Source: Chlamydiota bacterium (GTDB lineage: Bacteria > Auribacterota > JACPWU01). Taken from it: DNA of 64,000 nucleotides. This document shows, piece by piece, positions 1-64,000 of the stretch (its first letter is position 1; the number at the start of each line of letters is the position of its first letter). The position numbers were made by a program, and so were the translations under genes. The stretch covers positions 21,633 to 85,632 of the forward strand of contig JACPWU010000003.1 of NCBI GenBank assembly GCA_016196885.1, given 5' to 3'. The notes beneath the pieces are model-generated. The model was not told the DNA's origin. It was given only the letters and a program-made list of their open reading frames with translations, and did not search any database.

Positions 1-2
1 CG

Positions 3-242
3 GTGTCCAAAGAAAAATTACCTTCTTCGATAAGCGTCCTCTCGAGCGTCAACGCCATCAATGATAATTTTTGCGAATTCAATGTAAAAGAGAATGCGAT
101 ATTTACCGAATTTGGAAGTCACTCAAACATCCTCTGGGACCCCATTGTCTCCATTGAGTCAGTGGGTTTTGAGCATGTCTACGATATTGAAGTAGAGGGG
201 ACGCATAATTTTGTTGGAAATGGAATTTTTGCACATAATACG
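3..242 (+). other. Intein C-terminal splicing region (blocks F/G), ending ...VYDIEVEGTHNFVGNGIFAHN with +1 Thr
   Basis: The translation ILWDPIVSIESVGFEHVYDIEVEGTHNFVGNGIFAHN|T matches the canonical intein C-terminal consensus (xYDLxV..HNFvANGi.vHN followed by S/T/C). The His-Asn codons are 234-239 and the Thr codon is 240-242. Confidence 0.6.
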
Positions 243-3200
243 GCGATATTCGCAACCCCCACCCCACAGACCCTAAGCCAGGCAACGAGCAATATTGTGG
301 GTGAAAAACTTTTGGATGAATTTGAGAAGTTAAATGGGGATAGGCCTCTTCAAGAAATTTCTATTTCTGAAAAATCGGGTCAAGTGCTTGAACCGTTAAG
401 ACAAGCTTTAGAGGGACATGAGGATGCCAAGTACATGATGGTTCGCATCGATGTTGAACTTTCACAAGGGGTGGTTAATCATGTCATCGTTATAGATACC
501 GTAGAAAACTTGCGAAGGGATGTTTTGCAGTTGACCCAAGGTTCTCTTGATCTAGCCCGCATTTCTCATCACATTTCTGCTGCGAGTGCCAATTCTGCCT
601 CGTCTGCGTCGTCAGACTCGGTCGGCCACGCTCAACATATTGCAAAGTATGCCTCGCATGGCCTCGGTCGTCTTCCTCGCATCCAAGGCAGACCTGACGC
701 TCTCGCGACGAAATCTGATGAGAAATGCGGGCTAGAAGGTTTTGAGTTTATTCTCAATTACAGCGAGCATGGAGCGAGGGAAGAACAAGGTGTTGGAGAA
801 ACTTTGGTGTTCTTGCATAACATAACGCTGGGCACGTCTGGACAGTCTCTTCTGCGTGGACGAGGTCTGATGTCGAGTGTCATTTCTCAGTGGGCACGGT
901 ATTTGGCTGAGTCAACGTTGAGTGGTAGACTCACCTTGGCCACCGATGCAAAACATCCAGCCACCATCTCTTTATTTAAAAAACATTTTCTTGCGCATGC
1001 GCCCTCTGATCTTGAGAAAATAAGTTTGAAAGACCGTTTTAAAGTGGATGTTGAATACACCACTGTTCATCCCTTGTTTGGAAGTTTACCCATTGGTCTT
1101 CGTGACGCGCAACGTCCAGTGAAGATTAAATCGCTGGGAGAAATTAAATTAGTTAATGGGACTTATGAAGTGGAAATTCCTTCTGGGGTGCTTCCAGAAA
1201 ATCAGGAGGGAAGGATTGTTACTGAAATCAATGAAACCTTAAGAGATGTTTCTGATTGGCTCAAGCAATCCACCCTGTCTCGAATTTCAGGTTTTCGTAT
1301 GCCTGAAACTTTAGACTTAAGTGTGGCAAGTTTTTTTGAAAGTTTAGCGGGTTCAACACCCGAGCGTGGAGAACAAAGGGCGGGTCTTATTTTGGCTCGA
1401 GAGCTTTTAGCGATTCAAGATCCTCAAGGAAGAAGGCAGTTGATGCGTCTTGCGATTCTTCACGAGTTAGCTAGCTTGATTTGGCCTTCATTGATATGGC
1501 CCGAGCATAGGAGAGGCCGCTCAGGCGATATTTTAATGGAGGTAGATGCGCATTATCTTGCAGACATGATGTCCGGTGAGAGTGGTGACGCATCTATTCA
1601 AGCGATTCATGGAGTTCTTTCATCCTATGCTGAAGGACAAACGATTGTACGGGACCGTGTCTATGCCTCAAAAAATCCCATTGATGTGGCGATTTACGAT
1701 TATTATCAATTTACACAGTTGGTGAGGGAGTTTCGAAGTCAAATCATTTCAAATCAACCTGTTCCAGAATTAATCAGTTATGCGCGTTTCATGACCTCAC
1801 GTCGTAAAGATATGGATGCCAGATCCGTGGTGGACGAGCGGGTAGAGAGAATTAAGACGGGTCAGAATCTTTCCTCCGATGATCCCTCTCGAATTAAAGA
1901 TCGCTTGAATGCACTGGTTCGTGAGCTAGAGTCGGATGATGCATTGGCCTTGTTAGACAGAAAACTTGAGGTGGGAGATGATGTGGTCAATTTCTATTGG
2001 CGGGGGACAGGCGATGAGGAAACGATAGGGTTGAAACAGGCTAATGATGAAATATGGGGATATGGTTTAACCAATCAATTGATCAGTGTGGTACAGAAAG
2101 GTGCTTTGACGCTCATGGAGGAGAGTGGGCTCGTAGAGCTCACCCTAGAGACAGATGATAAAGGTGTGCTTCATATCAAAAACGGCAGAGACTTGATTCG
2201 AAAAAATTATAAATCTACTGTTTTTCGTGTTGCGCAAGATCGCAGGGTTGGAGATTATGAATTGAGATTAGGAAATATACAACTTCAGTTAAACGATGCA
2301 CTCAATCGCTATGTGCGAGGGGAGGAAACAGCTCTTTTAGGTAAGCCTGATGAAGCGATTGTAAGTCGCTTCCATCAAAGTGTTCGCGATCCTAAGAAGA
2401 AAATTCAAATTGATTTTGGAATAGGGACCGTTCGTGGCGGAGATTTAAGATCCAAGGTGGAAGCCGACTCCGAAGCGATTAAAGCCGCGATTATGGCGCA
2501 TCACAGTGAAGCAAGAAGATTTGATCAGGAGACGTTCGAAGCGGGTATTGAAGAAGCTGTAAAAATTAAGAATATTTTGATAGAGGCACGGTTTTCTCTT
2601 TTTACAGCTTCAGGTGAACTTGATTCAGACACGTTTGATCATTTAAGGAAGTGGGAAAAGTTTGAAAAATCTCAGCATGATACTTGGAGTGGAGTTCTTG
2701 GTCAATCCTCCATGACGTTGACTGATGTCCAGAGTTCCGTTTCAGAGGGAATGAGCTACCCAGAATTTCTTGAATCGAGAAACGCATCGGGATTATTGCA
2801 AAACCATTTGCTTCGGAAACTTTATCATTATCATTTGGCCAAGCACTTTTTTGAGTGGGTAGGGATTGTAGATTATATTAAAGAGTGGCAGAGTGATGCA
2901 TTAAAGGCACAAGAGAGATCTCGACAGGTAAATGACGCTTTGAAGTACATTCAGGAAAATCGCTCTGAATATGAAAAGATTATTGGAAAATTATCTGAAG
3001 GAGTTCCATCCCTCGAAACCCATGAAGCGTCTTTACGAGAGAGTATGGAAGAAAAGATTCGTTTAGCTCAAAGCCTTCTTTCCTCCGATCGAAAAATTCC
3101 CGGGTGTACCTCCAGAAGAGTTTTTGACGCTCGGGCGTTTAGCCATTCAGAAAAAGGAATGGTTTTTATCAATTTGGATGTGAAAGGCATGGGGCGGGAG

Positions 3201-6200
3201 AACTTTAAGGATTTTCTGAAGCGTGTAGAGAAAATTCATGAACTGATTCAACAGAAGAAATCAAATCCTTCCCTGACAGAGACAGTCAATGAGCAAATTC
3301 TCTCCCAGACATTGATTGCAGGGGATACGGTCACAGAAAATTTTGTTAAAGTTGGGAAAAAGGCAGTGGGTGTGATAGCAGAGCGATTAAAAGAGAGGCC
3401 AGATTTATTGAATCAAATGGGAATTTTCTTAAATTCCGATGGTTCTATTGATGAAGAAAAGACCTTAAACTTGGTTGAAGTGGGCGGCGATGAACTGACG
3501 TTTGCGATTCCCCAAGAGGCTCTTCAATTGATTGGAGAAGAGGGCCTTTCTCAGATTCAAGTTGAGGCGGGCACGCGAATGATGGTGAGTCCCGTGGAAA
3601 AGGAAAGAGTAGATCGTCGAGACGAGGTTAATTACGGATTGGCAATTGCAAAGCTTGATGAGGGAACAGCCTTGGCAAAAGAGTTGGAGGCGCTTGGATT
3701 TAAGGATTTTTTTGTCCGACGTCTTTTTGATGAGACAACTAAAGAATATTTCTGGAAGGCTTTTTTTAGAAATGCCGAAGGGAATATTGAAGAACGTGAA
3801 ATGGGTTGGAGGCCTGACATGGCTCGAGGAGATGTGGGACATGGAATGCTTGCCATGAGACCCTACCAGATCACACGATTTCAGGAGCATCTTCGATCTC
3901 CTCGGACGCCGATGTTTGATGCAGCTCAATATCTTAAAGGGCTTCTCTCTGATTCAGGTTACTCAAGCTCGGTTGTGTCTCTTTCTTCCGAAGATTTTCG
4001 TTCGTTGATGATGGAAATAGAAAATGGAATTTTTCAGGCGGGTTACTTTGTCCCTGGTTTTGATTTTGGGGATGAAGATAGGCTTAGGCAGTTGAAATCT
4101 TTAAAGAGCGAAGTTGTGAGAGTACGGGGCGTGAATAGAAATCTCCCTCCTGAAGGGGTTGAGGTTAAAAATATAGAAGCTGCCATAGATCAATTGGTGA
4201 ATGACATTGTCCAACACCCTGAAGTTAACCTGCTTATTATTACCGGTGTTCCCGGTGCTGGGAAAGGCGTATTTTCAAAAGCATTAAGACAAAGACTTGA
4301 ATCGACACTACAATCAATAGGCTCAGATAGAACAGTTCAATTAATCGAGCGAGATAAATGTTTTAGTCCTTCCGGTGGATGGTATCGTGCAGAAGAGGAA
4401 TATGATCCAGACACGATTTATGATGTGGAAGGACCCGTGTTTGCTGGGGAAATGATAGAAGAGTTTAGAACTCACATGGTCAATGGGGTTCCTCCGCTTC
4501 GAGCTGAACAAATTCGAAGAATTGGCATTTTTGCTCCCATCGATCAAATTCGCGGCCAATTGGCAGAGCGCGGTCGTACCTTAGAAGTAGACCATACAAC
4601 GGATGTACAACTTGCGGCCGAACTTGACACCCGTTTCGATTATTGGTACTTCGGCGAGGATTTTTCGAAATATACTCTCATGGTAGATAATACCAGAGCC
4701 TCTGGATCGACAGGCGAAAGTGGACATGAAGGGGGGTCAGGGGCAGAGACCCTGGGTGAGACCCTCTCGAGAGGTATCCCCACTGAAACCGTGGCCGGCG
4801 CGCATCCGGTGAGTACGCCTCAAAACCGAGGAGCGAGTTCCAAACTTAATTTGTCGGCTTCTACCCCCGCCATTCCTAAAGAGGCGCGTCACGGCAAACC
4901 AGGCAAAGAACCTCAAAAAGGTTTTGCCATGATAGAAACCTTTGTTCGGGCTCTTTCGGGTGGAAGCGCTGTGATGTTTTTTGTTTTTCTAGGCTGCTTT
5001 GGTTCTGCGTTATCTGTCTTGGTTGGTGGAAGAAGTAATATGCCTACAAATACCAATATTGAGGATATCACCTTTCAAAACCGAGGAGCGAGTTCCAAAC
5101 GAGGATCTATCAGTCTTGATGAGAGAGGAGGGGTCAGACCCTTAACACGCACAACGACAATCGGACGATTGGGTTCACGCTCATGGCTGAATCTGGCCAA
5201 TGCCATACTCTCTTTGTTATATTCAGGGTTGTCTTCGATTTGGAAGACGATCAATGCCTCATTCGGCACTTTTCCAGCCAATTTGTCGTCACTCAACATG
5301 AGTTTACTCCACTCTGTCGTAAGTTCTATGGTCTTGTGGGTAAAGCTCTCTTCACGCATCATAATTCATCCGCTCCTTAATGTATCGGTCTCGGTAGAGG
5401 CGCCAGTTGATTTTAAGATCTTGTTCAGCAATCGTCAGGGCTTCGTTCAAGTCAACCAACCCCATGGGCGTTTTTTCGACGGCACGGCCAGGCCGGTACA
5501 GGTCACGATGGGCGAAATCGTGCGCCGTGTCATAACGAACGATTGGCTCCCAACCGTTCCCACTCCAATACTCCAATTGTACCACAAATTCCACGACTTG
5601 CTTTCCAAATCGCTGGTGCCAATGTCTCAATCGGCAATCCCTGGGCAAGAGGTCGACCACGAAGCTGCGAATCTGAGCCATCCGCTAAGTCTATCGCATG
5701 CCCCAGGATATGTCAATGAGGCCGGGCGAGATCTATTGACTTCCACTTCCACCAAAGCCGCGGGCGGGACACATCCTCTTTCTTCAAACAGAGTCACCGA
5801 AATTTTGGGCAAGATGAAGGAAAGGGGAATTCAAGGACGGGTGATCGCCAGAGATGATTCTCGCTTTAAGGGCATCGAATCTAAAACGGATGATTTCTTA
5901 AGACCTTTAGGTCTTGCAGGTGAAGGAAACAAAGGCTTGGAAAGCATGACGGTTTTTGACGAGGTGGATTTGTCTTACACCTCGACGGATGGAACCGAAG
6001 TGCATGTGAGCCTCAAGAAAGGCGATTCTGTTTTCACAGTGACAGAGACCCAAAAGGGAGAATCTCGAACGACCCAAATCGTTGCTTTTAGAGATGATGA
6101 AGGCGGCGTTTATACAACAGCAAGATTTTGGGATCAAGCGTCTGACGAGGCTTGGGTCGAGCTCTGTGTTCATGAAATCAGCGAAGTCAATGCGAAGACG

Positions 6201-9200
6201 AACCAGAAAATTATTTCTGCGCTTAATCAAATTCAAGTGGATTCCACGGGTCCCGATGCTCGAGTCGAGTTTTTTAAGCGATTTTATGTTTCTCTAACAA
6301 TTCAAAACAATCAGATCACGAGTCTTAAATCTTCTAATGAATCCGATCCGGCTCACGTTCTAGCTGAGTTTCTGGAGGTGGTCAGGACGTTACAAGTTTT
6401 GAGGCAACCCATCACGACAGAAAATGTATTAAGGACGGTCAGCGTTTTGGATCAGAATATAGGAGGCCTGTCTCAAGGTTTGTCTAAAAATCCTCTTGTG
6501 GGACAAGAGCCTACCCATCGGTTTTCAAATTCGAATGCAGAGTTTGTTGATTCAGAGAAGTTGAAGAGATTAAGAGGATTGGCGGAACTCTTTTATGAGG
6601 CTTATACAGATGCTTTTGAAGCCAATAGACTGAGTCAGGGTGAAGCCAAGTGGACCGAAAAGGATATCTTCATTACAGATCCGCTCACGAATCAAAAAAT
6701 GACCATTCAGGATCTTGAAAATATTGAACTTCAATTAAGCGTTGGAGAAAAGAAAACAGAGGCTATTCAAGGAGAATATCGTCCCTATAGAAGACGCATT
6801 GCTAATCTTAAAGGTGTTAAACGTTTAAGTCTCCAAGATGCTTATGGTCCCATGCTTAGAAAAGTTCAATCAGAGTTAAGTCAGGGTAAGCAATCTGTGG
6901 TTTTGCGCATTGGAGGACGAAGTGGCACCGGCAAAACAAGTATTGCGGATGAGATGGGTAAGTGGGGACTGGGCCCTATTTTACCATCAGAAATTTCTGT
7001 CTTGCATGCGGATGATTTAGTTGGTTTTGACTCTATGCGGCTTGCTGTTGAGGTCGAGAAGAAAAAGGGAAAGAAGTTGATTATTTTAGAGGGAACTTAT
7101 TCATTGCGTGGGAGAGAAATGATTTTTGAAGAGAATGCTCCTGAAATAGAAGCGGACGTTCAAGTTTTTGTGGAATTACACGAAGATACCCGCGTTCAGC
7201 GTCTTTTTGAGAGAGCTCATTTTCGTGATAGATCCTGGATTGCCTATATGGATCGAGTGATCAAGGATCGAGAGGATATTCTTCGGGTTGCAAGCAGATA
7301 CTTGCCTGAGTCCTTAGAAAAAAGGATTGTGGATACAGTCCAACAGGTAGATGGAGAAAAAAATGTTGCAAAGGCAGGTGGGTATTATAAAGCTGCAAAG
7401 AAACTACTCTTAGAACATCTTTTAGCTGTTAGAACACAAGGTGCAAACTCGATGTTTGATTTTGCGAGAGTAGAAAATCTAATCGATCGCTATACCATTG
7501 ATCAGGAACGAAGAACAGCGGACATTATTATCAAAAATGATCAGTATAATACCGGATTAGGTGTTCTTGCTGACAATCAAAGCCTCATTTTTAGAGACTC
7601 TTTGAAGCGACTTTCCAGTTTACTTCCTTCAATACAGAAAAATAAAGATGAGATTGTGACCCTTATCATCACACTTGTTAGAGATTTTTCAAGCAACCCT
7701 ATCATTTTAGGAATAGAAGACTTGTTTCAACAAGAAGGCACGACACAAAGACTTACAACAATGAAAACAGATCCATTAAGGAAATGGGTAGAAAAATTCT
7801 TAATTTTACCTGCTCATGTTTCTCAGCTCTCAAGGTTGGTAAGAACCAGCTTAAGAGAGACCTCTCGAAATCCCAGCTTTCTCCACTCTACCCTGGGCGA
7901 TAAGCCTAGAGATGAGGTGAAGCGATGGATTGATCAAAATGCTGACTTCGTAGAGCGATATGCTCCCATCAGGCGCGGCTTGTCACAATTTATGCGCCGT
8001 TATTCTTTGGGTGCTGCGAATATATTGGGTGGCTTAAGTGTGGGTTTCTCAAGAGAGACGTGGTATCGAATTTTTGCGATTGGGTTTGTGGGATCTTTGA
8101 TCAGTGGGATGGCCGCATTTGTTTTATCTCTTTCTTCAGATCGACTTGGCTTTGCAATATTGTCAGGTCTTGCGATCACTTTATTAACCTCAGTTGTTGT
8201 AGATGATATGGCCATGAGTTTTGCAGAGGCACATTATGTAGTAACGAGTGAGAATTATTTGGCAGGAAAAGGAAGAGAAGAATCTCTCAACGGGAAAGAA
8301 CTTTCAGAGGCAGAATATCGGAAGACTCCTGAATACAAGGCCCATCATGATTTTGCGATGAACATAGCCTTGATAGGATTGATCACATTTGTCGCAGGGG
8401 TGATTTTCACACAAGTGACAGGTTTTTCTTTCACATTTCCCTTGTTTATTCTCCTCGAGGTAGTTTCTATCGTAGTTCCTTCGCTCATTCATGCCATCCA
8501 TGACATTCGCTTCTGGTTCGGTCATGAAGAATTGACCTTGCATAGTGCGGGCAATGTGTCATTGCAAGACCTGACCCCAAATAGACTGCTTCAGAAATAT
8601 TTGGATGAAGGGACCATGCTTCAGATAACACTTGTAAATGGAGCGGGTATACGCGTTTTATTCGGTCAGATTGAGAAGATAGAAGTTTCCGGATATTCCC
8701 CAGTTTTTTATTTGAAGGGGTCCCTTTTGCCAGTTCCTATTCAAGATAATGTCAAAGTTAAACCTGTTACAAAAGCTGAAATCTATAAATCGGTTAGAAA
8801 ATCTTTGGGGGAACTTGCAGGCGAGTCGTATTTTGGGAAGAAGTTTTTAAAAACATTGATAGAAATTCCAGATGCCATCAACAAGTTTCTGAGTGGGGTG
8901 GATAGCCATGGTCAGCTAGAGTTGAAAGAGAGATTTCCAACAGCTGCTCAGTCTTATCAAGGTGCGCTCGCAGCATGCTTTTCTGAAAAGGGGAGTACAA
9001 AGCTTGCTTATCTATTGATGAGACAATATAAATTGCCTGATGATCTTCGAAAAAGGGACAGCATTCCCTTTCTTTTCGATGAAAAATTGTCAGAAACGGG
9101 AGGGCTTTCAAAATGGGTGGAAGATGTATTTGTTTTAGAGGGAGAAGCTTTTGAAACTTTGATCAATCAGCAATATGAATCAAGTGTCCGATATATTGGG

Positions 9201-12200
9201 GGAGTATCAGCGATGAAAATGGATGATTTCATTCGGGATGTTGAAGGGGATAAATCAAAATTCAAGATGTCTCTCATTCATGCGCTGGTGGTCTCTTATA
9301 AGGATCTCGAAGGTCGAATGCCTATCGAGACATTTAAGACTCTGCTCGTCAGAGTTGTCATGGAGGCTTATACGGAATCTCACCTGAAGAATGCGCATCA
9401 CGCCTTAACCATTGGTTTAGGACTATTGAGGGAAATGAAGTCACCCAAGACATTTTTCAGAGTCTTGTATCATGAATTTGGGCATAACCTCCTAGAAATG
9501 GTTCATTATTTAGAATACAAAACTTTCTTAGAAAAAGCCCAGAACGAATTAATCAGTGATTTAATGATGTGTTCTGTCCAGGGTGAGGGCGTTCATGATA
9601 TTCGAGAGGCGATTGGATTTTTACAATATGCTTCTGCCGGTATGACGGCCGATGTTAATCGGGGTCAGGCGTTTAGTCCTCATGATTTGGCAAGGGCCCA
9701 ATTGATGAAATTATTCAACAGAATTGGAGAGGCAAATGAGCGCCGTGCAAAACAAGGACTTCCAGCGGTTCGATTGAACTTTAAAGAGTTATTGTTCAGT
9801 GCACTGGAGCTGGGTTTTGATGAAAAAGGTGATTTTTCACAGTGGTTTAATCAAGTGATTCAAAAGGCGTTACGTCCTCAAAAGACTTTTGTGCTGGAAG
9901 GGGGAGTAACAGTTTTTTCTCAACAGCAATTAATGACACGATGGGATAAGTTTAAAAGAATAGCCCTCCTCTCTCTTTATGGTTTAATCCCCGTCGTAGT
10001 ACTTCCCATCATTATTTTATATAGGTTGCGTATTTTAAAGAAGTCCTTCCTTCAAAATTTTGTTCATTGGATGAGGGCATTCATCGGTAAACGAGGCCAA
10101 GTGAACTCACTGGATTGGCTGCCGGGAGAATTAGAACATCTTGACGTTTCAAGAGGAGTACGATTGTCAGAAGTGACTGCCAAACGCATTGGAACTCGAG
10201 CAAATGAAAAAGATGTCAAATGGGATCGGAGCAATGAAGTTGATATTACAAATGAAGTGCAGGCATCTTTAATCGAAGTGATTCAGGTTGTGCTTGGAAA
10301 TGCTCATGTGGATGAGGATGCCACAAGAGCGCCACCGGGTCTGGAAAGACATTCTACATACGAACAAATTTTGAGGAACGTTAGCGAGGCTCTCGAACGT
10401 GGAAAAATCAGAATTGTTTATGCCGATTTTGACAATGATGATGTTGAGGCGACGCGTGTTTTTGAAGACGGTGTGCTGACGGTGGTGATAAATCGAAAGG
10501 CCTTAGATTTGGAGATCATCCTCTCCTACGTCGCCCACGAGTTTGGCGAAGAAAAAGCAGGCCTCTTACACCCTGAAGTCGCCAGTGGCCTTGAGCCCTT
10601 CATTCGCTGGAGGCTTTCCGGAGGAAAGGATTTTATTCCGCGCAGAATAGAACGGGCTGTCGGGCTAGCTGTCTTAAAAGCATTAAATGGGGATATGACG
10701 GCTCAACAATATTTAGAAGATTTTTTAAATGGTTATCAATACGACCGTGAGAAATATGGACGAGAAGGAGAAGAAGTTGCCAATGAATTCTCTCGCGAGG
10801 TTAGGGGATGTTGTGAAGATGCTATTGTGAGAGATATCAGAGAGCTGACTCAATCAGGTTCTCTTTCTATTCTTAGGAATATACCTGGAGGGCTTTTCAA
10901 ACTTTTGATTGACGTGGTTAATTCGTCTGCTCACTACAAAGGAGAAAGTGAGTTGATAGAATTAAGAGATAAAATGCTTCAAGAAAGAGGTGTTGATCTA
11001 AATAAACCACCTTCTGGGGCGGCAAGATATGCCGATGTATCGGATGCGGTTAAAATCTTAGCGGGAGATATCTTACGAGATCCAAAACAAATCACTCTTA
11101 TTTCTGGCATTCCAGGCTCTGGTAAAACAACATTTGGACAAAGGTTGACAGAGGAATTAAGATCGCGTTCTTCTTATTTTCGTGTTGAGTTGATTGAAAC
11201 AGATAATATTCACTCTTCTTTAGAGTATGAAGAAGGAGTGATTTATATCATTGAAGGATCAGCTCTTCAACAATCCAATTTTCAAGAATATATTGGTAGC
11301 TCTATTTTGAAACATGCTTCCCATTCTTCTTTCAGAAGAGTTGGGATGTATGCCCCTGTTGAAGCAGTAAAGACAAGAATACAAGGACGGAGCAGGGATA
11401 AAATGGATATTGATTTGTACTGGCAGGCCTATGATCGAATGCTTTATTGGTATTTGGCAGAGGATTTTTCTCAATATCAAATGGTGGTGCTTAATTATTC
11501 ATTAGGAAAAGAGGGTCTGCAGGAACTTGAAAAAGCAGGCTATCCGATTCTTAGATCTATCGATGATCAATCTTTACCCCCTCTTCGCCCCGGTCAAGAT
11601 CGTTACAAAGTCATCACCGTCTGCCGTGCAAATATTTTTAGAAGTCAGATGCTTCAACTTTTCTTGCAGAAGATGTTTGAAAAATTGGGATTTGGGTCTC
11701 TTTTTGAGGTGAGCTCAAGAGGATTCACTGAACATATTTATAGAGATCCATGGCGCACTCTGTATAAAGAGTATATTCCAACGAGAGAACGTGTCTATTC
11801 CTCTTTAGTGGACAGGGGAGGTCCAGGTCGAAGAGCAGCGGATGAATATTATTTTTTAAAAGAAAGGGCAGAATTTTTAGGAGATGCTGATATTCAATCT
11901 GCCAGTTTAATTTTAGTTGCCGATCAGAATATTAAAGATCGTCTTTCAGAAAAGAATCCAGATCTAGGTGATCGAGTTCGTTTGATGACTGATTTATTTC
12001 CTGAGGGTCATGATCTTTATGGAAAAGATTTGCCGGATCTTCCAGTCAATGGACCTGCTGTAGGGATTCCTTCTTTAAATGGTGCCCAACTCTGGAAACT
12101 TTTAGAAGTTGTAATATCCAATTATCAAAAAGCTTTTGTCCAAAGAATAGACCCCTTCTTCTCCGCCTTTCAGAAATTTCTGCGGTTGAAATTAAAGCCC

Positions 12201-12803
12201 ACCCAAGCGGGTGAGAAGCCGCGCCTTATTATCATGGATGCTGGGATATTGCAGGGGGAGGGGAACGTTGAAAGAATGAAAGTGACTTTACGTGCTTTGA
12301 GAGATGAGATCGAGAGGAGTCAGGATCAAAATCTAAAAGTTTGGATTACGGGCCTAGATGCCCAAGGGGCTGCCTTAAATTTATTCTCAGAATTTAAAGA
12401 AGAAAAATGGTTTAAATTTATGGATTTGACAAGGGGGGATCAAACACTTACGGATCTTCTAGGTGAAGAAAGAATAGACCATGAAAATGTGACTGCAGCC
12501 TATCTTGACCTTGAAGAACACCGAGCTTTTTTTAAGGGCTTAACGATTCAAAAAGTCGTGGTCCGAAAGCCGGGTGAAGGAGAAATCCTTTCATTCTCTG
12601 CTGTTTTCATGGCCTGCCTTGCTGACAATTATGATGAATTACTCGCTCAATTTGATGATCCTGAGCAACGCGCTCAGGTAGAGCAAGTGATTGCGCAAGT
12701 GAGAGAGGGTAATTTAACGGCTTTGTTTGTGAAACCTGTCCGTGTGTCTGATGCTTTACAAGGGAAGATAAGCGCGAGAGAAGAGGCACAGACCAACATG
12801 TAG
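3..12803 (+). CDS. Giant multidomain membrane protein, 5'-partial (at least 4266 aa; the ORF runs off the window start)
   Basis: 12.8 kb with no stop. Hydrophobic helices lie near nt 4920-5040, 8000-8500 and 9960-10030. Enzyme-like motifs (P-loops, HExxH, C(X)5R) are spread along it. Confidence 0.85.
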   Translation: MSKEKLPSSISVLSSVNAINDNFCEFNVKENAIFTEFGSHSNILWDPIVSIESVGFEHVYDIEVEGTHNFVGNGIFAHNTAIFATPTPQTLSQATSNIVGEKLLDEFEKLNGDRPLQEISISEKSGQVLEPLRQALEGHEDAKYMMVRIDVELSQGVVNHVIVIDTVENLRRDVLQLTQGSLDLARISHHISAASANSASSASSDSVGHAQHIAKYASHGLGRLPRIQGRPDALATKSDEKCGLEGFEFILNYSEHGAREEQGVGETLVFLHNITLGTSGQSLLRGRGLMSSVISQWARYLAESTLSGRLTLATDAKHPATISLFKKHFLAHAPSDLEKISLKDRFKVDVEYTTVHPLFGSLPIGLRDAQRPVKIKSLGEIKLVNGTYEVEIPSGVLPENQEGRIVTEINETLRDVSDWLKQSTLSRISGFRMPETLDLSVASFFESLAGSTPERGEQRAGLILARELLAIQDPQGRRQLMRLAILHELASLIWPSLIWPEHRRGRSGDILMEVDAHYLADMMSGESGDASIQAIHGVLSSYAEGQTIVRDRVYASKNPIDVAIYDYYQFTQLVREFRSQIISNQPVPELISYARFMTSRRKDMDARSVVDERVERIKTGQNLSSDDPSRIKDRLNALVRELESDDALALLDRKLEVGDDVVNFYWRGTGDEETIGLKQANDEIWGYGLTNQLISVVQKGALTLMEESGLVELTLETDDKGVLHIKNGRDLIRKNYKSTVFRVAQDRRVGDYELRLGNIQLQLNDALNRYVRGEETALLGKPDEAIVSRFHQSVRDPKKKIQIDFGIGTVRGGDLRSKVEADSEAIKAAIMAHHSEARRFDQETFEAGIEEAVKIKNILIEARFSLFTASGELDSDTFDHLRKWEKFEKSQHDTWSGVLGQSSMTLTDVQSSVSEGMSYPEFLESRNASGLLQNHLLRKLYHYHLAKHFFEWVGIVDYIKEWQSDALKAQERSRQVNDALKYIQENRSEYEKIIGKLSEGVPSLETHEASLRESMEEKIRLAQSLLSSDRKIPGCTSRRVFDARAFSHSEKGMVFINLDVKGMGRENFKDFLKRVEKIHELIQQKKSNPSLTETVNEQILSQTLIAGDTVTENFVKVGKKAVGVIAERLKERPDLLNQMGIFLNSDGSIDEEKTLNLVEVGGDELTFAIPQEALQLIGEEGLSQIQVEAGTRMMVSPVEKERVDRRDEVNYGLAIAKLDEGTALAKELEALGFKDFFVRRLFDETTKEYFWKAFFRNAEGNIEEREMGWRPDMARGDVGHGMLAMRPYQITRFQEHLRSPRTPMFDAAQYLKGLLSDSGYSSSVVSLSSEDFRSLMMEIENGIFQAGYFVPGFDFGDEDRLRQLKSLKSEVVRVRGVNRNLPPEGVEVKNIEAAIDQLVNDIVQHPEVNLLIITGVPGAGKGVFSKALRQRLESTLQSIGSDRTVQLIERDKCFSPSGGWYRAEEEYDPDTIYDVEGPVFAGEMIEEFRTHMVNGVPPLRAEQIRRIGIFAPIDQIRGQLAERGRTLEVDHTTDVQLAAELDTRFDYWYFGEDFSKYTLMVDNTRASGSTGESGHEGGSGAETLGETLSRGIPTETVAGAHPVSTPQNRGASSKLNLSASTPAIPKEARHGKPGKEPQKGFAMIETFVRALSGGSAVMFFVFLGCFGSALSVLVGGRSNMPTNTNIEDITFQNRGASSKRGSISLDERGGVRPLTRTTTIGRLGSRSWLNLANAILSLLYSGLSSIWKTINASFGTFPANLSSLNMSLLHSVVSSMVLWVKLSSRIIIHPLLNVSVSVEAPVDFKILFSNRQGFVQVNQPHGRFFDGTARPVQVTMGEIVRRVITNDWLPTVPTPILQLYHKFHDLLSKSLVPMSQSAIPGQEVDHEAANLSHPLSLSHAPGYVNEAGRDLLTSTSTKAAGGTHPLSSNRVTEILGKMKERGIQGRVIARDDSRFKGIESKTDDFLRPLGLAGEGNKGLESMTVFDEVDLSYTSTDGTEVHVSLKKGDSVFTVTETQKGESRTTQIVAFRDDEGGVYTTARFWDQASDEAWVELCVHEISEVNAKTNQKIISALNQIQVDSTGPDARVEFFKRFYVSLTIQNNQITSLKSSNESDPAHVLAEFLEVVRTLQVLRQPITTENVLRTVSVLDQNIGGLSQGLSKNPLVGQEPTHRFSNSNAEFVDSEKLKRLRGLAELFYEAYTDAFEANRLSQGEAKWTEKDIFITDPLTNQKMTIQDLENIELQLSVGEKKTEAIQGEYRPYRRRIANLKGVKRLSLQDAYGPMLRKVQSELSQGKQSVVLRIGGRSGTGKTSIADEMGKWGLGPILPSEISVLHADDLVGFDSMRLAVEVEKKKGKKLIILEGTYSLRGREMIFEENAPEIEADVQVFVELHEDTRVQRLFERAHFRDRSWIAYMDRVIKDREDILRVASRYLPESLEKRIVDTVQQVDGEKNVAKAGGYYKAAKKLLLEHLLAVRTQGANSMFDFARVENLIDRYTIDQERRTADIIIKNDQYNTGLGVLADNQSLIFRDSLKRLSSLLPSIQKNKDEIVTLIITLVRDFSSNPIILGIEDLFQQEGTTQRLTTMKTDPLRKWVEKFLILPAHVSQLSRLVRTSLRETSRNPSFLHSTLGDKPRDEVKRWIDQNADFVERYAPIRRGLSQFMRRYSLGAANILGGLSVGFSRETWYRIFAIGFVGSLISGMAAFVLSLSSDRLGFAILSGLAITLLTSVVVDDMAMSFAEAHYVVTSENYLAGKGREESLNGKELSEAEYRKTPEYKAHHDFAMNIALIGLITFVAGVIFTQVTGFSFTFPLFILLEVVSIVVPSLIHAIHDIRFWFGHEELTLHSAGNVSLQDLTPNRLLQKYLDEGTMLQITLVNGAGIRVLFGQIEKIEVSGYSPVFYLKGSLLPVPIQDNVKVKPVTKAEIYKSVRKSLGELAGESYFGKKFLKTLIEIPDAINKFLSGVDSHGQLELKERFPTAAQSYQGALAACFSEKGSTKLAYLLMRQYKLPDDLRKRDSIPFLFDEKLSETGGLSKWVEDVFVLEGEAFETLINQQYESSVRYIGGVSAMKMDDFIRDVEGDKSKFKMSLIHALVVSYKDLEGRMPIETFKTLLVRVVMEAYTESHLKNAHHALTIGLGLLREMKSPKTFFRVLYHEFGHNLLEMVHYLEYKTFLEKAQNELISDLMMCSVQGEGVHDIREAIGFLQYASAGMTADVNRGQAFSPHDLARAQLMKLFNRIGEANERRAKQGLPAVRLNFKELLFSALELGFDEKGDFSQWFNQVIQKALRPQKTFVLEGGVTVFSQQQLMTRWDKFKRIALLSLYGLIPVVVLPIIILYRLRILKKSFLQNFVHWMRAFIGKRGQVNSLDWLPGELEHLDVSRGVRLSEVTAKRIGTRANEKDVKWDRSNEVDITNEVQASLIEVIQVVLGNAHVDEDATRAPPGLERHSTYEQILRNVSEALERGKIRIVYADFDNDDVEATRVFEDGVLTVVINRKALDLEIILSYVAHEFGEEKAGLLHPEVASGLEPFIRWRLSGGKDFIPRRIERAVGLAVLKALNGDMTAQQYLEDFLNGYQYDREKYGREGEEVANEFSREVRGCCEDAIVRDIRELTQSGSLSILRNIPGGLFKLLIDVVNSSAHYKGESELIELRDKMLQERGVDLNKPPSGAARYADVSDAVKILAGDILRDPKQITLISGIPGSGKTTFGQRLTEELRSRSSYFRVELIETDNIHSSLEYEEGVIYIIEGSALQQSNFQEYIGSSILKHASHSSFRRVGMYAPVEAVKTRIQGRSRDKMDIDLYWQAYDRMLYWYLAEDFSQYQMVVLNYSLGKEGLQELEKAGYPILRSIDDQSLPPLRPGQDRYKVITVCRANIFRSQMLQLFLQKMFEKLGFGSLFEVSSRGFTEHIYRDPWRTLYKEYIPTRERVYSSLVDRGGPGRRAADEYYFLKERAEFLGDADIQSASLILVADQNIKDRLSEKNPDLGDRVRLMTDLFPEGHDLYGKDLPDLPVNGPAVGIPSLNGAQLWKLLEVVISNYQKAFVQRIDPFFSAFQKFLRLKLKPTQAGEKPRLIIMDAGILQGEGNVERMKVTLRALRDEIERSQDQNLKVWITGLDAQGAALNLFSEFKEEKWFKFMDLTRGDQTLTDLLGEERIDHENVTAAYLDLEEHRAFFKGLTIQKVVVRKPGEGEILSFSAVFMACLADNYDELLAQFDDPEQRAQVEQVIAQVREGNLTALFVKPVRVSDALQGKISAREEAQTNM
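6880..7260 (+). other. Uridine kinase / phosphoribulokinase-like P-loop module inside giant protein 1
   Basis: The motifs VVLRIGGRSGTGKTS (Walker A), LIILEGTY and VFVELHEDTRVQRLFERAHFRDR resemble the UK/PRK family signatures GxSGSGKT, IxEG and DxxxRxxRRxxRD. Confidence 0.45.
9440..9500 (+). other. HExxH zincin-like motif (YHEFGHNLLEMVH) in giant protein 1
   Basis: An HEFGH pentapeptide flanked by hydrophobic residues. No third metal ligand was identified. Confidence 0.3.
11080..11440 (+). other. Second UK/PRK-like P-loop kinase module (a third P-loop, GVPGAGKG, lies near nt 4240-4280)
   Basis: ITLISGIPGSGKTTFG followed by IYIIEGS. An additional Walker A, LLIITGVPGAGKGVF, sits at about 4230-4280. 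Confidence 0.4.
11590..12060 (+). other. Low-molecular-weight protein tyrosine phosphatase / ArsC-fold-like module in giant protein 1
   Basis: VITVCRANIFRS matches the LMW-PTP P-loop C-x-x-N-I-x-R-S (C(X)5R-S). A downstream SSRGF resembles the ATSGY region. Confidence 0.45.
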
Positions 12804-12834
12804 GGACGCGCCTTGAGTTCAGCGTTTCCCTTGC

Positions 12835-13013
12835 TTTCACCTGAAAATAGTCTTTAGTCATTCTTATACAATGACTCATGATGACTTGTAGTCGCCCGAT
12901 TTATCGGGCAATGCCCAATGCCACAATGTCATAGACCGCCCCATAAATGGGGCGACTACAAGGGTAATTTTCATCCCCCTTTGTGCCGACCTCAGTCGGC
13001 ATGAATGTTTCAT
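12835..13013. repeat. ~175-bp palindromic MITE-like element, copy A; its core is the GTAGTCGCC...GGCGACTAC double-hairpin at 12888-12959
   Basis: Near-identical inverted copy at 15834-16002. The core has hairpins GCCCGAT-TTA-TCGGGC and GCCCCAT-AAA-TGGGGC inside an outer stem GTAGTCGC/GCGACTAC, plus the hairpin TGCCGAC-CTCA-GTCGGCA. Confidence 0.8.
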
Positions 13014-13042
13014 TGTATGATGTATAGATGTAAGGAGGGGAT

Positions 13043-13318
13043 ATGAGCGCCGTAGGTTTTGTGAGGGTTAATTTTATTTTGCCCAAAAATCTTTATCAAG
13101 CTTTAAAGGCTCTGGTTCCTGAAAGAAAAAGGAGCAAGCTGGTTACAAATTTGATTCAAAAGGAATTAAAGCGGGTGGAGAACAATCTTTACAAGGTGGC
13201 CAGAGCTGTGGAAAAAGATAAGAAGCTGCATCAGGAGATGCAAATATGGGACGTCACCTTAAACGATGGATTAGATGACCACGAATTTCAAGTTCTGGAA
13301 AGGAACACCCTCCGTTGA
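13043..13318 (+). CDS. Ribbon-helix-helix (CopG/MazE-like) antitoxin with a C-terminal extension that may be a fused toxin N-terminus
   Basis: VRVNFILPKNLYQALKALVPERKRSKLVTNLIQKEL is a typical RHH β-strand plus two helices. A Shine-Dalgarno GGAGGGGA precedes the ATG. Confidence 0.6.
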   Translation: MSAVGFVRVNFILPKNLYQALKALVPERKRSKLVTNLIQKELKRVENNLYKVARAVEKDKKLHQEMQIWDVTLNDGLDDHEFQVLERNTLR

Positions 13319-13335
13319 CAATTCAAGTTACCTGC

Positions 13336-13473
13336 ATGGGAAGACCTGCTATTGCAGTGATTGATCAAATCAGAGCGGTTGATAAATCAAGAATTGTGAA
13401 ACTTTGTGATGAGCTTCATTCTCAAGAAATGTTGAGTTTAGAAGCGGCTCTTAGAGCAGTGCTGGGGTTGTAA
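13336..13473 (+). pseudogene. C-terminal remnant of a MazF/PemK/Kid-family toxin (46 codons, different frame from the upstream RHH gene)
   Basis: MGRPAIAVIDQIRAVDKSRIVKLCDELHSQEMLSLEAALRAVLGL resembles the PemK/Kid C-terminus (...QIRTIDKxRL..KxGxLsxExMxxVxxALxxxLGL). The N-terminal two-thirds of the toxin are missing. Confidence 0.55.
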
Positions 13474-13551
13474 ACGGGTGATGGATATATTTTTTTAAAT
13501 GAGTAAAATCAGATTATATGATAATATGATTATCAGTTCTGGAGGTGTTCT

Positions 13552-13830
13552 ATGAAAAATGTTCTTGCGGTAACGGAGATGGCTCGGCATTTTGCGGAGT
13601 ATATCAATCGTGTAGCTTATCGGGGCGAGTGTTTTGTGCTTTTGCGTGGAAAAAAGGCGGTTGCAGAAATTAAGCCTGTTTTAGGGGGAAAGCGCCTGAG
13701 GGAGTTGCCGGATATTTTAAAGTCGCTGTCTCATTTATCTGAAGAAGAGGCCGTTTCTTTTAGGCGGGATGTAGATCTTTTAAGAAGAAAATCCAGGAAA
13801 GAATCCTTGAGGGATCCATGGGCGTCTTGA
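13552..13830 (+). CDS. Phd/YefM-family type II antitoxin
   Basis: AVTEMARHFAEYINRVAYRGECFVLLRGKKAVAEIKPV matches the Phd/YefM fold pattern. SD GGAGGTG precedes the ATG, and the gene overlaps the downstream PIN gene by 13 nt. Confidence 0.7.
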   Translation: MKNVLAVTEMARHFAEYINRVAYRGECFVLLRGKKAVAEIKPVLGGKRLRELPDILKSLSHLSEEEAVSFRRDVDLLRRKSRKESLRDPWAS

Positions 13831-14222
13831 TTGATTCAAGTGTATTGATAGAGCTTGAAAGGGGTCGAGAAGACTCTGCAAAGCTGATCAAAGGGCGAGA
13901 GGATGATGAGTTTTTTATATCTGTTGTGACCGCGAGCGAGCTACTTCATGGAGTTTTTCGCGCCAAGCATGCCAGTGATCGAACCCGACGTTCCGCTTTT
14001 GTAGAGGGTGTTTTGGGCCAATTTCCTCTGATTGACATTGATTTGATGGTGGCTCGGATTCATGCCCGATTATATTCAGATCTTGAGTCTAAAGGAACTA
14101 AAATTGGAATGAAGGACTCTTGGTTGGCGGCCACGGCAATTGCCTATGATCATACTTTGATGACCTTTAATATAAAAGACTTCAAAAGGGTGTCCGGCCT
14201 CAAAGTAGAATCTCCAGGGTGA
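13818..14222 (+). CDS. vapC: PIN-domain VapC-family toxin
   Basis: N-terminal MGVLIDSSVLIELERG carries the first PIN Asp. The pattern SVVTASELLHG ... DSWLAATA is VapC-like, and the gene is translationally coupled to the Phd gene. Confidence 0.7.
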   Translation: MGVLIDSSVLIELERGREDSAKLIKGREDDEFFISVVTASELLHGVFRAKHASDRTRRSAFVEGVLGQFPLIDIDLMVARIHARLYSDLESKGTKIGMKDSWLAATAIAYDHTLMTFNIKDFKRVSGLKVESPG

Positions 14223-14280
14223 CTTTTATTTACTTCAAGCAGCAGATTGTTCTTGGAAGCTTTGTGATATGATCAAAACT

Positions 14281-14682
14281 CTATTCTTCAAGAGCCTGCT
14301 TTAAGAATCGGTCCATTTCTTCCACAAATTCCTGGGCCTCGATGAGGGCCTTCTCTGCTACTTCTTGGTCAATGGCAGAATAAATCTCATAATCGCCGTT
14401 CTCGCGATCGTCTTTGAGATTGGATAGATAGCGACCGAATTTACGATCCACTTTCCCTGTTTTTACGAAATGAAGGCCGAAGAGGTTGACCAATCCCTGA
14501 TGTGTTTGAGCGGACAAGCCTTCTGTGAGAAGAACAGCTTGTGCAGCATGAAAAGCGGCATAATAGGCTCTTGAAACCGCATCGTCATAGGCTTTCAGTT
14601 TTACAAGCGATTCAGTCACTGAAAGTTTTTCCTTGGCCTTCTCAATATATCCCTGAATGAGGGAAGAAGTTTTTTTATCCAA
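14281..14682 (-). CDS. HEPN-domain protein (toxin partner of a minimal nucleotidyltransferase)
   Basis: AVSRAYYAAFHAAQAVL ... R(x)4-6H-like HEPN region. Overlaps the upstream MNT gene by 8 nt. A paralogue lies at 54555-54968. Confidence 0.7.
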   Translation of the reverse strand: MDKKTSSLIQGYIEKAKEKLSVTESLVKLKAYDDAVSRAYYAAFHAAQAVLLTEGLSAQTHQGLVNLFGLHFVKTGKVDRKFGRYLSNLKDDRENGDYEIYSAIDQEVAEKALIEAQEFVEEMDRFLKQALEE

Positions 14683-14992
14683 TTTTGATGCCTTCTTTTT
14701 GAATATGTTCCATAAAAGGGGTTGGAATCTGTCTCAAGCGATCAAATTCAGTTCTCTTGAAAAATTTCAGAGAGATCACCTTTCCTGTTTCTAAGAGGAT
14801 GTCTAAGACGATGTCGTAGAGTGCATCTTTGAATTCGAGGTCCATTCTAGACAGGACGATCAAAACATCATAGTCAGAATCAGGTCGAGCATCGCCCCTG
14901 GCCCTGGAGCCAAAAAGGTAAAGCTCCTCCATGGGCCCCTTCAATCGAAGGGTTTCTTGAATGAATCTTTGCAAGATAGGGTCTATGATCAT
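14675..14992 (-). CDS. Minimal nucleotidyltransferase (MNT, Pol-β fold) antitoxin partner of HEPN
   Basis: LYLFGSRARGDARPDSDYDVLIV matches the GS-x(9-13)-DxD nucleotidyltransferase signature. Confidence 0.75.
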   Translation of the reverse strand: MIIDPILQRFIQETLRLKGPMEELYLFGSRARGDARPDSDYDVLIVLSRMDLEFKDALYDIVLDILLETGKVISLKFFKRTEFDRLRQIPTPFMEHIQKEGIKIG

Positions 14993-15026
14993 GGGGGCAT
15001 TATATCATATTGTGTGTAAAAGAAAG

Positions 15027-15074
15027 ATCTCTCGTCCCCAGCCCTTTGTGAACAAAGGGCTGGGGACGAGAGAT
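15027..15074. promoter_or_regulatory. Perfect 22-bp-stem inverted repeat (ATCTCTCGTCCCCAGCCCTTTGT-gaa-ACAAAGGGCTGGGGACGAGAGAT) in the divergent promoter region between the MNT-HEPN and RHH-PIN operons
   Basis: Read directly from the sequence. It sits between two divergently transcribed TA operons, so it is not a terminator for either. Confidence 0.5.
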
Positions 15075-15140
15075 GACACGCAATTTAACGCGTTTGTATT
15101 AGTTCGGCTAGGTATTTGACATTGCTATTCAAGATATTTT

Positions 15141-15151
15141 TGTGTTACAAT
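15141..15151 (+). promoter_or_regulatory. Extended -10-like motif TGTGTTACAAT upstream of the RHH-PIN operon
   Basis: TGnTACAAT lies ~30 nt upstream of ATG 15180 with an intervening GGGAGG Shine-Dalgarno. The identical 11-mer recurs at 53420-53430 upstream of another TA operon. Confidence 0.4.
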
Positions 15152-15179
15152 GTCTTACATAAAGGGAGGATTGCCTCGA

Positions 15180-15398
15180 ATGAATACGACATTGACCATA
15201 CGGATCCCAAGCCGTCTTCGCAGGGAACTCAAGGAGATGAGTAAGCTTGAGCATGTGCCCATGAGTGAACTTGTTCGGGTTTCTTTGGCCAATTTTGTTT
15301 CTTTGAGAAAATTTCGTAAGCTAAGACAGCAAGTGCTCCCCTTTGCCGAGGCCCAAGGGCTTCTCTCAGACGAAGATGTTTTCAGAGTTCTTTCATGA
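15180..15398 (+). CDS. Ribbon-helix-helix (CopG-like) antitoxin
   Basis: MNTTLTIRIPSRLRRELKEMSKLEHVPMSELVRVSLANF is an RHH pattern. SD GGGAGG lies 10 nt upstream. The ORF-track start at 15150 overlaps the -10 motif, so 15180 is preferred. The gene overlaps the PIN gene by 4 nt. Confidence 0.6.
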   Translation: MNTTLTIRIPSRLRRELKEMSKLEHVPMSELVRVSLANFVSLRKFRKLRQQVLPFAEAQGLLSDEDVFRVLS

Positions 15399-15802
15399 AG
15401 GTTCTTCTGGATAGCAATGTGATTGTTGCTGCCTTTGCGGCTCGTGGATTATGCCATGCCCTATTCGAGGTTTGTCTCGCAAAGCACCAGATCGTACTGG
15501 GCCCTTACATTGTAGATGAGGTCAAAAAGGCCCTTCGAGAGAAGATAAAACTTCCTTCAGGGAAAATTGAAGAAATAGTTTTCTTTCTTAAATCTCGCGC
15601 CTTTTTTGTTGAACCTGTCAGATTATCTGAAAATCCATGTCGTGATGCGAAAGATCTTCAAATTCTCGCATTGGCTGTGAGCGCAAAAGCGAGGTGCCTT
15701 ATAACAGGTGATAAGGACTTGCTTTTTCTCAAGAGGTATCAATCCATTTTAATTTTGACCCCGCGTGAGTTCTGGGATTTTTCTAAAACTTATAAAGATT
15801 AA
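15395..15802 (+). CDS. PIN-domain toxin
   Basis: MKVLLDSNVIVAAF carries the PIN N-terminal Asp, followed by ...LITGDKDLL. Translationally coupled to the RHH gene. Confidence 0.65.
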   Translation: MKVLLDSNVIVAAFAARGLCHALFEVCLAKHQIVLGPYIVDEVKKALREKIKLPSGKIEEIVFFLKSRAFFVEPVRLSENPCRDAKDLQILALAVSAKARCLITGDKDLLFLKRYQSILILTPREFWDFSKTYKD

Positions 15803-15825
15803 GCAGCCGATCGTTCCTGGATGTT
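15798..15825. repeat. 28-bp direct repeat GATTAAGCAGCCGATCGTTCCTGGATGT, copy 1; the second copy is at 16058-16085
   Basis: Perfect 28/28 match. Copy 1 contains the PIN stop codon (gat TAA). Copy 2 contains the HigA stop codon on the opposite strand together with HigA's last 8 codons. The two copies bracket a 232-bp segment that holds MITE-like copy B. Confidence 0.85.
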
Positions 15826-15833
15826 CAATTGCT

Positions 15834-16002
15834 ATGAAACATTCATGCCGACTGAGGTCGGCACAAAAGGGGATGTTGTAGTCGCCCCATTTATGGGGCG
15901 GTCTATGACATTGGGGCATTGGGCATTGCCCGATAAATCGGGCGACTACAAGTCATCATGAGTCATTGTATAAGAATGACTAAAGACTATTTTCAGGTGA
16001 AA
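15834..16002. repeat. ~170-bp palindromic MITE-like element, copy B, inverted relative to copy A; core at 15878-15949
   Basis: Its reverse complement matches 12835-13013 nearly base for base, apart from a ~10-bp indel. The spurious ORFs 12607-12879(-) and 15958-16191(+) both begin MSHCIRMTKDYFQVK and derive from this repeat. Confidence 0.8.
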
Positions 16003-16059
16003 TGCGGGCTAGGGACGATGTCAACATTCTATTTTGGTGGAATGCTAATTTGCGATAGA

Positions 16060-16320
16060 TTAAGCAGCCGATCGTTCCTGGATGTCCCAGCTGGGAAAAA
16101 GGAGCACAGATGGGTGACATTTAAGTGCTCGAGCCAGCGCCTTTGCCCGTTCAACGCCCAATTTAATGTGTCCTTTCTCAAGGGCAGATAGGGTGGGCTG
16201 GGGAATGCCACTTAAATAAGCCAGTTTGTTTTGACTAAAATTCTGGAGCTCTCTCAAAATACGTACAGATTCTCCAACAGATACTTCAACGCTTCTTCTT
16301 GCGATTCTGTAATCTTTCAT
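16060..16320 (-). CDS. higA: HigA-like XRE-family HTH antitoxin
   Basis: LRELQNFSQNKLAYLSGIPQPTLSALEKGH is a Cro/C1-type HTH. Located immediately downstream of a RelE/HigB-like gene, with a 1-nt gap. Confidence 0.7.
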   Translation of the reverse strand: MKDYRIARRSVEVSVGESVRILRELQNFSQNKLAYLSGIPQPTLSALEKGHIKLGVERAKALARALKCHPSVLLFPSWDIQERSAA

Positions 16321-16321
16321 T

Positions 16322-16603
16322 TTACTTTCTCCTGTAATCGTGTGCTGTGATATCCATTACCTTCACGTATATCTTGTCGCTTTCTCTCCAATAAATCACA
16401 CGATATTGAAGACCGAGTCGTGACGAGCGGTATCCCTCCCATGAACCTTTCAGAGCTTCATCGTGAAAGCCTTTAATCTGACGTAAGCCCATGGGGCCTG
16501 AAATGCTAACAATGTCTTTCCACTTCTCATATCGTTTCAAAATCTCTATCGGGATCCGAAAAAGTTTCTTCGTTAACGCTTGATGTTCATAAACAATCCA
16601 CAT
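16322..16603 (-). CDS. higB: RelE/ParE-superfamily toxin (HigB-like, toxin-first arrangement)
   Basis: 93 aa, basic, with IKGFHDEALKGSWEGYRSSRL...YRVIY...VKVMDITAHDY resembling HigB/RelE. The toxin sits upstream of the HTH antitoxin. Confidence 0.6.
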   Translation of the reverse strand: MWIVYEHQALTKKLFRIPIEILKRYEKWKDIVSISGPMGLRQIKGFHDEALKGSWEGYRSSRLGLQYRVIYWRESDKIYVKVMDITAHDYRRK

Positions 16604-16668
16604 ACTATGTTTATACTATATCTTTTTTATTATGTCCAGGAAATGAATGTACGAAAACATTATCACTT

Positions 16669-16859
16669 GTCATTCCCGCAATCTTCAACGAAGTAGCCCC
16701 TATGGGGTAAGCGGGAATCCAAAAGGCTGGATCCCCCCGACAAAAGCACTCGGGGATGACACCGAGTATGGGTCATTCCCGCAGGCTTCAAGCGGGAATC
16801 CAGAATGGATCCCCGACAACCCCGAAGGTGGCTGCTTCGCTGAAGCACTCGGGGATGAC
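16669..16859. repeat. Two tandem copies of a ~90-bp double-hairpin repeat (units 16669-16760 and 16772-16859)
   Basis: Each unit has the stem ATTCCCGC/GCGGGAAT and the stem ATCCCCGA/TCGGGGAT with structured loops, including GCTTCGCTGAAGC. A related copy lies inside giant gene 3 at ~62025-62200. Confidence 0.7.
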
Positions 16860-17105
16860 CCAAACGAGAGTTAAGGCTGTGACGTAAGTTTTATCGCAAC
16901 TATTTTACTACAAATAGGTTACATAAATAACAGTTTTCAATCTCAAATCACTCTTTATTTTCTTTAAATTATTTTTTCTTTTTTTACTTTTTCCCTTTTC
17001 CCTGTGTCTTGAGTATTGAGCCTTTGTAAGCTTTTTTATTTGCTCAAGTGTCTGTTGCAAAATAAGTTGTACATTTTTGTAACTGGAAAGGGGAAAGCAC
17101 AAGGC

Positions 17106-18698
17106 ATGACCCACAAAGCCGTCTACGCCATTTCTAGGTTCTCTCTGGCTTTCATCTTCCTTTTCTGGCAATTCCCCCTCTATGCAACTCATGTGGGAAG
17201 TCATGATGGCAACTGCAGCGATTATCCGGGTGAGGATTGCTATCAGGCCATTCAAATCAGCGGAGAGGTAGAGGGCTACAGTGAATTTGATTATGCCTAT
17301 CACAATTGTGGGCATAACGTCGTGAGCGGCTTTAGTTTGAACGGTAGTACGGGCAGTATCTTTACCTCGCCTAATCATATCAAGGTGACCTTTAACGATA
17401 ACAATCTGAATCGCTCCATTCGTATTTATACCGACAATTATACGCAGGATGAAGTCTGTAGATATGGGAATTATGGCTCCTTAGAGGGTTCTGAGTGCGG
17501 GGGCGAGTTGATTCCTGAGACCGATTGCCCGTGTTATCCGGATGTGACGTGTGCGTCTTCTAGTTCTGTACGTATGAATGGAGGGCTTTTTAAATGGTTT
17601 AACCGAGGCGCGGAAGAAAGTGTGAATCTTTATCCCGATGGTGAACTTTCTACCGATGATGATGATAAAGATGGGGATCCCTATGATTCCGATGAATGGG
17701 ATGAAAAATATACGAAAGGGGTGGACACCTTTATTAACAAAGGAGGGGAAGACAATGCCACCAATGGATATCCTACAGGAAATTCCCCTTGCTACGATGA
17801 AGAGGATTTGGATTGTAATGGAAATGAAGATGATGGGACGAATGATTCTCGGGATGAGATCTACACGCCTGGAAGGGATATTTTTGTGGATGTGGGGGGT
17901 GAAGAGTGTGATGAGGATGCCAATGGGGATGGCTTAGAGGATGATGGAACAGAGGATGATATTGATGAAATTTATACCAAGGGCTTTGACACATTTATAG
18001 ATGTGGGGGGTGAAGAGTCGGATGACGATGGAGATGGGATTGACGAGGTTTATACCTCGGGGACTGACATTTTTAATGTCTCAAACAGCACGACCAATAG
18101 CAGAACTGATTTGGGAGGTGAGGAGAGCGATGAGGATTTAGATGGAGATGGCCATGAGGATGATGGGACAGATGACAACAAAGATGAGCTGTACACGGAA
18201 GGGCCCGCTGGGGATAAGGCCTTAAATAATAAATCTCCCGGAGCCTCTCTCCTTTGGGTCGTCCAGGAAGAAGATGAGGATGTAGACACAGATGGGGATG
18301 GAATTACCTTTGAGCCCTATACCTTTGTGGGAAACAGTACAATTGAGGGCTATGTGACGGACATTCATCAGGAGAATGATACAGGGACGCTCAGTTATTG
18401 TGAAAAGTTCAATACCCAATACGCCAATGTTGCCTTTTCTATTTTTGAGCAGGGGGCCCTTTTGGCGGCCTTTCCGGAATGCGCACCTGCCAATCAAGAC
18501 ACAAATGGAAATGGAGAGCCCGGGGAATGCGGTGACGATGATGGGGCTGGAAGTGATCCTCCGGATGGTGTGAAGGAGTATGACTTTAGACAAGTTAAGG
18601 ATGGAGAATTTGTGATCTTTCTGGGAGCCGATTTTCGCAGTGCTACTGCCGGGTATTATTGGGCCTATTTGGTGATCGAGATTTATACGGAGGTGTGA
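17106..18698 (+). CDS. Secreted acidic protein with D-rich calcium-binding-like (TSP3/EF-hand-like) repeats; paralogue of 18890-19951
   Basis: Signal peptide MTHKAVYAISRFSLAFIFLFWQFPLYA. Repeated DxDxDGxxDDGTDD...EIYTxGxDxFxDVGGEE units. Shares its N-terminal motif (CSDYPGEDCYQAIQISGEVEGY) and C-terminal motif (EGYVTDIH...EIYTE) with the next gene. Start 17106 was chosen over 17016 because of the upstream AGGGGA. Confidence 0.6.
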   Translation: MTHKAVYAISRFSLAFIFLFWQFPLYATHVGSHDGNCSDYPGEDCYQAIQISGEVEGYSEFDYAYHNCGHNVVSGFSLNGSTGSIFTSPNHIKVTFNDNNLNRSIRIYTDNYTQDEVCRYGNYGSLEGSECGGELIPETDCPCYPDVTCASSSSVRMNGGLFKWFNRGAEESVNLYPDGELSTDDDDKDGDPYDSDEWDEKYTKGVDTFINKGGEDNATNGYPTGNSPCYDEEDLDCNGNEDDGTNDSRDEIYTPGRDIFVDVGGEECDEDANGDGLEDDGTEDDIDEIYTKGFDTFIDVGGEESDDDGDGIDEVYTSGTDIFNVSNSTTNSRTDLGGEESDEDLDGDGHEDDGTDDNKDELYTEGPAGDKALNNKSPGASLLWVVQEEDEDVDTDGDGITFEPYTFVGNSTIEGYVTDIHQENDTGTLSYCEKFNTQYANVAFSIFEQGALLAAFPECAPANQDTNGNGEPGECGDDDGAGSDPPDGVKEYDFRQVKDGEFVIFLGADFRSATAGYYWAYLVIEIYTEV

Positions 18699-18889
18699 GG
18701 AAGTGGCTAAGTGCTTAAGTCTTTAAGATGTAAAGCATTAGGGATAAAAAAAGAAGTGTTTTTTACTTTTCTGTTTCGAAAGTTGTCTTAATGGGTAGGA
18801 AGGTTGCTTTAATCGAGGAAATGCAGCTACTTGTGTAGCGCGTGGAGGTTAAAGGACTTTCTAATATGTGTAAAAAGGAGGAGAAAGAG

Positions 18890-19951
18890 ATGAAAAGGTT
18901 CTCAAAGATGAAAGGCGTGACCTACGCGCTGTTGGTGTTGTGCAGTTTGTGGGGAATGCCTTCTTATGCAAGTCATGGCCATGATGGAAATACAGATAAT
19001 TGTAGTGATTTCCCGGGCGAAGATTGCTATGAAGGAATTCAGATGAGTGGTGAACTGGAGGGTTATACGGTGTTTAATGTGGTATTGCATGATGCTTTCC
19101 ATACTGAAGTGCCAGGTAGTATTTCTGTTGCTCCAGTGGATTTGAATGGCGATGGAACAGCCAGTGGATCTGAATTGGTGACCACGGGTGACAAACATAT
19201 TATCGTTAGTTTTGATGATAACAATGTCAAACGTGATATCCAGATTTACATGGATAATTATGAGGGTGATGCGGATCTAAATGGTGTTCCTGATTATCAG
19301 CAGTACGAGGAAGGTTCTATTGTAACCGGGGCCAGCCCGTCTACTTTGATGAAAAGTGGCTTGATCGGTGCAGTTGATCCCGATTATGTGGTTCCTGCCT
19401 TCTGGCATATTGCGGAGGGTGATGGAACGCCTGTGGCTGTTACAGGTAACTCTGGAGTTGAAGGCTATGTCACAGATATCCATGCGGAAGATGTGGATCC
19501 ATTAAGCTCAAATTACAATAAGTACAGCTTCCTGGATTCCTACGCCAATATGGCTTTCGCAATTCTGGGGCAGAATGCCGCTCTTGCAGCCAGCTCTGGT
19601 GTGTGTGCTACGACAGATACAAACGGGGATGGAAACATTGACTGTAATACAGGTTATGACACAAACGGTGATGGAGTTGTTGATACGTACCGTTCTGATT
19701 CTGCTGGATGTTCAACAGAGGATACCAACAAGGATGGAGTTGCTGGAGAATGCGGTGTGCTTGACTCGACTGATCTGAACCAGGATGGTTCGACAACGGA
19801 TCTTCTCTATGACTTTAAGAACATCAGCAGTGGTTCTTTCCAGGTTACAGTGGGTGCGGACTATCGTGGTTTCCCTGCTCAGAACTACGAAGGTACTCTC
19901 AACGTTGAGATTTATACTGAGTTGACAGGCGATACCAATCATCACTTCTAA
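18890..19951 (+). CDS. Secreted acidic protein, paralogue of the preceding gene
   Basis: SD AAGGAGG lies 8 nt before ATG 18890. Signal peptide MKRFSKMKGVTYALLVLCSLWGMPSYA. Carries the shared CSDFPGEDCYEGIQMSGELEGY and VEIYTEL motifs and D/N/G/T-rich repeats. The 3' flank motif AAGTGCTTAAGT is also shared, at 18707 and 20024. Confidence 0.6.
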   Translation: MKRFSKMKGVTYALLVLCSLWGMPSYASHGHDGNTDNCSDFPGEDCYEGIQMSGELEGYTVFNVVLHDAFHTEVPGSISVAPVDLNGDGTASGSELVTTGDKHIIVSFDDNNVKRDIQIYMDNYEGDADLNGVPDYQQYEEGSIVTGASPSTLMKSGLIGAVDPDYVVPAFWHIAEGDGTPVAVTGNSGVEGYVTDIHAEDVDPLSSNYNKYSFLDSYANMAFAILGQNAALAASSGVCATTDTNGDGNIDCNTGYDTNGDGVVDTYRSDSAGCSTEDTNKDGVAGECGVLDSTDLNQDGSTTDLLYDFKNISSGSFQVTVGADYRGFPAQNYEGTLNVEIYTELTGDTNHHF

Positions 19952-20217
19952 GAGGGTGTAAAACTTCTTCTTTCTCTGTCCCCCGAAGATGGTATGTCGC
20001 GGGGGCGGGGAGGGAGGGGTTTTAAGTGCTTAAGTGCGTGGGTGTCTAGGTTATTATCATAAGCAAGTAGCGCTTGTCATCTCGAGGAGCAGTTTTTTGC
20101 GACGAGAGATCTTTGTCTTAGAATTAGAGCAAGATTTCTCCCCTTCGTTGCACTCAGGGTCGAAATGACAATGGCTTTAGGATATTTAAAGATTCAAAAA
20201 AGGAAAGAGGGTTTTTT

Positions 20218-21057
20218 ATGAAGTTTAAAATTTTGACCATTTTAATATTAAGTTTGCTTTTTCCTGTGAGTAGCGTTTTTGCTGTGGGTTTAAGGGTGAG
20301 CCCGGGAAGAGCCACAGTGGTTTTAAAGCCAGGTGAGCAAAAAGAAGGGGTTTATCATATTAAAAATACATCGAATACGACTCAAAAGATTTTGGTTCAG
20401 GCTGAGGATTGGGTTCAATTTCGACAAGGCAAGCCTCGTGTTCGAGCTGAGGGATGGCTTAATTTTGAGAAGACAGAATTTGTTTTAGATGTGGGAGAGG
20501 AAACAGAGCTAAAGTACAAGGTTCTTTTGGATAAGGATTTTAGAGGGGAAAAAGTGGCCCAGGTTTTTTTTACCCCTGTTCCGACGGGGGATTCCAGTCA
20601 GGGTGTTTCGATTCGTGTTCGTTCGGGTGTTTTGTTGATGGCCATTGCGAAGGAGGACATTCAGGTTAAGGCTGAGATTGGGATGGTTTCTTGGACCCAA
20701 CAGAAGGATGGCGTTTCTGCTTTGCAAATTCAGATCAAGGATGCAGGCAATGTCCATATTAAATTAGGCGGTGAAGTAAAGGTTTTGAATGAAAAGGGGG
20801 ATGTGATTTGGAAAGGGGTTTTGGACCCGGCCCAGACGCCGGGCCTTTTTGCCGGGGAAGAGAGGCCCTATTCGCTTCCCTTTAATATGAAAGTTTTGAA
20901 AGAGTCGGAGAAATATCTTTGTGTGATTGAATTGGATTATGGCGTGAATGATGCGAAGGGACTTTCTGTTTCGAAGAAGTTGGATTTGAGATTGGTGGCG
21001 AATGAGGTTGTTTTTGCCGAGAGGGTGGGAATACCAGTCGTGAGTCGTGAGTCGTGA
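20218..21057 (+). CDS. Secreted β-sandwich protein, PapD-like / pilus-assembly-chaperone N-domain-like
   Basis: Signal peptide MKFKILTILILSLLFPVSSVFA. LRVSPGRATVVLKPGEQKEGVYHIKNTSNTTQKILVQAED resembles the PapD N-terminal fold pattern. The stop codon lies inside a (GTCGTGA)3 heptamer repeat. Confidence 0.4.
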   Translation: MKFKILTILILSLLFPVSSVFAVGLRVSPGRATVVLKPGEQKEGVYHIKNTSNTTQKILVQAEDWVQFRQGKPRVRAEGWLNFEKTEFVLDVGEETELKYKVLLDKDFRGEKVAQVFFTPVPTGDSSQGVSIRVRSGVLLMAIAKEDIQVKAEIGMVSWTQQKDGVSALQIQIKDAGNVHIKLGGEVKVLNEKGDVIWKGVLDPAQTPGLFAGEERPYSLPFNMKVLKESEKYLCVIELDYGVNDAKGLSVSKKLDLRLVANEVVFAERVGIPVVSRES

Positions 21058-21060
21058 GTG
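21037..21060 (+). repeat. (GTCGTGA)x3 heptanucleotide tandem repeat containing the stop codon of gene 20218-21057
   Basis: gtcgtgagtcgtgagtcgtgagtg. The same heptamer occurs with 2.6 copies in-frame in giant gene 2 (27389-27406), and split by a 24-bp insertion in giant gene 3 (56594-56634). Confidence 0.8.
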
Positions 21061-21138
21061 CTTTGCTTGTCATTGCGAGGAAGCTGTAGGCAGGCGAAGC
21101 AATCTTGAGTTTTGGAGAGCATTCTGGAAGTTTGTTAT

Positions 21139-21213
21139 GTAGTCGCCCCATTTATGGGGCTGCCCGATGAATCGGGCGACTACAAAAGAGGGCTGCCCGA
21201 TGAATCGGGCGAC
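21139..21213. repeat. GTAGTCGCC-family palindromic element (short form, B orientation) with an internal 31-bp tandem duplication
   Basis: GTAGTCGCCCCATTTATGGGGCTGCCCGATGAATCGGGCGACTAC followed by AAAAGAGGGCTGCCCGATGAATCGGGCGACTAC. Overlaps the spurious ORFs 21070-21327(-) and 21112-21300(+). Confidence 0.75.
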
Positions 21214-21296
21214 TACAAAAAAAGCATGATGGGGAGAACTTTCATTGCATATGATGGTCTCGAATACGGGTTCGCAATGGCAGAGTGGTGGGATAG

Positions 21297-24200
21297 GTGA
21301 TGAGTATGGATTTATCCTCTGAAACAAATGCTAAAAATTTTAAGGGTGTTTATGCCCTTTTGCCAGGGTTCTTTTTTTTTCTTTTTCTCTCCTTTTCTTC
21401 CCATTCTCTCTTTGCCTCTTTTGTAGATTCCGATTCTGACCGCATGGACGATGCATGGGAAGGTGCGCATGGCCTTAATCCAAGCGATGCATCCGATGGA
21501 ACAGTAGATTCAGATGGGGATGGGATCATGAATGATGAAGAGTATTTTACCAACCACGATCCCCATGCCCCCGATCCAACTCTGAGTGACTCAGAGTTGG
21601 TGGATCTTGCCGCGAGAAAGGCCTTTCTTTATTTCTGGGAGCAGGCGAAGGTTCCAAGCACGGGTGGAGTGACAGAGCCTATTTTGATTCCAGATCACTC
21701 TGATTTTAATGGGGGGAGTCCCGCTACCTATTACAGCATTGCGGCGATTGGATTTGGTTTAGCTGCAATGGTTGTGGCCGATGACCGTGACTGGATAGAT
21801 CATGTTTCTGCGTATAACCGAATTGATGCGACTTTAAAATTTTTTAGGAGTTTACAGACCAGCACAGATGATCAGAAGGTCAAGCATGGTTATTTCTATC
21901 ACTCTTATGATGTGAATGGAATTCGAACGTCTGGGAGTGAACTTTCAACGATGGATCATGCCATTTTTGTGGCGGGGGCTCTCTTAGCGGGCCAATATTA
22001 TCGTGGGACTGAAATAAAGGATTTGGCTGACGAAATTTATTCTTCAACCGAGTGGAATTGGGCCTGGGATGGGTCTTTTTTATATAGGGGCTGGGTCGAG
22101 GATGGCGGCCCTGTGGAAGGCGGAAGTTGGGTGGGAGGTAGCGCGAAATGGGACAGTTATGCCCAAGAGATTATTCTTCTTAACTTGGCCATTGGAAACC
22201 AAGGGGCGTATAACATTCCGCAAGTCGCTTGGTCTAACATTGCCCGACCTTTGGAACAATATGGTTCTTTTCCTTCTTATATTCATGTGGGGTCTCTTTA
22301 TGCCCACCAGTATTCCCATCTTTTTTTGGATTTGAAGAGTCGGCCCGATGCCTTGGGCTATGATTATTTTGAAAATTCAAGAGTGGCCACAGAGGTCAAT
22401 CGGCAGTTTGCGATAGATTTGAATTTAAAGGATCCTTTGAAATATGAAACTTATGGGGAAAATGTGTGGGGGCTTTCTGCAGCGAATGCCTCGAAGGGGT
22501 ACCAATCTTTGGAGCCCATTCTTTCGACAGAGGATGAGGCTGTGATTGAGGCGTACAATGATTCTGGAACGGTTGCGCCTTTTGCCCCCCTGGGTTCTTT
22601 ACCTTTTACTCCAGAAGAGTCTCTCGGGGCATTGAGAGAAATGTATGAGAATCGAAATTCTTTCTTGAGTGCTCAGACAATTTGGGGACGTCACGGTTTT
22701 TTGAATGCATTTAATACCGGCACAGCTTCAGGAGGACAGAAACCCTATTTTAGCACGCAGGTGATAGGAATTGATTTGGGCCCGATTGTAGGAATGGCGG
22801 AAGATTACAGAACGGGTCTTTTGTGGAAATATTTTTTTAGATCGGCGATTGCCGAGTCGGGCATGGCCAACATGGGGTTCAGTACCGAGCCGGTCGAACC
22901 CCATGTTTTAAATTTTGACAGCGGGTCGGATCCCAACGATTTTGGGGGAGATTCGGGGGGGATTGGGGGGGGCGATGTTTCTTATGTGACGGATACGCCC
23001 GATGGATCGGAATTCTCTGCCCAGGTGAGTGGTTCAAATATCGGAGATGGGGCTTTCATGGGGCTTGCGGGGCATTCCATTCATCCCTGGGATGGATTTT
23101 CAATTTGGGTGAGGGCTTTGTCCGAGGGGGGGTCTTTAGAAGTCGGACTCAAAGATACAGATGGAAATCAGTGGACGGTGTCGCTTGCAAGTTATCATCC
23201 TCAAGGGGCACTCACACAATCTTGGACGCAAGTGAAAATTCCTTTGGAGCCTTTTGTGGAGGCGGGGGTACGACTCACCCGTTTGGATGAAATCTTTTTT
23301 GTGTTTACTTCTAGTGGCGGCGTTATCCAAGTGGACGATGTTGGATTTTTGGAAGATGTATTTTCCCCGGATTCCCCACAAGATTTTAAGGCTCAATTTG
23401 TGACTCCCGATCGAGTCGAACTTTCTTGGCAAGAAAGTCCTTCTAAGGATGTGGTGGGTTATAAAATTTATCGCAAAAAGAGTTCTGGAAATTTTGAGGA
23501 ATTAACGGCCAATGAGAATGGCTATGTTTATTTAGGAACTTCTTATACAGATACTGCGATTGATCCCTCTCAACAATACACCTATCGCGTGATCGCCCTT
23601 GACAATTCTCAAGATTCAGATGATTCGGATGATGGCTTGGAAAGTGAGCCAGCTGAAGATCAAGCCTATACCTCAGATAAAGATGGGGATGGTTTGGATG
23701 ATCAGGAGGAGGCAACTTTGGGGACTGATCCGAATAATTCCGACAGCGATGGAGATGGCGTGAGTGATGGAGAGGAAGTGAATCAGAATGGGACGAATCC
23801 AAAAGACGCGGATACAGATGACGATGGTTTCACCGATGGCCAGGAGGCCTCGACAAATTCTGACCCTAAAGATCCAGAGAGCCAGCCAACCCAGATCACG
23901 ATTACAGCGGATAACCGTTATGTCTTGTATGTGAATGGGGTCAAGGTGGGTGAGGATGACAATTGGAGTACGGTGGAAAAGTATGTTGTAGATTTGAAGC
24001 CGGGAGGAAATGTAGCGATTGAGGCGATAGACTCAGGGGGAATCGCAGGTTTGGCAGTGAATATTTCCAATGGGACTCAAGTGCAGGTTTCGAATTTTAT
24101 TTGGCAATGTTCGCTTCAAGCTTCTTCAGGATGGGAGACCGAGGGCTTTGATCATTCGAGCTGGGTGGGGGCCACAGAACATTTTCAGGTGGGAGGAGGA

Positions 24201-26171
24201 CCGTGGGGAAGGATGGACAGTTTCAATTCTAAGACCCGGTGGATTTGGTCATCGGATGCCTTAAAGGATGATCGTGTTTGTTTCTGGACAACGTATGATC
24301 CAACTTTAAATGGTTTGATTAAGGTGACGGCCGATAATGCTTTTCGTTTGTATCTGAATGGGACTGAAATGACAGAAGGAGATGATTGGTCAAAAGTTAA
24401 GTTTGTACAGGCTGTTCTGACGCCGGGAGATATTCTTGGGATTGACGCTTGGGATCAAGGAGGGGTGGCATCTCTGATTGCTGAAGTAGATATCATGGAC
24501 AGCAATGGGGAAAAACAGTTTTTCACGACCGATACAACCTGGACGCTTTCAACTTCTGAAATGAGTGGTTGGGAGACACAGGATTTCGATGATTCTAGCT
24601 GGTCCGGTGCGACGGTGATCGCACAAAAGGGGGATCCTCCTTGGGGAAATTCAGGGACCTTATCGTCTATTGATTCTTCGGCAAAATGGATTTGGGGCCA
24701 GGATTCTCAAGGAATCAATGAGGTATGGATTCGAAAGGAGATTCCCAACGCCATCTTCACTTTGACCGTAGATAATTCTTTTGAGCTTTACCAAAACGGG
24801 GTTTATTTGCTTTCCAATTCTGATTGGAGTCATCCCCAAAGTGTAGGGGTTTATCTTCAAGAAGGGGATGTGCTTGCGGTCAAAGGAGTGGATGCTGGGG
24901 GGATCGCTGGTTTTTTGGGATCGGTGGCATTTCTGGATGGTTCAAGTTCCATTCTCACCAATTCCAGTTGGAAGGCATCTTTGGGACCCTACAATGATCC
25001 TTCGTGGACCCAGGCGAGTTTCGACGATTCTTCTTGGGGCTATTCCATTTCTATGGGAGCCAATGGAATTGCCCCTTGGGGGACCGTGGAACACATTGAC
25101 GGGAGTGCACAGTGGATTTGGGGGAACGATCCTGTGAATCAAGACCAAGCCTATTTTAGATTTGTGGTGGGTGCTACGAATACTTCAGACGTTACGACGC
25201 TTAAGATCACGGCGGACAATGCCTTTGAGTTCTATCACAATGGGGTTCTGGTTGCGACGGGAAGTGATTGGACAAAGGCCGTTCTTTTGTCTCTCAAATT
25301 GAGTGCAGGAGATACCTTGGCCTTCAAATGTCTTGATTATGGCGGGAAGGCAGGTTTTTTGGTGGAGGGGGTACAAGGAGGAAAGCGATTTATTTCCAAC
25401 AGTGATGACTGGAAGGTTTCGACTCAGGAAATAAACGGTTGGAATCAAAAGGGCTATGATGCCTCTGATTGGACGCCTGCCTCAAATTATGGCTATTATG
25501 GGGCGAGTCCCTGGTTTAAAAATGTGGTTAATTTTACGGCCGAGGACGCCAATTGGCTATGGTCTAGTCACAATGTGACCAACGGGCCTATTGATCCTGT
25601 GATTTATATGACAAGGCTTGTGATGGGGTTTGAGGCCAATGTTTTTAATACAGACGATGGAAGTTCTGCAGATGGGATCAATTTTAGAGCGCTGTCTTTA
25701 GGGATGGTCAATTCGGGCCAAGCCGTGGAAATTAAATTTGCAGGACATTATCACTATGACGGCCTTCCTCATCAGGTCATTAATCTTCATACGGAAAATG
25801 AAGATGGGCGAGATGGCTTGGTCGGGGTGAGTGACTCACAAGCGCATATTCCTGTTTTTTGGGTTGTGACTCCGCAAAGGGTGAGTGATGCCGAAGACAC
25901 GGATCAAGACGGAGTCGCAAACAATTATGACTTCAGTGGGGATCCCTCTGAAGAGGCCTATTTGATAGATGTCACAAATCCTGATCTCTACAGCTATGGG
26001 AATGCCGCCTATAAGCTAGACGGATTCCATGGGAATTTAGCGAATTTTGGGGGATCGTCTCGGACTGCAGATGAAGGTAAAATTTATCTCTATTTCGGAG
26101 CTGATTTTTCATATGCGAAGGCTCAAAAGTATAAAACCACCCTCTACGTGGACATGGTGACCCTGTCTTAA
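21297..26171 (+). CDS. Large secreted multidomain protein (1624 aa): six-hairpin glycosidase-like domain, FN3, TSP3-like acidic repeats, and four tandem galactose-binding-like β-sandwich repeats
   Basis: Signal peptide (FFFFLFLSFSSHSLFA). WEQAKVPSTGGVTEPI...HGYFYHSYD...WNWAWDG is consistent with a putative-glucoamylase-type (alpha/alpha)6 fold. An FN3-like block spans VELSWQESP...YKIYRK...YTYRVIALD. A DKDGDGLDDQEE...DSDGDGVSDGEE run follows. Four ~130-aa repeats each show ADNxFxLYxNG...GD.L....D.GG.AG followed by SxWETxxFDDSSW...PWG...W(I)W, which is the F-D-D-S-x-W motif of galactose-binding-like domains. Confidence 0.6.
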   Translation: MMSMDLSSETNAKNFKGVYALLPGFFFFLFLSFSSHSLFASFVDSDSDRMDDAWEGAHGLNPSDASDGTVDSDGDGIMNDEEYFTNHDPHAPDPTLSDSELVDLAARKAFLYFWEQAKVPSTGGVTEPILIPDHSDFNGGSPATYYSIAAIGFGLAAMVVADDRDWIDHVSAYNRIDATLKFFRSLQTSTDDQKVKHGYFYHSYDVNGIRTSGSELSTMDHAIFVAGALLAGQYYRGTEIKDLADEIYSSTEWNWAWDGSFLYRGWVEDGGPVEGGSWVGGSAKWDSYAQEIILLNLAIGNQGAYNIPQVAWSNIARPLEQYGSFPSYIHVGSLYAHQYSHLFLDLKSRPDALGYDYFENSRVATEVNRQFAIDLNLKDPLKYETYGENVWGLSAANASKGYQSLEPILSTEDEAVIEAYNDSGTVAPFAPLGSLPFTPEESLGALREMYENRNSFLSAQTIWGRHGFLNAFNTGTASGGQKPYFSTQVIGIDLGPIVGMAEDYRTGLLWKYFFRSAIAESGMANMGFSTEPVEPHVLNFDSGSDPNDFGGDSGGIGGGDVSYVTDTPDGSEFSAQVSGSNIGDGAFMGLAGHSIHPWDGFSIWVRALSEGGSLEVGLKDTDGNQWTVSLASYHPQGALTQSWTQVKIPLEPFVEAGVRLTRLDEIFFVFTSSGGVIQVDDVGFLEDVFSPDSPQDFKAQFVTPDRVELSWQESPSKDVVGYKIYRKKSSGNFEELTANENGYVYLGTSYTDTAIDPSQQYTYRVIALDNSQDSDDSDDGLESEPAEDQAYTSDKDGDGLDDQEEATLGTDPNNSDSDGDGVSDGEEVNQNGTNPKDADTDDDGFTDGQEASTNSDPKDPESQPTQITITADNRYVLYVNGVKVGEDDNWSTVEKYVVDLKPGGNVAIEAIDSGGIAGLAVNISNGTQVQVSNFIWQCSLQASSGWETEGFDHSSWVGATEHFQVGGGPWGRMDSFNSKTRWIWSSDALKDDRVCFWTTYDPTLNGLIKVTADNAFRLYLNGTEMTEGDDWSKVKFVQAVLTPGDILGIDAWDQGGVASLIAEVDIMDSNGEKQFFTTDTTWTLSTSEMSGWETQDFDDSSWSGATVIAQKGDPPWGNSGTLSSIDSSAKWIWGQDSQGINEVWIRKEIPNAIFTLTVDNSFELYQNGVYLLSNSDWSHPQSVGVYLQEGDVLAVKGVDAGGIAGFLGSVAFLDGSSSILTNSSWKASLGPYNDPSWTQASFDDSSWGYSISMGANGIAPWGTVEHIDGSAQWIWGNDPVNQDQAYFRFVVGATNTSDVTTLKITADNAFEFYHNGVLVATGSDWTKAVLLSLKLSAGDTLAFKCLDYGGKAGFLVEGVQGGKRFISNSDDWKVSTQEINGWNQKGYDASDWTPASNYGYYGASPWFKNVVNFTAEDANWLWSSHNVTNGPIDPVIYMTRLVMGFEANVFNTDDGSSADGINFRALSLGMVNSGQAVEIKFAGHYHYDGLPHQVINLHTENEDGRDGLVGVSDSQAHIPVFWVVTPQRVSDAEDTDQDGVANNYDFSGDPSEEAYLIDVTNPDLYSYGNAAYKLDGFHGNLANFGGSSRTADEGKIYLYFGADFSYAKAQKYKTTLYVDMVTLS

Positions 26172-26317
26172 GATATCTCTTTCTATCATAACCAAATCTC
26201 TTCCAATAGGTTAAATTCATTAAAAATCCTTCAAATAAATCATTTCTTTTTTGACCTTTTTCACCTCTGAAATGTCCTTATTTGTGAGTACTTTAAATCA
26301 GGTACTTATAGGCACTT

Positions 26318-29300
26318 ATGATAAATTCTTCACCTAAAAGGACCAGAGGGTTCCACCTCGGGTTGAAGTGTGTTTCCACACTGACCCTGATGGCCTTCTT
26401 TTTTACCTCCGTATGTGAAACTTCCCTTTTTGCGCAAGAAGGGTTGAAAGTTGGAAGTTGGAAGTTGGAAGGAAAGGAAAATAAATCCCCTCAGGTTTTT
26501 TCTTCCAACCTCAAACCTCCCACTTCCAACTTGCTTTCAAGCGTCTCTATTCCCTCCGTCAGAGGAGATGTCCTTCAGCGTTTTCAAGGTAAAGACGATC
26601 GTTTGGTGATTCAACTTCAAGACGTGCATTGCCATTTCGAGGCGCAGTCTAATTCGGCCAAGATTATCAAAGGGTTAATGGATGAACATGGATCCCATGG
26701 GCTTCACATGGTGGCAGTCGAAGCAGCAGGCGAGCCTGTGGACACTTCTCTTTTGACTTCTTTCCCGGATCCCAAACTCCGAAAAATGTTTGCCGATTAT
26801 CTCATGAAAATCGGAAAAATTTCTGGAGCTGAATATCTTTCAATCATTCAAGACAAGCCCCTTCCCCTCGAGGGAATCGAGAACATGTGGAATTATTTTC
26901 GACATGTTGTGCAGTTTAATCAGGGTCAGGTGGTGAAGGAAAAGGCGGAACCGATTTTAAATAAAATTCAAAAGGCGATTTTAGAATTGCGTAAAAAAGT
27001 TTATTCCGCAGAGATGAGGAAGTTTCTGAATCAGTCTGAGGCTTATGAAAAGGGAGATATGGAGTTGGGGGAGTATATAAAACAGTTAAAAGTTGAAAGT
27101 TCGAAGTTGAAAGAAAAAGATAAAAACTCCTTGTCATCTTCCAACATCCAACTTTCAACATCCAACATTCCTTCCTCCTCCAGCTATCCCAACATTTCTC
27201 TCATGCTCCAGATGAAGAAACTAGAGGACAAAATAGATCTCAAGCAAGTTGAAAAAGAAAGAGTCAAACTTTTAGAAGATTTAAGCCACAAACTCGTCAA
27301 AGAAGAGATGGTGGAGCTGATGACGAAGAGTTTGTACTACAGACTCGAGAAGATGGATGCGTGGGAATATTATGAATATTTAAAGACTGTCGTGAGTCGT
27401 GAGTCGTTAGGGGTGAGGGGTCAGAATTCAACGTTAGAGAAAACTTATCCTAACCTTATGAAATACATCGAAATGACAGAAATATTTCACGAGATCAAGA
27501 GTGATGAGCTTTTGAAGGAGTGTGAAAAGATATCGGAGGAAGTACAAGATAAGTTGTTAAAGACCAAAGAAGAAAAGGCGCTCAGGCAAATCGAAAAAGA
27601 CTTTATTATTTTGAGAAACTTTTTTGAATTGGAGATGAAGAAGAGCGAGTTTCAGTATTATGTGGAGAATAAGGAGAGGGTTTCGGCTGAGAATATAGTG
27701 GAAGGCTTAGAGAAGTTGGAGGGTCAAGGGTCAAGGGTCAAGGGTCAGGATAACTCCCCTCGGTCCCCTCTTAATTTAAGAGGGGAGGAAAAACAAAAAC
27801 AAGAGAGAGAGCAAGTAGAGAGTTCCTCCCCTATTTTAAAAGCGGGGGAAAAGCAAAGGCAGGTAACGTTCTCTCCCCTTAGTTTAAGGGGAGATGGAGG
27901 GGTTACAAATGACGACATCACCTTCCTTGACTCTCATCTCAAATCCCTCGAACAATTCTATCGCTACTCAGACAATCGTGAAGAGGCGATGGTCCAGAAC
28001 ACGCTCCGGAAAATGAAAGAGAACAAGAGTCCGATTGCGATTTTGTATGCAGGAGGATTTCACACTGATGGACTGAGCAAGCGTTTGGAGCAAGAAGGAG
28101 TGTCTTACGTCGTAGTTGCTCCGCGCATCACTCAATTCAAACTTAAGACCCCGTATTTATCCATTATCAAGAATGAGCCTTCGAAATTAGAGAAAATGTT
28201 GATGGATTTGAATAAAAAAGAAGGGTCCAACCTGGCTGCGATTTTGATTAGCATGAAGCCGGAGGAATTAGAAAAAATTATTTCAGATTTTCAGCTTGCT
28301 GACACTGACCTCGTCACTGTTTGGATTCGCGATACGATTCGTTTGCTTCGTACTGATAGAACCATGGCTCTTTTGATTTTAAAAACCTTGATGCTAAAAG
28401 ATCAGTTAAAAAATTTAAGTGCCTTGGCTCATGTGGGTGACAAGATTCAGGATTTGGAGAAAAGCTGGTTAAATGAATTCAAGAGGCTTTCGGGAGAAAA
28501 TAATTTTAATTCAGAAGAAGTTGAAGTCATTGAATTTAAATTGGATCGAGATGTTGTGGTGAATGGCAATACAATCACCCTTCAAGTTTTGATCAGTGGC
28601 AAACAATCTTTGACCGTGACTCTAAATGTTCATGAAGGCATCGAACAAATGATGAATCGTATCGAAGATGCTTTTAAGCCTGTGGCTCTAATACCTCCGG
28701 CTTCAGGAGAAAAGGGGGAAGTAAAAAAGTCAGGAGTGCCGCCATGGGTAAAAGCAGTATTTTCTTTTTTTCTTGTTTTTTTAACTAAATCGCTTTCTGC
28801 GGCTCCGAGTGTTTTTGTCAAAGCCCCTCTTTTTGATCCAGGAATGGATTTGGTTGCCTTGCACAGTCATTTTGCGATTTGGGGTTCGATGTGGACGTAT
28901 GCAGCGGTCATTGCGATCCCGCTCGGATTGGTTTTTATGTTTTGGGCCTTGGGCAAGATTAAGTCTCGATGGGTGGAGGCAAGAATAAGAGCGATTGTGG
29001 AAGAGGTGGAGCAACCGCAACTTCTTTCAGAAACGATTTCTTCAGGAACAGTTTCTTCCCGAGTTCATCTTTTTGATTTTGAATTCGCTTCAGATATTCC
29101 TCAATCTGAAAGAGAGCGTGCCTCAGCATTTTTTCAGGATGTTCTAGGTGATGAGCTTCAAATGTGGGAAAGAAATTTGCTCCGTCAATATCCAGTTTTA
29201 GATTCAAGGGAATTGAGATTTCATGTTCGATTTGTAAATGAAACTCCATCTGAAAAATGGGCTCTGAAAATGGAAGAGGGAGGTCTGGTTGTTAATTTAG

Positions 29301-32300
29301 GGGCCTTTCTTTCTGCTAAGGGCGCAAAAGCAAATTTAAGGTCTTATTTTGAAAGACTGAAGGTGGAGCGTGAAAGAGATTTGTCTGGGCGCAGAGATTT
29401 GATTGCACTCCCTCAGCAAGTTTTGAAGGGAGACGGTAGACTTTTTGTTGATTATTCGAGCGGGATTCGAAAGGTGTTGGTCAGCCAAGAAAACGCAGGT
29501 TCTTTATGGAGATTGGCAGGGCAGATCAAGGGACATCCGCAAAGAGTCGTACCTTTGTTGGATCAATTGGAATCTCAGGCGGTGACAGCTGTTCTTTATG
29601 ATAGAGAGGGTCAGCCCTTTTCGCTTTTGATCTATGTGCCTGGTTTTACAGATCAGGTCTACGACTGTCCCTTGATTCGGGACCGGACAAGATATGATGA
29701 ACTTCTTTCGGTTTATCGTTCGCTCTCTTCTATTCCTTCAGTGGAAATGGTCAGGAGGAATGATGTTTCTGTAGAAGATGTGAAAGATCTTTTAGGGGAC
29801 AGAGATCATGTTGAGTTTTTTGTGAGATGGGCTTCAAAGGCGGCAGAGAAGAAGCGTCCTTCTTTCTGGAATGTTTTGCGTGCTTTGGCATTGTGGATGA
29901 CAAAGGGAGAGCGAGAACGATTTGATGAGATGCTGGAAAAATACTTTGGCACTTCCTGGTTGGGTCGGTTGATGGCAATGGGTTTTTGTCTCTTCATAGG
30001 GACTGCGTTCAGCGCCATCATCATTGGTTGTCTTGGTTCTCCGACGAAAGCTGATGCAGCTTATTTTGATGTTTCGTCTCATGGGGGAACTCTTTCTGCT
30101 GAGGTTCAAAAAGCACCTTCTCAGAAAGGGGGAGACGTAGAAAGTGAGGGAGACATTCAGGCGGATATCGAAAGATTAGAAAAGGGAATACAAGCTTTAA
30201 ACGAGGAAAATGCTTCTGCGACCTCAGGCTCTGGCGCAAAAGAAGAGAAAGCACCTCCCGTAGAAGAAGTAAAAAAGACTGAAGGGGGAAAGAAGAAGGC
30301 CGAACCTGAATGGACGAAGAAAAAGAGAGAGGAGTATGAAAGAGATTTGGCAAAAGAGAGAGAGGCTTTTAAGAAAAAGGCAGGTGCACCTCATTCAGAA
30401 AATCTTACGCTTCAGCCTACAGAAAATCTTACTGACTTAAAAGGAAAAATACAGGCGATAGAAGAACAAAAAAGACTTGAAGAGTTAACCATTGATACCC
30501 TCGAATATTTAAGTGCCCAGCTTCGAGTGGAAACCCTGAATCAACAAGCCGCAAGTCTTGAGCAGGAAATCGTGGCCTTAAAAGATCAGTTGAATCAGGA
30601 AGAAAAACTTTCTCCGACTGATAAAGAGAGTCTTCAGAAAAGACTTCATGGAAAAGAAGAAAAGTTTCAGACATGTCAACAGTCTCTTCAGGAATTAAAC
30701 GCTGAGATAAATGCCATGAGGCATGATTCAAAAATCGAAGAGGGTTTTAAAGAAAAATCAGATGAAGAATTGGAGAAAGCCATGAAAGGGCATCTTAAGG
30801 AATATTTTATTCTTCATGTCAGATTACAACGTTATCAAGCAATGATGCAAGATCTCTTGGGTACAAAAAAGAGAGATTCCGGTGTTCAAGCGCAATCCAG
30901 TTCCTCTGCCAAAGTTCAATTAATTCCTTCTTCTCAAGATTTAAAACCTGCTCAGGGTTCTTCCCCCCAGAGTTTGCGTGAGTCTATTAAATATTTTATT
31001 GAGAGAGGGGTGAAACATTTTGATGAGATGAGTCAGGATGATGATGCGCTGGCCCAGTATCTTTATGATCAATATCGTTTGAAGGGCAGGGGTGAGTTAA
31101 AAGGAGAAGTTAGGATTGGGTGGCAGAATTATTATTCTTATGGGACTGCTGGATCTGATTCCTATGAAGCTCAATCGGAAGAGGATGTGGTGGCGACTTT
31201 GTTTTTCGACAAGACGATTGATAATGCAAAAAAAGAGCAAATGAAATCAGCCTTTTGGCGTTTAGAAGCTCAACATCGTATGCAGCTTCAGGGACAATAT
31301 GACGCCTGGGCTGGGATTTATCAATTGACGGGAGAAGTGCTGAAGGCAAAAGCCAATATTGAAGTTCAGAAAAAATTTGAGACAGAGGCTAAATCTTTGG
31401 TGGATCAAATGCAGGAGCGTTTCTTGAAACCCCGCGAGATGGATGAGGCTCAAGGGGGGGACCCCAGGATTTTTCAAACGCGATACTTGAATCGTTGGCA
31501 TGAAGCTCAGGCCAGCCGTATTCAGGCTGAAGAAGCTTATGAGACAGCTTGCTTAAGACTAAAAGGGCTTTCCGGAATGGCTGTTGATGATGAGATTCAA
31601 ATACCCGGCTCTTTGGAGGAGTGGAGTGTATTTGATATTGAATCTCTTTTTAAAGAGATTTCTGAGGAATTAAAAAATGAGGGAGTGAATGCAAAGTTTA
31701 TGGATCAAAGCGTTCAAATTAGCACTGCTTTGGTGAATGAGGCTGCCTTTTGGAAAAAGGAATTGGACGAGAATGACGTTTCGCTTGAGATGAAATTGGG
31801 AGCAGGCTTACAGGGGCGATGGAACATGGATACTTCGGGTGGTTTTGAATGGCCGTTTAATCCCTTTGTTTCTGGAGAATTTGAGTTAAAAATTTCTCTC
31901 CTCGATTGTGTTGCAAAGGCTCAAGGAAGGGTGGGTGAAGTCATTAATCAAATGGCGGTTCTGAGGATGGATGAGGCAAAAAAAGGTTTGTACTTTAAGT
32001 ATTTAAATGCCCAGGCTGAGCTGGAGGCAGCCCAGAGAATTTTGAAGGTTTTAGAGAAGGTTTTAGAGGTTGAGTTGAAAGAAATGAGTGTGGAGCCTCC
32101 GGTGCTGCAAAGTGATTTGGAGCTTGAGTGGGACCGGATTGGCGTGAGTCGGAATTTGGAGATCGCTCGCAATGAGGCTTTGGCAAGAATTGCCAGTGCC
32201 CGACTCAAAATGACGGGGTACCGCGCTCAGATACCTCCTGAAGAGTTGAAAAAAGTAGACGCGCTCGTTGATTTTGATCAATTGTTCGGCCCTGATTTTG

Positions 32301-35300
32301 GGGCTTTGAATGTTTCAGCTTTTCTCAAAGCTTTGGCCACAGAATGGGTGGGTGGTGAGGTGACGGATTTGACTTCTGTTCCGTGGGAAAAAATTTTCCC
32401 ATCCGACATGGCTGAACGGATGAAAGGAATAAAGGATTATGATCATGATTTAAGAATAGACGCCAATCAAGATCTCCTGAAAAAAATCATAGAAAAAATG
32501 AATGAATTGATTCAACAGGAGGATTTTCTTTTTCGTCATCCCTCTATAGGTTCTTTAAGTTTCGATGGTTCTGCTATGCAATTTTTAAATATTCTGATTC
32601 AGGATGGAGTGCTGAATGCTCAGGACTACCATCCAAAACAAGATTTGACTCCAGAAGAAAAATTCCAAATTTATACTTTGAATCGTTTGGTTTTAGAAGA
32701 GAAATATCCTGAAGTTTTTAAAGTTCAACTTTCTTTTCCTATCGCAGCCCAGAAGGCTGTTCAAGGTTCGGGCGCTTTAAGGGGACAAGAGTTGGAGGAA
32801 CAAGCTCATACCGCACGAGGGAAAGTAGCTTTTAACAGTCGGATTCCGGTTGTTCAGGGAGGGCTGAATGTCAATTTTAATCTGGGAACTTATGGGGATC
32901 CGATTGGATACCGTTTTGATCAGGGCCAACCGTTCATTGGGGACAATCCTCACGCCCATTTGACTTTGACGGGGGGCACCTCTCTTTGGTTGGCGGCGAC
33001 TGGACCTCTCCCTATCTTTGGAAAAACGTCCGAACAAAGGGCTCATGTGAAGGCTGAAAAGGGATGGATTCAAGCGCGTGAAGAGGAAATTACAAATCAA
33101 TTGATGGAGGGTTTGTATAACGTCTTTAAAAATGTAGCATTGGCTCAATCGGATCTTCAGAGACTTCAAAAAGAACTTGCAGAATTAAGGGCGTTTAAAG
33201 AATTGCTTGAGAGAAAACACACAGAGGTGCCTTTGACTGAAGAGCAATACCTTTCTCAAGCTCAAAAGGTTTGGCTCAGAATCATGGAAAAGAGAATTGA
33301 AATTAACCGCATGGAAAGCACCCTTGAAGGTTATCGGATAGATGTTTTGAGTCGAATGGGTGATGAACATTTAAAAGGTCAATTTCTAGATTGGCCGAAA
33401 GAGCCGTCTGAGCAGAGGGCCAGAATGATTCAGATGGGGAAAGAGGTTGCTTCTGGAATAATTCCTCAATCTAATTTGAATTTGGAAACCGCACAGGTGA
33501 ATGTAGCGAGAGAGGTTTTGGGCAATACCAGTGCTGCTCCTACAATCACTTGGACTGTCGGCGCAGCAGCAGGACCCTCTTTCCCTGAACTTTTCAGAGC
33601 TGAGGATCAAAATGAGGCCTGGAGGGTGCTTCCGTTTCTTGCGGGTTGGGTGGGTATTCATGGGACATTGCCGCAGCCTGGCCTGAAAAAAGCTCAAGTG
33701 AATGCAGCACAACAAAAAGTTTTTGAGGAAGAGGGAGAACTGGAACGGTTAAAACAGGAACAAACAGCGGAGGAGCTTTTGGACTGGAGAGAGTATACCC
33801 GTTTAGAAGTTCAGGTAGATGAAATATCTGAATTGTTAGCGGAGGCAAAATCCCTCTATCAGGATATTCAGGAAGATTTAAAAATTCCGGGACAGTGGGG
33901 GAAGCAGTATCAGCCTGAGAACCTTTTGAGGGTGATGAATTTAATTTCGATGGTTGAAGAGGAATGGACTCGTGTGGAGTGGTCCCTCAATGGTTTTAAG
34001 CATGTGAATTTAAGAAAGTTGGGTGTGGATGAAAGTAATTTCGAAGAGAGAAAAGCTCAAGCTCTTGCAAGGCTTGAAAAGGGTGAGGTGCCTCAGACAG
34101 GAGTTGCATCTAGTTCTTCGCAAAATCTTGCTCAGGCGCGGTCTCAAACGACTCTCAATCCTCAAGGCCCGCATTCTTTGATTCAAGTAGCCCAAAGAGC
34201 CATTCTCTACCACCCCAATGTGGAAAGCGCTTATTTAAAGGTTCAGGCGCTTGAGGCGAAGAAGAAAGAGGCTCAAGCCCATAAGTGGCCAGCAGTGACT
34301 TTATCTGGGGGTGCGAGGAGTGATTCTCCCAAGCTGGCGAATGAACGCTATCCCTCTATTTATAATAGCGGATATGCTGGATATGAGCCGGGGATTGAAG
34401 GACAAAAACCAGAATGGCCGCCAAAAGTTCAGGCGAGTGGTTCGGCGACAGGCAATGTTCGTTTTTGGGATGATTCAGAGGTCAGAGAAGTAGAGGCAGA
34501 ATTAGGGGCGGCTCGAGCAGACTTAATGCAAGCTGTTTTAAATGCTTTTTATGAAAGCGTTCTTCTTTACTATGATCTTGTTTTTGAAATGGAAAAAGCC
34601 AAAGCTTACTCCCAAGATTCAGAACATAAATATGCCTTGGCGCGGTCCATGTGGTTGAGAGAAAGACTTTTGTTGGCCTCCCAGATTGATACCCATGAAG
34701 TGGGTATTGAAGCCTTAACTTCTCTTTTAAGGCTTTCACCCTCCGGAATGGGGCAGGCTCAAAATCGTGCCAGAAGTTTGTTGATGATTGATTTTGATTT
34801 GGTCCCGTCAGAAGGCCTGCCTGATATTTCTTCTTTGGTGGCTCAAATGCATTCGGTTCTTTCTACGGGAACAGGCAGTACGGAAATTGAAAATCTTTTA
34901 AAAGAATTATGTGCTCGAGATCCAAAGTCGGTTATTTTTCAGGCCTTGGGAGAGAAGGAAAGAGCGGCCGGGCAGGCGGTTCGTCGCGATCGTCTGGGAA
35001 CCTGGCAATTGGTTTTTGATTCCCCGGATTGGCGAAAAGGTCAGGTGGAAGCGATGCTGACGTGGACAAAAGTTTTTTTGGATGGCGGAAAGAAAGAATC
35101 AGCGATTCAGTTGCATAAAAGATTGGAAAAGAAGGCAAAAAGAGAGGCAAAAGAATATGAGAGACAACAACTTCTCGATGTGGCGCAGGCTTTCAAGGAA
35201 GTTCTTTCTCAAGCAGGGCTTTTAGAGGTTGAGCTAGAAAAAATTAAAGTTTCTGAGAAGCAAGTTGAGCTTTTAATGGAGCGTTTAGATGTGCCTTCCA

Positions 35301-38300
35301 ACGATCAAGCAAATCCTCATGATCTTAAAACACACGCGTCCGATGTGCAGGACTCTTTTAGCAAATTGCTTGAGGCCTGGACGATTTTAAGAGATGTTCA
35401 AGTGAGTTCTCAAACCGCCGTGGCTGAGATGGAAAGAAGGTTTTGGACACTCAAGAAAACCCTTGCCCTGGCCCAGGCCCATGGTTCTCCAGATCCTGAA
35501 CGCAAGAGATATCTGGATGAGGTACAAGCCTTTCTCGATTCAACGCATGTGGCTGAAGTATCTGCAACTGCGCCTGTACAGGTCGAGCCTGCGACAAAGC
35601 TTTCGACAGAATTAAGAGAGGGATTGAAAGCGCAAAAGGCTTTGGATAAAAAGTTAGAGGAAGGGACAGAGGAGCCGAGAGTTCCTGTCTCCAGACCCGT
35701 CGAGCTTCCCTCTCGTGTGGGAGTTCAAAGGAATCAAGTTCCTGCTTTTAAGAGTCTGGTTCCAGAACCGCCTTTGGAATATCAAGCTCGTGACGAGACG
35801 TTGCCGGAAGCCAAAAAAGAGAACCATCGTGCAGAGCCAAAACCAGAGGAGCCTCCGAAACCCAATGTGGGAGAGGAGGAACATACGTTTTTGAATCCGG
35901 AGGGCTGGGTGTGGAGGTCTATGCGTTGGTGTAGGGGATGGAAAATAGGACGGTCTATTTTAAATTGGTTAGGAGAAGATGAGGTTGTAGCTACTTTGGA
36001 ACGTCTTCATCTTCTTGAAAATGGACAACAATTGCTGCGTCGTCAAAGAGAAATTGAGGTGGATGATGCCAGTCGTATTAAAGAATTGAAAAAAAAGGGA
36101 ACCCAGGCTCAGGAGAGAAAAGCAAGGGAAGAACTTCGTGAAATACGAACTCGACTTGAAGAAGAACGTGAACAGATTTTTGAAGAGCACTATGGGCTTT
36201 TTCTTCACACGGTGGATTACACTCAGGCTCATCATGACAAGCTCGAGGAGAGAACGAAAACAGAGCCCTATATTCTTTGGCGGTCTTTTATTGATCTTCC
36301 CATGTTTCCAACTTACCCGGATCCGATTGAGTTGAAAAATGTGCCCTGGATTGTTCAGAAGATGAGGAATGCCATGTCTGCAGGTCATTTTTCAGGGATT
36401 GATCCTCGTATTATTACGGAAAACGGTTTGAAATGGGTTTTCAACACGTATGGTCAAATTCGGGGTCGATCTCCCCAGGACATGAATGATTATTTTGATG
36501 CGTGGACTCTTTTGGGATCACATATAGATCAGAAATTGGCTTCTTTGAGAAAGGAGTTGGGTTTAGAAAATTCAGATGAAAGGGAATGGAATGATTGGCT
36601 GAATGGGACTTTTTTCCCGAATGGTTTTGCCTCGACTTTTTCGGGTTTACTCGGGATTGAGCGTTCTTCAGCTCTGACAGATCAGGAACTTGGAAATCCT
36701 CATGCAGGTATCAGGCGCTTGGGCTATTTCAGTGCGTTATCTTCTTTGGCTGTGAAGATGCGACACGAAAATCCAAAAGATTCCATGGAGACGATGATAG
36801 GAAAAATGGTTGCCCCCGGAGGCGATTTAGATCACTCGTTTGACTGGATGAAGACCCGGGCTCTTCATTTTGGTCAGGGGACGCTTTCTCTTCAAAGCGA
36901 CGAGAAATTTATCAAGGATGATCTTCATTATCAGGAAAGTATTTTTGTGGATGAATTCTCTCAATTGAAAGAACGAAAATTCGCCCAGGCGGTCATTGAT
37001 CATACCGATGCGGCAAGAATTCTATATTCCGTGATGTATAGCTCTGACTTTGGAATTGTGGATAAGAATGGGAGCGGTTTGGAACATGCAGACCTTGAGA
37101 CTTTAAGACGTAAGCTCTCCATGTCAGATGACTATGAGAGTCAAAGCTTTGTTTTGTCTATTGCCAGCGTTGCCATGGCACATCATATTTCTCCTGAAAA
37201 AATGCTTGATTTAGCCGGTAAGGCCCGCCGTGTGATGGGACCCGAAATTGCAAATATTTATGCGTCTCGCCTGACGCGTGAGGCCTTTTTGACAGAACCT
37301 TATTTTGCTCAGGATGCTGGTAAATTAAGACATCTTGTTCGAGCTCAAAAATTTCATAAGGAGAAGGCTCAGGCTTTGCTTGCTCAAGGCGATACTGCAA
37401 TGGCTGCAGAAAATGAGAAAATGGCCAAGGAATATCGAGAACGAGCACAGATAGAAGAGCAGGCTCTCAAGAAACGTTTGGTGCGTTCCCTTCTCATGTA
37501 TTGGACAAACTGGGCTGTTGAATTTTTGCTCGAGCGTGAAAAAGATCCCAAGGTTGATCCCATTGAAGAGTTAAAGAAATTTTTTAGATTGTTACCCCAA
37601 TATCAGGCAGTGATGAGCAATGATCCGATGGGGCTTTATCCCGATCGGTCTTTTGACATCATGAACCCCAGGGATTCTGGAGTTCTGGTTTATTGGACGA
37701 AAATAGGTGCCATTCGGGGAATGGAGGCCCAGGAGCTTCGAACCCTTCACCATCGCATGGTGTCCATTGGAAGCATGGATGTTTTTCGGCGTGTATTGAA
37801 GCTTTTTGACATTCATGCGGGTAACGAGTTAGATCCAGAAAATAGAGATCAGATGGGAGCGGCCATGATGTATGCCGTTAGAGCAAATAAATGGAATTGG
37901 GGAGATTCAGACGTGATTCGCTACTTAGAAAATGTAGAGTGGATTTTGAAGAATCAAGAGATGAAGCTCACCATGATTGAACAGTGGTATTTGGGGGGGG
38001 AGGTAGAGAAGGCAGAACGAATGGCTGCCTTTTTTTGGAAGGACATGTCTTCGTTGGAAGAAGTTTTGACCGCACGAGCTGGGCGACCCGATCAGGAGTG
38101 GCGTGTTTCAAATGATCAATTACGAATGCTTTGGACGGCGGGTCATGAAAAGGCTCAGGACATTGATCTCAAATATGGAAAAGACTATAAGAAGGCCTTG
38201 CTTTATTCAATGGTTAGTTTGGTGGATGAATTTATGGTCCGGTGGGGGGTTGATCAAGTTTCCTTGGTTCAATTGGAGCAAGGCGTCAATCGATTTCTGG

Positions 38301-41300
38301 ATCGTGTAAAGACTGAATGGAAAAAGGCAGAGATTTCCTCCGATAAACTTTTCTGGCAGAGAATGAATCGCCAGGATGTGGCGTTGGCTTTTGTCATCAC
38401 ATTGAGACGGCAGGGATTGTCCACAGAAAATGCCTTTGCGCATCTTCAAGATCTTCAACGAGCCGTGGAACGGAGTCAATCTAGTTTAAACTATTTAGAA
38501 TCATTGCTAGGTTCTGAGACTTCAAATCAGGTACGTGAAGCGGTTGAACGAGGAGATCGACAGGCTTTACTTCTCTTGAAAAGAGAGATTATGGATGGAT
38601 CGAAGGTTTGTATTGATCCTAATGTCGATCGATATTTAATATCCCTTCTGCAGTTTATTTCAAGTGAGGGTGCTGTCCATATGGACCTCATGCTAGATAA
38701 GATGGCCGAAGTGCTCAAGGCCCATCGTAAATCTCATCTTTCTTTACAGACCGATCTTGTCCCAGGTCTTCAGATTTGGCAGGCAGAAATGTCGGTTTAT
38801 GGCTGGGGGGAACTTGAGAAGGTTTTTGGGAAAGACATCCTTCAACAAATTCAAGAGGCTGTGAGGCTTGACAAGCCAGAAGATGTTGCGAAAATTACAC
38901 TTTCTCCTGACATTCGTCACCGGGCCGAAGAGGCCATGGTGGGATCCAGCCGAGGAAGGCCGGTGGAGCAATATATTCGATATGTCCTTCTGATTTTAGA
39001 AATCGAGAAGGCTCCCTTGACACTCCCCTTTCATGAAGTGACTTTTTTTGGAGAAGATTTTTTTAAGCGAGGCGCCTCTCCTACTTTCATTTTGGATTAT
39101 TTTAAGGCCAGAACTTACCTAAGATCCAGTTATTCTCTTTATCATCGTGCCGCGGGCAATTTTGAAAGTTTGGAGCCGTTTATTGAGGAAGTGGATCGCG
39201 AGAATAAAACGATCATGGGTTCACAGAAAGAGAGAAGGCTTTTTGTCCAACCTCTAACCCCCCCCGAGAAATTGTCACCGGGGGAAGAGGGGTCCTATCT
39301 TTATCGCTTCGAAATGGGACTCGATTCCTATTTTGACATGGGTAATCATGATATTCAGATGTCGGCCTTGATTGTTCGCGGCGAACGAGAGATGTTATGG
39401 AAATTTGAAGAAATGAGGGTGAAGCATATTCCTGAGCTTAGGGAACAGTTGGCTGAGGCAAGAGAGCGCGGAGATGAAAAATTAATCGAGCAACTCGAAA
39501 AGGCTTTAGAGAAATGGAAAGAGGCTCGGATCGTGCCGTTTACTTATCGGGAAGTAAAAGAATTTCTCGAAGCAATTAAAAAGGGGGAAATGGATAAGCA
39601 TGAGATTGATCTATTTTTTGAAACCGCTCTTTATTTTCAAACCAAACTTTTGGATTCGGGTCTCGTGACGCTGGACTACTTTAATGGTGTGTCCTATTTA
39701 GTGAATCATTTTTGGAACGAACCCGGCCTTTTTGAGTGGCTGATGCAGTATCGTACGGAAACTAAAATTGTTGAATTGTGGACCCAAGAGCCTGACAAAA
39801 AGGATTTGGGGCCGGAGGGAAACCGCTGGAAAATCTATTCACTTTTGGGACGCATGATTGCTCAAGGAACTCCGTCTAGCGAATTGGTTGAGCGCCTGGT
39901 GAATCTTGATTTAGAACTTTCAGGGAAAGGGGTTCCCAATGATCGGTCAAAAACTCGGATGAAAGAGGGCATTGAAGCATTTCAAATTTTGAGGGATGTG
40001 ATGATAGAAATGTTGGGGCCGAGCCTTCATAATCAAGAAAAGAAGACGGCCTTTCGCCGTTTGATTGAGGAATTGCTTGAGAGCCCATCTTCTTTAGGTC
40101 CATCTTTAGAAAATTGGCTTTGGGGTGTTCTGGAAAGCCGTATTGGAATCACGGAGGCTCAAGATTGGAAATTAAATAAAGAACGACTCTCTCAAGTTAG
40201 AAAGGATGATGAAAAGACAAAGGCGGATACGGCTGATCGTGCAAATGCCATTATGAGAGAACGTCCCAACCTTTTAATGAAGACAGATCTTAAAAAATCT
40301 GATTTGCGTCTTTTAGGAATGGATCCAAAAACGGCGGATGAGTTCTGGCAATATTTAACTCAATCAGGATTTCTTGAACCGAATCGGGAATTGGACGGCC
40401 TTTTAGCGGGCAACGTGAGTCAGGACTTAAGAATCCGGTTAGTTGCGGACGAAAGGTTAGGAGGAGAACTAGAGGCCTTGAGGGTGGGGATGTCAGAAGA
40501 AATGCGAGAGGAAATGACAAGGTTATTGGGGTCGCCTTTGATGCAGGGTTTGGATGATGTGCTTTTTTCTTCCGTCAATGCTGTAGAGGAACTTTTGAGT
40601 GCAAAGATCCCAGAACCCTTGAAAAGATATTTACCGGTCACTCTATTGAGTTCCATGACAGCTTTGGAGAAAGTGAAGTGGATTCGGGAAGAATTTTTAA
40701 GTGATCCAGCCACTTTCGAGTTGGTGATGAGTCGCTCTGTTCAAGTACAACCAAGAGAGCCTGGGATGGAGCACGCTCTTGAACAATTGAAAACCATTCT
40801 TCTTTCTAAAAATGCCTCTTTAAAAGGGATTTTTGAAAAGCATGCAGATGCCGTGGGTCGCATTCAGGGCGCTTTAAGAGATGCTGGCCCTTCTTCAAGA
40901 GAATATTTAGAGGGGCTATTGGCATTGGTATTGCCCGATAAACTGGAGCAGTCGCATGGGAAAGATGTTGTCAATGACAACGATCCTTTTAAACCTCTTA
41001 AGCCTCTTCAATTTACTTTAAAGTGGGAGAGAAAATTAAGTCCTGAACTGCGTTTGCATTTGGGTCAGCTCTTTGAAGATCTTATCAGACACCGAGAGGA
41101 GTTTGAGATACAGCCTTTCACGGATGAAAATCGTTCTTCTATTCGTCAAATTCTTGGAATAGCCTCGACAGATCGAAATCAGGCTTTTGAAGGTTTAAAA
41201 GCCTATTGCAGAGATGAAGCAGTCATAACTCGAGCCCTAGACAGGGCTGTAGAAGGAGATATCGAGGGGGGGCTTGCTTTATTAGAGCCTTTTGCGAAAG

Positions 41301-44300
41301 AGGATTGGATCTTGAGGGGAGTTTTTCGGCTTAAGGCTGAAAAGGCCGATGTTCAAACGGCGGTAGCCATTTTAGATCAGTTGTATCCTGGATTTCACAT
41401 TGATCCAGGTTATTTAGAAACTTTAGAAACACGGATGAAGGAAGGATATCGTGCCTCTGATATCCGTCATTATCTCGAACACCGTGAGCGTGCGAATGCC
41501 CTTCTTCTTGTGATGCACAATTTGGATGATGAACAAGTCAAACGTTCGCTCCTTCGTTTGGAAGGACGGTTCCCAGACAATTTTTCAGAACTTTTCCCTG
41601 AAGAACGAAAGAAATTCGATGATGCGGTTGATGGACCTCTAAAAACAGAAATAACTCAACTGGCTTATTTGGTAGAGGCTTATCGCAAGCTTCCTTATCG
41701 AGGGCCTCGCGTTCAGTTTAAAAAAACAGGGATTCTTTATCCAACTTATCACCCTGAAGTTCGTGTGTTGATGGCTCTCCCTGAAAATGAGTTGGAAGCA
41801 AAATTAGTTCAGGCTTTACAGGATTCTTTAGGAATTAGACTTACCCCCGAGCAGTTAGAACGGCTTAAGATGCGAGATATCAGTAACGGGGATAGTGGTG
41901 AAGTTGTAAATCGAATTCTCAATTTTGGAAATGATACAGCCGATGTCTTGCGCAAACTCTCTTACAGTAATTTTGGAGTAGATTGGCGGGTGAAACTGAT
42001 GCTCTCGAATTTGGAAGGACTCGATCGAGAAATGCCAGACACGGTTCGCGATGAATTAAACAGCGCTTTAGGAGAGGATGTTGTTCATCAGATTGAGACA
42101 GCTCTTCAGATGACGAGAACATCAGCAGATTCTCTCCATCAAAGCCATATTTCGATGTCTGAGCCTTTACGAACGGAATTAACGGGTCTTTTGGGTGCAC
42201 CGCTTCTTGACTCAATGAATGTTATTTTTGCCTCTGAGACTGTATCCTTAGGGGAGTTGGGTGAAGGTAAAGGGTTAGAGCCTCTAAAGCCTCTTTTGGG
42301 AGAGACCCTTGTCTCTTCAATTCAAGCAGTTTTATTGGATCATACAATCCCAGACCCTCAGAAGATCACAACTCTAAGAAATATTCTATCTCGAGATGAG
42401 CATGGAGCTACGATACTCCGTATGGTTTCTTTATTCCCTGGAGATTTAGCCATTCCAAATACTCTGGATAAGCTTCATGAAATTTTGCCTGATCTTGATA
42501 ACAATTCATTAACGATACTGGTTCATTTGAGAACCTTATTGGACCCTGACTATTTTAATCGGCTGAGAGTATTAGTTTTAGCTGATACAACGGCTTGTGA
42601 TGTGATTCGTTATCACCGAATGGATACAAAAGATCCTGCTTATGAATATTTCAGAGCCCTCAGAGTCATTGTAGATGACAAGTCTCGTGTCGATCTTTTA
42701 AAGGAGATTGTCCTCGATCAAAAGTTTTCTTCTCCACAAGAAGGTAAAAAAATAAGTCCTCCAAAACTTTCTGAACAGGCTAGACAATGGCTTTCTCTGA
42801 CCATGCTCCTCACAGAAGGGTCTTATCGGCCTGAACTTTATAATCTTATCCGAGAAAATCCTGCCACGGTCGTCTCACGCATGCGGGGGATGATTTTGGT
42901 GGATCAAGCCAGCGTTGACATCATGGCCAATGCTTATGTTCGCGAGGGACTTTCCTATCATGATGCCCGGCAATTGAGGGATGGATGTACGATTTTGAGC
43001 GAGGCCATTCTCTCCAAGCACAAGGACTTGAGAATAGGCTCAAAAGCGCCAGAACTAACTGAGATGGTGTACTACCTCTCAACGGTCCTTCAAGACTCGG
43101 TTTGGGGTCAACCGGTTGTTCCAACTCCGGTGGTGACTCCTTCTATGATAAGGGAAGTCGTGGAGGAATGGTTTGGCACAATCAAGGCTGATTTAAACCT
43201 TTCAGAGGCTGATTATAAGGCTTTAATAGATCAAGTGACAAAAAATGCCCTGACACCTGATGGCAAAAAAGTTCGGGTGGCTCCACATGAGATTAGACTG
43301 GTGGTTGAAAATGCCAGAGCCATCTGGACGGGCGCAAAATTTACGGGTGAAGAGTTTTTTCCCGACAAACCAAATCCTAAAGCTGAAAAGGCTTGGAAAT
43401 TACTACGCATTTATTGGGAGCAAGAAAACAAAGGGCGACCCCGCACATTCGGGGATGTTTTTATTCACGCCCTTCGAAGTGGGAAAACCAATTTATTAGA
43501 GTATTTACCTCAAGAGGATCTTGCGTCCCGTTCTCTTCCTCAAGAAGAGGAATTGGAACAATATCTTGAGCGCAATGCAGAAATTTTAAAGTCCGTTGGG
43601 TTTGGTGACCTGCATATATCAGATATTCGTGAGCATGAACTTAAGATGAACGATGCCATGGAGAAGGTCTGGACCTATCTTTTAAAGGATGATCTTGAGA
43701 AAAAATATGGGGATAAGATTGAGACACCGAAGGGATCAGATGAAAAGATACCCAAAATCCTTCTAGGAATGGGTGCAGTCGGATGGGGGGTGGGAATATT
43801 AGCTAACGTCAAAACATCTGTGAAATCAGGAAGGATTTCAAAAATTCTAAAAGGGTCTGCATGGTTGACAGGTATAGCGGGAAGGCTTCTTTTCAGAGTC
43901 GCTTGTCATTTTTTAATCGCCTTTGCTGCCGCCTATCTCTTTGATTTATCTTTTGAACGAGGCTACTTGGATTCGTTCTTAGAATCTCTCGGAGATTTTT
44001 TTGGTTTTATCCCTCCTAAGTTTGAGACAGGTTCACTACCCAGAATATTTTATGTCCTGAAATTTATGAGTCTCAATGTTTATAAAAATGGTCTACCACT
44101 CCTGGCTATTTTGGTTTCTTTCTTTTCTATTTATGCGGGAGGACTTGTGGCCCATGGCCTCTTTGACCGCAAAAACCAATTGAAAAATCGTACCCGAAAA
44201 ATCGTACATACTGCCATTGAAATTCTTCTTCCGGTCGGAGTCTTTTGGGGATTGGTCTTCACAGAGTCTTTTGGGCCCATAGGACCTGCCTTTGAGGCCC

Positions 44301-47300
44301 TGGGACATTTGGTGACATTGACCCTTATTTTTATTCTCACCCTCTATCATACGGGAGCGATTCGTAAGTTGATTCTCGAAACCCTTCCTCATTATCTCAA
44401 GGTTTATTTGAAGGCTTTGTTTTTAAAAGAAAACATGGATCGTGAAAAAGAGCATGCCCTTGCCCCCTTAAGAATGAATCTCTACATGATTCCACACCGT
44501 TTTGTCATGCTCATTTTCGCGATCTTTTACGGTGTTCTCATCACCATGCACGTATCCTCATCTCCCTGGTTGACAGCCCTCGTTACGGCGATGGTCTCAC
44601 TTCTTTTTTGGTCCAATGCCTATGTCTCTGTCACAGGTGTGGGGGATGTGATCATTGCGCCCCGTACATTGAATGAACATCCCTGGATTAAGAACCATGG
44701 CATTATGCCCATGAAATACCATAGTGCCCTCTTTGTTCCCTTTATAGCAAGTTCTAAGACGGATGCCCGAGATGTTCTTATGTTGGTTCATCGCTCGTTC
44801 CTTGAAAATGTAAAAATGTGTGAGGTAACCAAAGATGACCATGGCACTTACACCATTCAACATTTTGATGGAACAAAGGATCCAGATGTTCCGATCGAAT
44901 TCTTTAATCAGAAGTTGCGGGAAAGGATACAGGGTCTTAGTCGAGGGGGAGAGGACTTCATCAAAATTCCAGACCCACGAGATCAGCTCAAGGTGATTAT
45001 CAACAGTCAGGTGAAGGATAAAGAGGTGATGCAATTAGAGATAGAATTGATCAAGAAATTTCAGGAGGAATTGGGAGACGATCGTTTTATTTGGATACAT
45101 CGCAACATGGATGATCCTTTCTTGAGAAAGCCCGGAACGATGTATGATGCCCTTGCGGGGTTACTCTTAAAATATTTTCGCCCCGCGGTCTATACAGGTT
45201 CTGTCATAGATAAGAGAGAAAAAATCATCAGAACAGATAAAGAAAGTGGAAAAAAAGTAGAGCTTTTAAGGTATGACCCTTCTGACCGGTATGGGCTGAG
45301 GGAACGGAGGGTGTTCAAAGTGGAGGGAATGAAAATCAGCGACGACGCGGATTTCTCGTTTCACATGTATTTCTATGGGGATGATCCGGAAAATCCCCTT
45401 TTTGAAATTGAGGAAGGTGCACTTTATGAAATCCAATACCGTGAAGAAGGGGATAGAACAATCAGAGAACGTGTTCATCTTGCGCATGAACATGAATATG
45501 AAATCAGCGATTTAGATCTTAATCATGTTTCGATTATGAGTCGTGAAACAGGAAAGCCTTTCAAGGATTCAAGGGGAAGGGTTTTAACACCTCGTCCTCT
45601 ACGCTTTTCAATGGACAGCATACTTGAATATAAAGATTCCGAAGATCGTGCTGTCAAATTAAGCATTGACCCCGAAGGAAATACTCTTTGTCTGGAAGAT
45701 TATACGGATCCTAGAACCAATATTTTCTATCCCAGAGGAAGTATTTATTCCAGGGCAGGTACGCATGAGTTGGATTTCACTTATCATCTTTATAAAGTAG
45801 ATTGGAAAACGGACAAGGCTACACTTGTAAGAGATGAAGAGAATAAACCCCTCCGTGTGGACATTGTGAAAAGAACCTATACTGCAAATGAAAATCATGT
45901 GGACTTGCAGTTCTTGAATGATTTTAAAGATACAGAACCCGCTGTCTTTTTAAGGGTTGGAGATTTAACAACACCTAAAGGCGAACTTCCTAAATACAAA
46001 GGTCAAGAATTAACCTCTAAAAATTTTGAGTATAGTGGCGATGTTCTGGAAGAAGGGAAAATTATCACTACCAAAATCATTGGTTCTAAGCAGTTTCGAC
46101 TGAGAGCGGCAAGAGATCAAAATGGAAATTTGATTCCTGAAAATGAGGTAGAAATTTTATATTTTGATTTGGTTCCTGTGGATGGTGAAAACGCAAAGCC
46201 AGAAATTAGGGCGGTTCGAATCGCAACCCCAGAAGATTTGCTTCATAGAACAAGAAAAGGAGATTTAATTTCTGGAGGGAAGATTAACGAGGAGGTTGAG
46301 AAGAAGCAGGCTGTTTTAATCAAAGAAGACGGTTCTCTGGAATTTGGTGAAAATTTTCTCGGGAATGCTCTTAAAAAAGGTTTATGGAAAACCACGTATG
46401 GAAATGGGTTTTTCTTGAAGGATAGAAAGGGAAATTTGGTTCAGGATCCGAATCAAGAAGGGCGCCCCTTCATACAAGGACAGTTTTTCGGTGAGGGGGA
46501 TTGGAGAAGGCAAAATCCCTTGCTCCCTATATGGAAGGTAAATCCAGATTTGATTGGAGGCTTTCAAGAGAGTGGAGTTTTAACGGCTAAAGAAGCTCGC
46601 CAGATGTCAGAAAAAAATACGGTGCTTGGAGATGTTCACAGTCTTCACATGGGGAAACGAGGGGATGAAAAGCATTATTTAATTTCTCGACTAAAAGAGG
46701 GTGGAGCCCCTACCCCTGGAAGACAGGTCCGAGGTGGCTTTTTGGTGAATGAAGCAGATGACTATTTTGAAGTGACGCGAGAGAATTTAAGTGAGGCCAC
46801 GCGTAAAGGAAATGATACGGGGGGCGCTAGAAAAGGTGCTTTGGTCCACAAACGCATCGAGCTAAAAAATGGTCGATGGATTGAGGTTTGGAGTGTCGTG
46901 GCTGAGCAGGCTAGAGATTTTGATCTCTTAAAGCCAGTAGAAGATAAGGATACAATGATTCTTCGTGAGAAAGGTAAGCCTCCTATTCTTGGTAAGAAAG
47001 GCAAAGAAGGAAGTGGCCTTTTTTATCTTCATAACGCTCAAACAGGGCAAGTGGTTTTAGATCTTGCAGGCCATAAAGTCGAAGCGGATCATGCGGTAGA
47101 AATTTTTCATCAGCCTGATGGGGATAATGAGTTTCTGATTGGGACAGTCCATTATGTAGGATCCAGGCAGGCCCTAGAACGCGAATTTGACAATGACTAC
47201 AGCATTTTCCAAGAGGAATTGCCTTTTGACCTGGGCAGTTGGGGAAGGGCACATTACCCGACTACGCAAACGATTGCACAAAATAAACTATTTTATCCCC

Positions 47301-50300
47301 TGGCATTGATGTGGAGACTCGCAGGTAAAACTGCCTTTTTTGGAAAGGGATCTCACACGGGATCTACCTTCCTTCGCAGAATCATTCTGATGGAGGCGAC
47401 CAAAGCCATCCAGAGAAGTCACGATCATACAGAGGCCGGGGCGGGGGGTTCCGCTTTGATTGAAGCCGTAGAGGCAGGAAGGCCCAGGCGCGGGGTCGCG
47501 TGGGCTTACCGAATTGTCTTCTTAGGGATAGGTCTTTTAGCTTCTGCATTTGCCCCTTCTTATATTTCAAAACCGGTATGGATTATTTTTCTCCTCATGG
47601 TCAATCCCTGGTGGCTTAAAAATGAATTTAAACATAAAGGAAAGCAAATGGAGGAGGCCCATTCGAGCTATACTTTTTCAAAGGCCCGTTTACAAGAGTG
47701 GCGAGTCGGGGACAACAAGATTCAGCATATCAAAAATCTTTATTATCGGGCCTTTGTCTATTTTATCAGAAGCTATACCCAGCCTCGCAATTTCCCTAAG
47801 GCGATTAAAACCCTCTTTCAGGCCTTTAAGGAGACTCCCACGCTCATCGAAAAATTTATCACCTGGATGAATTTTATGGGCATTCAAAATGATCCAACCT
47901 TTGCGGGTTGGCTGGGTCTTTTATTTTTTACGGTTTTTAAGCCAGGCATGAGGGAATTGGCTTTCCCCTGGCTCTCAGACCTTCTCTTTATCAGCGCCAT
48001 GATGCTTCTCATCAGTGTGACCTATCAAATCCGTCCCGTTCTGCGTAGAATTTTTAGGGAGCCATCTCCTAATATGAGAGTTTGGCTCTTGCGTACGGGG
48101 CGCAATTTGCTTGCTTTTGTCATCCCAATTATTATTGCTGTTTTGGTGGGTGATTTCGTCTCCACAGAGTGGACAGGCTTAACCCAGGATCTTTTTGACG
48201 GCCTAAGCCACTTTTTCAGAATGAGTTATAGCTTAACAGTAGGTCAAGGAAATCGTTTCTTAAGCATTAATCCGTGGATTCATATATTTAACAGCGTTCC
48301 CTATGTGCTGACCATGGTTTTAGGCTGGGGCTTCACATCCGTAGGAAGAGACATTGTCCGTGAATTTTATCGCGGCATGTATTTGGTGTTCTGCAGTACA
48401 TTGGTCCTCATCCGTAATTTATGGAATGTGACAGAAGCAGGGATCGTGGCCCTCAAATCACATGTGAGATCTATTCCCGCAAAATGGACCACAGGGTCGG
48501 TGATCGAAGGATTTATGATGGATAATCTTATTAAAACAACCGACTTCTTCAAAAATGGTCTACCCCTTTTCTTGATTGGGTCAGGGCCTGTTGTCCTAAC
48601 TGTTTTAGGCATTATACAACCCACCTATTTGGGTACTTCTTATACCATTATTATCTTTTCATTGATGCTAGGCTGGCTGGCGGATAAATGGACTACCGAT
48701 TATGGCATGAAACGCTTCTATAGATTTCCTCAAATGGGCGTGGCGGAGGACCGCATTCAGGAACTCGTGTTTAGTTTGGAGGAATTCAATCTGAGATATA
48801 AGAACAGTGATAAAGATGAATACGCCTTCCGCCGTCGTATTCGTCAAATCGGAGGTCCCGTCCTTGTGTTTAGTAAGGACAAAGGTTATGAATTAGGAGA
48901 ACGAGATTTAGCGCGACTTTACTTATCTAAAAATTATTTTCTGGCAGAGCAAGAACTCCAAGAAATATTTCCCCTTTTATACATCCAAGACAATCTTCTC
49001 GATCAAAATATTAATAGAATTCTAAAAAGAATCAATAAGCGTAGAGAGGGACATGTTGAACTACTTCAGAAAGAAGTCTTGGAAGCCATTTTAAATATAT
49101 TGAGAGGCAAAGAGAATGAAATCAAGGAAACCGATTTACGTCCTTTTCTTGAATATTTAGGAGAGATCTATGATTTAAACCATCGTGATGTAGAGCGTCT
49201 GTACGCTTGGTGTGCGATGAATTTTGAAAAATTTAACAGGCGGATTGTCTCAACATTTTTTACGTGGCCTTATGAGCCTGAGCTAAGAAAATGGTTAAAA
49301 GATCGAAAAGAGAAAAAGTCTTGGCAAACCATCGAAGGCAAAACGCTTGACCAAAAATTGGAAATTTTTGCCGAGCGCTTTTTGTTTAAGCCGGGCGTCT
49401 TTGCGGGTCACACCCGATTCTGGCAATATCCCCTGGCCCAGGATGGACCCTGGTGGGCCTATTTATTGGTTTTTTCAGCCGTCTTTGTCCCTGCCTGGCT
49501 TTTCTTTTGTGCCTATCTTGGATTTTTCTCCTTCATCGTACCTCTTTCTTTTGCCCTCTTGGCGACCTTGGGCATGTTAGGATCTGGACAATACTTAGCA
49601 CTCAGCATAAAATCCTTGGCTCATCCTGAAGCCCGTAAACATCAGGTTTCCTTGCCCCGATATCTTCTTCAAACTATTTTTAAGAAATTGATGTTTTGGA
49701 AATCTGGATCTGAAAATGTGATGACCACCCTATTCTATTCAGTCCTTGCACTTCTAAAGATAGCAGCCATCGGCCTCCTTTTTAATTTTAGCCATGTGAG
49801 TGCAATCATTTTGTTTGTTGCAGGCACCATTGCCATCATGTCCTGGGCTATGAAGCGTTCTCACAAGATTCTCTTTGCCGTTTTTGGAACGGTCTTTACC
49901 TTTGGCCTTTTTGCGGAATTTCTTCTCATGGTTGAAATATCGGTGGGAGCAACCCTCTTTTTGTCAGCCCTTCCAACCCTTCCTTTGGTTTTTGCCGCAA
50001 TCGCCTTATATCTCCTCTATCATATTCTGAATTATTACTTAGCTCGAACGGACGAATTCTGGAAGAGCGCTGAAGATGAAAAAAGGATGGATGCTATTGT
50101 ACAGTCAGGGTTGGGACTCAGAGAAGAACTTGAGCCTGGATTTCAAGAAGGAAATAATTTTCGCACAACGAACCCAGACACTCAGCTCTTGATTGACCTT
50201 GGTATTTTGGAAGGGGTGACCTCGTGGAACCGTCAGGGCGGTGGGGGATCAGATTCTGAGCCTTCTGACGTTCCCCCAGCTCCCTGGGCGCCTCCTTTAG

Positions 50301-53300
50301 GCGAGGTCGAAGGTGGAAGGCCGAGGGTGGAAGGAAAATCACACGAGCGAGAAGTTGTTGACTCAGGTGTCCAGGCTCCAGCTTTGAGCCCAGTTCGTCC
50401 AATGACCTACGAGAAATCTGCTGGAATTAATGTCCCTCACATCATGACCCTGGATGAAATTCGAAAAGCCATTGCTCAGATTCCTCGGGATTCTTACCCG
50501 GGACTAGGGTTGGCAGCATATGCAGACGGTCTTTTTGTTTACTTGGAGGTACGTCCATCTGTACGGGGAGAGGGATGGGAGATTCCAGATGTGGTGGAGT
50601 TTTTTGTTGAGGATGAGAGGGTGTATTTTGCTACGAGTTGGAAGGGATCGGTATTGTATTTCTACTGTTCTAATCAAGTGGATGAGGGTGGAGATTTGTT
50701 GCCTGCTGCTCCTATTGAAAGAGACGCCTTTGAAGCGGCTCGGGCGAGGAGCCAAGGGCAAGCGCCTTCTATAGAAGAAGGCGGATCGCCAGCTCCAACC
50801 GCTTTACCTGCCTCATCGGGCCCGACGAATCAGGTCGCTACAGGGGAGGGTTCGGAATCAGTTTCTAGTGAATTAACTCCCCCGGCCCCTCCTAAGAACG
50901 GTGAGTCTATAAGCGCAGGAAACCTTTTGCCTGATCAAGGAACGGAAAATCCTTCACTTGATTTAAAAGCAGAAAACCCTCCCCTGGGTGTAAGGGGAGA
51001 TGGAGGGGTTAGTGCATTAGCATCTGAACTTGCCCATACATCTAGCGTAGCTCAGCCCTCAAGAGTTGAATATCTCTCCCCTGGATGTGATGTCTCTGCT
51101 TTGATTGCTTCAGATGAAGCTTATGTTTCAAGAGAAGGCTTTCGGCATGAAGACTTGGCCCTACCTTTAGAGGAAGCCATTAAGCATGCTCTGAAAAGCG
51201 TAGTAGGCGAGAGCAATTTTATTTTTGGGAAAGAGACCTATTTTATTTCTTATGGGGGTATAAATTTTGTTGTGAATGACGGATTAGGAAACTCGTTACA
51301 GGCGCGAAGATTTTATAGGGTTACGCGGATAAAGACGTTGGAAACAATTCATTTTCTGGATGTGGCGCCGCGATTGATCAGAGAACATCATTTGTATGGA
51401 GATCCTAAAACATCCTATCGTGTGGAGCCTGCTCAAATTATTGAAATGTTTTATCCTTCAGAATTTGATCTTGGGGGAGGGGGGGATGAGGGGGGTGATG
51501 GATCTCTTGAATCCAATGAGGATTTTGAAGGTGAGAGTTCTTTGGCTCCTTTAGAAGCAGAAGATTTGGTGATGGAGGCGTGGGGTCATTGGGGGGAGTT
51601 TGGTTCATTGAATAGATCCCCTGAAGGGACTGTACAGAGAATGGGGCGGATTCAACATGATATGACCTTTGCCCGTGGTTTTCTAGCCAGGGCAGAAGGG
51701 GCTTCGGATGTTTCGAAAAGCTTGGTTTTGTTAAATAATGCAGAAGTGCTCTTAAATTCGGCATGGGAATCTATATCGGAAGCTGATCAATTAGGCCTAG
51801 ATCTTGACCTGCAGTTAGGGGTGGATGTTCTTAATGAATTGCTGCGACTCGAAAAGATCAGAGAAAAGATTTCTGGGGGAGAAGCTTCTTCAAAACTCAA
51901 TGGGCATAAAACGGTAACTCCCCCAGCCCCTCTTACTCCAAGAGGGGGGAAAACTGTGGATCTAAGAGCGGGGAAAGCTGCAGATCTAAGAGGGGGGGGA
52001 ACTGCAGATCAGGGTTCTTTAAATTTTTCTCGTACTTTAAGTATGGATCCCACGATTTTGCTCGTCTTATCTCAAATTTTTTATGGATTTGTCTGGGTTA
52101 GTTTGGGGGTTCTCTTACTGGCAGGTTTAATCGGATGGTATGTGGGGTCTCATTCTCAAAACGAAAGTCCCAGTTTGAAAAAGATGGCAGGGATTGCGAT
52201 TTTAATCTTGGGGCTTTTTGGGATTGCGATTTCTGCTTCTTCTGACCTTTCAAATCAGCCTTTGGCTGCATTGCTGCCTCAGCAGACTTCTGATCTGCAA
52301 GTAATTGCAAGTAAAACAGAAACTCCCAGAGTTGACGGACCAGTGATAGAAGAGAAAAGAGATGAACTAAAGCTAGTTGAGATTGCTCCACCTCTTAAGT
52401 TTGTAGAGCAGCAAACTTATACATGTTATTTGATTGCTTCTCCAAGTGATGAAACAGAAGAGGGAGATGAAGATGATGAGGAGCTGGATGAGATGACCCC
52501 TGTAGAGGCAGTGGCAGATGATGGAAGTGAACCAGATTATTTTGATATTGATTATTATGCAAGAGGAGCATCATCTTACACAATTTCTTATCGTTCTCAC
52601 ATGTTCGGAGTTTTTCCGTATGAGATCTCGGGAAAAGGGGATGCCGAAGATGAAAATATAGAAGATCAAGAAAAGGTCATCCCCGACTTCATGACCCCCC
52701 CTCCCGAAATCATCGAAATGATTATTCAAACATTTGTGAGAGAAGCCAAGGGGAATGGCCTGGATGATGCAGCCTTCAAAGAAGAGGCTGAAAAATTGGC
52801 TCGGGCCTTGCTCAGACCTGATGTGACGCCTCAAGATATCGAAGCAGCTGCAGATGCGATGATCGCGTTTGTTGCTGAAGACGGGGTTGAAAGTTCAGCT
52901 CAAGGAGCCAGTCTCGATGAGAGTGCGTTACGAAAAATGAAAGAAGATATTTTGCCGATTCTTTTTTATATGGCAGATCTTCCTTATGCCGAGTCGCTCA
53001 TTTTTTCTGTGAGCGATGATGGGTTGTCTCCGGAGCTTTTACGCCGTATGAATGTTTCTAAGGAGATGCTCAGAAAAGAGGTGGTTGTTGATCTAGGGGG
53101 TTCTGTAACCATCGATCTTACCCCGATTTCTCCGAATCTTTTCTCGATCGTCTTAAAAGAAATTATGTCTGCTAATTCTGAATGGATGAAAACAGGAGTT
53201 CTTCCGATTCACATTGCAACTTCTAGTACATTGCCAGAAGGCCTTGAGCTTGTCGCCATTTTTGATCGCGATAGGAACAAAATCAAAGTTTTCCCGATGA

Positions 53301-53407
53301 CCACCCTGGGGGGTACGCCTCCACTGATCCTCACAAATCGCCGAACACAGACTGAACGTATCCGAGATCAGGCTGGAACTGCTGGTTTACGTGGAAGGCA
53401 GTATTAA
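26318..53407 (+). CDS. Giant polytopic membrane protein (9029 aa): signal peptide, Tiki/TraB/GumN-like N-terminal module, coiled coils, a TolC/OEP-like helical region, more than 20 TM helices, and Gly-rich linkers
   Basis: 27-kb stop-free ORF. The N-terminal ~600 aa are paralogous to the start of giant gene 3, with near-identical DNA across 27292-27760 versus 56500-56960. TM clusters lie at ~28740-28960, 29940-30040, 43740-44700 and 47340-50030. Confidence 0.85.
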   Translation: MINSSPKRTRGFHLGLKCVSTLTLMAFFFTSVCETSLFAQEGLKVGSWKLEGKENKSPQVFSSNLKPPTSNLLSSVSIPSVRGDVLQRFQGKDDRLVIQLQDVHCHFEAQSNSAKIIKGLMDEHGSHGLHMVAVEAAGEPVDTSLLTSFPDPKLRKMFADYLMKIGKISGAEYLSIIQDKPLPLEGIENMWNYFRHVVQFNQGQVVKEKAEPILNKIQKAILELRKKVYSAEMRKFLNQSEAYEKGDMELGEYIKQLKVESSKLKEKDKNSLSSSNIQLSTSNIPSSSSYPNISLMLQMKKLEDKIDLKQVEKERVKLLEDLSHKLVKEEMVELMTKSLYYRLEKMDAWEYYEYLKTVVSRESLGVRGQNSTLEKTYPNLMKYIEMTEIFHEIKSDELLKECEKISEEVQDKLLKTKEEKALRQIEKDFIILRNFFELEMKKSEFQYYVENKERVSAENIVEGLEKLEGQGSRVKGQDNSPRSPLNLRGEEKQKQEREQVESSSPILKAGEKQRQVTFSPLSLRGDGGVTNDDITFLDSHLKSLEQFYRYSDNREEAMVQNTLRKMKENKSPIAILYAGGFHTDGLSKRLEQEGVSYVVVAPRITQFKLKTPYLSIIKNEPSKLEKMLMDLNKKEGSNLAAILISMKPEELEKIISDFQLADTDLVTVWIRDTIRLLRTDRTMALLILKTLMLKDQLKNLSALAHVGDKIQDLEKSWLNEFKRLSGENNFNSEEVEVIEFKLDRDVVVNGNTITLQVLISGKQSLTVTLNVHEGIEQMMNRIEDAFKPVALIPPASGEKGEVKKSGVPPWVKAVFSFFLVFLTKSLSAAPSVFVKAPLFDPGMDLVALHSHFAIWGSMWTYAAVIAIPLGLVFMFWALGKIKSRWVEARIRAIVEEVEQPQLLSETISSGTVSSRVHLFDFEFASDIPQSERERASAFFQDVLGDELQMWERNLLRQYPVLDSRELRFHVRFVNETPSEKWALKMEEGGLVVNLGAFLSAKGAKANLRSYFERLKVERERDLSGRRDLIALPQQVLKGDGRLFVDYSSGIRKVLVSQENAGSLWRLAGQIKGHPQRVVPLLDQLESQAVTAVLYDREGQPFSLLIYVPGFTDQVYDCPLIRDRTRYDELLSVYRSLSSIPSVEMVRRNDVSVEDVKDLLGDRDHVEFFVRWASKAAEKKRPSFWNVLRALALWMTKGERERFDEMLEKYFGTSWLGRLMAMGFCLFIGTAFSAIIIGCLGSPTKADAAYFDVSSHGGTLSAEVQKAPSQKGGDVESEGDIQADIERLEKGIQALNEENASATSGSGAKEEKAPPVEEVKKTEGGKKKAEPEWTKKKREEYERDLAKEREAFKKKAGAPHSENLTLQPTENLTDLKGKIQAIEEQKRLEELTIDTLEYLSAQLRVETLNQQAASLEQEIVALKDQLNQEEKLSPTDKESLQKRLHGKEEKFQTCQQSLQELNAEINAMRHDSKIEEGFKEKSDEELEKAMKGHLKEYFILHVRLQRYQAMMQDLLGTKKRDSGVQAQSSSSAKVQLIPSSQDLKPAQGSSPQSLRESIKYFIERGVKHFDEMSQDDDALAQYLYDQYRLKGRGELKGEVRIGWQNYYSYGTAGSDSYEAQSEEDVVATLFFDKTIDNAKKEQMKSAFWRLEAQHRMQLQGQYDAWAGIYQLTGEVLKAKANIEVQKKFETEAKSLVDQMQERFLKPREMDEAQGGDPRIFQTRYLNRWHEAQASRIQAEEAYETACLRLKGLSGMAVDDEIQIPGSLEEWSVFDIESLFKEISEELKNEGVNAKFMDQSVQISTALVNEAAFWKKELDENDVSLEMKLGAGLQGRWNMDTSGGFEWPFNPFVSGEFELKISLLDCVAKAQGRVGEVINQMAVLRMDEAKKGLYFKYLNAQAELEAAQRILKVLEKVLEVELKEMSVEPPVLQSDLELEWDRIGVSRNLEIARNEALARIASARLKMTGYRAQIPPEELKKVDALVDFDQLFGPDFGALNVSAFLKALATEWVGGEVTDLTSVPWEKIFPSDMAERMKGIKDYDHDLRIDANQDLLKKIIEKMNELIQQEDFLFRHPSIGSLSFDGSAMQFLNILIQDGVLNAQDYHPKQDLTPEEKFQIYTLNRLVLEEKYPEVFKVQLSFPIAAQKAVQGSGALRGQELEEQAHTARGKVAFNSRIPVVQGGLNVNFNLGTYGDPIGYRFDQGQPFIGDNPHAHLTLTGGTSLWLAATGPLPIFGKTSEQRAHVKAEKGWIQAREEEITNQLMEGLYNVFKNVALAQSDLQRLQKELAELRAFKELLERKHTEVPLTEEQYLSQAQKVWLRIMEKRIEINRMESTLEGYRIDVLSRMGDEHLKGQFLDWPKEPSEQRARMIQMGKEVASGIIPQSNLNLETAQVNVAREVLGNTSAAPTITWTVGAAAGPSFPELFRAEDQNEAWRVLPFLAGWVGIHGTLPQPGLKKAQVNAAQQKVFEEEGELERLKQEQTAEELLDWREYTRLEVQVDEISELLAEAKSLYQDIQEDLKIPGQWGKQYQPENLLRVMNLISMVEEEWTRVEWSLNGFKHVNLRKLGVDESNFEERKAQALARLEKGEVPQTGVASSSSQNLAQARSQTTLNPQGPHSLIQVAQRAILYHPNVESAYLKVQALEAKKKEAQAHKWPAVTLSGGARSDSPKLANERYPSIYNSGYAGYEPGIEGQKPEWPPKVQASGSATGNVRFWDDSEVREVEAELGAARADLMQAVLNAFYESVLLYYDLVFEMEKAKAYSQDSEHKYALARSMWLRERLLLASQIDTHEVGIEALTSLLRLSPSGMGQAQNRARSLLMIDFDLVPSEGLPDISSLVAQMHSVLSTGTGSTEIENLLKELCARDPKSVIFQALGEKERAAGQAVRRDRLGTWQLVFDSPDWRKGQVEAMLTWTKVFLDGGKKESAIQLHKRLEKKAKREAKEYERQQLLDVAQAFKEVLSQAGLLEVELEKIKVSEKQVELLMERLDVPSNDQANPHDLKTHASDVQDSFSKLLEAWTILRDVQVSSQTAVAEMERRFWTLKKTLALAQAHGSPDPERKRYLDEVQAFLDSTHVAEVSATAPVQVEPATKLSTELREGLKAQKALDKKLEEGTEEPRVPVSRPVELPSRVGVQRNQVPAFKSLVPEPPLEYQARDETLPEAKKENHRAEPKPEEPPKPNVGEEEHTFLNPEGWVWRSMRWCRGWKIGRSILNWLGEDEVVATLERLHLLENGQQLLRRQREIEVDDASRIKELKKKGTQAQERKAREELREIRTRLEEEREQIFEEHYGLFLHTVDYTQAHHDKLEERTKTEPYILWRSFIDLPMFPTYPDPIELKNVPWIVQKMRNAMSAGHFSGIDPRIITENGLKWVFNTYGQIRGRSPQDMNDYFDAWTLLGSHIDQKLASLRKELGLENSDEREWNDWLNGTFFPNGFASTFSGLLGIERSSALTDQELGNPHAGIRRLGYFSALSSLAVKMRHENPKDSMETMIGKMVAPGGDLDHSFDWMKTRALHFGQGTLSLQSDEKFIKDDLHYQESIFVDEFSQLKERKFAQAVIDHTDAARILYSVMYSSDFGIVDKNGSGLEHADLETLRRKLSMSDDYESQSFVLSIASVAMAHHISPEKMLDLAGKARRVMGPEIANIYASRLTREAFLTEPYFAQDAGKLRHLVRAQKFHKEKAQALLAQGDTAMAAENEKMAKEYRERAQIEEQALKKRLVRSLLMYWTNWAVEFLLEREKDPKVDPIEELKKFFRLLPQYQAVMSNDPMGLYPDRSFDIMNPRDSGVLVYWTKIGAIRGMEAQELRTLHHRMVSIGSMDVFRRVLKLFDIHAGNELDPENRDQMGAAMMYAVRANKWNWGDSDVIRYLENVEWILKNQEMKLTMIEQWYLGGEVEKAERMAAFFWKDMSSLEEVLTARAGRPDQEWRVSNDQLRMLWTAGHEKAQDIDLKYGKDYKKALLYSMVSLVDEFMVRWGVDQVSLVQLEQGVNRFLDRVKTEWKKAEISSDKLFWQRMNRQDVALAFVITLRRQGLSTENAFAHLQDLQRAVERSQSSLNYLESLLGSETSNQVREAVERGDRQALLLLKREIMDGSKVCIDPNVDRYLISLLQFISSEGAVHMDLMLDKMAEVLKAHRKSHLSLQTDLVPGLQIWQAEMSVYGWGELEKVFGKDILQQIQEAVRLDKPEDVAKITLSPDIRHRAEEAMVGSSRGRPVEQYIRYVLLILEIEKAPLTLPFHEVTFFGEDFFKRGASPTFILDYFKARTYLRSSYSLYHRAAGNFESLEPFIEEVDRENKTIMGSQKERRLFVQPLTPPEKLSPGEEGSYLYRFEMGLDSYFDMGNHDIQMSALIVRGEREMLWKFEEMRVKHIPELREQLAEARERGDEKLIEQLEKALEKWKEARIVPFTYREVKEFLEAIKKGEMDKHEIDLFFETALYFQTKLLDSGLVTLDYFNGVSYLVNHFWNEPGLFEWLMQYRTETKIVELWTQEPDKKDLGPEGNRWKIYSLLGRMIAQGTPSSELVERLVNLDLELSGKGVPNDRSKTRMKEGIEAFQILRDVMIEMLGPSLHNQEKKTAFRRLIEELLESPSSLGPSLENWLWGVLESRIGITEAQDWKLNKERLSQVRKDDEKTKADTADRANAIMRERPNLLMKTDLKKSDLRLLGMDPKTADEFWQYLTQSGFLEPNRELDGLLAGNVSQDLRIRLVADERLGGELEALRVGMSEEMREEMTRLLGSPLMQGLDDVLFSSVNAVEELLSAKIPEPLKRYLPVTLLSSMTALEKVKWIREEFLSDPATFELVMSRSVQVQPREPGMEHALEQLKTILLSKNASLKGIFEKHADAVGRIQGALRDAGPSSREYLEGLLALVLPDKLEQSHGKDVVNDNDPFKPLKPLQFTLKWERKLSPELRLHLGQLFEDLIRHREEFEIQPFTDENRSSIRQILGIASTDRNQAFEGLKAYCRDEAVITRALDRAVEGDIEGGLALLEPFAKEDWILRGVFRLKAEKADVQTAVAILDQLYPGFHIDPGYLETLETRMKEGYRASDIRHYLEHRERANALLLVMHNLDDEQVKRSLLRLEGRFPDNFSELFPEERKKFDDAVDGPLKTEITQLAYLVEAYRKLPYRGPRVQFKKTGILYPTYHPEVRVLMALPENELEAKLVQALQDSLGIRLTPEQLERLKMRDISNGDSGEVVNRILNFGNDTADVLRKLSYSNFGVDWRVKLMLSNLEGLDREMPDTVRDELNSALGEDVVHQIETALQMTRTSADSLHQSHISMSEPLRTELTGLLGAPLLDSMNVIFASETVSLGELGEGKGLEPLKPLLGETLVSSIQAVLLDHTIPDPQKITTLRNILSRDEHGATILRMVSLFPGDLAIPNTLDKLHEILPDLDNNSLTILVHLRTLLDPDYFNRLRVLVLADTTACDVIRYHRMDTKDPAYEYFRALRVIVDDKSRVDLLKEIVLDQKFSSPQEGKKISPPKLSEQARQWLSLTMLLTEGSYRPELYNLIRENPATVVSRMRGMILVDQASVDIMANAYVREGLSYHDARQLRDGCTILSEAILSKHKDLRIGSKAPELTEMVYYLSTVLQDSVWGQPVVPTPVVTPSMIREVVEEWFGTIKADLNLSEADYKALIDQVTKNALTPDGKKVRVAPHEIRLVVENARAIWTGAKFTGEEFFPDKPNPKAEKAWKLLRIYWEQENKGRPRTFGDVFIHALRSGKTNLLEYLPQEDLASRSLPQEEELEQYLERNAEILKSVGFGDLHISDIREHELKMNDAMEKVWTYLLKDDLEKKYGDKIETPKGSDEKIPKILLGMGAVGWGVGILANVKTSVKSGRISKILKGSAWLTGIAGRLLFRVACHFLIAFAAAYLFDLSFERGYLDSFLESLGDFFGFIPPKFETGSLPRIFYVLKFMSLNVYKNGLPLLAILVSFFSIYAGGLVAHGLFDRKNQLKNRTRKIVHTAIEILLPVGVFWGLVFTESFGPIGPAFEALGHLVTLTLIFILTLYHTGAIRKLILETLPHYLKVYLKALFLKENMDREKEHALAPLRMNLYMIPHRFVMLIFAIFYGVLITMHVSSSPWLTALVTAMVSLLFWSNAYVSVTGVGDVIIAPRTLNEHPWIKNHGIMPMKYHSALFVPFIASSKTDARDVLMLVHRSFLENVKMCEVTKDDHGTYTIQHFDGTKDPDVPIEFFNQKLRERIQGLSRGGEDFIKIPDPRDQLKVIINSQVKDKEVMQLEIELIKKFQEELGDDRFIWIHRNMDDPFLRKPGTMYDALAGLLLKYFRPAVYTGSVIDKREKIIRTDKESGKKVELLRYDPSDRYGLRERRVFKVEGMKISDDADFSFHMYFYGDDPENPLFEIEEGALYEIQYREEGDRTIRERVHLAHEHEYEISDLDLNHVSIMSRETGKPFKDSRGRVLTPRPLRFSMDSILEYKDSEDRAVKLSIDPEGNTLCLEDYTDPRTNIFYPRGSIYSRAGTHELDFTYHLYKVDWKTDKATLVRDEENKPLRVDIVKRTYTANENHVDLQFLNDFKDTEPAVFLRVGDLTTPKGELPKYKGQELTSKNFEYSGDVLEEGKIITTKIIGSKQFRLRAARDQNGNLIPENEVEILYFDLVPVDGENAKPEIRAVRIATPEDLLHRTRKGDLISGGKINEEVEKKQAVLIKEDGSLEFGENFLGNALKKGLWKTTYGNGFFLKDRKGNLVQDPNQEGRPFIQGQFFGEGDWRRQNPLLPIWKVNPDLIGGFQESGVLTAKEARQMSEKNTVLGDVHSLHMGKRGDEKHYLISRLKEGGAPTPGRQVRGGFLVNEADDYFEVTRENLSEATRKGNDTGGARKGALVHKRIELKNGRWIEVWSVVAEQARDFDLLKPVEDKDTMILREKGKPPILGKKGKEGSGLFYLHNAQTGQVVLDLAGHKVEADHAVEIFHQPDGDNEFLIGTVHYVGSRQALEREFDNDYSIFQEELPFDLGSWGRAHYPTTQTIAQNKLFYPLALMWRLAGKTAFFGKGSHTGSTFLRRIILMEATKAIQRSHDHTEAGAGGSALIEAVEAGRPRRGVAWAYRIVFLGIGLLASAFAPSYISKPVWIIFLLMVNPWWLKNEFKHKGKQMEEAHSSYTFSKARLQEWRVGDNKIQHIKNLYYRAFVYFIRSYTQPRNFPKAIKTLFQAFKETPTLIEKFITWMNFMGIQNDPTFAGWLGLLFFTVFKPGMRELAFPWLSDLLFISAMMLLISVTYQIRPVLRRIFREPSPNMRVWLLRTGRNLLAFVIPIIIAVLVGDFVSTEWTGLTQDLFDGLSHFFRMSYSLTVGQGNRFLSINPWIHIFNSVPYVLTMVLGWGFTSVGRDIVREFYRGMYLVFCSTLVLIRNLWNVTEAGIVALKSHVRSIPAKWTTGSVIEGFMMDNLIKTTDFFKNGLPLFLIGSGPVVLTVLGIIQPTYLGTSYTIIIFSLMLGWLADKWTTDYGMKRFYRFPQMGVAEDRIQELVFSLEEFNLRYKNSDKDEYAFRRRIRQIGGPVLVFSKDKGYELGERDLARLYLSKNYFLAEQELQEIFPLLYIQDNLLDQNINRILKRINKRREGHVELLQKEVLEAILNILRGKENEIKETDLRPFLEYLGEIYDLNHRDVERLYAWCAMNFEKFNRRIVSTFFTWPYEPELRKWLKDRKEKKSWQTIEGKTLDQKLEIFAERFLFKPGVFAGHTRFWQYPLAQDGPWWAYLLVFSAVFVPAWLFFCAYLGFFSFIVPLSFALLATLGMLGSGQYLALSIKSLAHPEARKHQVSLPRYLLQTIFKKLMFWKSGSENVMTTLFYSVLALLKIAAIGLLFNFSHVSAIILFVAGTIAIMSWAMKRSHKILFAVFGTVFTFGLFAEFLLMVEISVGATLFLSALPTLPLVFAAIALYLLYHILNYYLARTDEFWKSAEDEKRMDAIVQSGLGLREELEPGFQEGNNFRTTNPDTQLLIDLGILEGVTSWNRQGGGGSDSEPSDVPPAPWAPPLGEVEGGRPRVEGKSHEREVVDSGVQAPALSPVRPMTYEKSAGINVPHIMTLDEIRKAIAQIPRDSYPGLGLAAYADGLFVYLEVRPSVRGEGWEIPDVVEFFVEDERVYFATSWKGSVLYFYCSNQVDEGGDLLPAAPIERDAFEAARARSQGQAPSIEEGGSPAPTALPASSGPTNQVATGEGSESVSSELTPPAPPKNGESISAGNLLPDQGTENPSLDLKAENPPLGVRGDGGVSALASELAHTSSVAQPSRVEYLSPGCDVSALIASDEAYVSREGFRHEDLALPLEEAIKHALKSVVGESNFIFGKETYFISYGGINFVVNDGLGNSLQARRFYRVTRIKTLETIHFLDVAPRLIREHHLYGDPKTSYRVEPAQIIEMFYPSEFDLGGGGDEGGDGSLESNEDFEGESSLAPLEAEDLVMEAWGHWGEFGSLNRSPEGTVQRMGRIQHDMTFARGFLARAEGASDVSKSLVLLNNAEVLLNSAWESISEADQLGLDLDLQLGVDVLNELLRLEKIREKISGGEASSKLNGHKTVTPPAPLTPRGGKTVDLRAGKAADLRGGGTADQGSLNFSRTLSMDPTILLVLSQIFYGFVWVSLGVLLLAGLIGWYVGSHSQNESPSLKKMAGIAILILGLFGIAISASSDLSNQPLAALLPQQTSDLQVIASKTETPRVDGPVIEEKRDELKLVEIAPPLKFVEQQTYTCYLIASPSDETEEGDEDDEELDEMTPVEAVADDGSEPDYFDIDYYARGASSYTISYRSHMFGVFPYEISGKGDAEDENIEDQEKVIPDFMTPPPEIIEMIIQTFVREAKGNGLDDAAFKEEAEKLARALLRPDVTPQDIEAAADAMIAFVAEDGVESSAQGASLDESALRKMKEDILPILFYMADLPYAESLIFSVSDDGLSPELLRRMNVSKEMLRKEVVVDLGGSVTIDLTPISPNLFSIVLKEIMSANSEWMKTGVLPIHIATSSTLPEGLELVAIFDRDRNKIKVFPMTTLGGTPPLILTNRRTQTERIRDQAGTAGLRGRQY
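26600..28130 (+). other. Tiki/TraB/PrgY/GumN-like module shared by giant proteins 2 and 3
   Basis: QDVHCHFEAQ early in the module and ILYAGGFHTDGLSKRLEQEGVSYVVV near the end resemble the TraB/GumN GxxH and GAGHL.G..GL...L...GY.V motifs. An inserted coiled-coil / low-complexity segment separates the two halves. The equivalent module in giant 3 spans about 55880-57340. Confidence 0.35.
31100..35200 (+). other. TolC / outer-membrane-efflux-protein (OEP)-like helical repeat region inside giant protein 2
   Basis: Segments such as AILYHPNVESAYLKVQALEAKKKEAQAHKWPAVTLSGGARSD, VREVEAELGAARADLMQAVLNAFYESVLLYYDLVFEMEKAKAY and VQGGLNVNFNLGTYGD...QSDLQRLQKELAELRAF have the OEP-family pattern of (N)P.L..A...V.AA.A.V..A....P.LSLSG plus heptad helices. 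Confidence 0.4.
53325..53401 (+). repeat. 77-bp 3'-terminal segment of giant gene 2, repeated at 54070-54146 (75/77 identical) and in degenerate form at ~55146-55176
   Basis: tgatcctcacaaatcgccgaacacagactgaacgtatccgagatcaggctggaactgctggtttacgtggaaggcag versus the same sequence with two substitutions. The copies bracket the DUF433/DUF5615 TA pair, and the degenerate copy follows the MNT/HEPN pair. Confidence 0.85.
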
Positions 53408-53419
53408 GATTCTTCAAAA

Positions 53420-53430
53420 TGTGTTACAAT
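53420..53430 (+). promoter_or_regulatory. TGTGTTACAAT extended -10-like motif upstream of the DUF433-DUF5615 operon
   Basis: Identical 11-mer to 15141-15151, followed by a GAGGAGAGGAGAG Shine-Dalgarno and ATG 53461. Confidence 0.4.
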
Positions 53431-53460
53431 TGCCTCGTTATTTTGAGGAGAGGAGAGTCT

Positions 53461-53685
53461 ATGAATCCCTGTATAGAAATTAATCCACGCGTTTGCAGTG
53501 GGAAGCCAGTTATTTCGGGAACGAGAATTCCTATCACGGTCATTTTAGATCAACTGGCGGAGGGTCTTTCTCTTCAAGCACTTCTAACAAAATATCCTGA
53601 ACTTTCTTTGGAACAAGTGACGGGTGTTTTACGCTATTGTCATTCTGTTATAGAGCATACAGAACTAGAGAGGGAAATCATTTGA
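53461..53685 (+). CDS. DUF433-family small protein (antitoxin-like partner of DUF5615)
   Basis: MNPCIEINPRVCSGKPVISGTRIPITVILDQLAEGLSLQALLTKYPELSLEQV is the DUF433 pattern. The start is set at the internal ATG with a strong SD; the ORF-track start at 53419 overlaps the promoter motif. Confidence 0.65.
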   Translation: MNPCIEINPRVCSGKPVISGTRIPITVILDQLAEGLSLQALLTKYPELSLEQVTGVLRYCHSVIEHTELEREII

Positions 53686-54056
53686 AGTCTTTGCATTTAT
53701 TGTTGGATCAAATGATAGATTCAAATGTTGCAAACGAACTTTCTCAAGAGGGGTATGATGTCCTAAGAGTGTCTCAAGTCGGTATGGCGAGATCAGATGA
53801 TGAAGAGATTTTCAGTCTTGCCATTAGAGACAAGAGAATTTTGATCACATTGGATGAGCATTTTGGAGATTGGGCGGTCCTTCCTTTGAACCAAATACAT
53901 TCAGGAGTGATTCGAGTGAGGGTTAAGCCTACTTCTGGACGTGCGATTGCTTCTCTCTTAATTCCTTTTTTAGATAAACACAAACAAAAAAGTTTTAACA
54001 ATTATCTTGTTATTATTGGGGTTTCAGGTTCTCGCTGGGTTAAAACTGTTGCCTAA
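53682..54056 (+). CDS. DUF5615-family PIN-like (Mut7-C-type) putative toxin
   Basis: LKSLHLLLDQMIDSNVANELSQEGYDVLRV...ILITLDEHFGD. TTG start overlaps the DUF433 stop (aTTTGA). The ORF-track start at 53637 lies in a different upstream context. Confidence 0.55.
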   Translation: MKSLHLLLDQMIDSNVANELSQEGYDVLRVSQVGMARSDDEEIFSLAIRDKRILITLDEHFGDWAVLPLNQIHSGVIRVRVKPTSGRAIASLLIPFLDKHKQKSFNNYLVIIGVSGSRWVKTVA

Positions 54057-54228
54057 CGGCTCAAGCATTTGATCCCCACAAATCGCCGAACACCGACTGA
54101 ACGTATCCGAGATCAGGCTGGAACTGCTGGTTTACGTGGAAGGCAGATGTAAACTGTGATAGAATGTTAAGAGTAGCCAGGGAAAAGGCCATTCTGAAGA
54201 TTCTACAATATTCTGTGAGGATGATGCG

Positions 54229-54558
54229 ATGTTTCTGAGTCCGCAAGAACGCTCTGCGTTGCAAGATTTCAAAAAAGTTTTACTAGAACGCTTCCGTTCG
54301 CAAGTGAGCGAAATATTTCTTTTTGGTTCCAAGGCGCGTGGCGATTCGAAAAGTGATTCGGACATTGATGTTTTGGTGATCACCCAGCAAGATGACTGGA
54401 AACTCAAGGATAAAATAGGACGACTTGCAACGGATATTCTTCTCGACGAAGGTATTTATTTGTCTATTAAAGTATTAGGGCAAAAACATTATCAATACAT
54501 GAAATGGTTGGAGGCGCCGTTTATTAAGAATGTTTTAAAAGAGGGTATTCTTGTGTGA
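54229..54558 (+). CDS. Minimal nucleotidyltransferase (MNT) antitoxin, paralogue of 14675-14992
   Basis: IFLFGSKARGDSKSDSDIDVLVI is the NTase signature. Overlaps the downstream HEPN gene by 4 nt. Confidence 0.75.
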   Translation: MFLSPQERSALQDFKKVLLERFRSQVSEIFLFGSKARGDSKSDSDIDVLVITQQDDWKLKDKIGRLATDILLDEGIYLSIKVLGQKHYQYMKWLEAPFIKNVLKEGILV

Positions 54559-54968
54559 ATATTGATGAAAAAATTCTCGAATATATTCGAGAGGAAATGA
54601 AAAAAGCAGATCGTGCCTTGAAATCGGCTCAAAAACTTTTGTCGGAGTCCCTGACTGAGGATGCTGTTTCCCGTGCTTACTATGCAGTGTTTCATGGTGC
54701 TCGTTCGGCACTGATGTTGAAAGGAATTGAAACGGGTTCCCATAAAGGTTTAATCAGTCAGTTTGCAATGCATTTGGTGAAGCCAGGTTTGATAGAGGTT
54801 GAATATAGCGATATTTTGAGGCAGGAAAAAGAGGATCGAGAAACAGGAGATTACGAGACTTTTGTCACCTTCAGCAGTGAAGAAGCTATGAAGTTGGTGA
54901 ACGATGCTCAAAAATTTGTCTTGCGAATACGAAAATTTCTGCAGGACCAGTCTGGAATTGTCCTTTAG
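54555..54968 (+). CDS. HEPN-domain protein, paralogue of 14281-14682
   Basis: AVSRAYYAVFHGARSALMLKGIETGSHKGLISQF...RETGDYE aligns with the minus-strand HEPN protein. GTG start. Confidence 0.7.
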   Translation: MNIDEKILEYIREEMKKADRALKSAQKLLSESLTEDAVSRAYYAVFHGARSALMLKGIETGSHKGLISQFAMHLVKPGLIEVEYSDILRQEKEDRETGDYETFVTFSSEEAMKLVNDAQKFVLRIRKFLQDQSGIVL

Positions 54969-55032
54969 GGATAAAGATGGAAAATTTTTATAGGCATATG
55001 CACTTGGCTCCAGTATTCTTGATCCCTCAAGC

Positions 55033-55088
55033 GTAGTCGCCCGATTTATCGGGCAATCCATGTATGGCCCCATAAATGGGGCGACTAC
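55033..55088. repeat. GTAGTCGCC-family palindromic element (A orientation, short spacer)
   Basis: GTAGTCGCCCGATTTATCGGGCAATCCATGTATGGCCCCATAAATGGGGCGACTAC. Confidence 0.8.
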
Positions 55089-55590
55089 AAATGGACGACA
55101 CTTTTCCCCAATCTTTTCTCGATTTGCCCAACGGCAACGGGTCGAATCCGAGAACAAGCGGGGACTGCTGGTTTACATCTCTCCATTTTAATCTCTTTAA
55201 TCCTCCTCCTTTAAGCCAGATTTTACAATAGACGCGAGAACTCAAGAGCAAGAGCTTGAGCCAGACAGGCCTTTGCAGTCCCTGTGGGATTGGCCTGAAG
55301 AAAGCGCAGGTATGCATAAAAAGATGCCTGTCGAGCATTTCTGAAGGCCAAGTACCCCAAGATGTTGCGTCGAATTCCGCGGCCTATTGCAAAATCTGGG
55401 TTTAAAGACGAGATCCTTCGTCGCAAAAGAGCTCCTCAGGATGACAAATGAGGGAGGTTCTAGAACGGATCTTATTTTTAACTTTCTCTCCTAGAGTAAC
55501 TTAAATTATTAAAAACTCCTCATTTTTCTTTTGACCTTCTGGCCCTTTCAGATGTCTTTAATGTTGAAAGCTGTTATAGCAAGGTACCTT

Positions 55591-58500
55591 ATGACAAGTT
55601 TCAATGTAAATTATGAAAAATCCTTTCGGAAATTCGTTTCCACTCTCCTTTTAATCACTTTTTCATTTACGTATCTTGTTCAAGATACGGGATTTGCACA
55701 AGAACTCAATACAGCGTATAGCGTTCAGCGGACAGCGGACAGAAAACCAGCGGATACGATTTCTCCTAAATCAGCTCTGCTTGAAGTTTCTCATGGTGCA
55801 GAGGTTTCCATCCCCGCAAACTTAGGCGATGTCATTGACCGCTATGAAGGCAAAGACGACCGCATGATTATTCAGATTCAAGACGTGCACTGCCATTTCG
55901 AGGCCCAGTCTAATACCGCTAAAATTATTTCTGACCTTCTCCAGAAACATGGGGATCACGGTCTTAAGATGATCGGTCTTGAGGCGGCAGAGGGTTCTGT
56001 GGATACAACTCTTTTGACTTCCTATCCTGATAAAAAACTTCGAAAAGTCCTCGCCGAATACCTCATGAAAAAAGGAAAAATTTCCGGTGCTGAATATCTT
56101 TCTATCATTCAAGATAAACCGCTTCCTCTTGAAGGCGTAGAAAACATGTTTCATTATTTTGAACATCTCTTCCAATTTGACCGAGGGTTGGATGTAAAAG
56201 ACAAAGCCTTGCCCATTTTGGACAAAATAGAAAAGGCAATTACAGATCTGCGCGAAAAAATTTATTCCCAAGAAGTGTTGGAAGTTTTGAACAAAGAGAA
56301 GTCCTATTTGGAAGGGGATACTCAGATTGATGAGTATGGAAAATATTTGGTAGACCAGGCGTTAACTCTTAAGCTGGATGTTGGGGGGCAGAAAAATTTT
56401 CAAGGCATGATGAAAGTGGCAGATTTAGAAAAGCAAATAGATCTTAAAAAAGTAGAAGAGGAAAGAGTTCATGTCCTTGAGATTTTAAGCAGAAAGCTCG
56501 TGAAAGAAGAGATGGTAGAACTGATGACGAAGAGTTTGTATTACAGACTCGAGAAAATGGATGCGTGGGAATATTATGAATATTTAAAGACTGTCGTGAG
56601 TCCCGCGGGGACTATAAAAACATGTCGTGAGTCGTTAGGGGTGAGTGGTCAGAATTCAACGTTAGAGAAAACTTATCCCAACCTCTCAAAATATATCCAA
56701 ATGACTGAAATATTTCACGAGATCAAGAGTGATGAGCTTTTGAAGGAATGTGAAAAGATATCAGAGGAAGTACAGGATAAGTTGTTAAAGACCAAAGAAG
56801 AAAAGGCGCTCAGGCAAATTGAGAAAGACTTTATTATTTTGAGAAACTTTTTTGAATTGGAGATGAAGAAGAGTGAGTTTCAATATTATGTGGAGAATAA
56901 GGAGAGGGTTTCAGCAAAAAACATAGTGGATGGGTTGGAAGAAATCCAGGATCCAGGGTCCAGGGTCCAGGGTAACTCCCCTCGGTCCCCTCTTAAACTA
57001 AGAGGGGAGGAAAAACAAAAACAAGAGCAAACAAAGAGCGCTTTTCCTATTTTAAAAGGGGAGGAAAAGCAGAGATGGGTAACGTCCCCTCCCCTTAGTT
57101 TAAGGGGAGATGGAGGGGTTACAAATGACGACATCACATTCCTCGACTCTCATCTCAAAGACCTCGAACAATTCTATCGCTATTCAGACAATCGTGAAGA
57201 GGCGATGGTCCAGAACACGCTCCGGAAAATGAAAGAGAACGAGAGCCCGATTGCGATTCTATACGCGGGAGGATTTCATACGGATGGACTCACGAAGCGC
57301 TTGGAAGAAGAGGGCGTGTCTTATGTCGTTGTTGCTCCCAGAATCACACAATTCAAACTCAAGACCCCGTATTTATCTATTATCAAGAACGAGCCTTCGA
57401 AATTAGAGAAAATGTTGATGGATTTGGAGAAGAAAGAAAAGGGGACGATGGCGACTCTACCGTTAGAGGGAGATCTAAAAACAGAAGTTGCTGCTCTCAG
57501 TGGTTTGGAGGCAGATGATCCAGCACGAGTGAATGGAGAGGAAACGATTCGGCTTCAAATAGCAGCTCTTAGATCGGCTTTGATCGTACGTGGGCTGCTA
57601 AATTCCGATATTTCGGCAAATGATATTACTTTCACTCGAGAAGGTGACACCGTCACTATTCTCATTTCTGGCATTCCCAGATTTCAAATCACCCTGAATT
57701 CTGAAAATAAAAATAATCCTGAAAAGTTGGTGGAGAGTATTGTGCCTATTGAAGTTTCTGCTCCGACTGAGCAAACATCGGAGTGGGTAGGTGGCCCTCT
57801 TCGTAGTTTGGACGGAAGTTATCAGGCGTTAGAGAGTGAGGAGATTAAGACGTTGAAAGGTCTTGCAAGCAAAAAAGGGGGATATGCGATTCCTTCCAGT
57901 ACGGAAACGTTTGGTGATGACGAGGTGGTTTGTCGCGTGGTGGATTATGATGAAAAGAAGGGAGACCCTGTTTATGATATTTTTCAGCCGCACAGTATCA
58001 AGGCCTACCATTATATGGCGGCAGCCGTTCCAAATTCTGAAAGACCAGGTTTAACAAGAATAGTGGTTTATGCGTTTCTCCCTCGTAGGCTTGACGAAAG
58101 GGAATACGCTTTTCGCAAGAGGCATGAAATTTTAGAATCGCTTTGGGAGTACAAGCTTAAAAAAGAGGGAATAGCCTACCGGAACCGCCTGGAAAAGAAT
58201 CCTTCAACTCCTCAACCTCTCTGGATGCAATTAGGCCTTTCTCGGGATGTTGCGGCTCATATCCTCGCTTGGGGACAGCATGTTCTCGAAGAGGGTTGGG
58301 ATAATATTGAACAGTGCCCCTTCTTGAAAGAAGAAATTCAAAAATTAAATCTTGCCCAACTTCAGGCCATTTATTCTGACGAAACCATTCAAGAGAGAAA
58401 TCGCATTCATAATCCTTTGAGAAAACATTATCTTTCAGGTTTTAACGATGCCGATTGGCAGCGACTTGAGACCTTTGAAAATTCTGTGAGGGATTTGGCC

Positions 58501-61500
58501 AGAAGACTTACTTTTCCTTCAAAGTTGGTTCAGGATTTAGATAATCAGGGAAGGGGTCGAAAAGTTTTGTGTCTTGGAGCAGGTGGAGACTATCAAGAGG
58601 CAAATTTCTTTAGCTCCCGTAATTGTGGTGTGGAAGTGGTCAAAATGAGAGGGGACGCAGAAGGTGATGATAAAGACTTTGAGGTATATGAAGCAGAAAC
58701 ACAAGAAGCAGCCGAGGAACGAATCATTAATGACATCTTAAGAAGGCTTCAATTGGATGAGGGGAAAAAATATGATGCCATTTATGCCCGTTTGAGTTTG
58801 CACCATTTGCCCCAGAAGTATCTTTTGCGGGTGCTCAGAAAAATATCCGACATGCTCGAAGTGGGTGGAAAGTTCTATTGGGTTGTCAAATCCAAAGACG
58901 ATGTTCTGTATCAAGGTCGGACTGGCGAACCTGGAGAGGACGGTTTGACTCCTTATAGAGATCAGCCCTCAGGACAGGAGCTGAAGAGAAGGTTTTTTAC
59001 GCCTGATGAAATGAAAGCATTGTTAGAAGCGAAAGACGATGCTGAGAAAACCATTTTTGGATTTGAAGTATCTACAATCAATCCTCGTTTTGAACGCTTG
59101 ACCAGAAGAACAGCGCCCATCACACAGGACAATCATGAATCAAGTTTGTTGGAAGTAGTGGCGGAAAAGAAAGAGGATGTAGCCCTTGCTTTGGATGTTC
59201 CTGCCCGAGTGGTGCGTGTGGGGGCCAAGCTGTTTGACGGTGAAACAGGGGCACAACCGATCGAGCCAGATGTTCGCCCGAGCATAAAAGGAGATGTTGT
59301 GGATGTAACAGAGCTGTCAGATGAGGAAGGACTGACGGATGAAGCGGTAGGCGCTCGTTCTGTCATGGCTGGAGAGGGTTGTCTTTCTATACTGGCAGCA
59401 GGGGGGAGTTCGCGCATGGCCATTGCCAAAATGCCAGAGCGTTATAAGAAGGATATTGGTGATGCTGATATAAATTCAAAGGCATTGGTTCCACTTGGAA
59501 GTTATAGAGCAAGGACGATAACCTATTTCGGTGCATTTTTTTATAACATAAAGAGATTGTTTGAGGGTCTTCAGAAAGAAGCGGAAGGGACAAATATAGA
59601 AAATCATTTGGAGGATAATGACATTATGTATCTTACAAATGACACATACGCCCAAGAGCAGGCAAAACATTTAAGGCAAAATGAAAGTTTTGGACTGCAA
59701 CAAAGAATTTATTCTTATGTTCAGCCCTGGGTCAATAAAATTTATGCCCCGCCTGACCAGATAGGACCGCTCAGGAAGAATTTGAATAACGAAAAATTTG
59801 ATGCAGCCAAGAAAAGATCCGAGGAGATTCAAGCCGCTTTTGACAATGGCGATGAAAAAGCGGTGGTGCATAAAGAAAAAGGTCCTTGGGGTCATGGGGA
59901 ATACTTGCATCAGATGGTGGTCAGCGGCCGTTTGCTCGATATGTTGGAAAAGAATAAAAAATGGATTTATGTGAGAAATATAGACAATAGCGGAGCTAAA
60001 TTTGACCGGGTTTGGTTGCGTGCCTTGGGTCTGTTCCTGAAAAAGGGTGTGGGTTTTATGCCGGAGGTATCACCTCGATCCCCTGGACAAAAGGGGGGGG
60101 GATTGCTTGTGGTTGGTGGTAGGCAGGGGATTGGTGAGGACGCGATTATTGCGGCTACGGCCAAGGCAAAAAATGATTCAACTCTTACCGCAGAAAATTG
60201 CTATTGGTTTAACAATGGGGCCGGATTCATGACGCCCTCATTTGTAGCGAGTTTGTATATGAGTGAGGGGCAGACGATTGATGCGTTTATCCAGGAGCTT
60301 CAAGATGCGAACGGGGATGTGGAAAAATTAGAGGCGGTTGCAGAGAGGGGGAGGGGTAAATTCCTAAAACTATTTGACGTCAAGCCAACTAAAAATGGAG
60401 AAGGGGCGGCTCCATTAGAAACGAATCTATGGACTTCATCCATTGTGGCTCCCGTAGATCAATTGGTTGAAGCGGTCGGGGTTCGCGGAGTGCGTGCGTT
60501 GATAGAAAACGAAGGGATGTTGTTAGCTTATTTTGCCTTATCGTGGGAAGATAAAATAAAGGTTTTAGAAAAAATTCGATTTTTTTCTGCGAAACAATGG
60601 GAACTCCCCGAGGAGACTGTAGAGAAAAATAGACGTCAACTGGAAGAGAATTATAACGAAGCCCTTCGAGCAAAATGGGGGCAAGAAAAGGTCAACAATC
60701 CTGATTTAATGCAACCGCCTCGTCGAACTCTGACGAGGGAAGAGGCCCTGTTGGTATCAGAGACGTACGAGGGAAATTTGCAAGTCGCTACAGATATGCT
60801 TCGATACATATATGAGGCCCCGTTGGTCACGCCGGGGGTTTTTAGAGAGGCTTTATCAGCGGCTGAAGCAGGTGCTTCAGTCAGTCCTAATTCAAACGTT
60901 TTTGCTGAAGTCAAAAATTTATTGGTTCTAGCTTTAACCGCAGCAGCTTTGTTTGTGGCACCAGGCCCACAGGCAAGGGCGGCTCTGCCTTCTGTGGAAC
61001 CTATAAAATCAGCGCTGGTTCAGAAAGACGGGGGCCAGCGGCCAGCGGCCAGGGAAACACATTTAACTTTAGCTCAGTTGATTGAAAGAGAAGGGGGGGC
61101 TTTAGCGGATTTGAGGCGGACACGGCATGCGGTCTATACCGTCATGGCCAAGACGCCTCAAGAAATGAAGACAATGGATGAACAGGTTGAGAGAGGTGAA
61201 GCCAGTCAACTCCGAGAAGGGGTTTATACAATTTATGGATATACTCCAAGTCAAGAAGGGGTGTTAAAGGCTCGTGTTGCCCGAGGAGAGGCGAGTGTAG
61301 AGTATCGGACGGTTTCGAATCCGCCTGTGTTGAGTCAAGCTGATCAGGCGCTTGCCCGTAGTGTCGAAGGGCATCTTGCAACGCATCGTCTTTATGAAGC
61401 GGACCCAGCTTTCAGAGAAGAAGTGGGTCGAATTTGGAAATCCCTTTCTAGGCAAGATCGACAGATTTTTGCGGAGCTTCTCTTTGTGCGAAGAGGGGAT

Positions 61501-64000
61501 CGTAGTGCGAAGACAGATGCAGTCATATCTGAATTTGCTGCTGCCTTGGCGAATCCAGATTATTTAATGGATAGATTTAAACAATTTGCTTATGCGAGCA
61601 GTAAGGCGGCTGGGAAAGTTAAGGGACTAATTTTTGAATTTAAAGGAAGTCCAACACCTGAAAAATCCGCGGGTCTTTATCTGAGAGACCGAAGTGATCG
61701 GGAGAATGAATGGGGCTTTCGAATGAAAGTAGAAACTTTAGCCGCGAGAGTTGCTGCTGCTCAAACAGCGGCTCAAGGTCGAGCGGGGGTTAAAGTAGCC
61801 GAAGTAAAGCCTTTCGACTGGTTAAAACCTGTGATTGAAGGAAAGAAATATGATGCCGTTGGCGCAGGGCTTCTTGAAAATGGGGCTCAAAATAATGCAA
61901 GTGTCTTGGTCAATGGTCTTCGCAACTTCGTCATGGGAGGGTGGCTTATCGGAATCATTTTTATAGGGGCGCTCACTAGACTTTTGAAAGCCATGCGTCC
62001 TTCAAAACCTTTACTGGGGTCTGAAACCTTGGATTCCCGCTTATCCCGACAAGGGGCTGCTTCGCTGAAGCCTGCGGGAATGACAAATGTTGGTGCAAGC
62101 AGTCCTGTTATCCCCGGATCCCCACTTCCTGTCATCCCCGAAATAGATGGATCCCCGATTATAGATTTCGGGGACGGATCCAGTCCAGCATCTGTTTCTC
62201 AAGTAGCTGAAGTCCGTCCCGTTGTTGAAGTTGTTCGTGTTAATTCCAGCCGTTCTTCCGGTAGACGTTCTAGGAGCAATGTGATTATTGAGTTGATATA
62301 TGAATCTGGGCTAGGTTTACATTGGGGCACGACTCTGTATCTGGTTGAAACACGGCTTGAAAGAAGGATGCGAGAATTCCAAGAAAGCCAAGGAATGACG
62401 GAACTGGCTTTTGCGCAAGCTATTCAGGGAATGGAAAAATGGCAAGTCAAGTGGATAGGACGCCTCTTTTCAATTTCAGATGTGTATCGCCTGTTCACGT
62501 CCGAAAATAGAGCAGCTCTATCAAGTTGGGTGACGGAAAAAAAGTTTGGTACAGATGAAGGTGTTTCAGCGTATGTTCAAAAAATGCAGGGCATGAAGAA
62601 GGAAAAGCAAAGGATTCGAGCCGTTCGATCCAGTTTGCCAGCAGGCTTGGCTGGCATGGTTGAAAGGGTTGTAGTTGCTGAAGGACGAGGCGGTCGAAAT
62701 AGCATTGGCCCTTGCGTATATATTAAATTAAGAGCGGGTCTTTTTGAATCTTATTGGATGGTGATCGGAAATAATCTTGGAAATTTAAGCCCTTATCTTC
62801 ATCGTTTGGGTTCTCAAAAGACAAGGGCTTATCGCTTGCAAGGGCGAGATCTTGGATTAGGCCAATTCGGAGATTACATAACCTTCTTTAAAGAACCTGG
62901 GTTATTCGAAAGAGTGAGAGATTTTGCTCGGGATTTGTTGCTGAAATTAGATTTATCCACATCTGACCCCACTGTTGCAGGTCGGGCGGCTCAGCTTGCC
63001 GGCACAGCCGCCATCGCCTTTCTCTATGGCGCAACGCAGTCGGGATGTTCAAGGCAAGAGGACGATGTAAATCTTGAATCTTTAGATGCCTCGCAATTGA
63101 CCAATTTTGGTGGCGTCAACGTTGCGCAATATGACGATCCCAGTGGTGTTTTTAGAGTGCTTGAAGAAGAAACTCCTGAAGGTGAAATGCCACAATCGGG
63201 CAGTATAAATTCCCATCTTTTTGGGACAGGGTTATATGAATATGAAACAGATCATCCAGATTTATTTGCGTCTCCTCATGCTGTAATGCAAGCGAGGATT
63301 GGTGTTATTGACCTGGATTCGTCAAAGGAAGATGCAGGTTATGGAACGACTGAAGATGAGGCAATAAGCGGTGGAGGGTCTGCGGGAATGTATTTCAATT
63401 TTCAAGACAATTCGTTAGATCAATTAGAGGCTGGGGGATACAAAATCTATATTGCCTTTTCAGCAGATGGAAGTCTAACTCACGACGAAGTCGTTCTTAA
63501 AGTTGAATTAACGGATAAATATGGTGACACCGTAAAACGGGATGTTAAAACAGGATATATTTATTTAAGCAACGTCAATTCTGGACTGCAGGGCGCATGG
63601 ATTGATTTGAGAGAAGCCAGAGATTCTGATGGGAATTTACTGGATTGGGAGCCTTCGGACACTGCGCGAATAGGTGGAGTGGATGGTGTGCAGGTGGATG
63701 TTTTTTTAGGATCTATTAATTTTGCTACTGTGTCTAGCGCTCAGAAAGGGATCGTTATCCGCTGGATTGGAATTGATAAGAGTCCAATCAATCTTATTTA
63801 CCCTATAGAAGGAAGTTCTGCGGCTGATTTAAGCATTATTGATGGAGTGAATGAACCTAGCGTTGGTCCCAACTTAACTTGGGATGAGAAGGGAAGAGCG
63901 ACTCAAGAGTGGGCTGTTCATTTTTTTGATAGCGATTCAAGTGATGCAGCAAAATACTATGAATGGGAGATCCCTGAAGATAAAAAGACCTATGATCCGA
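55591..64000 (+). CDS. Giant protein 3, 3'-partial (at least 2800 aa; runs off the window end): signal peptide, Tiki/TraB-like module paralogous to giant 2, SAM-methyltransferase-like and UDPGP-type pyrophosphorylase-like modules
   Basis: ATG 55591 opens a frame with no stop to position 64000, which is why it is absent from the ORF track. Its N-terminus aligns with giant 2 (MIIQIQDVHCHFEAQSNTAKII...KISGAEYLSIIQDKPLPLEG). Confidence 0.8.
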   Translation, partial: MTSFNVNYEKSFRKFVSTLLLITFSFTYLVQDTGFAQELNTAYSVQRTADRKPADTISPKSALLEVSHGAEVSIPANLGDVIDRYEGKDDRMIIQIQDVHCHFEAQSNTAKIISDLLQKHGDHGLKMIGLEAAEGSVDTTLLTSYPDKKLRKVLAEYLMKKGKISGAEYLSIIQDKPLPLEGVENMFHYFEHLFQFDRGLDVKDKALPILDKIEKAITDLREKIYSQEVLEVLNKEKSYLEGDTQIDEYGKYLVDQALTLKLDVGGQKNFQGMMKVADLEKQIDLKKVEEERVHVLEILSRKLVKEEMVELMTKSLYYRLEKMDAWEYYEYLKTVVSPAGTIKTCRESLGVSGQNSTLEKTYPNLSKYIQMTEIFHEIKSDELLKECEKISEEVQDKLLKTKEEKALRQIEKDFIILRNFFELEMKKSEFQYYVENKERVSAKNIVDGLEEIQDPGSRVQGNSPRSPLKLRGEEKQKQEQTKSAFPILKGEEKQRWVTSPPLSLRGDGGVTNDDITFLDSHLKDLEQFYRYSDNREEAMVQNTLRKMKENESPIAILYAGGFHTDGLTKRLEEEGVSYVVVAPRITQFKLKTPYLSIIKNEPSKLEKMLMDLEKKEKGTMATLPLEGDLKTEVAALSGLEADDPARVNGEETIRLQIAALRSALIVRGLLNSDISANDITFTREGDTVTILISGIPRFQITLNSENKNNPEKLVESIVPIEVSAPTEQTSEWVGGPLRSLDGSYQALESEEIKTLKGLASKKGGYAIPSSTETFGDDEVVCRVVDYDEKKGDPVYDIFQPHSIKAYHYMAAAVPNSERPGLTRIVVYAFLPRRLDEREYAFRKRHEILESLWEYKLKKEGIAYRNRLEKNPSTPQPLWMQLGLSRDVAAHILAWGQHVLEEGWDNIEQCPFLKEEIQKLNLAQLQAIYSDETIQERNRIHNPLRKHYLSGFNDADWQRLETFENSVRDLARRLTFPSKLVQDLDNQGRGRKVLCLGAGGDYQEANFFSSRNCGVEVVKMRGDAEGDDKDFEVYEAETQEAAEERIINDILRRLQLDEGKKYDAIYARLSLHHLPQKYLLRVLRKISDMLEVGGKFYWVVKSKDDVLYQGRTGEPGEDGLTPYRDQPSGQELKRRFFTPDEMKALLEAKDDAEKTIFGFEVSTINPRFERLTRRTAPITQDNHESSLLEVVAEKKEDVALALDVPARVVRVGAKLFDGETGAQPIEPDVRPSIKGDVVDVTELSDEEGLTDEAVGARSVMAGEGCLSILAAGGSSRMAIAKMPERYKKDIGDADINSKALVPLGSYRARTITYFGAFFYNIKRLFEGLQKEAEGTNIENHLEDNDIMYLTNDTYAQEQAKHLRQNESFGLQQRIYSYVQPWVNKIYAPPDQIGPLRKNLNNEKFDAAKKRSEEIQAAFDNGDEKAVVHKEKGPWGHGEYLHQMVVSGRLLDMLEKNKKWIYVRNIDNSGAKFDRVWLRALGLFLKKGVGFMPEVSPRSPGQKGGGLLVVGGRQGIGEDAIIAATAKAKNDSTLTAENCYWFNNGAGFMTPSFVASLYMSEGQTIDAFIQELQDANGDVEKLEAVAERGRGKFLKLFDVKPTKNGEGAAPLETNLWTSSIVAPVDQLVEAVGVRGVRALIENEGMLLAYFALSWEDKIKVLEKIRFFSAKQWELPEETVEKNRRQLEENYNEALRAKWGQEKVNNPDLMQPPRRTLTREEALLVSETYEGNLQVATDMLRYIYEAPLVTPGVFREALSAAEAGASVSPNSNVFAEVKNLLVLALTAAALFVAPGPQARAALPSVEPIKSALVQKDGGQRPAARETHLTLAQLIEREGGALADLRRTRHAVYTVMAKTPQEMKTMDEQVERGEASQLREGVYTIYGYTPSQEGVLKARVARGEASVEYRTVSNPPVLSQADQALARSVEGHLATHRLYEADPAFREEVGRIWKSLSRQDRQIFAELLFVRRGDRSAKTDAVISEFAAALANPDYLMDRFKQFAYASSKAAGKVKGLIFEFKGSPTPEKSAGLYLRDRSDRENEWGFRMKVETLAARVAAAQTAAQGRAGVKVAEVKPFDWLKPVIEGKKYDAVGAGLLENGAQNNASVLVNGLRNFVMGGWLIGIIFIGALTRLLKAMRPSKPLLGSETLDSRLSRQGAASLKPAGMTNVGASSPVIPGSPLPVIPEIDGSPIIDFGDGSSPASVSQVAEVRPVVEVVRVNSSRSSGRRSRSNVIIELIYESGLGLHWGTTLYLVETRLERRMREFQESQGMTELAFAQAIQGMEKWQVKWIGRLFSISDVYRLFTSENRAALSSWVTEKKFGTDEGVSAYVQKMQGMKKEKQRIRAVRSSLPAGLAGMVERVVVAEGRGGRNSIGPCVYIKLRAGLFESYWMVIGNNLGNLSPYLHRLGSQKTRAYRLQGRDLGLGQFGDYITFFKEPGLFERVRDFARDLLLKLDLSTSDPTVAGRAAQLAGTAAIAFLYGATQSGCSRQEDDVNLESLDASQLTNFGGVNVAQYDDPSGVFRVLEEETPEGEMPQSGSINSHLFGTGLYEYETDHPDLFASPHAVMQARIGVIDLDSSKEDAGYGTTEDEAISGGGSAGMYFNFQDNSLDQLEAGGYKIYIAFSADGSLTHDEVVLKVELTDKYGDTVKRDVKTGYIYLSNVNSGLQGAWIDLREARDSDGNLLDWEPSDTARIGGVDGVQVDVFLGSINFATVSSAQKGIVIRWIGIDKSPINLIYPIEGSSAADLSIIDGVNEPSVGPNLTWDEKGRATQEWAVHFFDSDSSDAAKYYEWEIPEDKKTYDP
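58480..58900 (+). other. Class I SAM-dependent methyltransferase-like module in giant protein 3
   Basis: GRKVLCLGAGGDYQ (motif I, hhxhGxGxG-like), followed by YDAIYARLSLHHLP and LEVGGKFYWVV (post-II and III-like). Confidence 0.4.
59330..60550 (+). other. UDP-sugar pyrophosphorylase (UDPGP / UTP-glucose-1-phosphate uridylyltransferase-type)-like module in giant protein 3
   Basis: ILAAGGSSRMAIAKMP...KALVPLG resembles the L(N)GGLGT.MG nucleotide-binding loop, and KWIYVRNIDNSGAKFD resembles the NSDNLGA motif of UDPGP-family enzymes. Confidence 0.4.
62025..62200 (+). repeat. Copy of the ~90-bp double-hairpin repeat family embedded in-frame within giant gene 3
   Basis: ATTCCCGC...GGGGCTGCTTCGCTGAAGCCTGCGGGAATGAC and GGATCCCCGATT...TTCGGGGACGGATCC match the units at 16669-16859. 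The embedded copy is translated as a P/G/S-rich linker (SPVIPGSPLPVIPEIDGSPIIDFGDGSS). Confidence 0.6.

What the first reader, a model, noticed from the sequence alone, without database searches (positions are those of the whole stretch)
3..64000. Array of three co-oriented giant genes encoding mosaic membrane proteins with embedded enzyme modules
About 48 of the 64 kb is occupied by three stop-free plus-strand frames: at least 12.8 kb, 27.1 kb and at least 8.4 kb. Each protein mixes many TM helices, coiled coils and Gly/Pro-rich linkers with catalytic-looking modules. Giant 1 has three P-loop kinase-like units, an HEFGH site, an LMW-PTP-like CxxNIxRS loop and an intein junction. Giant 2 has a Tiki/TraB-like module and a TolC/OEP-like region. 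Giant 3 has a Tiki/TraB-like module, a SAM-MTase-like GxGxG and a UDPGP-like GGSxRM...NIDNSGA motif pair. Kinases, a phosphatase, a methyltransferase, a sugar-nucleotide pyrophosphorylase and an efflux-channel segment fused into single polypeptides is not a described domain architecture. It suggests a surface or envelope machine, possibly for cell-cell attachment or host interaction, rather than a conventional adhesin.
Basis: partly seen in the sequence, partly recalled or inferred. Interest (0 to 1): 0.8.

Follow-up and report, generated by a model that had tools for sequence, protein, structure and literature searches.

The report
Giant mosaic genes with TIKI-like heads
Three very long genes in an uncultured PVC-group bacterium are real and belong to the recently described class of giant mosaic proteins with embedded enzymes; two of them start with a protease/esterase-like "head" domain, absent from the domain libraries searched, that also starts thousands of long proteins elsewhere.

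Summary
Three plus-strand frames are stop-free: 3-12800 (4266 aa, left end cut), 26318-53407 (9029 aa, complete) and 55513-63999 (2829 codons, right end cut). The window matches NCBI MAG contigs labelled "Chlamydiae bacterium".

Most module calls survive testing:
- Supported: intein C-terminus (HN|T), three P-loop kinase-like units, two TolC/OEP repeats, a UDPGP segment.
- Probable: an LMW-PTP-like domain and a SAM-methyltransferase-like domain.
- Unsupported: HEFGH, a bare motif expected by chance about 0.5 times.

The claim that the architecture is undescribed is wrong. Two preprints (2023, 2026) describe giant multi-enzyme membrane proteins in Omnitrophota. Neither mentions the head or inteins.

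Verdict: a new member of a known kind. The likely role is exported proteins acting at the envelope or host interface, but the mechanism is inferred.

The parts
3..12803 (+). G1: C-terminal 4266 aa of a 6016-aa gene. The first 1750 aa lie upstream of the window.
   Evidence: Stop-free frame. The gene is called as 6016 aa in NCBI record JACOUD010000054.1.
96..239 (+). C-terminal splicing region of an intein inside G1. The junction ...GIFAHN|TAIF lies at nt 239|240.
   Evidence: Pfam Intein_splicing 38.0 bits (cut-off 35.8), TIGR01443 35.9 bits (cut-off 15.6), PDB DnaB/DnaX mini-inteins at E 1e-5.
555..743 (+). In-frame palindromic repeat element (~62 aa, LARISHHIS...DEKCGL) inserted in G1.
   Evidence: 73-89% identical segments sit inside unrelated proteins (MiaA, Fic, cobalamin-binding, CPBP protease and others) of related MAGs. 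The DNA has 27-nt terminal inverted repeats, 551-577 and 710-736.
4182..4682 (+). G1 P-loop kinase-like unit 1, with a degenerate Walker A (GVPGAGKG).
   Evidence: KTI12, NF006743 and adenylate-kinase models match at sub-threshold scores. It is 34% identical to unit 3.
6864..7292 (+). G1 P-loop kinase-like unit 2 (GRSGTGKT), uridine-kinase-like.
   Evidence: NF005115 and NF004018 (uridine kinase) match at E about 5e-6, below their cut-offs.
8070..8498 (+). G1 cluster of four strongly hydrophobic segments (aa 2690-2832). A further one lies at aa 3320.
   Evidence: Kyte-Doolittle scan, 2.2-2.6 over 19 residues.
9471..9485 (+). HEFGH motif. A bare motif, with no support as a domain.
   Evidence: It is the only HExxH in the three giants. 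No family or PDB hit covers it, and about 0.5 occurrences are expected by chance.
11082..11492 (+). G1 P-loop kinase-like unit 3 (GIPGSGKT).
   Evidence: AAA_18, AAA_33, APS_kinase and PSTK models match.
11601..12038 (+). LMW-PTP-like domain (VITVCRANIFRS ... HDLYGKD).
   Evidence: Pfam LMWPc 19.6 bits (cut-off 23.2). PDB 2cwd, an LMW-PTP, at E 0.0034 with the P-loop and Asp loop colinear.
12835..16002 (.). Toxin-antitoxin island (PemK-like, PIN, HEPN/NTase, PIN_3) bracketed by 179-nt inverted repeats.
21297..26171 (+). 1624-aa secreted-type carbohydrate-active protein (Glycoamylase PF10091, fn3, TSP3_bac x3, PA14).
   Evidence: Pfam E 5e-44.
26318..53407 (+). G2: complete 9029-aa gene.
   Evidence: ATG to stop. 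Its upstream region resembles that of G3, including a TTGACC box.
26318..26434 (+). G2 signal-peptide-like N-terminus (positive n-region, 14-residue h-region, ...LFA|QE).
   Evidence: Sequence. The same layout is seen in G3 and in family members.
26540..28237 (+). G2 TIKI-superfamily-like head (aa 75-640). An alpha/beta core is split by a ~330-aa helical insert. Candidate catalytic residues: D102, H104, E135, R554, H582.
34193..35278 (+). G2 TolC/OEP-like region, two repeats (aa 2626-2766 and 2903-2987).
   Evidence: Pfam OEP 43.5 and 29.1 bits, cut-off 22.
43748..44608 (+). G2 hydrophobic cluster 1 (about 6-8 segments, aa 5811-6097).
47495..50017 (+). G2 hydrophobic cluster 2 (about 11 segments, aa 7060-7900).
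52043..52240 (+). G2 hydrophobic pair (aa 8576-8641).
53325..54146 (.). 77-nt direct repeat (the last codons of G2 and a copy 745 nt downstream) bracketing a two-gene cassette (88 aa + DUF5615).
55591..63999 (+). G3: first 2803 aa of a 3341-aa gene, named 'UTP--glucose-1-phosphate uridylyltransferase' by NCBI.
55804..57492 (+). G3 TIKI-like head, paralogous to the G2 head.
   Evidence: 62% aa identity over about 720 aa, nucleotide patches up to 93%, Ka/Ks 0.26.
58525..59028 (+). G3 SAM-methyltransferase-like region.
   Evidence: Methyltransf_23 21.4 bits (cut-off 27). PDB 3e23 at E 0.0012.
59869..60294 (+). G3 UDP-sugar pyrophosphorylase (UDPGP) segment, covering profile positions 159-295 of 413.
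   Evidence: Pfam 41 bits (cut-off 22). PDB UGPases at E 3e-4.

Best explanation
The window carries an array of co-oriented genes for very long 'mosaic' proteins of the kind recently described in Omnitrophota and related PVC-group bacteria.

Shown:
- G2, G3 and at least two further paralogues in the same genome begin with a Sec-type signal peptide followed by a ~560-aa head.
- The head has the TIKI-superfamily fold (Tiki/TraB, ChaN, erythromycin esterase, RRSP, HopBA1).
- It keeps the acid-x-His, Glu, Arg and His residues that form the active site in those enzymes.
- The head is the only part conserved across thousands of relatives. The bodies are unrelated mosaics of mostly unannotatable sequence, with scattered enzyme modules: nucleotide-kinase-like, LMW-PTP-like, SAM-methyltransferase-like and UDP-sugar pyrophosphorylase here; phosphoglucomutase and glycolytic enzymes in relatives.
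- G2 also has TolC-like repeats and clusters of membrane helices.

Inferred:
- The proteins are exported by Sec and act outside the producer's cytoplasm, at the envelope or at the contact with a partner or host cell.
- G2 is anchored by its TM clusters and reaches towards the outer membrane with its TolC-like part.
- The head works as a hydrolase (protease or esterase), either trimming the long polypeptide or acting on a surface substrate.
- The sugar-nucleotide and phosphotransfer modules build or remodel a glycan at that interface.

G1 is of the same general kind. Its body shares a module with a head-bearing protein elsewhere, and it carries an intein and an in-frame selfish repeat. Its N-terminus lies outside the window and could not be examined.
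For: - The ORFs are real and under selection.
- Head model: AF2 pLDDT 79.7, pTM 0.69.
- Invariant or near-invariant head residues are D102-x-H104, E135 (+31), R554 and H582 (+28). They match the spacing of RRSP E3900-x-H3902, E3930 (+28), R4001 and H4030 (+29).
- 7 of 10 insertion-deleted head cores hit Pfam PF04187 (ChaN, Tiki superfamily) at the same place, E 0.005-0.28.
- An exhaustive phmmer search found 7395 cluster representatives at E <= 1e-3 and 5731 at E <= 1e-10. Among the 150 best, the head always sits at the N-terminus, with a median start at residue 50.
- 249 genomic loci were found, nearly all in Omnitrophota, plus Auribacterota and Ratteibacteria.
- Bodies are not similar between members.
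- PGM_PMM domains occur in 8 of 15 relatives; PGK, GPI, PFK and CofD in one each.
- 9 of 13 stand-alone head genes are followed at once by large co-oriented ORFs, and large co-oriented ORFs are also common upstream.
- Signal-peptide features are conserved: a short h-region and ...FA|x.
- OEP hits are above threshold and there are TM clusters.
- Flanks carry a glycoside-hydrolase-type gene and TA modules, as reported for Omnitrophota giants.
Against: - Kinases, a SAM-methyltransferase, UDPGP and PGM use ATP, SAM, UTP and sugar phosphates, which are normally cytoplasmic. Yet in G3 and in most relatives no hydrophobic segment separates the exported head from these modules. Either the export inference or the envelope-glycan inference may therefore be wrong.
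- No dedicated TM or signal-peptide predictor was available. Topology rests on a hydropathy scan and inspection.
- Foldseek against the PDB gave no significant hit for the head (best E 0.16; ChaN, EreC and HopBA1 only at E 1.6-3.2).
- G2's own head has no Pfam hit.
- The catalytic correspondence is by motif spacing, not by a structural superposition that I could inspect.
- More than 85% of G2 has no detectable homology to anything.
- No activity, expression or processing data exist for these proteins.
Confidence: 0.5

Rival explanations
1. Membrane-tethered cytoplasmic multi-enzyme scaffolds. The N-terminal hydrophobic segment is an uncleaved anchor. Head and body stay in the cytoplasm, where the kinase, methyltransferase, UDPGP and PGM modules find their substrates, and the long polypeptide channels sugar-phosphate and nucleotide-sugar metabolism at the inner membrane.
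For: All recognisable enzyme modules use cytoplasmic cofactors. Head and enzymes lie on the same side of the membrane in most family members. Nielsen & Lui report a large 'TM-only' class read as membrane-anchored cytoplasmic proteins.
Against: The N-terminal segments look like cleavable signal peptides: a positively charged n-region, a 14-16-residue h-region and small residues before a conserved ...FA|Q/P site. By the positive-inside rule the body would be translocated. TIKI-family members such as Tiki, PrgY and ChaN are typically extracytoplasmic (my knowledge). G2 has TolC-like repeats, a periplasm/outer-membrane type of module.
Confidence: 0.25
2. Delivered effector polyproteins, analogous to MARTX toxins or polymorphic toxins. 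A conserved N-terminal module is attached to a hypervariable payload of enzymes. The payload is exported, enters a host or prey cell and works in that cell's cytoplasm, perhaps after cleavage by the TIKI-like head.
For: The family has a conserved head with unrelated bodies. The enzyme modules need cytoplasmic substrates but follow an export signal with no intervening TM. Three of the structural neighbours are toxin or effector domains: RRSP, HopBA1 and PMT. The organisms that carry the family are described as episymbiotic or predatory. Mobile and TA elements lie around the genes.
Against: No MARTX repeats, cysteine-protease domain, T1SS signal, Rhs/YD shell or other translocation device was detected by Pfam or NCBIfam. 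G1 and G2 contain many membrane helices, which argues for retention in the producer's envelope. No secretion-system genes lie in the 64 kb.
Confidence: 0.15
3. Assembly artefact, pseudogene or non-coding DNA that happens to be open.
For: The source is a short-read MAG. One 229-nt difference between the two assemblies splits the neighbouring glycoamylase gene in one of them.
Against: The frames are far too long to be open by chance. The sequence is identical in two assemblies over all compared parts of G1, G2 and G3. Ka/Ks is 0.26. Curated family hits fall in frame. Thousands of homologous heads have the same layout. The DNA has no repeat structure that would favour misassembly.
Confidence: 0.02

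Closest known systems
Very long multi-enzyme membrane/secreted proteins of Omnitrophota ('Archaeovorins' of West-Roberts et al. 2023; 'multi-enzyme metabolic cluster' class of Nielsen & Lui 2026)
   Same: Long co-oriented ORFs with a signal peptide and/or TM helices. Mostly unannotatable sequence with scattered methyltransferase, kinase, phosphatase and sugar-metabolism modules. Glycoside-hydrolase and TA or mobile flanks. No nucleotide tandem repeats. The head relatives are overwhelmingly from Omnitrophota.
   Different: These proteins are shorter (3.3, 6.0 and 9.0 kaa) than the >=10 kaa or >=30 kaa sets studied. No SecA_DEAD domain, C39 or S8 peptidase, dockerin, NUDIX or glycosyltransferase was detected in the giants. 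The host MAG is labelled Chlamydiota at NCBI. Neither paper mentions a TIKI-like head or inteins.
TIKI superfamily (Tiki1/2, TraB/PrgY, ChaN, erythromycin esterases EreA-C/Bcr135-136, RRSP of MARTX toxins, HopBA1, PMT C1)
   Different: No member reaches a Pfam threshold. A ~330-aa helical insertion (plus a disordered loop in G2 and G3) splits the core. The first acid is Asp, not Glu. The domain always sits at the N-terminus of long mosaic proteins, after a signal peptide. Activity is unknown.
MARTX / polymorphic multi-effector toxins
   Same: One very long polypeptide combines a conserved N-terminal part with variable enzyme modules. RRSP, a MARTX effector, shares the head's fold.
   Different: No RTX or GD-rich repeats, no autoprocessing cysteine protease domain and no T1SS context were detected. 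The modules here are metabolic-type enzymes rather than known toxins.
TolC / outer membrane efflux protein (OEP, PF02321)
   Same: Two consecutive OEP repeats above Pfam threshold, as in TolC-family proteins.
   Different: The repeats are embedded at aa 2626-2987 of a 9029-aa protein and each covers only part of the profile. Trimerisation and barrel formation are untested.
Mini-inteins of DnaB/DnaX type
   Same: C-terminal splicing block ending in HN followed by Thr, with the best PDB matches to DnaB and DnaX mini-inteins.
   Different: The host is a giant mosaic protein, not a replication protein. The closest relatives of this intein end lie in CPR/Patescibacteria DUF5011 proteins and Omnitrophota partial proteins. 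The N-terminal half is outside the window.
Rickettsia palindromic elements (RPE; Ogata et al. 2000, from my own knowledge)
   Same: A short palindromic repeat that inserts in frame into unrelated protein-coding genes and is translated as an extra peptide segment.
   Different: An unrelated sequence in a different phylum, about 186 nt long. Only the protein-level copies in related MAGs were seen here.

Membership tests
Omnitrophota-type very long mosaic proteins (Nielsen & Lui 2026 catalogue) | Length >= 10,000 aa | tested here: not met
   G2 is 9029 aa, G1 6016 aa and G3 3341 aa. They fall just below or well below the catalogue cut-off, which is a working threshold rather than a biological one.
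Omnitrophota-type very long mosaic proteins (Nielsen & Lui 2026 catalogue) | Signal peptide and/or TM helices | tested here: met
   G2 and G3 have signal-peptide-like N-termini. G1 has about 7 and G2 about 20-25 hydrophobic segments. This rests on a hydropathy scan only.
Omnitrophota-type very long mosaic proteins (Nielsen & Lui 2026 catalogue) | Several distinct enzyme Pfams tiled along one polypeptide, none dominating (class 1) | tested here: met
   G1: intein, three P-loop kinase-like units, LMW-PTP-like. G3: methyltransferase-like and UDPGP. G2: OEP only.
Omnitrophota-type very long mosaic proteins (Nielsen & Lui 2026 catalogue) | Host belongs to phylum Omnitrophota | tested here: inconclusive
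   NCBI labels the MAG 'Chlamydiae/Chlamydiota bacterium'. There is no marker gene in the window, and the genome was not among the GTDB species representatives returned. Head relatives are mostly from Omnitrophota, with the best at 38% and 33% identity (an uncultured bacterium and Auribacterota).
Archaeovorin-type giant proteins (West-Roberts et al. 2023) | Divergent SecA_DEAD / SecA preprotein-binding domains | tested here: not met
   No SecA family hit in Pfam or NCBIfam at E <= 0.1 for any giant.
Archaeovorin-type giant proteins (West-Roberts et al. 2023) | N-terminal C39 or S8 peptidase near the signal peptide | tested here: not met
   None was found. The N-terminal position is occupied by the TIKI-like head instead.
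TIKI superfamily | Central parallel beta-sheet core flanked by helices, structurally similar to ChaN, Ere, RRSP and TraB | tested here: met
TIKI superfamily | 2His/2Glu (plus Arg) catalytic constellation | tested here: inconclusive
   D102-x-H104, E135, R554 and H582 are invariant or nearly so, with spacing like that of RRSP. The first acid is Asp. The correspondence comes from motif order and spacing, not from an inspected superposition.
TIKI superfamily | Significant match to a curated family model (TraB_PrgY_gumN, Cofac_haem_bdg, Erythro_esteras) | tested here: not met
   Only sub-threshold PF04187 hits, with a best of 17.3 bits against a cut-off of 27.7. They recur in 7 of 10 cores at the same position.
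Intein | C-terminal block ending in His-Asn followed by a Cys/Ser/Thr +1 residue | tested here: met
   ...GIFAHN|T at G1 aa 79/80. TIGR01443 and Pfam are above their cut-offs.
Intein | N-terminal splicing block with Cys/Ser at position 1 | not testable with these tools
   It lies upstream of the window. Two metagenome scans and a protein search did not retrieve the upstream DNA. The full-length NCBI protein carries a PF14890 hit on record.
TolC/OEP | Two OEP repeats above the Pfam gathering score | tested here: met
   43.5 and 29.1 bits against 22.
TolC/OEP | Trimeric beta-barrel plus alpha-tunnel | not tested
UDPGP (PF01704) | Match above the gathering score | tested here: met
   41 bits against 22, but covering only profile positions 159-295 of 413. 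PDB UGPases match at E 3e-4.
LMW phosphotyrosine phosphatase | C-X5-R-S/T loop at the start of the domain and a downstream Asp loop | tested here: met
   VITVCRANIFRS aligns to VLFVCLGNICRS, and HDLYGKD aligns to QDPYYGD of PDB 2cwd.
LMW phosphotyrosine phosphatase | Match above the Pfam gathering score, or a confident fold | tested here: not met
   19.6 bits against 23.2. The AF2 model failed at pLDDT 40.
Class I SAM methyltransferase | Match above the gathering score | tested here: not met
   Best is Methyltransf_23 at 21.4 bits against 27. Four related models hit the same stretch, and PDB 3e23 matches at E 0.0012. Probable, not proven.
Zincin metalloprotease | HExxH within a recognisable protease domain with a third ligand | tested here: not met
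   The motif alone is present, with no family or PDB hit. It is expected by chance about 0.5 times in 16 kaa.
MARTX toxin | RtxA repeats and an autoprocessing cysteine protease domain | tested here: not met
   No such Pfam or NCBIfam hits.

The most novel reading that the evidence does not exclude
The TIKI-like head is an unrecognised signature domain that defines a very large family (over 7000 clusters at 50% identity) of Sec-exported 'polyenzymes' in Omnitrophota and neighbouring PVC lineages. It would work as a processing or host-directed hydrolase. The variable bodies carry kinases, phosphatases, methyltransferases and sugar-phosphate or nucleotide-sugar enzymes, and would act outside the producer's cytoplasm: in its periplasm, on a partner's surface or inside the partner cell. 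That would make these proteins a new type of secreted metabolic effector rather than adhesins.
Probability: 0.2. Interest if true: 0.8.

Novelty: new member of a known kind. Interest (0 to 1): 0.45.

Why it matters
Giant genes of ultra-small PVC-group bacteria are a recognised puzzle. They are abundant, expressed in the one cultured case (Kizina et al. 2022, as cited), and almost entirely unannotated.

This window adds no new category, but it gives a concrete handle. A conserved N-terminal domain with a known catalytic fold and five candidate active-site residues marks thousands of such proteins, from stand-alone 530-aa versions to 9-kaa fusions. That makes two questions directly testable:
- Are these proteins exported?
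- Are they proteolytically processed?

It also sharpens the paradox that cofactor-dependent metabolic enzymes follow an export signal without an intervening membrane segment.

Finally, it extends the phenomenon to a MAG filed under Chlamydiota, and shows that an intein and an in-frame selfish repeat can live inside such genes.

Tried and rejected
With the head alone or a head profile it returned only 4 hits each, whereas the exhaustive search found 7395. Its low counts are therefore not evidence of rarity.
- PDB sequence searches of both G2 halves found nothing. NCBIfam found nothing on G2 or G3.
- A profile of the head against PDB sequences gave only weak EF-hand-like matches to the helical insert (myosin light chain, E 9e-5) and no TIKI member. 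I do not interpret the EF-hand resemblance.
- Foldseek against the PDB on the head model gave no significant hit. The top non-significant hits were alpha-pore-forming toxins matching the helical insert. I reject these as an artefact of long helices.
- The afdb50 fold library was unavailable.
- The second AlphaFold job (G1 kinase unit 3 + LMW-PTP, 3-row alignment) gave pLDDT 40 and was not used.
- Attempts to recover the 5.2 kb upstream of the window (G1 N-terminus, intein N-half) failed. These were an exact-pattern scan and a protein-based scan of JGI metagenomes and a protein search with G1 aa 1-600, which did not return the full-length protein. G1 is too long for the look-up of encoding contigs.
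- A paper search for the assembly accession found nothing. The organism's phylum could not be settled.
- No tRNA or Rfam family lies in the window.
- The 229-nt difference between assemblies is ordinary coding sequence without flanking repeats. I treat it as a local assembly or strain difference, not a mobile element.
Full report
**1. The observation**

The window contains three plus-strand stop-free frames exactly as reported:
- 3-12800: 4266 codons, open at the left edge.
- 26312-53404: ATG at 26318, 9029 aa, stop at 53405-53407.
- 55513-63999: 2829 codons, open at the right edge.

No minus-strand frame exceeds 190 codons. At this composition (GC 0.41-0.48) roughly 5.6% of random codons are stops, so a 9029-codon open frame cannot arise by chance (my calculation). 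The amino-acid composition is ordinary, and the DNA has only two short tandem repeats in 64 kb. These are therefore not repeat-built adhesin genes. I call the three genes G1, G2 and G3. A fourth large gene lies between G1 and G2 (21297-26171, 1624 aa). It is a Glycoamylase (PF10091, E 5e-44) + fn3 + TSP3 + PA14 protein.

**2. Provenance and reality of the genes**

Exact-protein look-ups place the window on NCBI MAG contig JACOUD010000054.1 (GCA_016178005.1, 86,830 nt). A twin contig of 105,051 nt exists in a second assembly (locus tags HYS08_). NCBI labels both "Chlamydiae/Chlamydiota bacterium".

The first record differs from the window over window positions 3818-31286 by one mismatch and one 229-nt indel inside the glycoamylase gene. 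That 229-nt stretch is plain coding sequence. Short Logan contigs from three sequencing runs match the intergenic part at 100%.

In the record G1 is 6016 aa, so 1750 aa lie upstream of the window. G3 is 3341 aa in the longer contig, and both NCBI versions are identical to the window over all 2803 shared residues. G3 therefore starts at the ATG at 55591. Ka/Ks between the paralogous G2 and G3 N-termini is 0.26, and 0.06-0.27 in the best-conserved part. Artefact or pseudogene explanations are therefore very unlikely.

**3. Module by module**

*G1*
- An intein C-terminus is solid. Pfam Intein_splicing scores 38.0 bits (cut-off 35.8) and TIGR01443 scores 35.9 (cut-off 15.6). PDB DnaB and DnaX mini-inteins match at E about 1e-5. 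The junction reads ...GIFAHN|TAIF at aa 79/80, which is nt 239|240.
- There are three P-loop units of the nucleoside/nucleotide-kinase type:
  - aa ~1394-1560 (GVPGAGKG, degenerate);
  - aa ~2288-2430 (GRSGTGKT, uridine-kinase-like);
  - aa ~3694-3830 (GIPGSGKT).
  Units 1 and 3 are 34% identical.
- Directly after unit 3 comes an LMW-PTP-like domain. Pfam is below threshold (19.6 against 23.2). However, the only meaningful PDB hit of the isolated 170-aa segment is an LMW-PTP (2cwd, E 0.0034). Both the C-X5-R-S loop and the Asp loop align colinearly.
- HEFGH (aa 3157) is a bare motif with no family support. About 0.5 such motifs are expected by chance in 16 kaa.

*G2*
- Two OEP (TolC-type) repeats at aa 2626-2766 and 2903-2987 score 43.5 and 29.1 bits against a cut-off of 22.
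- Apart from these and the head described below, nothing else in 9029 aa matches Pfam, NCBIfam or PDB sequences.

*G3*
- A UDPGP segment scores 41 bits against 22, covering profile positions 159-295 of 413.
- A SAM-methyltransferase-like region is below threshold at 21.4 bits against 27. Four methyltransferase models and PDB 3e23 (E 0.0012) agree on the stretch.

*Hydrophobic segments*
- G1 has about 7.
- G2 has about 20-25, in three clusters in its C-terminal third plus two near aa 863 and 1218.
- G3 has only 2-3 weak ones after its signal segment.

**4. The head domain**

G2 aa 17-735 and G3 (frame) aa 40-739 are 62% identical. Both start with a signal-peptide-like segment: a positive n-region, a 14-16-residue h-region and ...FA|QE. 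Their upstream DNA is also similar, including a TTGACC box, so each gene probably has its own promoter.

An exhaustive phmmer search of 1.84 billion cluster representatives with G2 aa 1-760 found 7395 proteins at E <= 1e-3 and 5731 at E <= 1e-10. In all 150 best hits the match lies at the N-terminus (median start at residue 50) of proteins of 360-5925 aa.

In GTDB species genomes, 249 loci encode a relative. Nearly all are Omnitrophota (some filed as "uncultured Planctomycetia"), plus Auribacterota (Ca. Theseobacter) and Ratteibacteria. Several genomes carry 2-4 copies. The window's own genome has at least four: G2, G3, P0006 and P0007.

Of 43 complete ORFs in those loci, 13 are stand-alone heads of 525-709 aa and the rest are 1.4-3.9 kaa fusions. 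Nine of the 13 stand-alone heads are followed immediately by co-oriented ORFs of 0.8-3 kaa. Large co-oriented ORFs are also common upstream, so arrays like the one in this window are typical.

Downstream of the head the proteins are unrelated to G2 and G3, and mostly to one another.

**5. What the head is**

No Pfam or NCBIfam model reaches threshold. An AlphaFold2 model of G2 aa 75-640, built on a 10-row alignment, is good: pLDDT 79.7 and pTM 0.69. It shows an alpha/beta core (strands at model residues 9-15, 22-28, 55-60, 110-112, 499-505 and 522-528) split by a long helical insert and a disordered loop.

- two Bcr "succinoglycan biosynthesis" erythromycin-esterase-family proteins (9.8, 9.6)
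- HopBA1 (9.1)
- EreC (9.0)
- a TraB-family protein (8.7)
- RRSP (8.6)

That paper gives the catalytic set as E3900-x-H3902, E3930, R4001 and H4030 in RRSP, and H85/E113 in Bcr135. The head's invariant or near-invariant residues are D102-x-H104, E135 (+31), R554 and H582 (+28 from the Arg). This is the same order and spacing, with the helical insert lying between the Glu and the Arg.

When the insert is deleted in silico, 7 of 10 family members hit Pfam PF04187 (ChaN, Tiki superfamily). The hit always falls at the Arg...GGFH part, with E 0.005-0.28.

Against this, Foldseek found nothing significant, and I could not inspect a superposition. The head is a new family within that superfamily, probably catalytically competent.

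**6. What the bodies carry elsewhere**

A Pfam census of 15 head-bearing Omnitrophota proteins of 2.5-3.9 kaa found phosphoglucomutase/phosphomannomutase domains in 8. PGK, GPI, PFK, CofD and an eIF2B-type LbH domain occurred in one each. This matches the sugar-metabolism module reported for Omnitrophota long proteins, and it fits G3's UDPGP, which catalyses the step after phosphoglucomutase.

G1 aa 661-1275 resembles part of the body of a head-bearing protein (P0121). G3's UDPGP region resembles that of another (P0036).

**7. Topology problem**

In G3 no hydrophobic segment separates the head from the methyltransferase and UDPGP modules. In the wider family, 66 of 97 proteins longer than 1500 aa have no hydrophobic segment after the head at all. 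In 11 of 13 proteins with a PGM phosphoserine motif there is none between head and PGM. Head and enzymes therefore sit on the same side of the membrane.

If the N-terminal segment is a cleavable signal peptide, as its features suggest, cofactor-dependent enzymes are exported. If it is an uncleaved anchor of unusual orientation, everything is cytoplasmic. Nielsen & Lui met the same tension (section 21 passage). I could not run a dedicated predictor.

**8. Explanation and rivals**

*Best supported.* These are members of the PVC/Omnitrophota class of long mosaic proteins. They are exported by Sec and work at the envelope or the host interface. The head acts as a hydrolase. G2 is additionally anchored by TM clusters and carries a TolC-like part.

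What is shown is the gene reality, the family, the fold, the conserved residues, the variable bodies, the module identities and the array organisation. Export, catalysis and the role of the enzyme modules are inferred.

*Rivals.*
- A membrane-tethered cytoplasmic multi-enzyme scaffold (0.25). This resolves the cofactor problem but contradicts the signal-peptide features.
- A delivered effector polyprotein of MARTX or polymorphic-toxin logic (0.15). This resolves both problems, but it lacks any detectable translocation or autoprocessing device and is hard to square with the many TM segments of G1 and G2.
- An artefact (0.02).

**9. Comparison with the known, and novelty**

Giant multi-enzyme, TM- or signal-peptide-bearing proteins with hydrolase, TA and mobile flanks are described in West-Roberts et al. 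2023 and Nielsen & Lui 2026.

The proteins here differ in several ways:
- They are shorter than the studied sets.
- They lack SecA_DEAD, C39 or S8, dockerin, NUDIX and glycosyltransferase hits.
- They come from a MAG filed under Chlamydiota.

Neither paper mentions a TIKI-like head or inteins, and a literature search linking Omnitrophota with Tiki, TraB, ChaN or Ere surfaced no such paper among the top-ranked results. I rate the finding a new member of a known kind. The head family is a useful, apparently unreported handle.

**10. Side observations**

- G1 aa ~185-247 is an in-frame palindromic repeat also found inside unrelated genes of related MAGs, analogous to Rickettsia palindromic elements.
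- The intein end, including the first eight extein residues, is 70-86% identical to the N-terminal parts of many CPR DUF5011 proteins.
- A toxin-antitoxin island is bracketed by 179-nt inverted repeats.
- A two-gene cassette is bracketed by a duplicated copy of the G2 3' end.
- There is a patch of low synonymous divergence between the G2 and G3 heads, suggesting gene conversion.

Noticed in passing
window 555-743 (G1 aa ~185-247): A ~62-aa in-frame insert (L[AT]RISHHIS...SDSVGHAQH..KYASHGLGRLPRIQ...TKSDEKCGL) recurs at 73-89% identity inside unrelated proteins of 'Chlamydiae bacterium' MAGs: MiaA, Fic, a cobalamin-binding protein, a CPBP protease, a GT4-like protein and a nucleotidyltransferase. 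The DNA has 27-nt terminal inverted repeats (551-577 and 710-736), and its reverse strand translates to a related peptide. It looks like a selfish palindromic element that inserts in frame, as Rickettsia palindromic elements do.
   Followed up: partly
window 96-263 (G1 aa 32-87): The intein C-terminal block plus the first 8 extein residues (TAIFATPT) is 70-86% identical to aa ~30-90 of many 430-640-aa CPR/Patescibacteria proteins carrying DUF5011 (PF16403) + PF14890, and to partial Omnitrophica proteins. In those proteins the intein end sits at the N-terminus. This could mean split inteins or truncated gene calls.
   Followed up: no
window 12835-13013 and 15834-16002: 179-nt inverted repeat arms (93-99% complementary) bracket a toxin-antitoxin island (PemK-like, PIN/VapC, HEPN + NTase, PIN_3) that begins 32 nt after the G1 stop. 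This may be an invertible or mobile cassette.
   Followed up: partly
window 21138-21220, 55033-55090, and inside the arms at 12885-12962 and 15876-15952: 23-25-nt palindromic sub-repeats are shared between the inverted-repeat arms, a 33-nt tandem repeat upstream of the glycoamylase gene, and the region upstream of G3. This is a second family of small intergenic repeats.
   Followed up: no
window 53325-53401 and 54070-54146: The last 77 nt of the G2 coding sequence are repeated (97%) 745 nt downstream. The two copies flank a two-gene cassette (88 aa + DUF5615/Mut7-C-like, 53419-54056). This looks like a cassette insertion at the 3' end of G2. A second HEPN pair follows at 54229-54968.
   Followed up: no
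window 22954-23182: 229 nt present in the window are absent from NCBI record JACOUD010000054.1, where the glycoamylase gene is consequently called as two overlapping ORFs (566 + 996 aa). In the window it is one 1624-aa ORF. The stretch is ordinary coding sequence without flanking direct repeats.
   Followed up: yes
window 27220-28100 vs 56430-57310 (heads of G2 and G3): Synonymous divergence between the two heads is patchy. Ks is 0.3-0.5 for aligned codons 300-600 but above 2.9 for codons 1-200, and nucleotide identity reaches 93% in patches. This suggests recent gene conversion between the paralogues.
   Followed up: partly
window 26200-26320 vs 55500-55593: The upstream regions of G2 and G3 are similar (…TTCTTTT(T)TGACCTT… and …GGTAC(T/C)TATG start context). 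The duplication therefore included the promoter-proximal region, and each giant probably has its own promoter.
   Followed up: no
loci L019, L023, L050, L053, L057, L073, L081, L086, L087: Stand-alone head genes (525-653 aa) are followed, with an overlap or a gap under 60 nt, by co-oriented ORFs of 0.8-3 kaa. These may be genuine split versions of the head-body fusion, or frameshifts in MAG assemblies.
   Followed up: partly
head model residues 116-395 (G2 aa ~190-470): A profile of the helical insert of the head gives a weak match to EF-hand pairs (myosin essential light chain, E 9e-5; troponin C, E about 0.03-0.1). Ten of 20 members also hit Pfam PAH_ZNF598 weakly. The meaning is unknown.
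   Followed up: no

What the first reader, a model, noticed from the sequence alone, without database searches (positions are those of the whole stretch)
3..242. Intein C-terminal splice junction at the start of giant gene 1
The first 80 codons in the window end with ...NILWDPIVSIESVGFEHVYDIEVEGTHNFVGNGIFAHN followed by Thr, a near-textbook intein block F/G with a +1 nucleophile. The frame then continues stop-free for 12.5 kb. This implies an intein inserted in a giant structural or enzymatic protein, whereas inteins are normally confined to replication and repair enzymes. The alternative is that a housekeeping extein is fused to the giant frame.
Basis: partly seen in the sequence, partly recalled or inferred. 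Interest (0 to 1): 0.6.

Follow-up and report, generated by a model that had tools for sequence, protein, structure and literature searches.

The report
Intein inside a giant chlamydial protein
The window opens on the last 79 residues of a genuine self-splicing protein element (an intein) that interrupts a 6,014-residue protein of unknown function in an uncultured environmental chlamydia, an unusual host because inteins normally sit in conserved sites of housekeeping enzymes.

Summary
Window 3-239 encodes the C-terminal lobe of an intein (Pfam Intein_splicing E 4e-11; TIGR01443 above cut-off). It ends His-Asn, is followed by Thr (240-242), and the frame stays open to 12,803.

The deposited full protein (P0028, 6,014 aa, Chlamydiota MAG) is identical to the window over 4,265 aa. 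Upstream it supplies Cys1 (block A, CVTADTLL) and block B (TTANHPYL). The intein is 446 aa (residues 1382-1827). An AlphaFold model built on a family alignment folds the two lobes into a DnaB-type Hint domain (TM 0.87 to NpuDnaB).

No housekeeping extein and no homing endonuclease were found. The endonuclease slot holds about 250 aa with no homologue anywhere, bracketed by a duplicated block B.

The intein belongs to an apparently undescribed clade in Omnitrophota, Patescibacteria and Elusimicrobia. It sits in unrelated, non-conserved proteins, yet the +1 residue is Thr or Ser in 113 of 113 copies.

Relatives carry an NYN nuclease, exist as split inteins, or read through toxin-antitoxin genes encoded on the opposite strand.

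The chemistry is standard and splicing is inferred, not shown. The element is a new variant of a known kind, of moderate interest.

The parts
3..125 (+). Variable linker of the intein (intein residues 368-408, P0028 residues 1749-1789), lying between the W-KVS..GDEIAV strand and the C-terminal lobe.
   Evidence: Translation. It aligns with the variable linkers of family members. AlphaFold pLDDT is below 50 for intein residues 375-406.
126..239 (+). Conserved C-terminal lobe of the intein: ILWDPIVSIESVGFEHVYDIEVEGTHNFVGNGIFAHN. Block F is about 177-215. Block G is 216-239 and ends in His-Asn (234-239).
   Evidence: Pfam PF14890 E 4.2e-11. TIGR01443 42.6 bits. pLDDT 93-98. Identity to clade members is 52-86% over this part.
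240..242 (+). Thr+1 codon (ACG): the first residue of the C-extein and the nucleophile for the transesterification step.
   Evidence: In 113 block-G occurrences in retrieved relatives the +1 residue is Thr 109 times and Ser 4 times.
240..12803 (+). C-extein of the giant protein: 4,187 aa plus the stop codon (P0028 residues 1828-6014). It holds three weak P-loop kinase-like modules, a weak low-molecular-weight phosphatase-like match (below the Pfam cut-off), and several hydrophobic segments.
   Evidence: ORF list. Pfam hits are weak only, all below the curated cut-offs.

Best explanation
Window 3-239 is the C-terminal end of a 446-residue class-1, DnaB-type intein that interrupts a 6,014-residue hypothetical protein of a groundwater Chlamydiota MAG. 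It lies between ...PLADLGK (N-extein, 1,381 aa) and TAIFATPTPQ... (C-extein, 4,187 aa).

The most likely mechanism is ordinary cis protein splicing:
- Cys1 makes a thioester with Lys-1.
- Thr+1 attacks the thioester to form the branched intermediate.
- The terminal Asn, helped by the penultimate His and the block-F Asp, cyclises and releases the intein.
- An O-to-N shift then seals a 5,568-residue mature protein.

What is shown: the sequence motifs, the continuous ORF, the predicted fold, and clade-wide conservation of the catalytic residues. What is inferred: splicing itself.

The intein has no recognisable homing endonuclease. The endonuclease slot just after block B holds about 250 residues with no homologue, bracketed by two copies of the block-B segment (R-x-IKTTANHPYL-x-K). 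It is therefore probably immobile now.

It belongs to a clade whose members sit in unrelated, non-conserved proteins of Omnitrophota, Patescibacteria and Elusimicrobia. Its closest relatives are from Omnitrophota, so horizontal acquisition is likely, but this too is inferred.
For: - C-lobe: Pfam E 4e-11 and TIGR01443 above cut-off.
- Full protein: P0028 and P0052 are identical to the window over 4,265 aa and continuous upstream in two assemblies.
- N-lobe: Cys1, TxxH, and TIGR01445 at 29.5 bits against a cut-off of 24.5. The whole intein scores Pfam E 1.3e-20.
- PDB profile search: the best matches are the NpuDnaB intein 4o1r (6e-32) and the Ssp DnaB mini-intein 1mi8 (1e-28). The bacterial intein-like domain 2lwy reaches only 6e-4.
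- Structure: AlphaFold2 with a 28-sequence alignment gives pLDDT 90-98 for most of residues 1-100 (dipping to 65-70 over residues 11-30), 95-96 for 351-370 and 93-98 for 411-446. The model superposes on 4o1r and 1mi8 with target-normalised TM 0.87.
- Conservation: the +1 nucleophile is conserved in 113 of 113 clade copies despite unrelated exteins.
- Composition: the intein part does not stand out (GC 0.40 against 0.43 +/- 0.045 for the extein).
Against: - No experiment or proteomic evidence of splicing exists.
- The 250-residue orphan insert and the second block-B copy are modelled with pLDDT below 50. They could interfere with folding.
- No intein-free homologue of the host exists, so a precise 'empty site' cannot be shown.
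- The upstream 367 intein residues come from a database protein, not from the window DNA, which could not be fetched.
- Lys at position -1 and Thr at +1 are permissive but not optimal contexts in studied inteins (own knowledge).
Confidence: 0.75

Rival explanations
1. It is a decaying or inactive intein. The Hint lobes are still recognisable, but the large orphan insert and the duplicated block B prevent productive folding. The element then either stays in the mature giant protein as a spacer or performs only N- or C-terminal cleavage, cutting the protein into a 1,381-aa membrane-proximal part and a 4,187-aa part.
For: - The insert of about 250 aa has no Pfam family, no homologue among 5.8 billion proteins, and pLDDT below 50.
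- Block B occurs twice, a pattern seen in no other family member.
- There is no endonuclease, so no ongoing homing keeps the element under selection as a mobile unit.
- The host has no known essential function that would enforce splicing.
Against: - Every catalytic residue is intact: Cys1, Thr and His of block B, the block-F Asp, His-Asn and Thr+1.
- The lobes are 60-77% identical to relatives and are modelled at pLDDT above 90 as a closed Hint fold.
- Large inserts at this position are normal for inteins. Relatives carry 150-300 aa there.
Confidence: 0.2
2. It is a bacterial intein-like (BIL) or pretoxin-Hint autoprocessing domain of the kind found in variable secreted proteins. It would act by cleavage or unconventional ligation rather than being a true intein.
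For: - The host context resembles that of BILs: a non-conserved region of a huge, variable, membrane-associated protein (PMC2814812).
- Some relatives give weak PT-HINT or Hint Pfam hits.
Against: - Sequence profiles place it with DnaB inteins (6e-32), about 28 orders of magnitude better than the BIL structure 2lwy (6e-4).
- It has the C-terminal His-Asn and a +1 nucleophile, and the latter is invariant in the clade.
- The intein-specific TIGR01443 and TIGR01445 models pass their cut-offs.
Confidence: 0.04
3. It is an artefact: a chimeric assembly, or the fusion of two genes carrying split-intein halves, so that no single 6,014-aa precursor is ever made.
For: - Many relatives are genuinely split, with an IntN gene and an IntC gene.
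- The duplicated block B could be a scar of such a fusion.
- Intein repeats fragment assemblies, and many relatives lie on contigs of 1-3 kb.
Against: - Two separate assemblies (contigs of 86,830 bp and 105,051 bp) give the identical continuous protein.
- The window frame is open through the junction.
- Short Logan contigs from two sequencing runs match the neighbouring DNA 100%.
Confidence: 0.01

Closest known systems
DnaB mini-inteins (Nostoc punctiforme DnaB intein, PDB 4o1r; Synechocystis DnaB mini-intein, PDB 1mi8)
   Same: These are the best sequence-profile matches (6e-32 and 1e-28) and the best structural matches (TM 0.87). They share the class-1 catalytic set: Cys1, block-B TxxH, the block-F Asp and His-Asn. 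They also share the W-K-x-x-x-L strand after block B.
   Different: The DnaB inteins sit at a conserved site of the replicative helicase and have Ser+1. This one sits in a linker-like stretch of an orphan 6,014-aa protein and has Thr+1. It also carries a 250-aa orphan insert with a duplicated block B.
Bacterial intein-like (BIL) domains (Amitai et al. 2003; summarised in PMC2814812)
   Same: The life-style is similar: Hint domains in non-conserved regions of large variable proteins, without a homing endonuclease.
   Different: BILs typically lack the +1 nucleophile or the terminal Asn (own knowledge), and they form separate sequence families. Here both residues are present, and the +1 nucleophile is conserved clade-wide. 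The similarity to a BIL structure is marginal (6e-4).
Fractured genes and naturally split inteins with a free-standing nuclease gene between the halves (Dassa et al. 2009, recalled from own knowledge)
   Same: Patescibacterial members of the same clade are split just after block B. In L004 the halves are separated by a 507-aa PD-(D/E)XK-like ORF and a 155-aa ORF.
   Different: The window's intein is contiguous, so it would splice in cis. The hosts of the split relatives are tail-fibre-like or Ig-like surface proteins rather than replication enzymes.

Membership tests
Canonical (class 1) intein | Hint-fold splicing domain with blocks A, B, F and G | tested here: met
   The whole intein scores Pfam PF14890 E 1.3e-20. 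TIGR01445 and TIGR01443 are above their cut-offs. The AlphaFold lobes have pLDDT 90-98, and Foldseek gives TM 0.87 to 4o1r and 1mi8.
Canonical (class 1) intein | Cys or Ser nucleophile at intein position 1 | tested here: met
   Cys1382 of P0028 in ...ADLGK|CVTADTLL. This lies 1,101 nt upstream of the window. It is taken from the deposited protein, which is identical to the window over 4,265 aa.
Canonical (class 1) intein | Block B Thr-x-x-His | tested here: met
   TTANHPYL occurs at intein residues 85-92. A second copy lies at 316-323. The first copy lies in the confidently modelled N-lobe and the second in a segment with pLDDT below 50.
Canonical (class 1) intein | C-terminal His-Asn followed by a Cys, Ser or Thr at +1 | tested here: met
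   Window 234-239 is CAT AAT and 240-242 is ACG, Thr. The +1 residue is Thr or Ser in 113 of 113 clade copies.
Canonical (class 1) intein | In-frame insertion in one continuous host ORF | tested here: met
   The frame is open from 3 to 12,803. The 6,014/6,016-aa product is called identically in two assemblies.
Canonical (class 1) intein | Insertion at a conserved site of a conserved host protein, with intein-free homologues | tested here: not met
   No homologue of the flanking exteins was found. The junction lies about 35 aa after a hydrophobic segment, in a low-complexity stretch. Clade members sit in unrelated hosts. This is a typical property (PMC2814812) rather than part of the biochemical definition.
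Canonical (class 1) intein | Demonstrated protein splicing | not testable with these tools
   This needs expression or proteomics.
Homing-endonuclease-bearing intein | LAGLIDADG, HNH or another nuclease domain between blocks B and F | tested here: not met
   The insert has no Pfam hit at E up to 1. It shows no similarity to the NYN domains of relatives (hhalign probability 0.07%). It has no homologue in 5.8 billion proteins.
Bacterial intein-like (BIL) domain | Separate sequence family that usually lacks the +1 nucleophile or the terminal Asn | tested here: not met
   Both residues are present. The profile match to BIL 2lwy is 6e-4, against 6e-32 for a DnaB intein.
Naturally split intein | IntN and IntC encoded by separate genes | tested here: not met
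   The product is continuous through the intein in two assemblies. Split forms exist among relatives only.

The most novel reading that the evidence does not exclude
The window's intein is one member of an undescribed lineage of DnaB-type inteins that has left the 'conserved site of an essential gene' niche. The lineage spreads through linkers of giant, surface and orphan proteins across Omnitrophota, Patescibacteria, Elusimicrobia and, here, Chlamydiota.

On this reading its endonuclease slot serves as a cargo bay:
- an NYN nuclease in the sense strand;
- whole toxin-antitoxin operons (ParE; DUF433 with DUF5615) on the antisense strand, which the intein ORF reads straight through;
- split forms with intervening nuclease-like genes.

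The 250-aa orphan insert with its duplicated block B would then be the remnant, or the antisense shadow, of such cargo. The intein would persist through addiction or hitch-hiking rather than through homing.
Probability: 0.2. Interest if true: 0.75.

Novelty: new variant of a known kind. Interest (0 to 1): 0.5.

Why it matters
The textbook rule, quantified in PMC2814812, is that inteins survive because they sit in conserved, functionally critical sites of essential proteins, where imprecise loss is lethal and homing is possible. Here a canonical, apparently splicing-competent intein sits in an orphan 6,014-aa protein. Its clade occupies many unrelated, non-conserved hosts while keeping every catalytic residue. 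If the clade really splices, three things follow.

- It shows a second evolutionary strategy for inteins, one that resembles BIL domains in life-style but keeps intein chemistry.
- It offers a set of natural inteins and split inteins that tolerate arbitrary extein contexts, which is useful for protein engineering.
- Annotated lengths of giant proteins in uncultured PVC and CPR bacteria may need correcting for excised inteins.

For the window itself the consequence is modest. The mature protein would be 5,568 aa, not 6,014 aa.

Tried and rejected
**Fetching the upstream DNA.**
- Exact 69-nt pattern scans of genome contigs, metagenome contigs and viral contigs found nothing.
- A protein-guided scan of genome contigs with the N-extein/intein junction found nothing.
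- The giant gene exceeds the 5,000-aa limit of the exact look-up. The nearest downstream gene with a 10-kb flank reaches only window position 3,818.
- The upstream part was therefore recovered as protein only.

**Structure.** A single-sequence AlphaFold run was useless (pLDDT 29) and was replaced by a run on an alignment.

**Nature of the 250-aa insert.**
- Pfam gave nothing.
- hhalign against NYN gave nothing.
- Dedicated homologue searches gave nothing.
- An HMM of the sense-frame inserts that are antisense to DUF433 and DUF5615 in relatives scored -1.6 bits.
- A codon-aligned 'possible antisense peptide' Smith-Waterman test against ParE, DUF433 and DUF5615 gave z of 1.4 or less. The test has little power.
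- The eye-caught similarity of RKLRAKANVG to the RLPMANVRIG motif is therefore not supported.

**Other leads that went nowhere.**
- P0032 (6,192 aa) looked like an orthologue, but it shares only the palindromic element.
- A viral vector was considered. The motif YDIEVEGTHNF is generic to many inteins, and only 1 of 11 IMG/VR hits (L016) belongs to the clade.
- No compositional sign of recent transfer was found.
- Rfam and tRNA scans of the window were empty.
- Literature searches for inteins combined with Omnitrophota or Omnitrophica, Patescibacteria, candidate phyla radiation, NYN, giant genes or Chlamydiae found nothing relevant.

Full report
**1. The observation**

Window 3-242 translates to VSKEKLPSSISVLSSVNAINDNFCEFNVKENAIFTEFGSHSNILWDPIVSIESVGFEHVYDIEVEGTHNFVGNGIFAHN|T. 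The last 49 residues match the C-terminal third of Pfam Intein_splicing: E 4.2e-11, 43.3 bits against a cut-off of 35.8, profile positions 106-155 of 155. They also match NCBIfam TIGR01443 intein_Cterm, with 42.6 bits against a cut-off of 15.6.

The intein ends with His-Asn at 234-239, and the Thr codon ACG is 240-242. The finding's 80 codons therefore include the +1 Thr. The frame then runs without a stop to 12,801-12,803. No second intein motif occurs in any frame of the window, and the other large ORFs have no Hint domain.

**2. Where the window comes from and what lies upstream**

A small neighbouring gene (a PIN/VapC toxin gene, window 13,818-14,222) was located by exact look-up on NCBI contig JACOUD010000054.1 (GCA_016178005.1, 86,830 bp). 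There the giant gene is called as a 6,016-aa product with an Intein_splicing hit. That contig is 99.995% identical to the window where they overlap, apart from a 229-bp indel.

A HMMER scan of 1.8 billion cluster representatives with the first 1,200 C-extein residues returned P0028 (6,014 aa) at 100% identity. P0028 and its twin P0052 are 'hypothetical protein' entries from two Chlamydiota MAG assemblies (locus tags HYZ67_00615 and HYS08_06815). They are identical except for the chosen start codon. P0028 residues 1750-6014 equal the window translation exactly.

The upstream DNA itself could not be fetched. Everything said below about the N-terminal 367 intein residues and the N-extein therefore rests on these deposited translations.

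**3. Anatomy of the intein**

The intein is P0028 residues 1382-1827, 446 aa. Its parts are as follows.

- **N-terminus.** It begins ...SPLADLGK|CVTADTLLPIL..., giving Cys1 and block A. Block B follows as ...GRSIKTTANHPYLKK (Thr-x-x-His). TIGR01445 intein_Nterm passes its cut-off.
- **Insert.** About 220 residues with no Pfam family follow.
- **Second block B.** A second, diverged copy of the block-B segment comes next (SRRIKTTANHPYLNK).
- **C-terminal part.** The conserved strand WTKVSALQVGDEIAV, a variable linker (where the window begins), and blocks F and G complete the domain.

Alignment with 9 complete relatives shows a conserved N-lobe of about 95 aa and a conserved C-lobe of about 40 aa around a hypervariable middle.

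A profile of the family finds DnaB inteins first in the PDB: 4o1r at 6e-32 and 1mi8 at 1e-28. A bacterial intein-like domain comes last, with 2lwy at 6e-4.

AlphaFold2 on a 28-sequence alignment models most of residues 1-100 (pLDDT dips to 65-70 over residues 11-30), 351-370 and 411-446 at pLDDT 90-98. Residues 103-347 fall below 50, and these include the second block-B copy. The model superposes on the NpuDnaB and Ssp DnaB inteins with target-normalised TM 0.87.

The two lobes are thus predicted to close into a normal Hint domain using the first block-B copy. All catalytic residues of a class-1 intein are present.

**4. The insert**

The endonuclease slot holds about 250 residues that gave no signal in any test.

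- Pfam finds nothing.
- They are unrelated to the NYN domains found there in relatives (hhalign probability 0.07%).
- They have no homologue among 5.8 billion proteins.

The duplicated block B is unique to this protein among the 165 retrieved. Its origin is unexplained. It could come from insertion with a long target duplication, from unequal recombination between intein copies, or from fusion of split halves. Deciding between these needs the DNA.

**5. The host**

The N-extein (1,381 aa) has no significant Pfam domain. It carries an N-terminal hydrophobic leader and two hydrophobic segments ending about 35 residues before Cys1.

The C-extein (4,187 aa) has only weak P-loop kinase-like matches (AAA_33, KTI12, Zeta-toxin type) and one weak low-molecular-weight phosphatase match, all below the Pfam cut-offs. 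Its first 1,200 residues have no real homologues.

There is no housekeeping extein. No intein-free allele exists with which to define an 'empty site'.

**6. The family**

Two searches retrieved about 160 relatives.

- **Closest relatives.** These are 66-77% identical in the lobes. They come from Omnitrophota and unnamed metagenomes (P0053, P0054, P0056, P0006) and from Elusimicrobia (P0063).
- **Largest group.** This comes from Patescibacteria.
- **Hosts.** They include FHA, HEAT-repeat, carbohydrate-binding, Ig-like (DUF5011), endosialidase-chaperone and Fibrobacter-domain proteins, as well as orphans.
- **Canonical hosts.** Only about ten more distant members (32-56% identical) sit in DnaB, SufB or dCTP deaminase, several with LAGLIDADG domains.
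- **Insertion sites.** In Patescibacteria the intein sits inside a repeated tail-fibre-like motif (...KLHVEGQ|C ... HN|TYISGNVGIGTT). In the Omnitrophota-type members only G-x|C and T-(Y/A)-I are shared at the junctions.
- **The +1 residue.** It is Thr in 109 and Ser in 4 of 113 block-G occurrences. This argues that splicing, not mere cleavage, is under selection across the clade.

[quoted passage not shown] This clade has intein chemistry with a BIL-like distribution. I found no paper describing it. The library searched is incomplete, however, so prior description cannot be excluded.

**7. What relatives carry in the endonuclease slot (outside the window)**

- **NYN nuclease.** Patescibacterial contiguous inteins carry an NYN nuclease domain directly after block B (E 1e-19 to 1e-22).
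- **Split forms.** Sixty-five of 165 retrieved proteins begin with an IntC segment only. In L004 a 249-aa IntN gene and a 637-aa IntC gene are separated by a 507-aa ORF with a weak PD-(D/E)XK nuclease match (E 1.5e-4, just above the Pfam cut-off) and a 155-aa ORF. This is a fractured-gene arrangement.
- **Antisense toxin-antitoxin genes.** In three contiguous relatives the oddly composed middle of the intein is the reverse strand of intact toxin-antitoxin genes.
  - L005 carries a ParE-like toxin (E 6.9e-5, full length) plus a 102-aa partner.
  - L006 and L007 carry DUF433 (4e-22 and 1e-21) plus DUF5615/Mut7-C-like genes (3e-14 and 4e-17).
  - In L006 and L007 the antisense codons are exactly codon-aligned with the intein frame, and in all three loci the intein ORF stays open through them.
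  - Five inteins in different hosts share this sense-frame insert.

I could not show that the window's insert is of this kind.

**8. Mechanism and rivals**

- **Best explanation (0.75).** This is a bona fide class-1 intein that splices in cis, giving a 5,568-aa mature protein and a free 446-aa intein. It is now endonuclease-less and probably immobile. The motifs, fold and ORF continuity are shown. The splicing is inferred.
- **Main rival (0.2).** The insert or the duplication has inactivated it, so that it remains in the protein or only cleaves.
- **BIL-type domain (0.04).** This is disfavoured by the profile scores and by the conserved His-Asn and Thr+1.
- **Assembly or fusion artefact (0.01).** This is disfavoured by two concordant assemblies.

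**9. Verdict**

The chemistry is known, so this is not a new kind of element. The host context and the clade behind it depart from the accepted picture of where inteins live. The novelty rating is 'new variant of a known kind' and the interest is moderate (0.5). The antisense toxin-antitoxin cargo in relatives is the most interesting lead and deserves its own study.

Noticed in passing
window 552-735 (+), inside the C-extein ORF: A 184-bp palindromic element with perfect 20-bp terminal inverted repeats (CTAGCCCGCATTTCTCATCA ... TGATGAGAAATGCGGGCTAG). It folds into one long hairpin (-95.5 kcal/mol, z -9.0). It is translated in frame as ...LARISHHISAASANSASS...KYASHGLGRLPRIQ...KSDEKCGLEG. The same peptide, 39-83% identical, occurs in about 20 unrelated proteins of 80-6,192 aa, including Chlamydiae MAG proteins P0002, P0003 and P0032. 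It looks like selfish DNA of the Rickettsia-palindromic-element type inserted into coding genes.
   Followed up: partly
window 12835-13013 and 15834-16002: Two 179-bp copies in inverted orientation, 93% identical. They flank a cassette of small toxin-antitoxin genes: a PemK-like gene, a Phd-like gene with PIN/VapC, HEPN with a nucleotidyltransferase, and PIN_3. One end weakly resembles the terminal repeat of the palindromic element.
   Followed up: partly
window 22954-23182: A 229-bp stretch is present in the window but absent from the otherwise 99.995% identical contig JACOUD010000054.1. With it, the window has one 1,624-aa ORF carrying glucoamylase, fn3, TSP3 and PA14 domains. Without it, the sister assembly calls two genes. 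This is probably a repeat collapse or a real indel.
   Followed up: no
window 26318-53407 and 55513-63999: Two further giant ORFs lie on the same strand. One is 9,029 aa, with only an outer-membrane-efflux (OEP) match. The other runs off the window end at 2,829 aa or more and carries UDP-glucose pyrophosphorylase-like and weak (below cut-off) methyltransferase-like matches. GC skew is positive in every 2-kb bin of the window.
   Followed up: partly
L005 1835-2394 (-), L006 1937-2516 (-), L007 3035-3620 (-): In three relatives of the intein (from Omnitrophota, a JGI metagenome and Elusimicrobia) the central region of the intein ORF is the reverse strand of intact toxin-antitoxin genes. These are a ParE-like gene plus a partner, or DUF433 plus DUF5615. 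In L006 and L007 the antisense genes are codon-aligned with the intein frame, and in all three the intein frame stays open through them. I know of no description of toxin-antitoxin modules nested antisense inside inteins.
   Followed up: partly
L004 98-4804: This is a patescibacterial 'fractured gene'. A 249-aa gene ending in IntN and a 637-aa gene starting with IntC come from the same intein clade. They are separated by a 507-aa ORF with a weak PD-(D/E)XK nuclease match and a 155-aa ORF. Sixty-five of 165 retrieved relatives start with IntC only, mostly Ig-like or tail-fibre-like surface proteins.
   Followed up: partly
proteins P0023, P0024, P0025, P0027, P0077, P0084, P0089 (relatives): Contiguous inteins of the clade in Patescibacteria carry an NYN (PIN-like) nuclease domain at the homing-endonuclease position (E 1e-19 to 1e-22). 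A search for 'intein' together with 'NYN domain' found no paper.
   Followed up: partly
proteins P0014, P0001, P0004 (Omnitrophota hosts of related inteins): By eye, the host proteins contain short motifs repeated many times between modules: (R/P)AEVR in P0014, and ARSLG or SLG in P0001 and P0004. The inteins sit close to such motifs. These may be linker or processing sites of polyprotein-like giant proteins.
   Followed up: no

Follow-up and report, generated by a model that had tools for sequence, protein, structure and literature searches.

Armed REPIN-type repeats in inverted orientation around a cluster of toxin-antitoxin genes in a MAG labelled Chlamydiota

Two near-identical inverted repeats, A and B, bracket a cluster of toxin-antitoxin (TA) genes in the 64-kb stretch of DNA analyzed here (the window). 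With a probability of roughly one half, these repeats are REP doublets (REPINs) with arms of ~50 nt that were placed separately, and the TA genes between them are a stepwise patchwork of cassettes rather than one mobile or switchable island. Each copy would comprise two 22-nt GTAG-headed REP hairpins inverted around a 28-nt spacer, plus the arms, and A and B would be two recent copies of one discrete non-coding unit. Placement would have occurred separately, with no target-site duplication, in the intergenic DNA 3' of two convergent transcription units, namely a giant gene on the plus strand and a RelE-XRE operon on the minus strand. The convergence of these two outer genes would account for the inverted geometry. 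By analogy with other REPINs, the likeliest engine may be an HUH (Y1) transposase of the RAYT type that works in trans on hairpins of single-stranded DNA. The TA cassettes would have been added one at a time at gene 3' ends, each addition leaving direct repeats of the end of the target gene (DR2, DR1, and DR3 in this island; R1, R2, and R3 in a second one).

Copy A (12835–13013, plus strand, 179 nt) is composed of a left arm (12835–12887), a REPIN core (12888–12959), and a right arm (12960–13013). Copy B (15834–16002, minus strand, 169 nt) has its REP units at 15878–15899 (plus) and 15928–15949 (minus). The coordinates and the inverted, near-identical nature of the copies given in the first-pass annotation were borne out: A and the reverse complement of B are identical at 167 of 169 aligned positions, with mismatches at 12923 and 12979 and a longest perfect block of 88 nt. 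One 10-nt insertion, GGGTAATTTT (12962–12971, plus strand), is present in A and absent from B. Each copy has a 72-nt core, a doublet of GTAG-headed hairpin units of 22 nt that follow the pattern GTAGTCGCCC[G/C]ATTTAT[C/G]GGGC. In A, pattern search located a G-type unit (12888–12909, plus; GTAGTCGCCCGATTTATCGGGC) and, inverted relative to it, a C-type unit (12938–12959, minus; GTAGTCGCCCCATTTATGGGGC), separated by the 28-nt spacer (12910–12937). The left arm of A carries a hairpin at 12856–12876 (plus; AGTCATT, loop cttatac, AATGACT), which was read from the sequence and also appears in the fold. The right-arm hairpin at 12984–13001 (plus; TGCCGAC, loop ctca, GTCGGCA) scanned as weakly terminator-like. 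All of the hairpins named earlier were found in the copies. When folded as single-stranded DNA, A reaches -37.1 kcal/mol (shuffles, -16.2 ± 3.1; z = -6.7), with an outer stem and two inner hairpins.

Identity between A and B breaks off sharply and at matching positions in the two copies, with no relatedness among the four flanks (outer and inner). Independent Logan assemblies from three sequencing runs match the window at 100% identity and break 24–30 nt inside the repeat arms, which is the behavior expected of a true repeat. The first 30 nt of the unit and its last 30 nt, reverse-complemented, agree at only 8 positions, i.e., there are no terminal inverted repeats, and no match of at least 2 nt that could represent a target-site duplication abuts A or B. 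Both absences are as expected for an HUH-type insertion, and a DDE-type MITE was rejected on the same two results. Among known elements, IS200/IS605-derived miniature elements (palindrome-associated transposable elements) likewise lack terminal inverted repeats and target-site duplications. Distances from the subterminal hairpins of A and B to the nearest end are ~21 nt on the left and ~12 nt on the right, close to those of IS608 (19 and 10 nt). Such an element was rejected because the arm hairpins are unrelated in sequence and the bases beside the left end are TTGC in A but CGCA in B, which leaves no common target tetranucleotide evident. The lack of relatedness between the two arm hairpins, unlike the ends of IS200/IS605, also speaks against the favored explanation. 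Rfam covariance models gave no match at gathering score in the window; at E values up to 5, only spurious miRNA-type matches to a palindrome at 15027–15074 were obtained.

REPINs are an established class of small, parasitic hairpin repeats. REP sequences are defined by a 5' GT[A/G]G tetranucleotide with a downstream palindrome and occur mostly as close inverted doublets (PMC3686654; PMC3337134). Judging from sequence, the cores of A and B match this published definition of a REP doublet in having a GTAG head, a palindrome, and a close inverted pair. The earlier recognition of a miniature hairpin-forming repeat, with a RAYT-type transposase as the enzyme to seek, was right. Pattern search found nine GTAG-plus-hairpin units at four loci in the window (zero expected by chance), all of them intergenic and all consisting of GTAGTC followed by a 7-bp stem, a 2-nt loop, and the other strand of the stem (7 nt). 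Each of the four loci has a doublet (spacers, 28, 28, 1, and 12 nt), and every doublet pairs a G-type with an inverted C-type unit. The third locus (21139–21216) has three REP units and the fourth (55033–55088, at the far end of the second TA island) has two; neither has arms. Beyond the window, about 25 MAGs were found to carry the exact REP unit, at no fewer than 51 loci, and the units occur in MAGs of at least 10 phyla. Among 113 units compared, the 7-bp stem covaries (e.g., GCCCGAT/ATCGGGC, GTCTGAT/ATCAGAC, and GTCCAAT/ATTGGAC), and the GTAGT head and AT-TY-AT apex are invariant. By the number of loci and the stem covariation, this REP family is genuine and under structural constraint.

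The search for further copies suggested by the first-pass annotation thus yielded REP units at two more intergenic sites and in many MAGs, but arms in A and B only. No other copy of the arms (~50 nt each) was found in the window or in ~350 kb of retrieved loci, and the sole match of the left arm in JGI metagenomes is a chance 21-mer in a eukaryotic retroelement. The two other REPINs of the window are armless, so an ordinary REPIN does not include the arms. With only two arm-bearing copies, a discrete mobile unit is indistinguishable from a one-off local duplication. The restriction of the arms to A and B, together with the lack of a RAYT gene in the window, weighs against the favored explanation.

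The REP units described here resemble those of known REPIN-RAYT systems (GI–GIII of Pseudomonas fluorescens SBW25; REP and TnpA-REP of E. coli) in the 5' GTAG head and short palindrome. As in SBW25 and E. coli, they form inverted doublets that fold as a hairpin, lack target-site duplications, and vary in spacer length between loci (1, 12, and 28 nt here); in the 64 kb they occupy four loci, all intergenic. E. coli BIMEs are mosaics of Y and Z REPs with extra motifs that recur at many loci. Like those of the BIME-1/RIP type, A and B combine two inverted REP types (Y/Z there, G-type/C-type here) with non-REP motifs in 3' intergenic regions, but their arms were seen only twice. In SBW25, no two REPINs have the same spacer sequence (PMC3337134), whereas A and B share theirs (identical apart from the mismatch at 12923) along with the conserved arms.

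For the genes between A and B, four TA modules had been proposed, and Pfam supports this content except for the first gene. On the plus strand, a putative RHH antitoxin (13043–13318), labelled from context because it has no Pfam match, is followed by a MazF/PemK C-terminal remnant (13315–13473; 1e-05, profile positions 70–109 only), a Phd/YefM-like antitoxin (13552–13830; weak, 0.004), and a VapC PIN toxin (13818–14222; PIN, 2e-14). HEPN (14281–14682; 1e-19) and MNT nucleotidyltransferase (14675–14992; 1e-11) genes lie on the minus strand, and an RHH/CopG antitoxin (15180–15398; RHH, 6.5e-4) and a PIN_3 toxin (15395–15802; 1e-12) on the plus strand. Just outside B, a fifth module on the minus strand pairs an XRE/HTH_3 antitoxin (16060–16320; Pfam) with a RelE/HigB-like toxin (16322–16603; RelE/StbE family in the NCBI annotation). 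Cluster membership was looked up for eight proteins, seven from the island and the RelE-like toxin. All form singleton clusters and have been recorded in this population only; the closest relative of the RelE toxin shares 76% identity. The A-to-B block has no second occurrence among about 15 billion proteins.

Only B is bracketed by a perfect direct repeat (29/29), which corresponds to the 3' end of the XRE antitoxin gene. DR1 (15796–15824, plus; AGATTAAGCAGCCGATCGTTCCTGGATGT) overlaps the PIN_3 stop codon, and the identical DR2 (16057–16085, plus) encodes, on the minus strand, the end of the XRE gene (eight codons and the stop). Between them lies a non-coding insert of 232 nt (15825–16056), in which 9 nt precede copy B and 54 nt of untraceable sequence follow it. 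Within 13 kb, this filler has only 9-mer matches, at chance level, and no traceable template. Between the VapC and HEPN stop codons, a degenerate third copy, DR3 (14232–14260, plus), retains 21 of the 29 bases; the next-best match on both strands of the 64 kb has 18 of 29, and 2 of 300 shuffles scored equally high in local alignment. No flanking direct repeat was found for A. The repeat belonging to B and the weaker copy inside the island indicate assembly in several steps. Of note, an HUH-type insertion leaves the 29-nt repeat unexplained, which counts against the favored explanation and would call for a separate earlier event or another mechanism for B.

The second TA island (53323–55176, plus), with DUF433 and DUF5615 followed by MNT and HEPN, is punctuated by repeats in the same way. 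Its direct repeats derive from the 3' end of a 9029-aa gene: R1 (53323–53401), R2 (54068–54146; 97%), and R3 (55117–55176; 72%). The repeat-bounded segments of the two islands are DR2-B-DR1, DR1-(RHH/PIN_3, MNT/HEPN)-DR3, R1-(DUF433/DUF5615)-R2, and R2-(MNT/HEPN and REPIN)-R3. Divergence in both series is greatest in the repeat that lies farthest from the anchor gene, and neither the 29-nt nor the 79-nt repeats have recombinase-type dyad symmetry. The insert bounded by 29-nt repeats, the presence of DR3, and the like layout of the second island argue for a cassette patchwork rather than a composite transposon. This layout suggests that TA cassettes join singly at gene 3' ends, and it is the more interesting lead from this region. 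Tandem accretion at gene 3' ends (CIMEs, tRNA-targeting islands, and tycheposons) also produces serial 3'-end repeats of which the most distal is the most diverged, likewise with inserts that lack an integrase. However, the targets here are protein-coding (an antitoxin gene and a giant gene), and the inserts are only 0.23–1.5 kb, one of them gene-free. A patchwork of small, discrete TA modules between short repeated sites is also found in pdif modules of Acinetobacter plasmids and in TA-carrying integron cassettes, whereas the 29-nt and 79-nt repeats are 3' ends of neighboring genes and lack XerC/D-type symmetry. An integron cassette array was rejected given that neither island has an attC-type RYYYAAC...GTTRRRY pair and no integrase is nearby.

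It is possible, although rather unlikely, that B is a templated copy of A that arose during replication or repair as a one-off local inverted duplication. A fork stalled at the REPIN hairpin would switch template to nearby A on the opposite strand and return 29 nt upstream, producing the inverted copy, the filler, and the 29-nt target duplication in one event. Such an origin would suit the existence of just two arm-bearing copies, 2.8 kb apart and inverted, as well as the perfect duplication and the 9 and 54 nt of filler around B. The 10-mer AGGGTAATTT (12961–12970), which overlaps the insertion in A, recurs 255 nt upstream (12706–12715) and hints at template switching at the hairpin, but such a match could arise by chance in a search space of this size. 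The untraceable filler is a further difficulty. Nor would this origin explain the TA cassettes between repeats in the second island unless the process also inserts 0.7–1 kb of foreign DNA.

B may also represent the content of a small non-coding cassette inserted by the same process that stacks TA cassettes at gene 3' ends, a Campbell-type process that is either site-specific or based on short homology; this is distinctly improbable. The arms would then be cassette sequence, and A the remnant of a similar cassette. The recurrence of repeat-bounded segments in both islands and the divergence of the most distal repeats, as in tandem accretion of integrative elements, fit this scenario. It does not account for the lack of a direct repeat around A, the unequal repeat lengths (29 and 79 nt) without dyad symmetry, or the absence of an integrase nearby, and a 261-bp circle would be at the lower limit for such intermediates. 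A further, long-shot proposal is that in this genome very small cassettes stack on gene 3' ends by an unrecognized, integrase-independent process that duplicates 29–79 nt of the gene end each time and in which REPINs or their RAYT enzyme could participate. If true, the stacked cassettes would be TA pairs of 0.7–1.5 kb and even a 232-nt gene-free REPIN piece. As part of this proposal, the near constancy of the REP unit across at least 10 bacterial phyla would imply horizontal spread of a REP-RAYT system, although such systems are usually regarded as vertically inherited.

The first-pass annotation had likened the region to a composite MITE-flanked module. It is very unlikely that A and B are the ends of one 3.2-kb non-autonomous element with four TA modules as cargo and a transposase encoded elsewhere. 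A RAYT is conceivable as the mover because inverted REPs also bracket RAYT genes, and the nearly identical, inverted ends give a geometry that may be likened to a RAYT locus in which TA genes replace the transposase. In addition, a 3-nt match (TGC) lies directly outside both ends of the block. However, this match is expected by chance once in 64 cases, and the 175-bp unit has neither terminal inverted repeats (8/30) nor a target-site duplication. The 29-nt repeat of B has one copy inside and one outside the supposed element, with the degenerate third copy internal, and one of the modules is the decayed MazF remnant. No recombinase is nearby, and the singleton proteins, the 76% identity of the closest RelE relative, and the uniqueness of the block all oppose this reading. 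A composite transposon was thus rejected, as only TGC flanks the block and the eight proteins are confined to this population.

Finally, it is highly improbable that the repeats are crossover sites at which a site-specific invertase, or RecA on a regular basis, flips the island and alters the expression of flanking or internal genes. The earlier description of an inversion-prone segment stands in a physical sense, since the 88-nt perfect block exceeds the minimal RecA recombination length from E. coli work and could support rare inversion, and short-read assembly alone cannot establish which way round a segment lies between inverted repeats. However, two independent NCBI MAG assemblies share the gene order (MBI1883903–12 and MBI3265543–52), and neither these nor the three Logan assemblies show an inverted isomer. 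As noted in the first pass, no recombinase gene is present; over 10 kb in each direction from the island, no gene encodes an invertase or other recombinase domain. A flip would change no promoter-gene junction because both junction types keep the same arm beside the island, and the repeats are unlike those of known invertons, which are about 10–30 bp. Nothing indicates a programmed switch. For annotation, near-identical inverted repeats around a TA cluster need not mean a mobile or invertible island.

These results add a clear REP/REPIN family to the giant-gene MAGs labelled Chlamydiota, a lineage for which, to our knowledge, there are essentially no descriptions of such elements. The REPIN-RAYT systems described so far are for the most part confined to one lineage and passed on vertically, whereas the exact A/B unit is common to MAGs of many phyla. 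The occurrence of this 22-nt unit in many candidate phyla bears on the view of REPIN-RAYT as lineage-bound. The described systems differ further in that the A/B class is so far without a linked RAYT; no such gene was found in the retrieved loci with this class. The sole RAYT-like gene found, a Y1_Tnp gene flanked by GTAG REPs of a different class, is from a Stahlbacteria MAG (locus L011) that also carries the A/B-type REP. Judging from this locus, REP/RAYT systems exist in lineages that carry the A/B-type REP.

The inverted repeat pair reported in the first-pass annotation, consisting of copies A (12835-13013) and B (15834-16002), was confirmed by repeat search and global alignment. The repeat search returned two inverted matches, namely 12835-12961 with 15876-16002 and 12972-13013 with 15834-15875. 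When A is aligned with the reverse complement of B, 167 of 169 positions are identical, with mismatches at 12923 and 12979, and A carries a 10-nt insertion (GGGTAATTTT) at 12962-12971. The longest stretch of perfect identity spans 88 nt. Identity ends sharply on both sides, and the outer and inner flanks of A and B have similarity at chance level only. The window sequence also corresponds to bases 21737-85736 of JACOUD010000054.1 (GCA_016178005.1), a MAG labeled as Chlamydiae/Chlamydiota at NCBI, and the Logan assemblies of three runs have 100% identity to the window. The Logan contigs end 24-30 nt inside the A/B arms, as expected when a k=31 graph meets a genuine repeat. These patterns indicate that A, B, and their four junctions are not an artifact of one assembler.

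The core of A and B is formed by two inverted 22-nt units (GTAGTCGCCCGATTTATCGGGC and GTAGTCGCCCCATTTATGGGGC) with a 28-nt spacer. A REP sequence consists of a GT[A/G]G tetranucleotide at its 5' end and a palindrome after it; REPs are numerous and intergenic, and most occur in closely spaced inverted pairs, termed REPINs (PMC3686654, PMC3337134). The A/B core matches this definition. A pattern search found nine REP units in the window, where none are expected. These units form four intergenic loci (A, B, 21139-21216 with three units, and 55033-55088 with two units), and each doublet has one G-type and one C-type unit. A generic search of the window for GTAG plus a hairpin yielded no other convincing family. 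The single-stranded DNA fold predicted for A (-37.1 kcal/mol, compared to -16.2 +/- 3.1 for shuffled sequences; z = -6.7) contains every stem listed in the first-pass annotation. The outer GTAGTCGC stem and inner hairpins described there are thus present, and the structure is simply a REPIN. A search of Rfam found no match. The sole literature match to the hairpin sequence was the Yfr1 terminator, which is unrelated.

The exact 22-nt REP unit was found by a pattern scan of genome contigs in about 25 MAGs, where at least 51 stretches carry it. Among the matches listed, these MAGs are labeled as Stahlbacteria, WOR-3, Zixibacteria, Poribacteria, Nitrospinota, Nitrospirae, Planctomycetota, Elusimicrobiota, Doudnabacteria, Actinomycetota, and others, with at least 10 phylum labels represented. 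For a REP class, such a distribution is unusually broad, and the spread of a single REP unit across phyla is one of two leads worth pursuing. The REP pattern had no match in viral contigs. At the loci in other MAGs, an inverted partner is usually present. Among 113 REP units, the 7-bp stem varies by compensatory substitutions and the GTAGT head and AT-TY-AT apex are fixed, as expected for a hairpin recognized by a protein. One Stahlbacteria locus (L011) has a Y1_Tnp gene resembling RAYT, the Y1 HUH transposase linked to REPs (1340-2140 of that locus; Pfam, 4.7e-10), with GTAG-headed REPs of another class on both sides (GGAGTAGGGCGTTTACGCCC). The same MAG also has many copies of the A/B-type REP. 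The location of this Y1_Tnp gene between GTAG-headed REPs indicates that REP-RAYT systems exist in these lineages. A RAYT for the A/B REP class was not found among the six-frame ORFs of the window and the fetched loci; with an E. coli YafM probe and the L011 RAYT as queries, only L011 itself matched. Clustering of the ORFs near REP matches revealed no recurrent family.

What A and B have in common extends beyond the REPIN to a left arm of 53 nt, a right arm of 44-54 nt, and the entire spacer. The left arm contains an AGTCATT/AATGACT hairpin, and the right arm contains a TGCCGAC/GTCGGCA hairpin that is weakly terminator-like by scan. These arms are missing from the two remaining REPINs of the window, and no further copy of the arms was found in the window or any fetched locus (blastn-short). 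The right arm had no match in viral contigs, and a 21-mer of the left arm had one match in JGI metagenomes, a chance match to a copia-like eukaryotic contig. Comparisons between the arms and the flanks of other REPINs were not significant, except for TTTCATTG(CA)TATGATG near the 21.1-kb REPIN (2 of 2000 shuffles scored as high, in eight tests made). This motif lies at 13008-13024 and 21233-21249, downstream of REPIN A and the 21.1-kb REPIN, with the next gene after each. In A it spans the repeat boundary, and it may be a promoter element.

The toxin-antitoxin (TA) modules annotated between A and B were largely recovered by Pfam. These include a MazF C-terminal remnant, a Phd-like antitoxin paired with a PIN (VapC) toxin, a minus-strand MNT-HEPN pair, and an RHH-PIN_3 pair; the first small ORF, located before the MazF remnant and previously annotated as RHH, has no Pfam match. 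Just outside B is a fifth module (16060-16603, minus strand), in which an XRE antitoxin accompanies a RelE/HigB-like toxin. Copy B sits in a 232-nt non-coding segment (15825-16056) bordered by perfect 29-nt direct repeats (15796-15824 and 16057-16085). One repeat comprises the last eight codons and stop of the XRE gene (minus strand), and the other overlaps the PIN_3 stop codon. With the B segment and one repeat removed, PIN_3 and XRE would be convergent genes sharing TTAA, indicating that the arrival of B, or the creation of its site, was a separate event. A third copy of the repeat (14232-14260) lies in the same orientation, precisely between the stop codons of VapC and HEPN. This copy matches at 21 of 29 bases, compared to 18 for the next best in 128,000 positions, and 2 of 300 shuffles scored as high in local alignment.

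The explanation favored here, with a probability of about one half, is that A and B are recent copies of one discrete REPIN-based unit. The two copies would have been placed separately behind two convergent transcription units with no target duplication, the probable agent being a RAYT-type enzyme that acts in trans, and the TA genes between them would have been gathered stepwise as a patchwork. The main rival explanation is that a single templated duplication at the REPIN hairpin produced the inverted copy. This event would also account for the 29-nt duplication, and given that only two arm-bearing copies are known, a discrete mobile unit and a single local duplication are not formally separable; overall, such a duplication appears rather unlikely. 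Terminal inverted repeats are absent from the unit, and no target-site duplication was found at A or B; these features speak against a DDE-type MITE and fit HUH-type insertion. The earlier suggestion of a MITE plus a RAYT is partly right.

The evidence also indicates that the island is not one unit. A composite module flanked by MITEs, as proposed in the first-pass annotation, is not supported because B has its own 29-nt repeat, a third copy lies inside the island, and the flanks of the A-to-B block share a 3-nt match only. The GC content of the island is that of its surroundings, and no tRNA or tmRNA gene was found. Each of the eight proteins looked up, seven from the island plus the RelE-like toxin beyond B, forms a singleton cluster not known outside this population. 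In a search for an empty site through toxin homologs, the nearest relative of the RelE-like toxin was 76% identical and in unrelated contexts. A 13-mer common to the outer junction of B and the giant gene is at chance level (E 0.44). A 34-nt similarity between 12717-12750, near the giant gene 3' end, and 15598-15630 in PIN_3 (76% identical, p ~0.03; protein segments ALFVKPVRVSDA and AFFVEPVRLSEN) may also be due to chance. Between MNT and RHH, the divergent promoter region contains a perfect palindrome of 23 bp around a 2-nt loop (15027-15074; ATCTCTCGTCCCCAGCCCTTTGT/ACAAAGGGCTGGGGACGAGAGAT); candidate roles are an operator and a bidirectional terminator, and it may instead be a repeat of another type.

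By the standards of E. coli, a perfect block of 88 nt suffices for RecA-dependent exchange, so rare flips of the island by this route are plausible. A flip leaves every arm-gene junction unchanged. Two NCBI MAGs have the same protein order (RHH, Phd, VapC, HEPN, RHH, PIN_3, XRE, toxin), as inferred from accession numbering (MBI1883903-12 and MBI3265543-52), indicating the same consensus orientation in two independent assemblies. No invertase was found within 10 kb, and an invertible island is not supported.

A second TA island (53323-55176) is located 3' of the gene encoding 9029 aa, and is composed of a DUF433-DUF5615 pair, an MNT-HEPN pair, and a REPIN, in that order. The last ~79 nt of the giant gene (R1, 53323-53401; 100%) recur as direct repeats between the modules at 54068-54146 (R2, 97%) and 55117-55176 (R3, 72%), with an in-frame stop codon after each. 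In both islands, divergence is greatest in the repeat that lies farthest from the anchor gene, as tandem accretion of inserts at a gene 3' end produces. From this arrangement, the second island looks like serial insertion at the 3' end of the giant gene. No integrase was found within 10 kb, and the island repeats have no attC-type ends and no obvious dyad symmetry. Such repeat-punctuated TA cassette arrays are the other lead worth pursuing.

The giant genes are arranged in tandem at 3-12803, 26318-53407, and 55590 onward, with products of 6016, 9029, and >3200 aa. The N-terminal regions of two of them (27222-28094 and 56426-57310) have 76-93% identity. The first gene contains an intein, and a 20-nt perfect inverted repeat (CTAGCCCGCATTTCTCATCA; 551-570 and 716-735) lies in the giant gene coding sequence ~300 nt downstream of an intein C-terminus. 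Other short repeat families, located in intergenic spacers where examined, occur at 16664-16701, 16772-16791, and 62052-62089, and at 21030-21110, with the sequences GTCATTCCCGC...GAAGCAGCC and GTCATTGCGAGGAAGC...GCGAAGCAATC, plus GTCGTGAGTCGTGAG runs.
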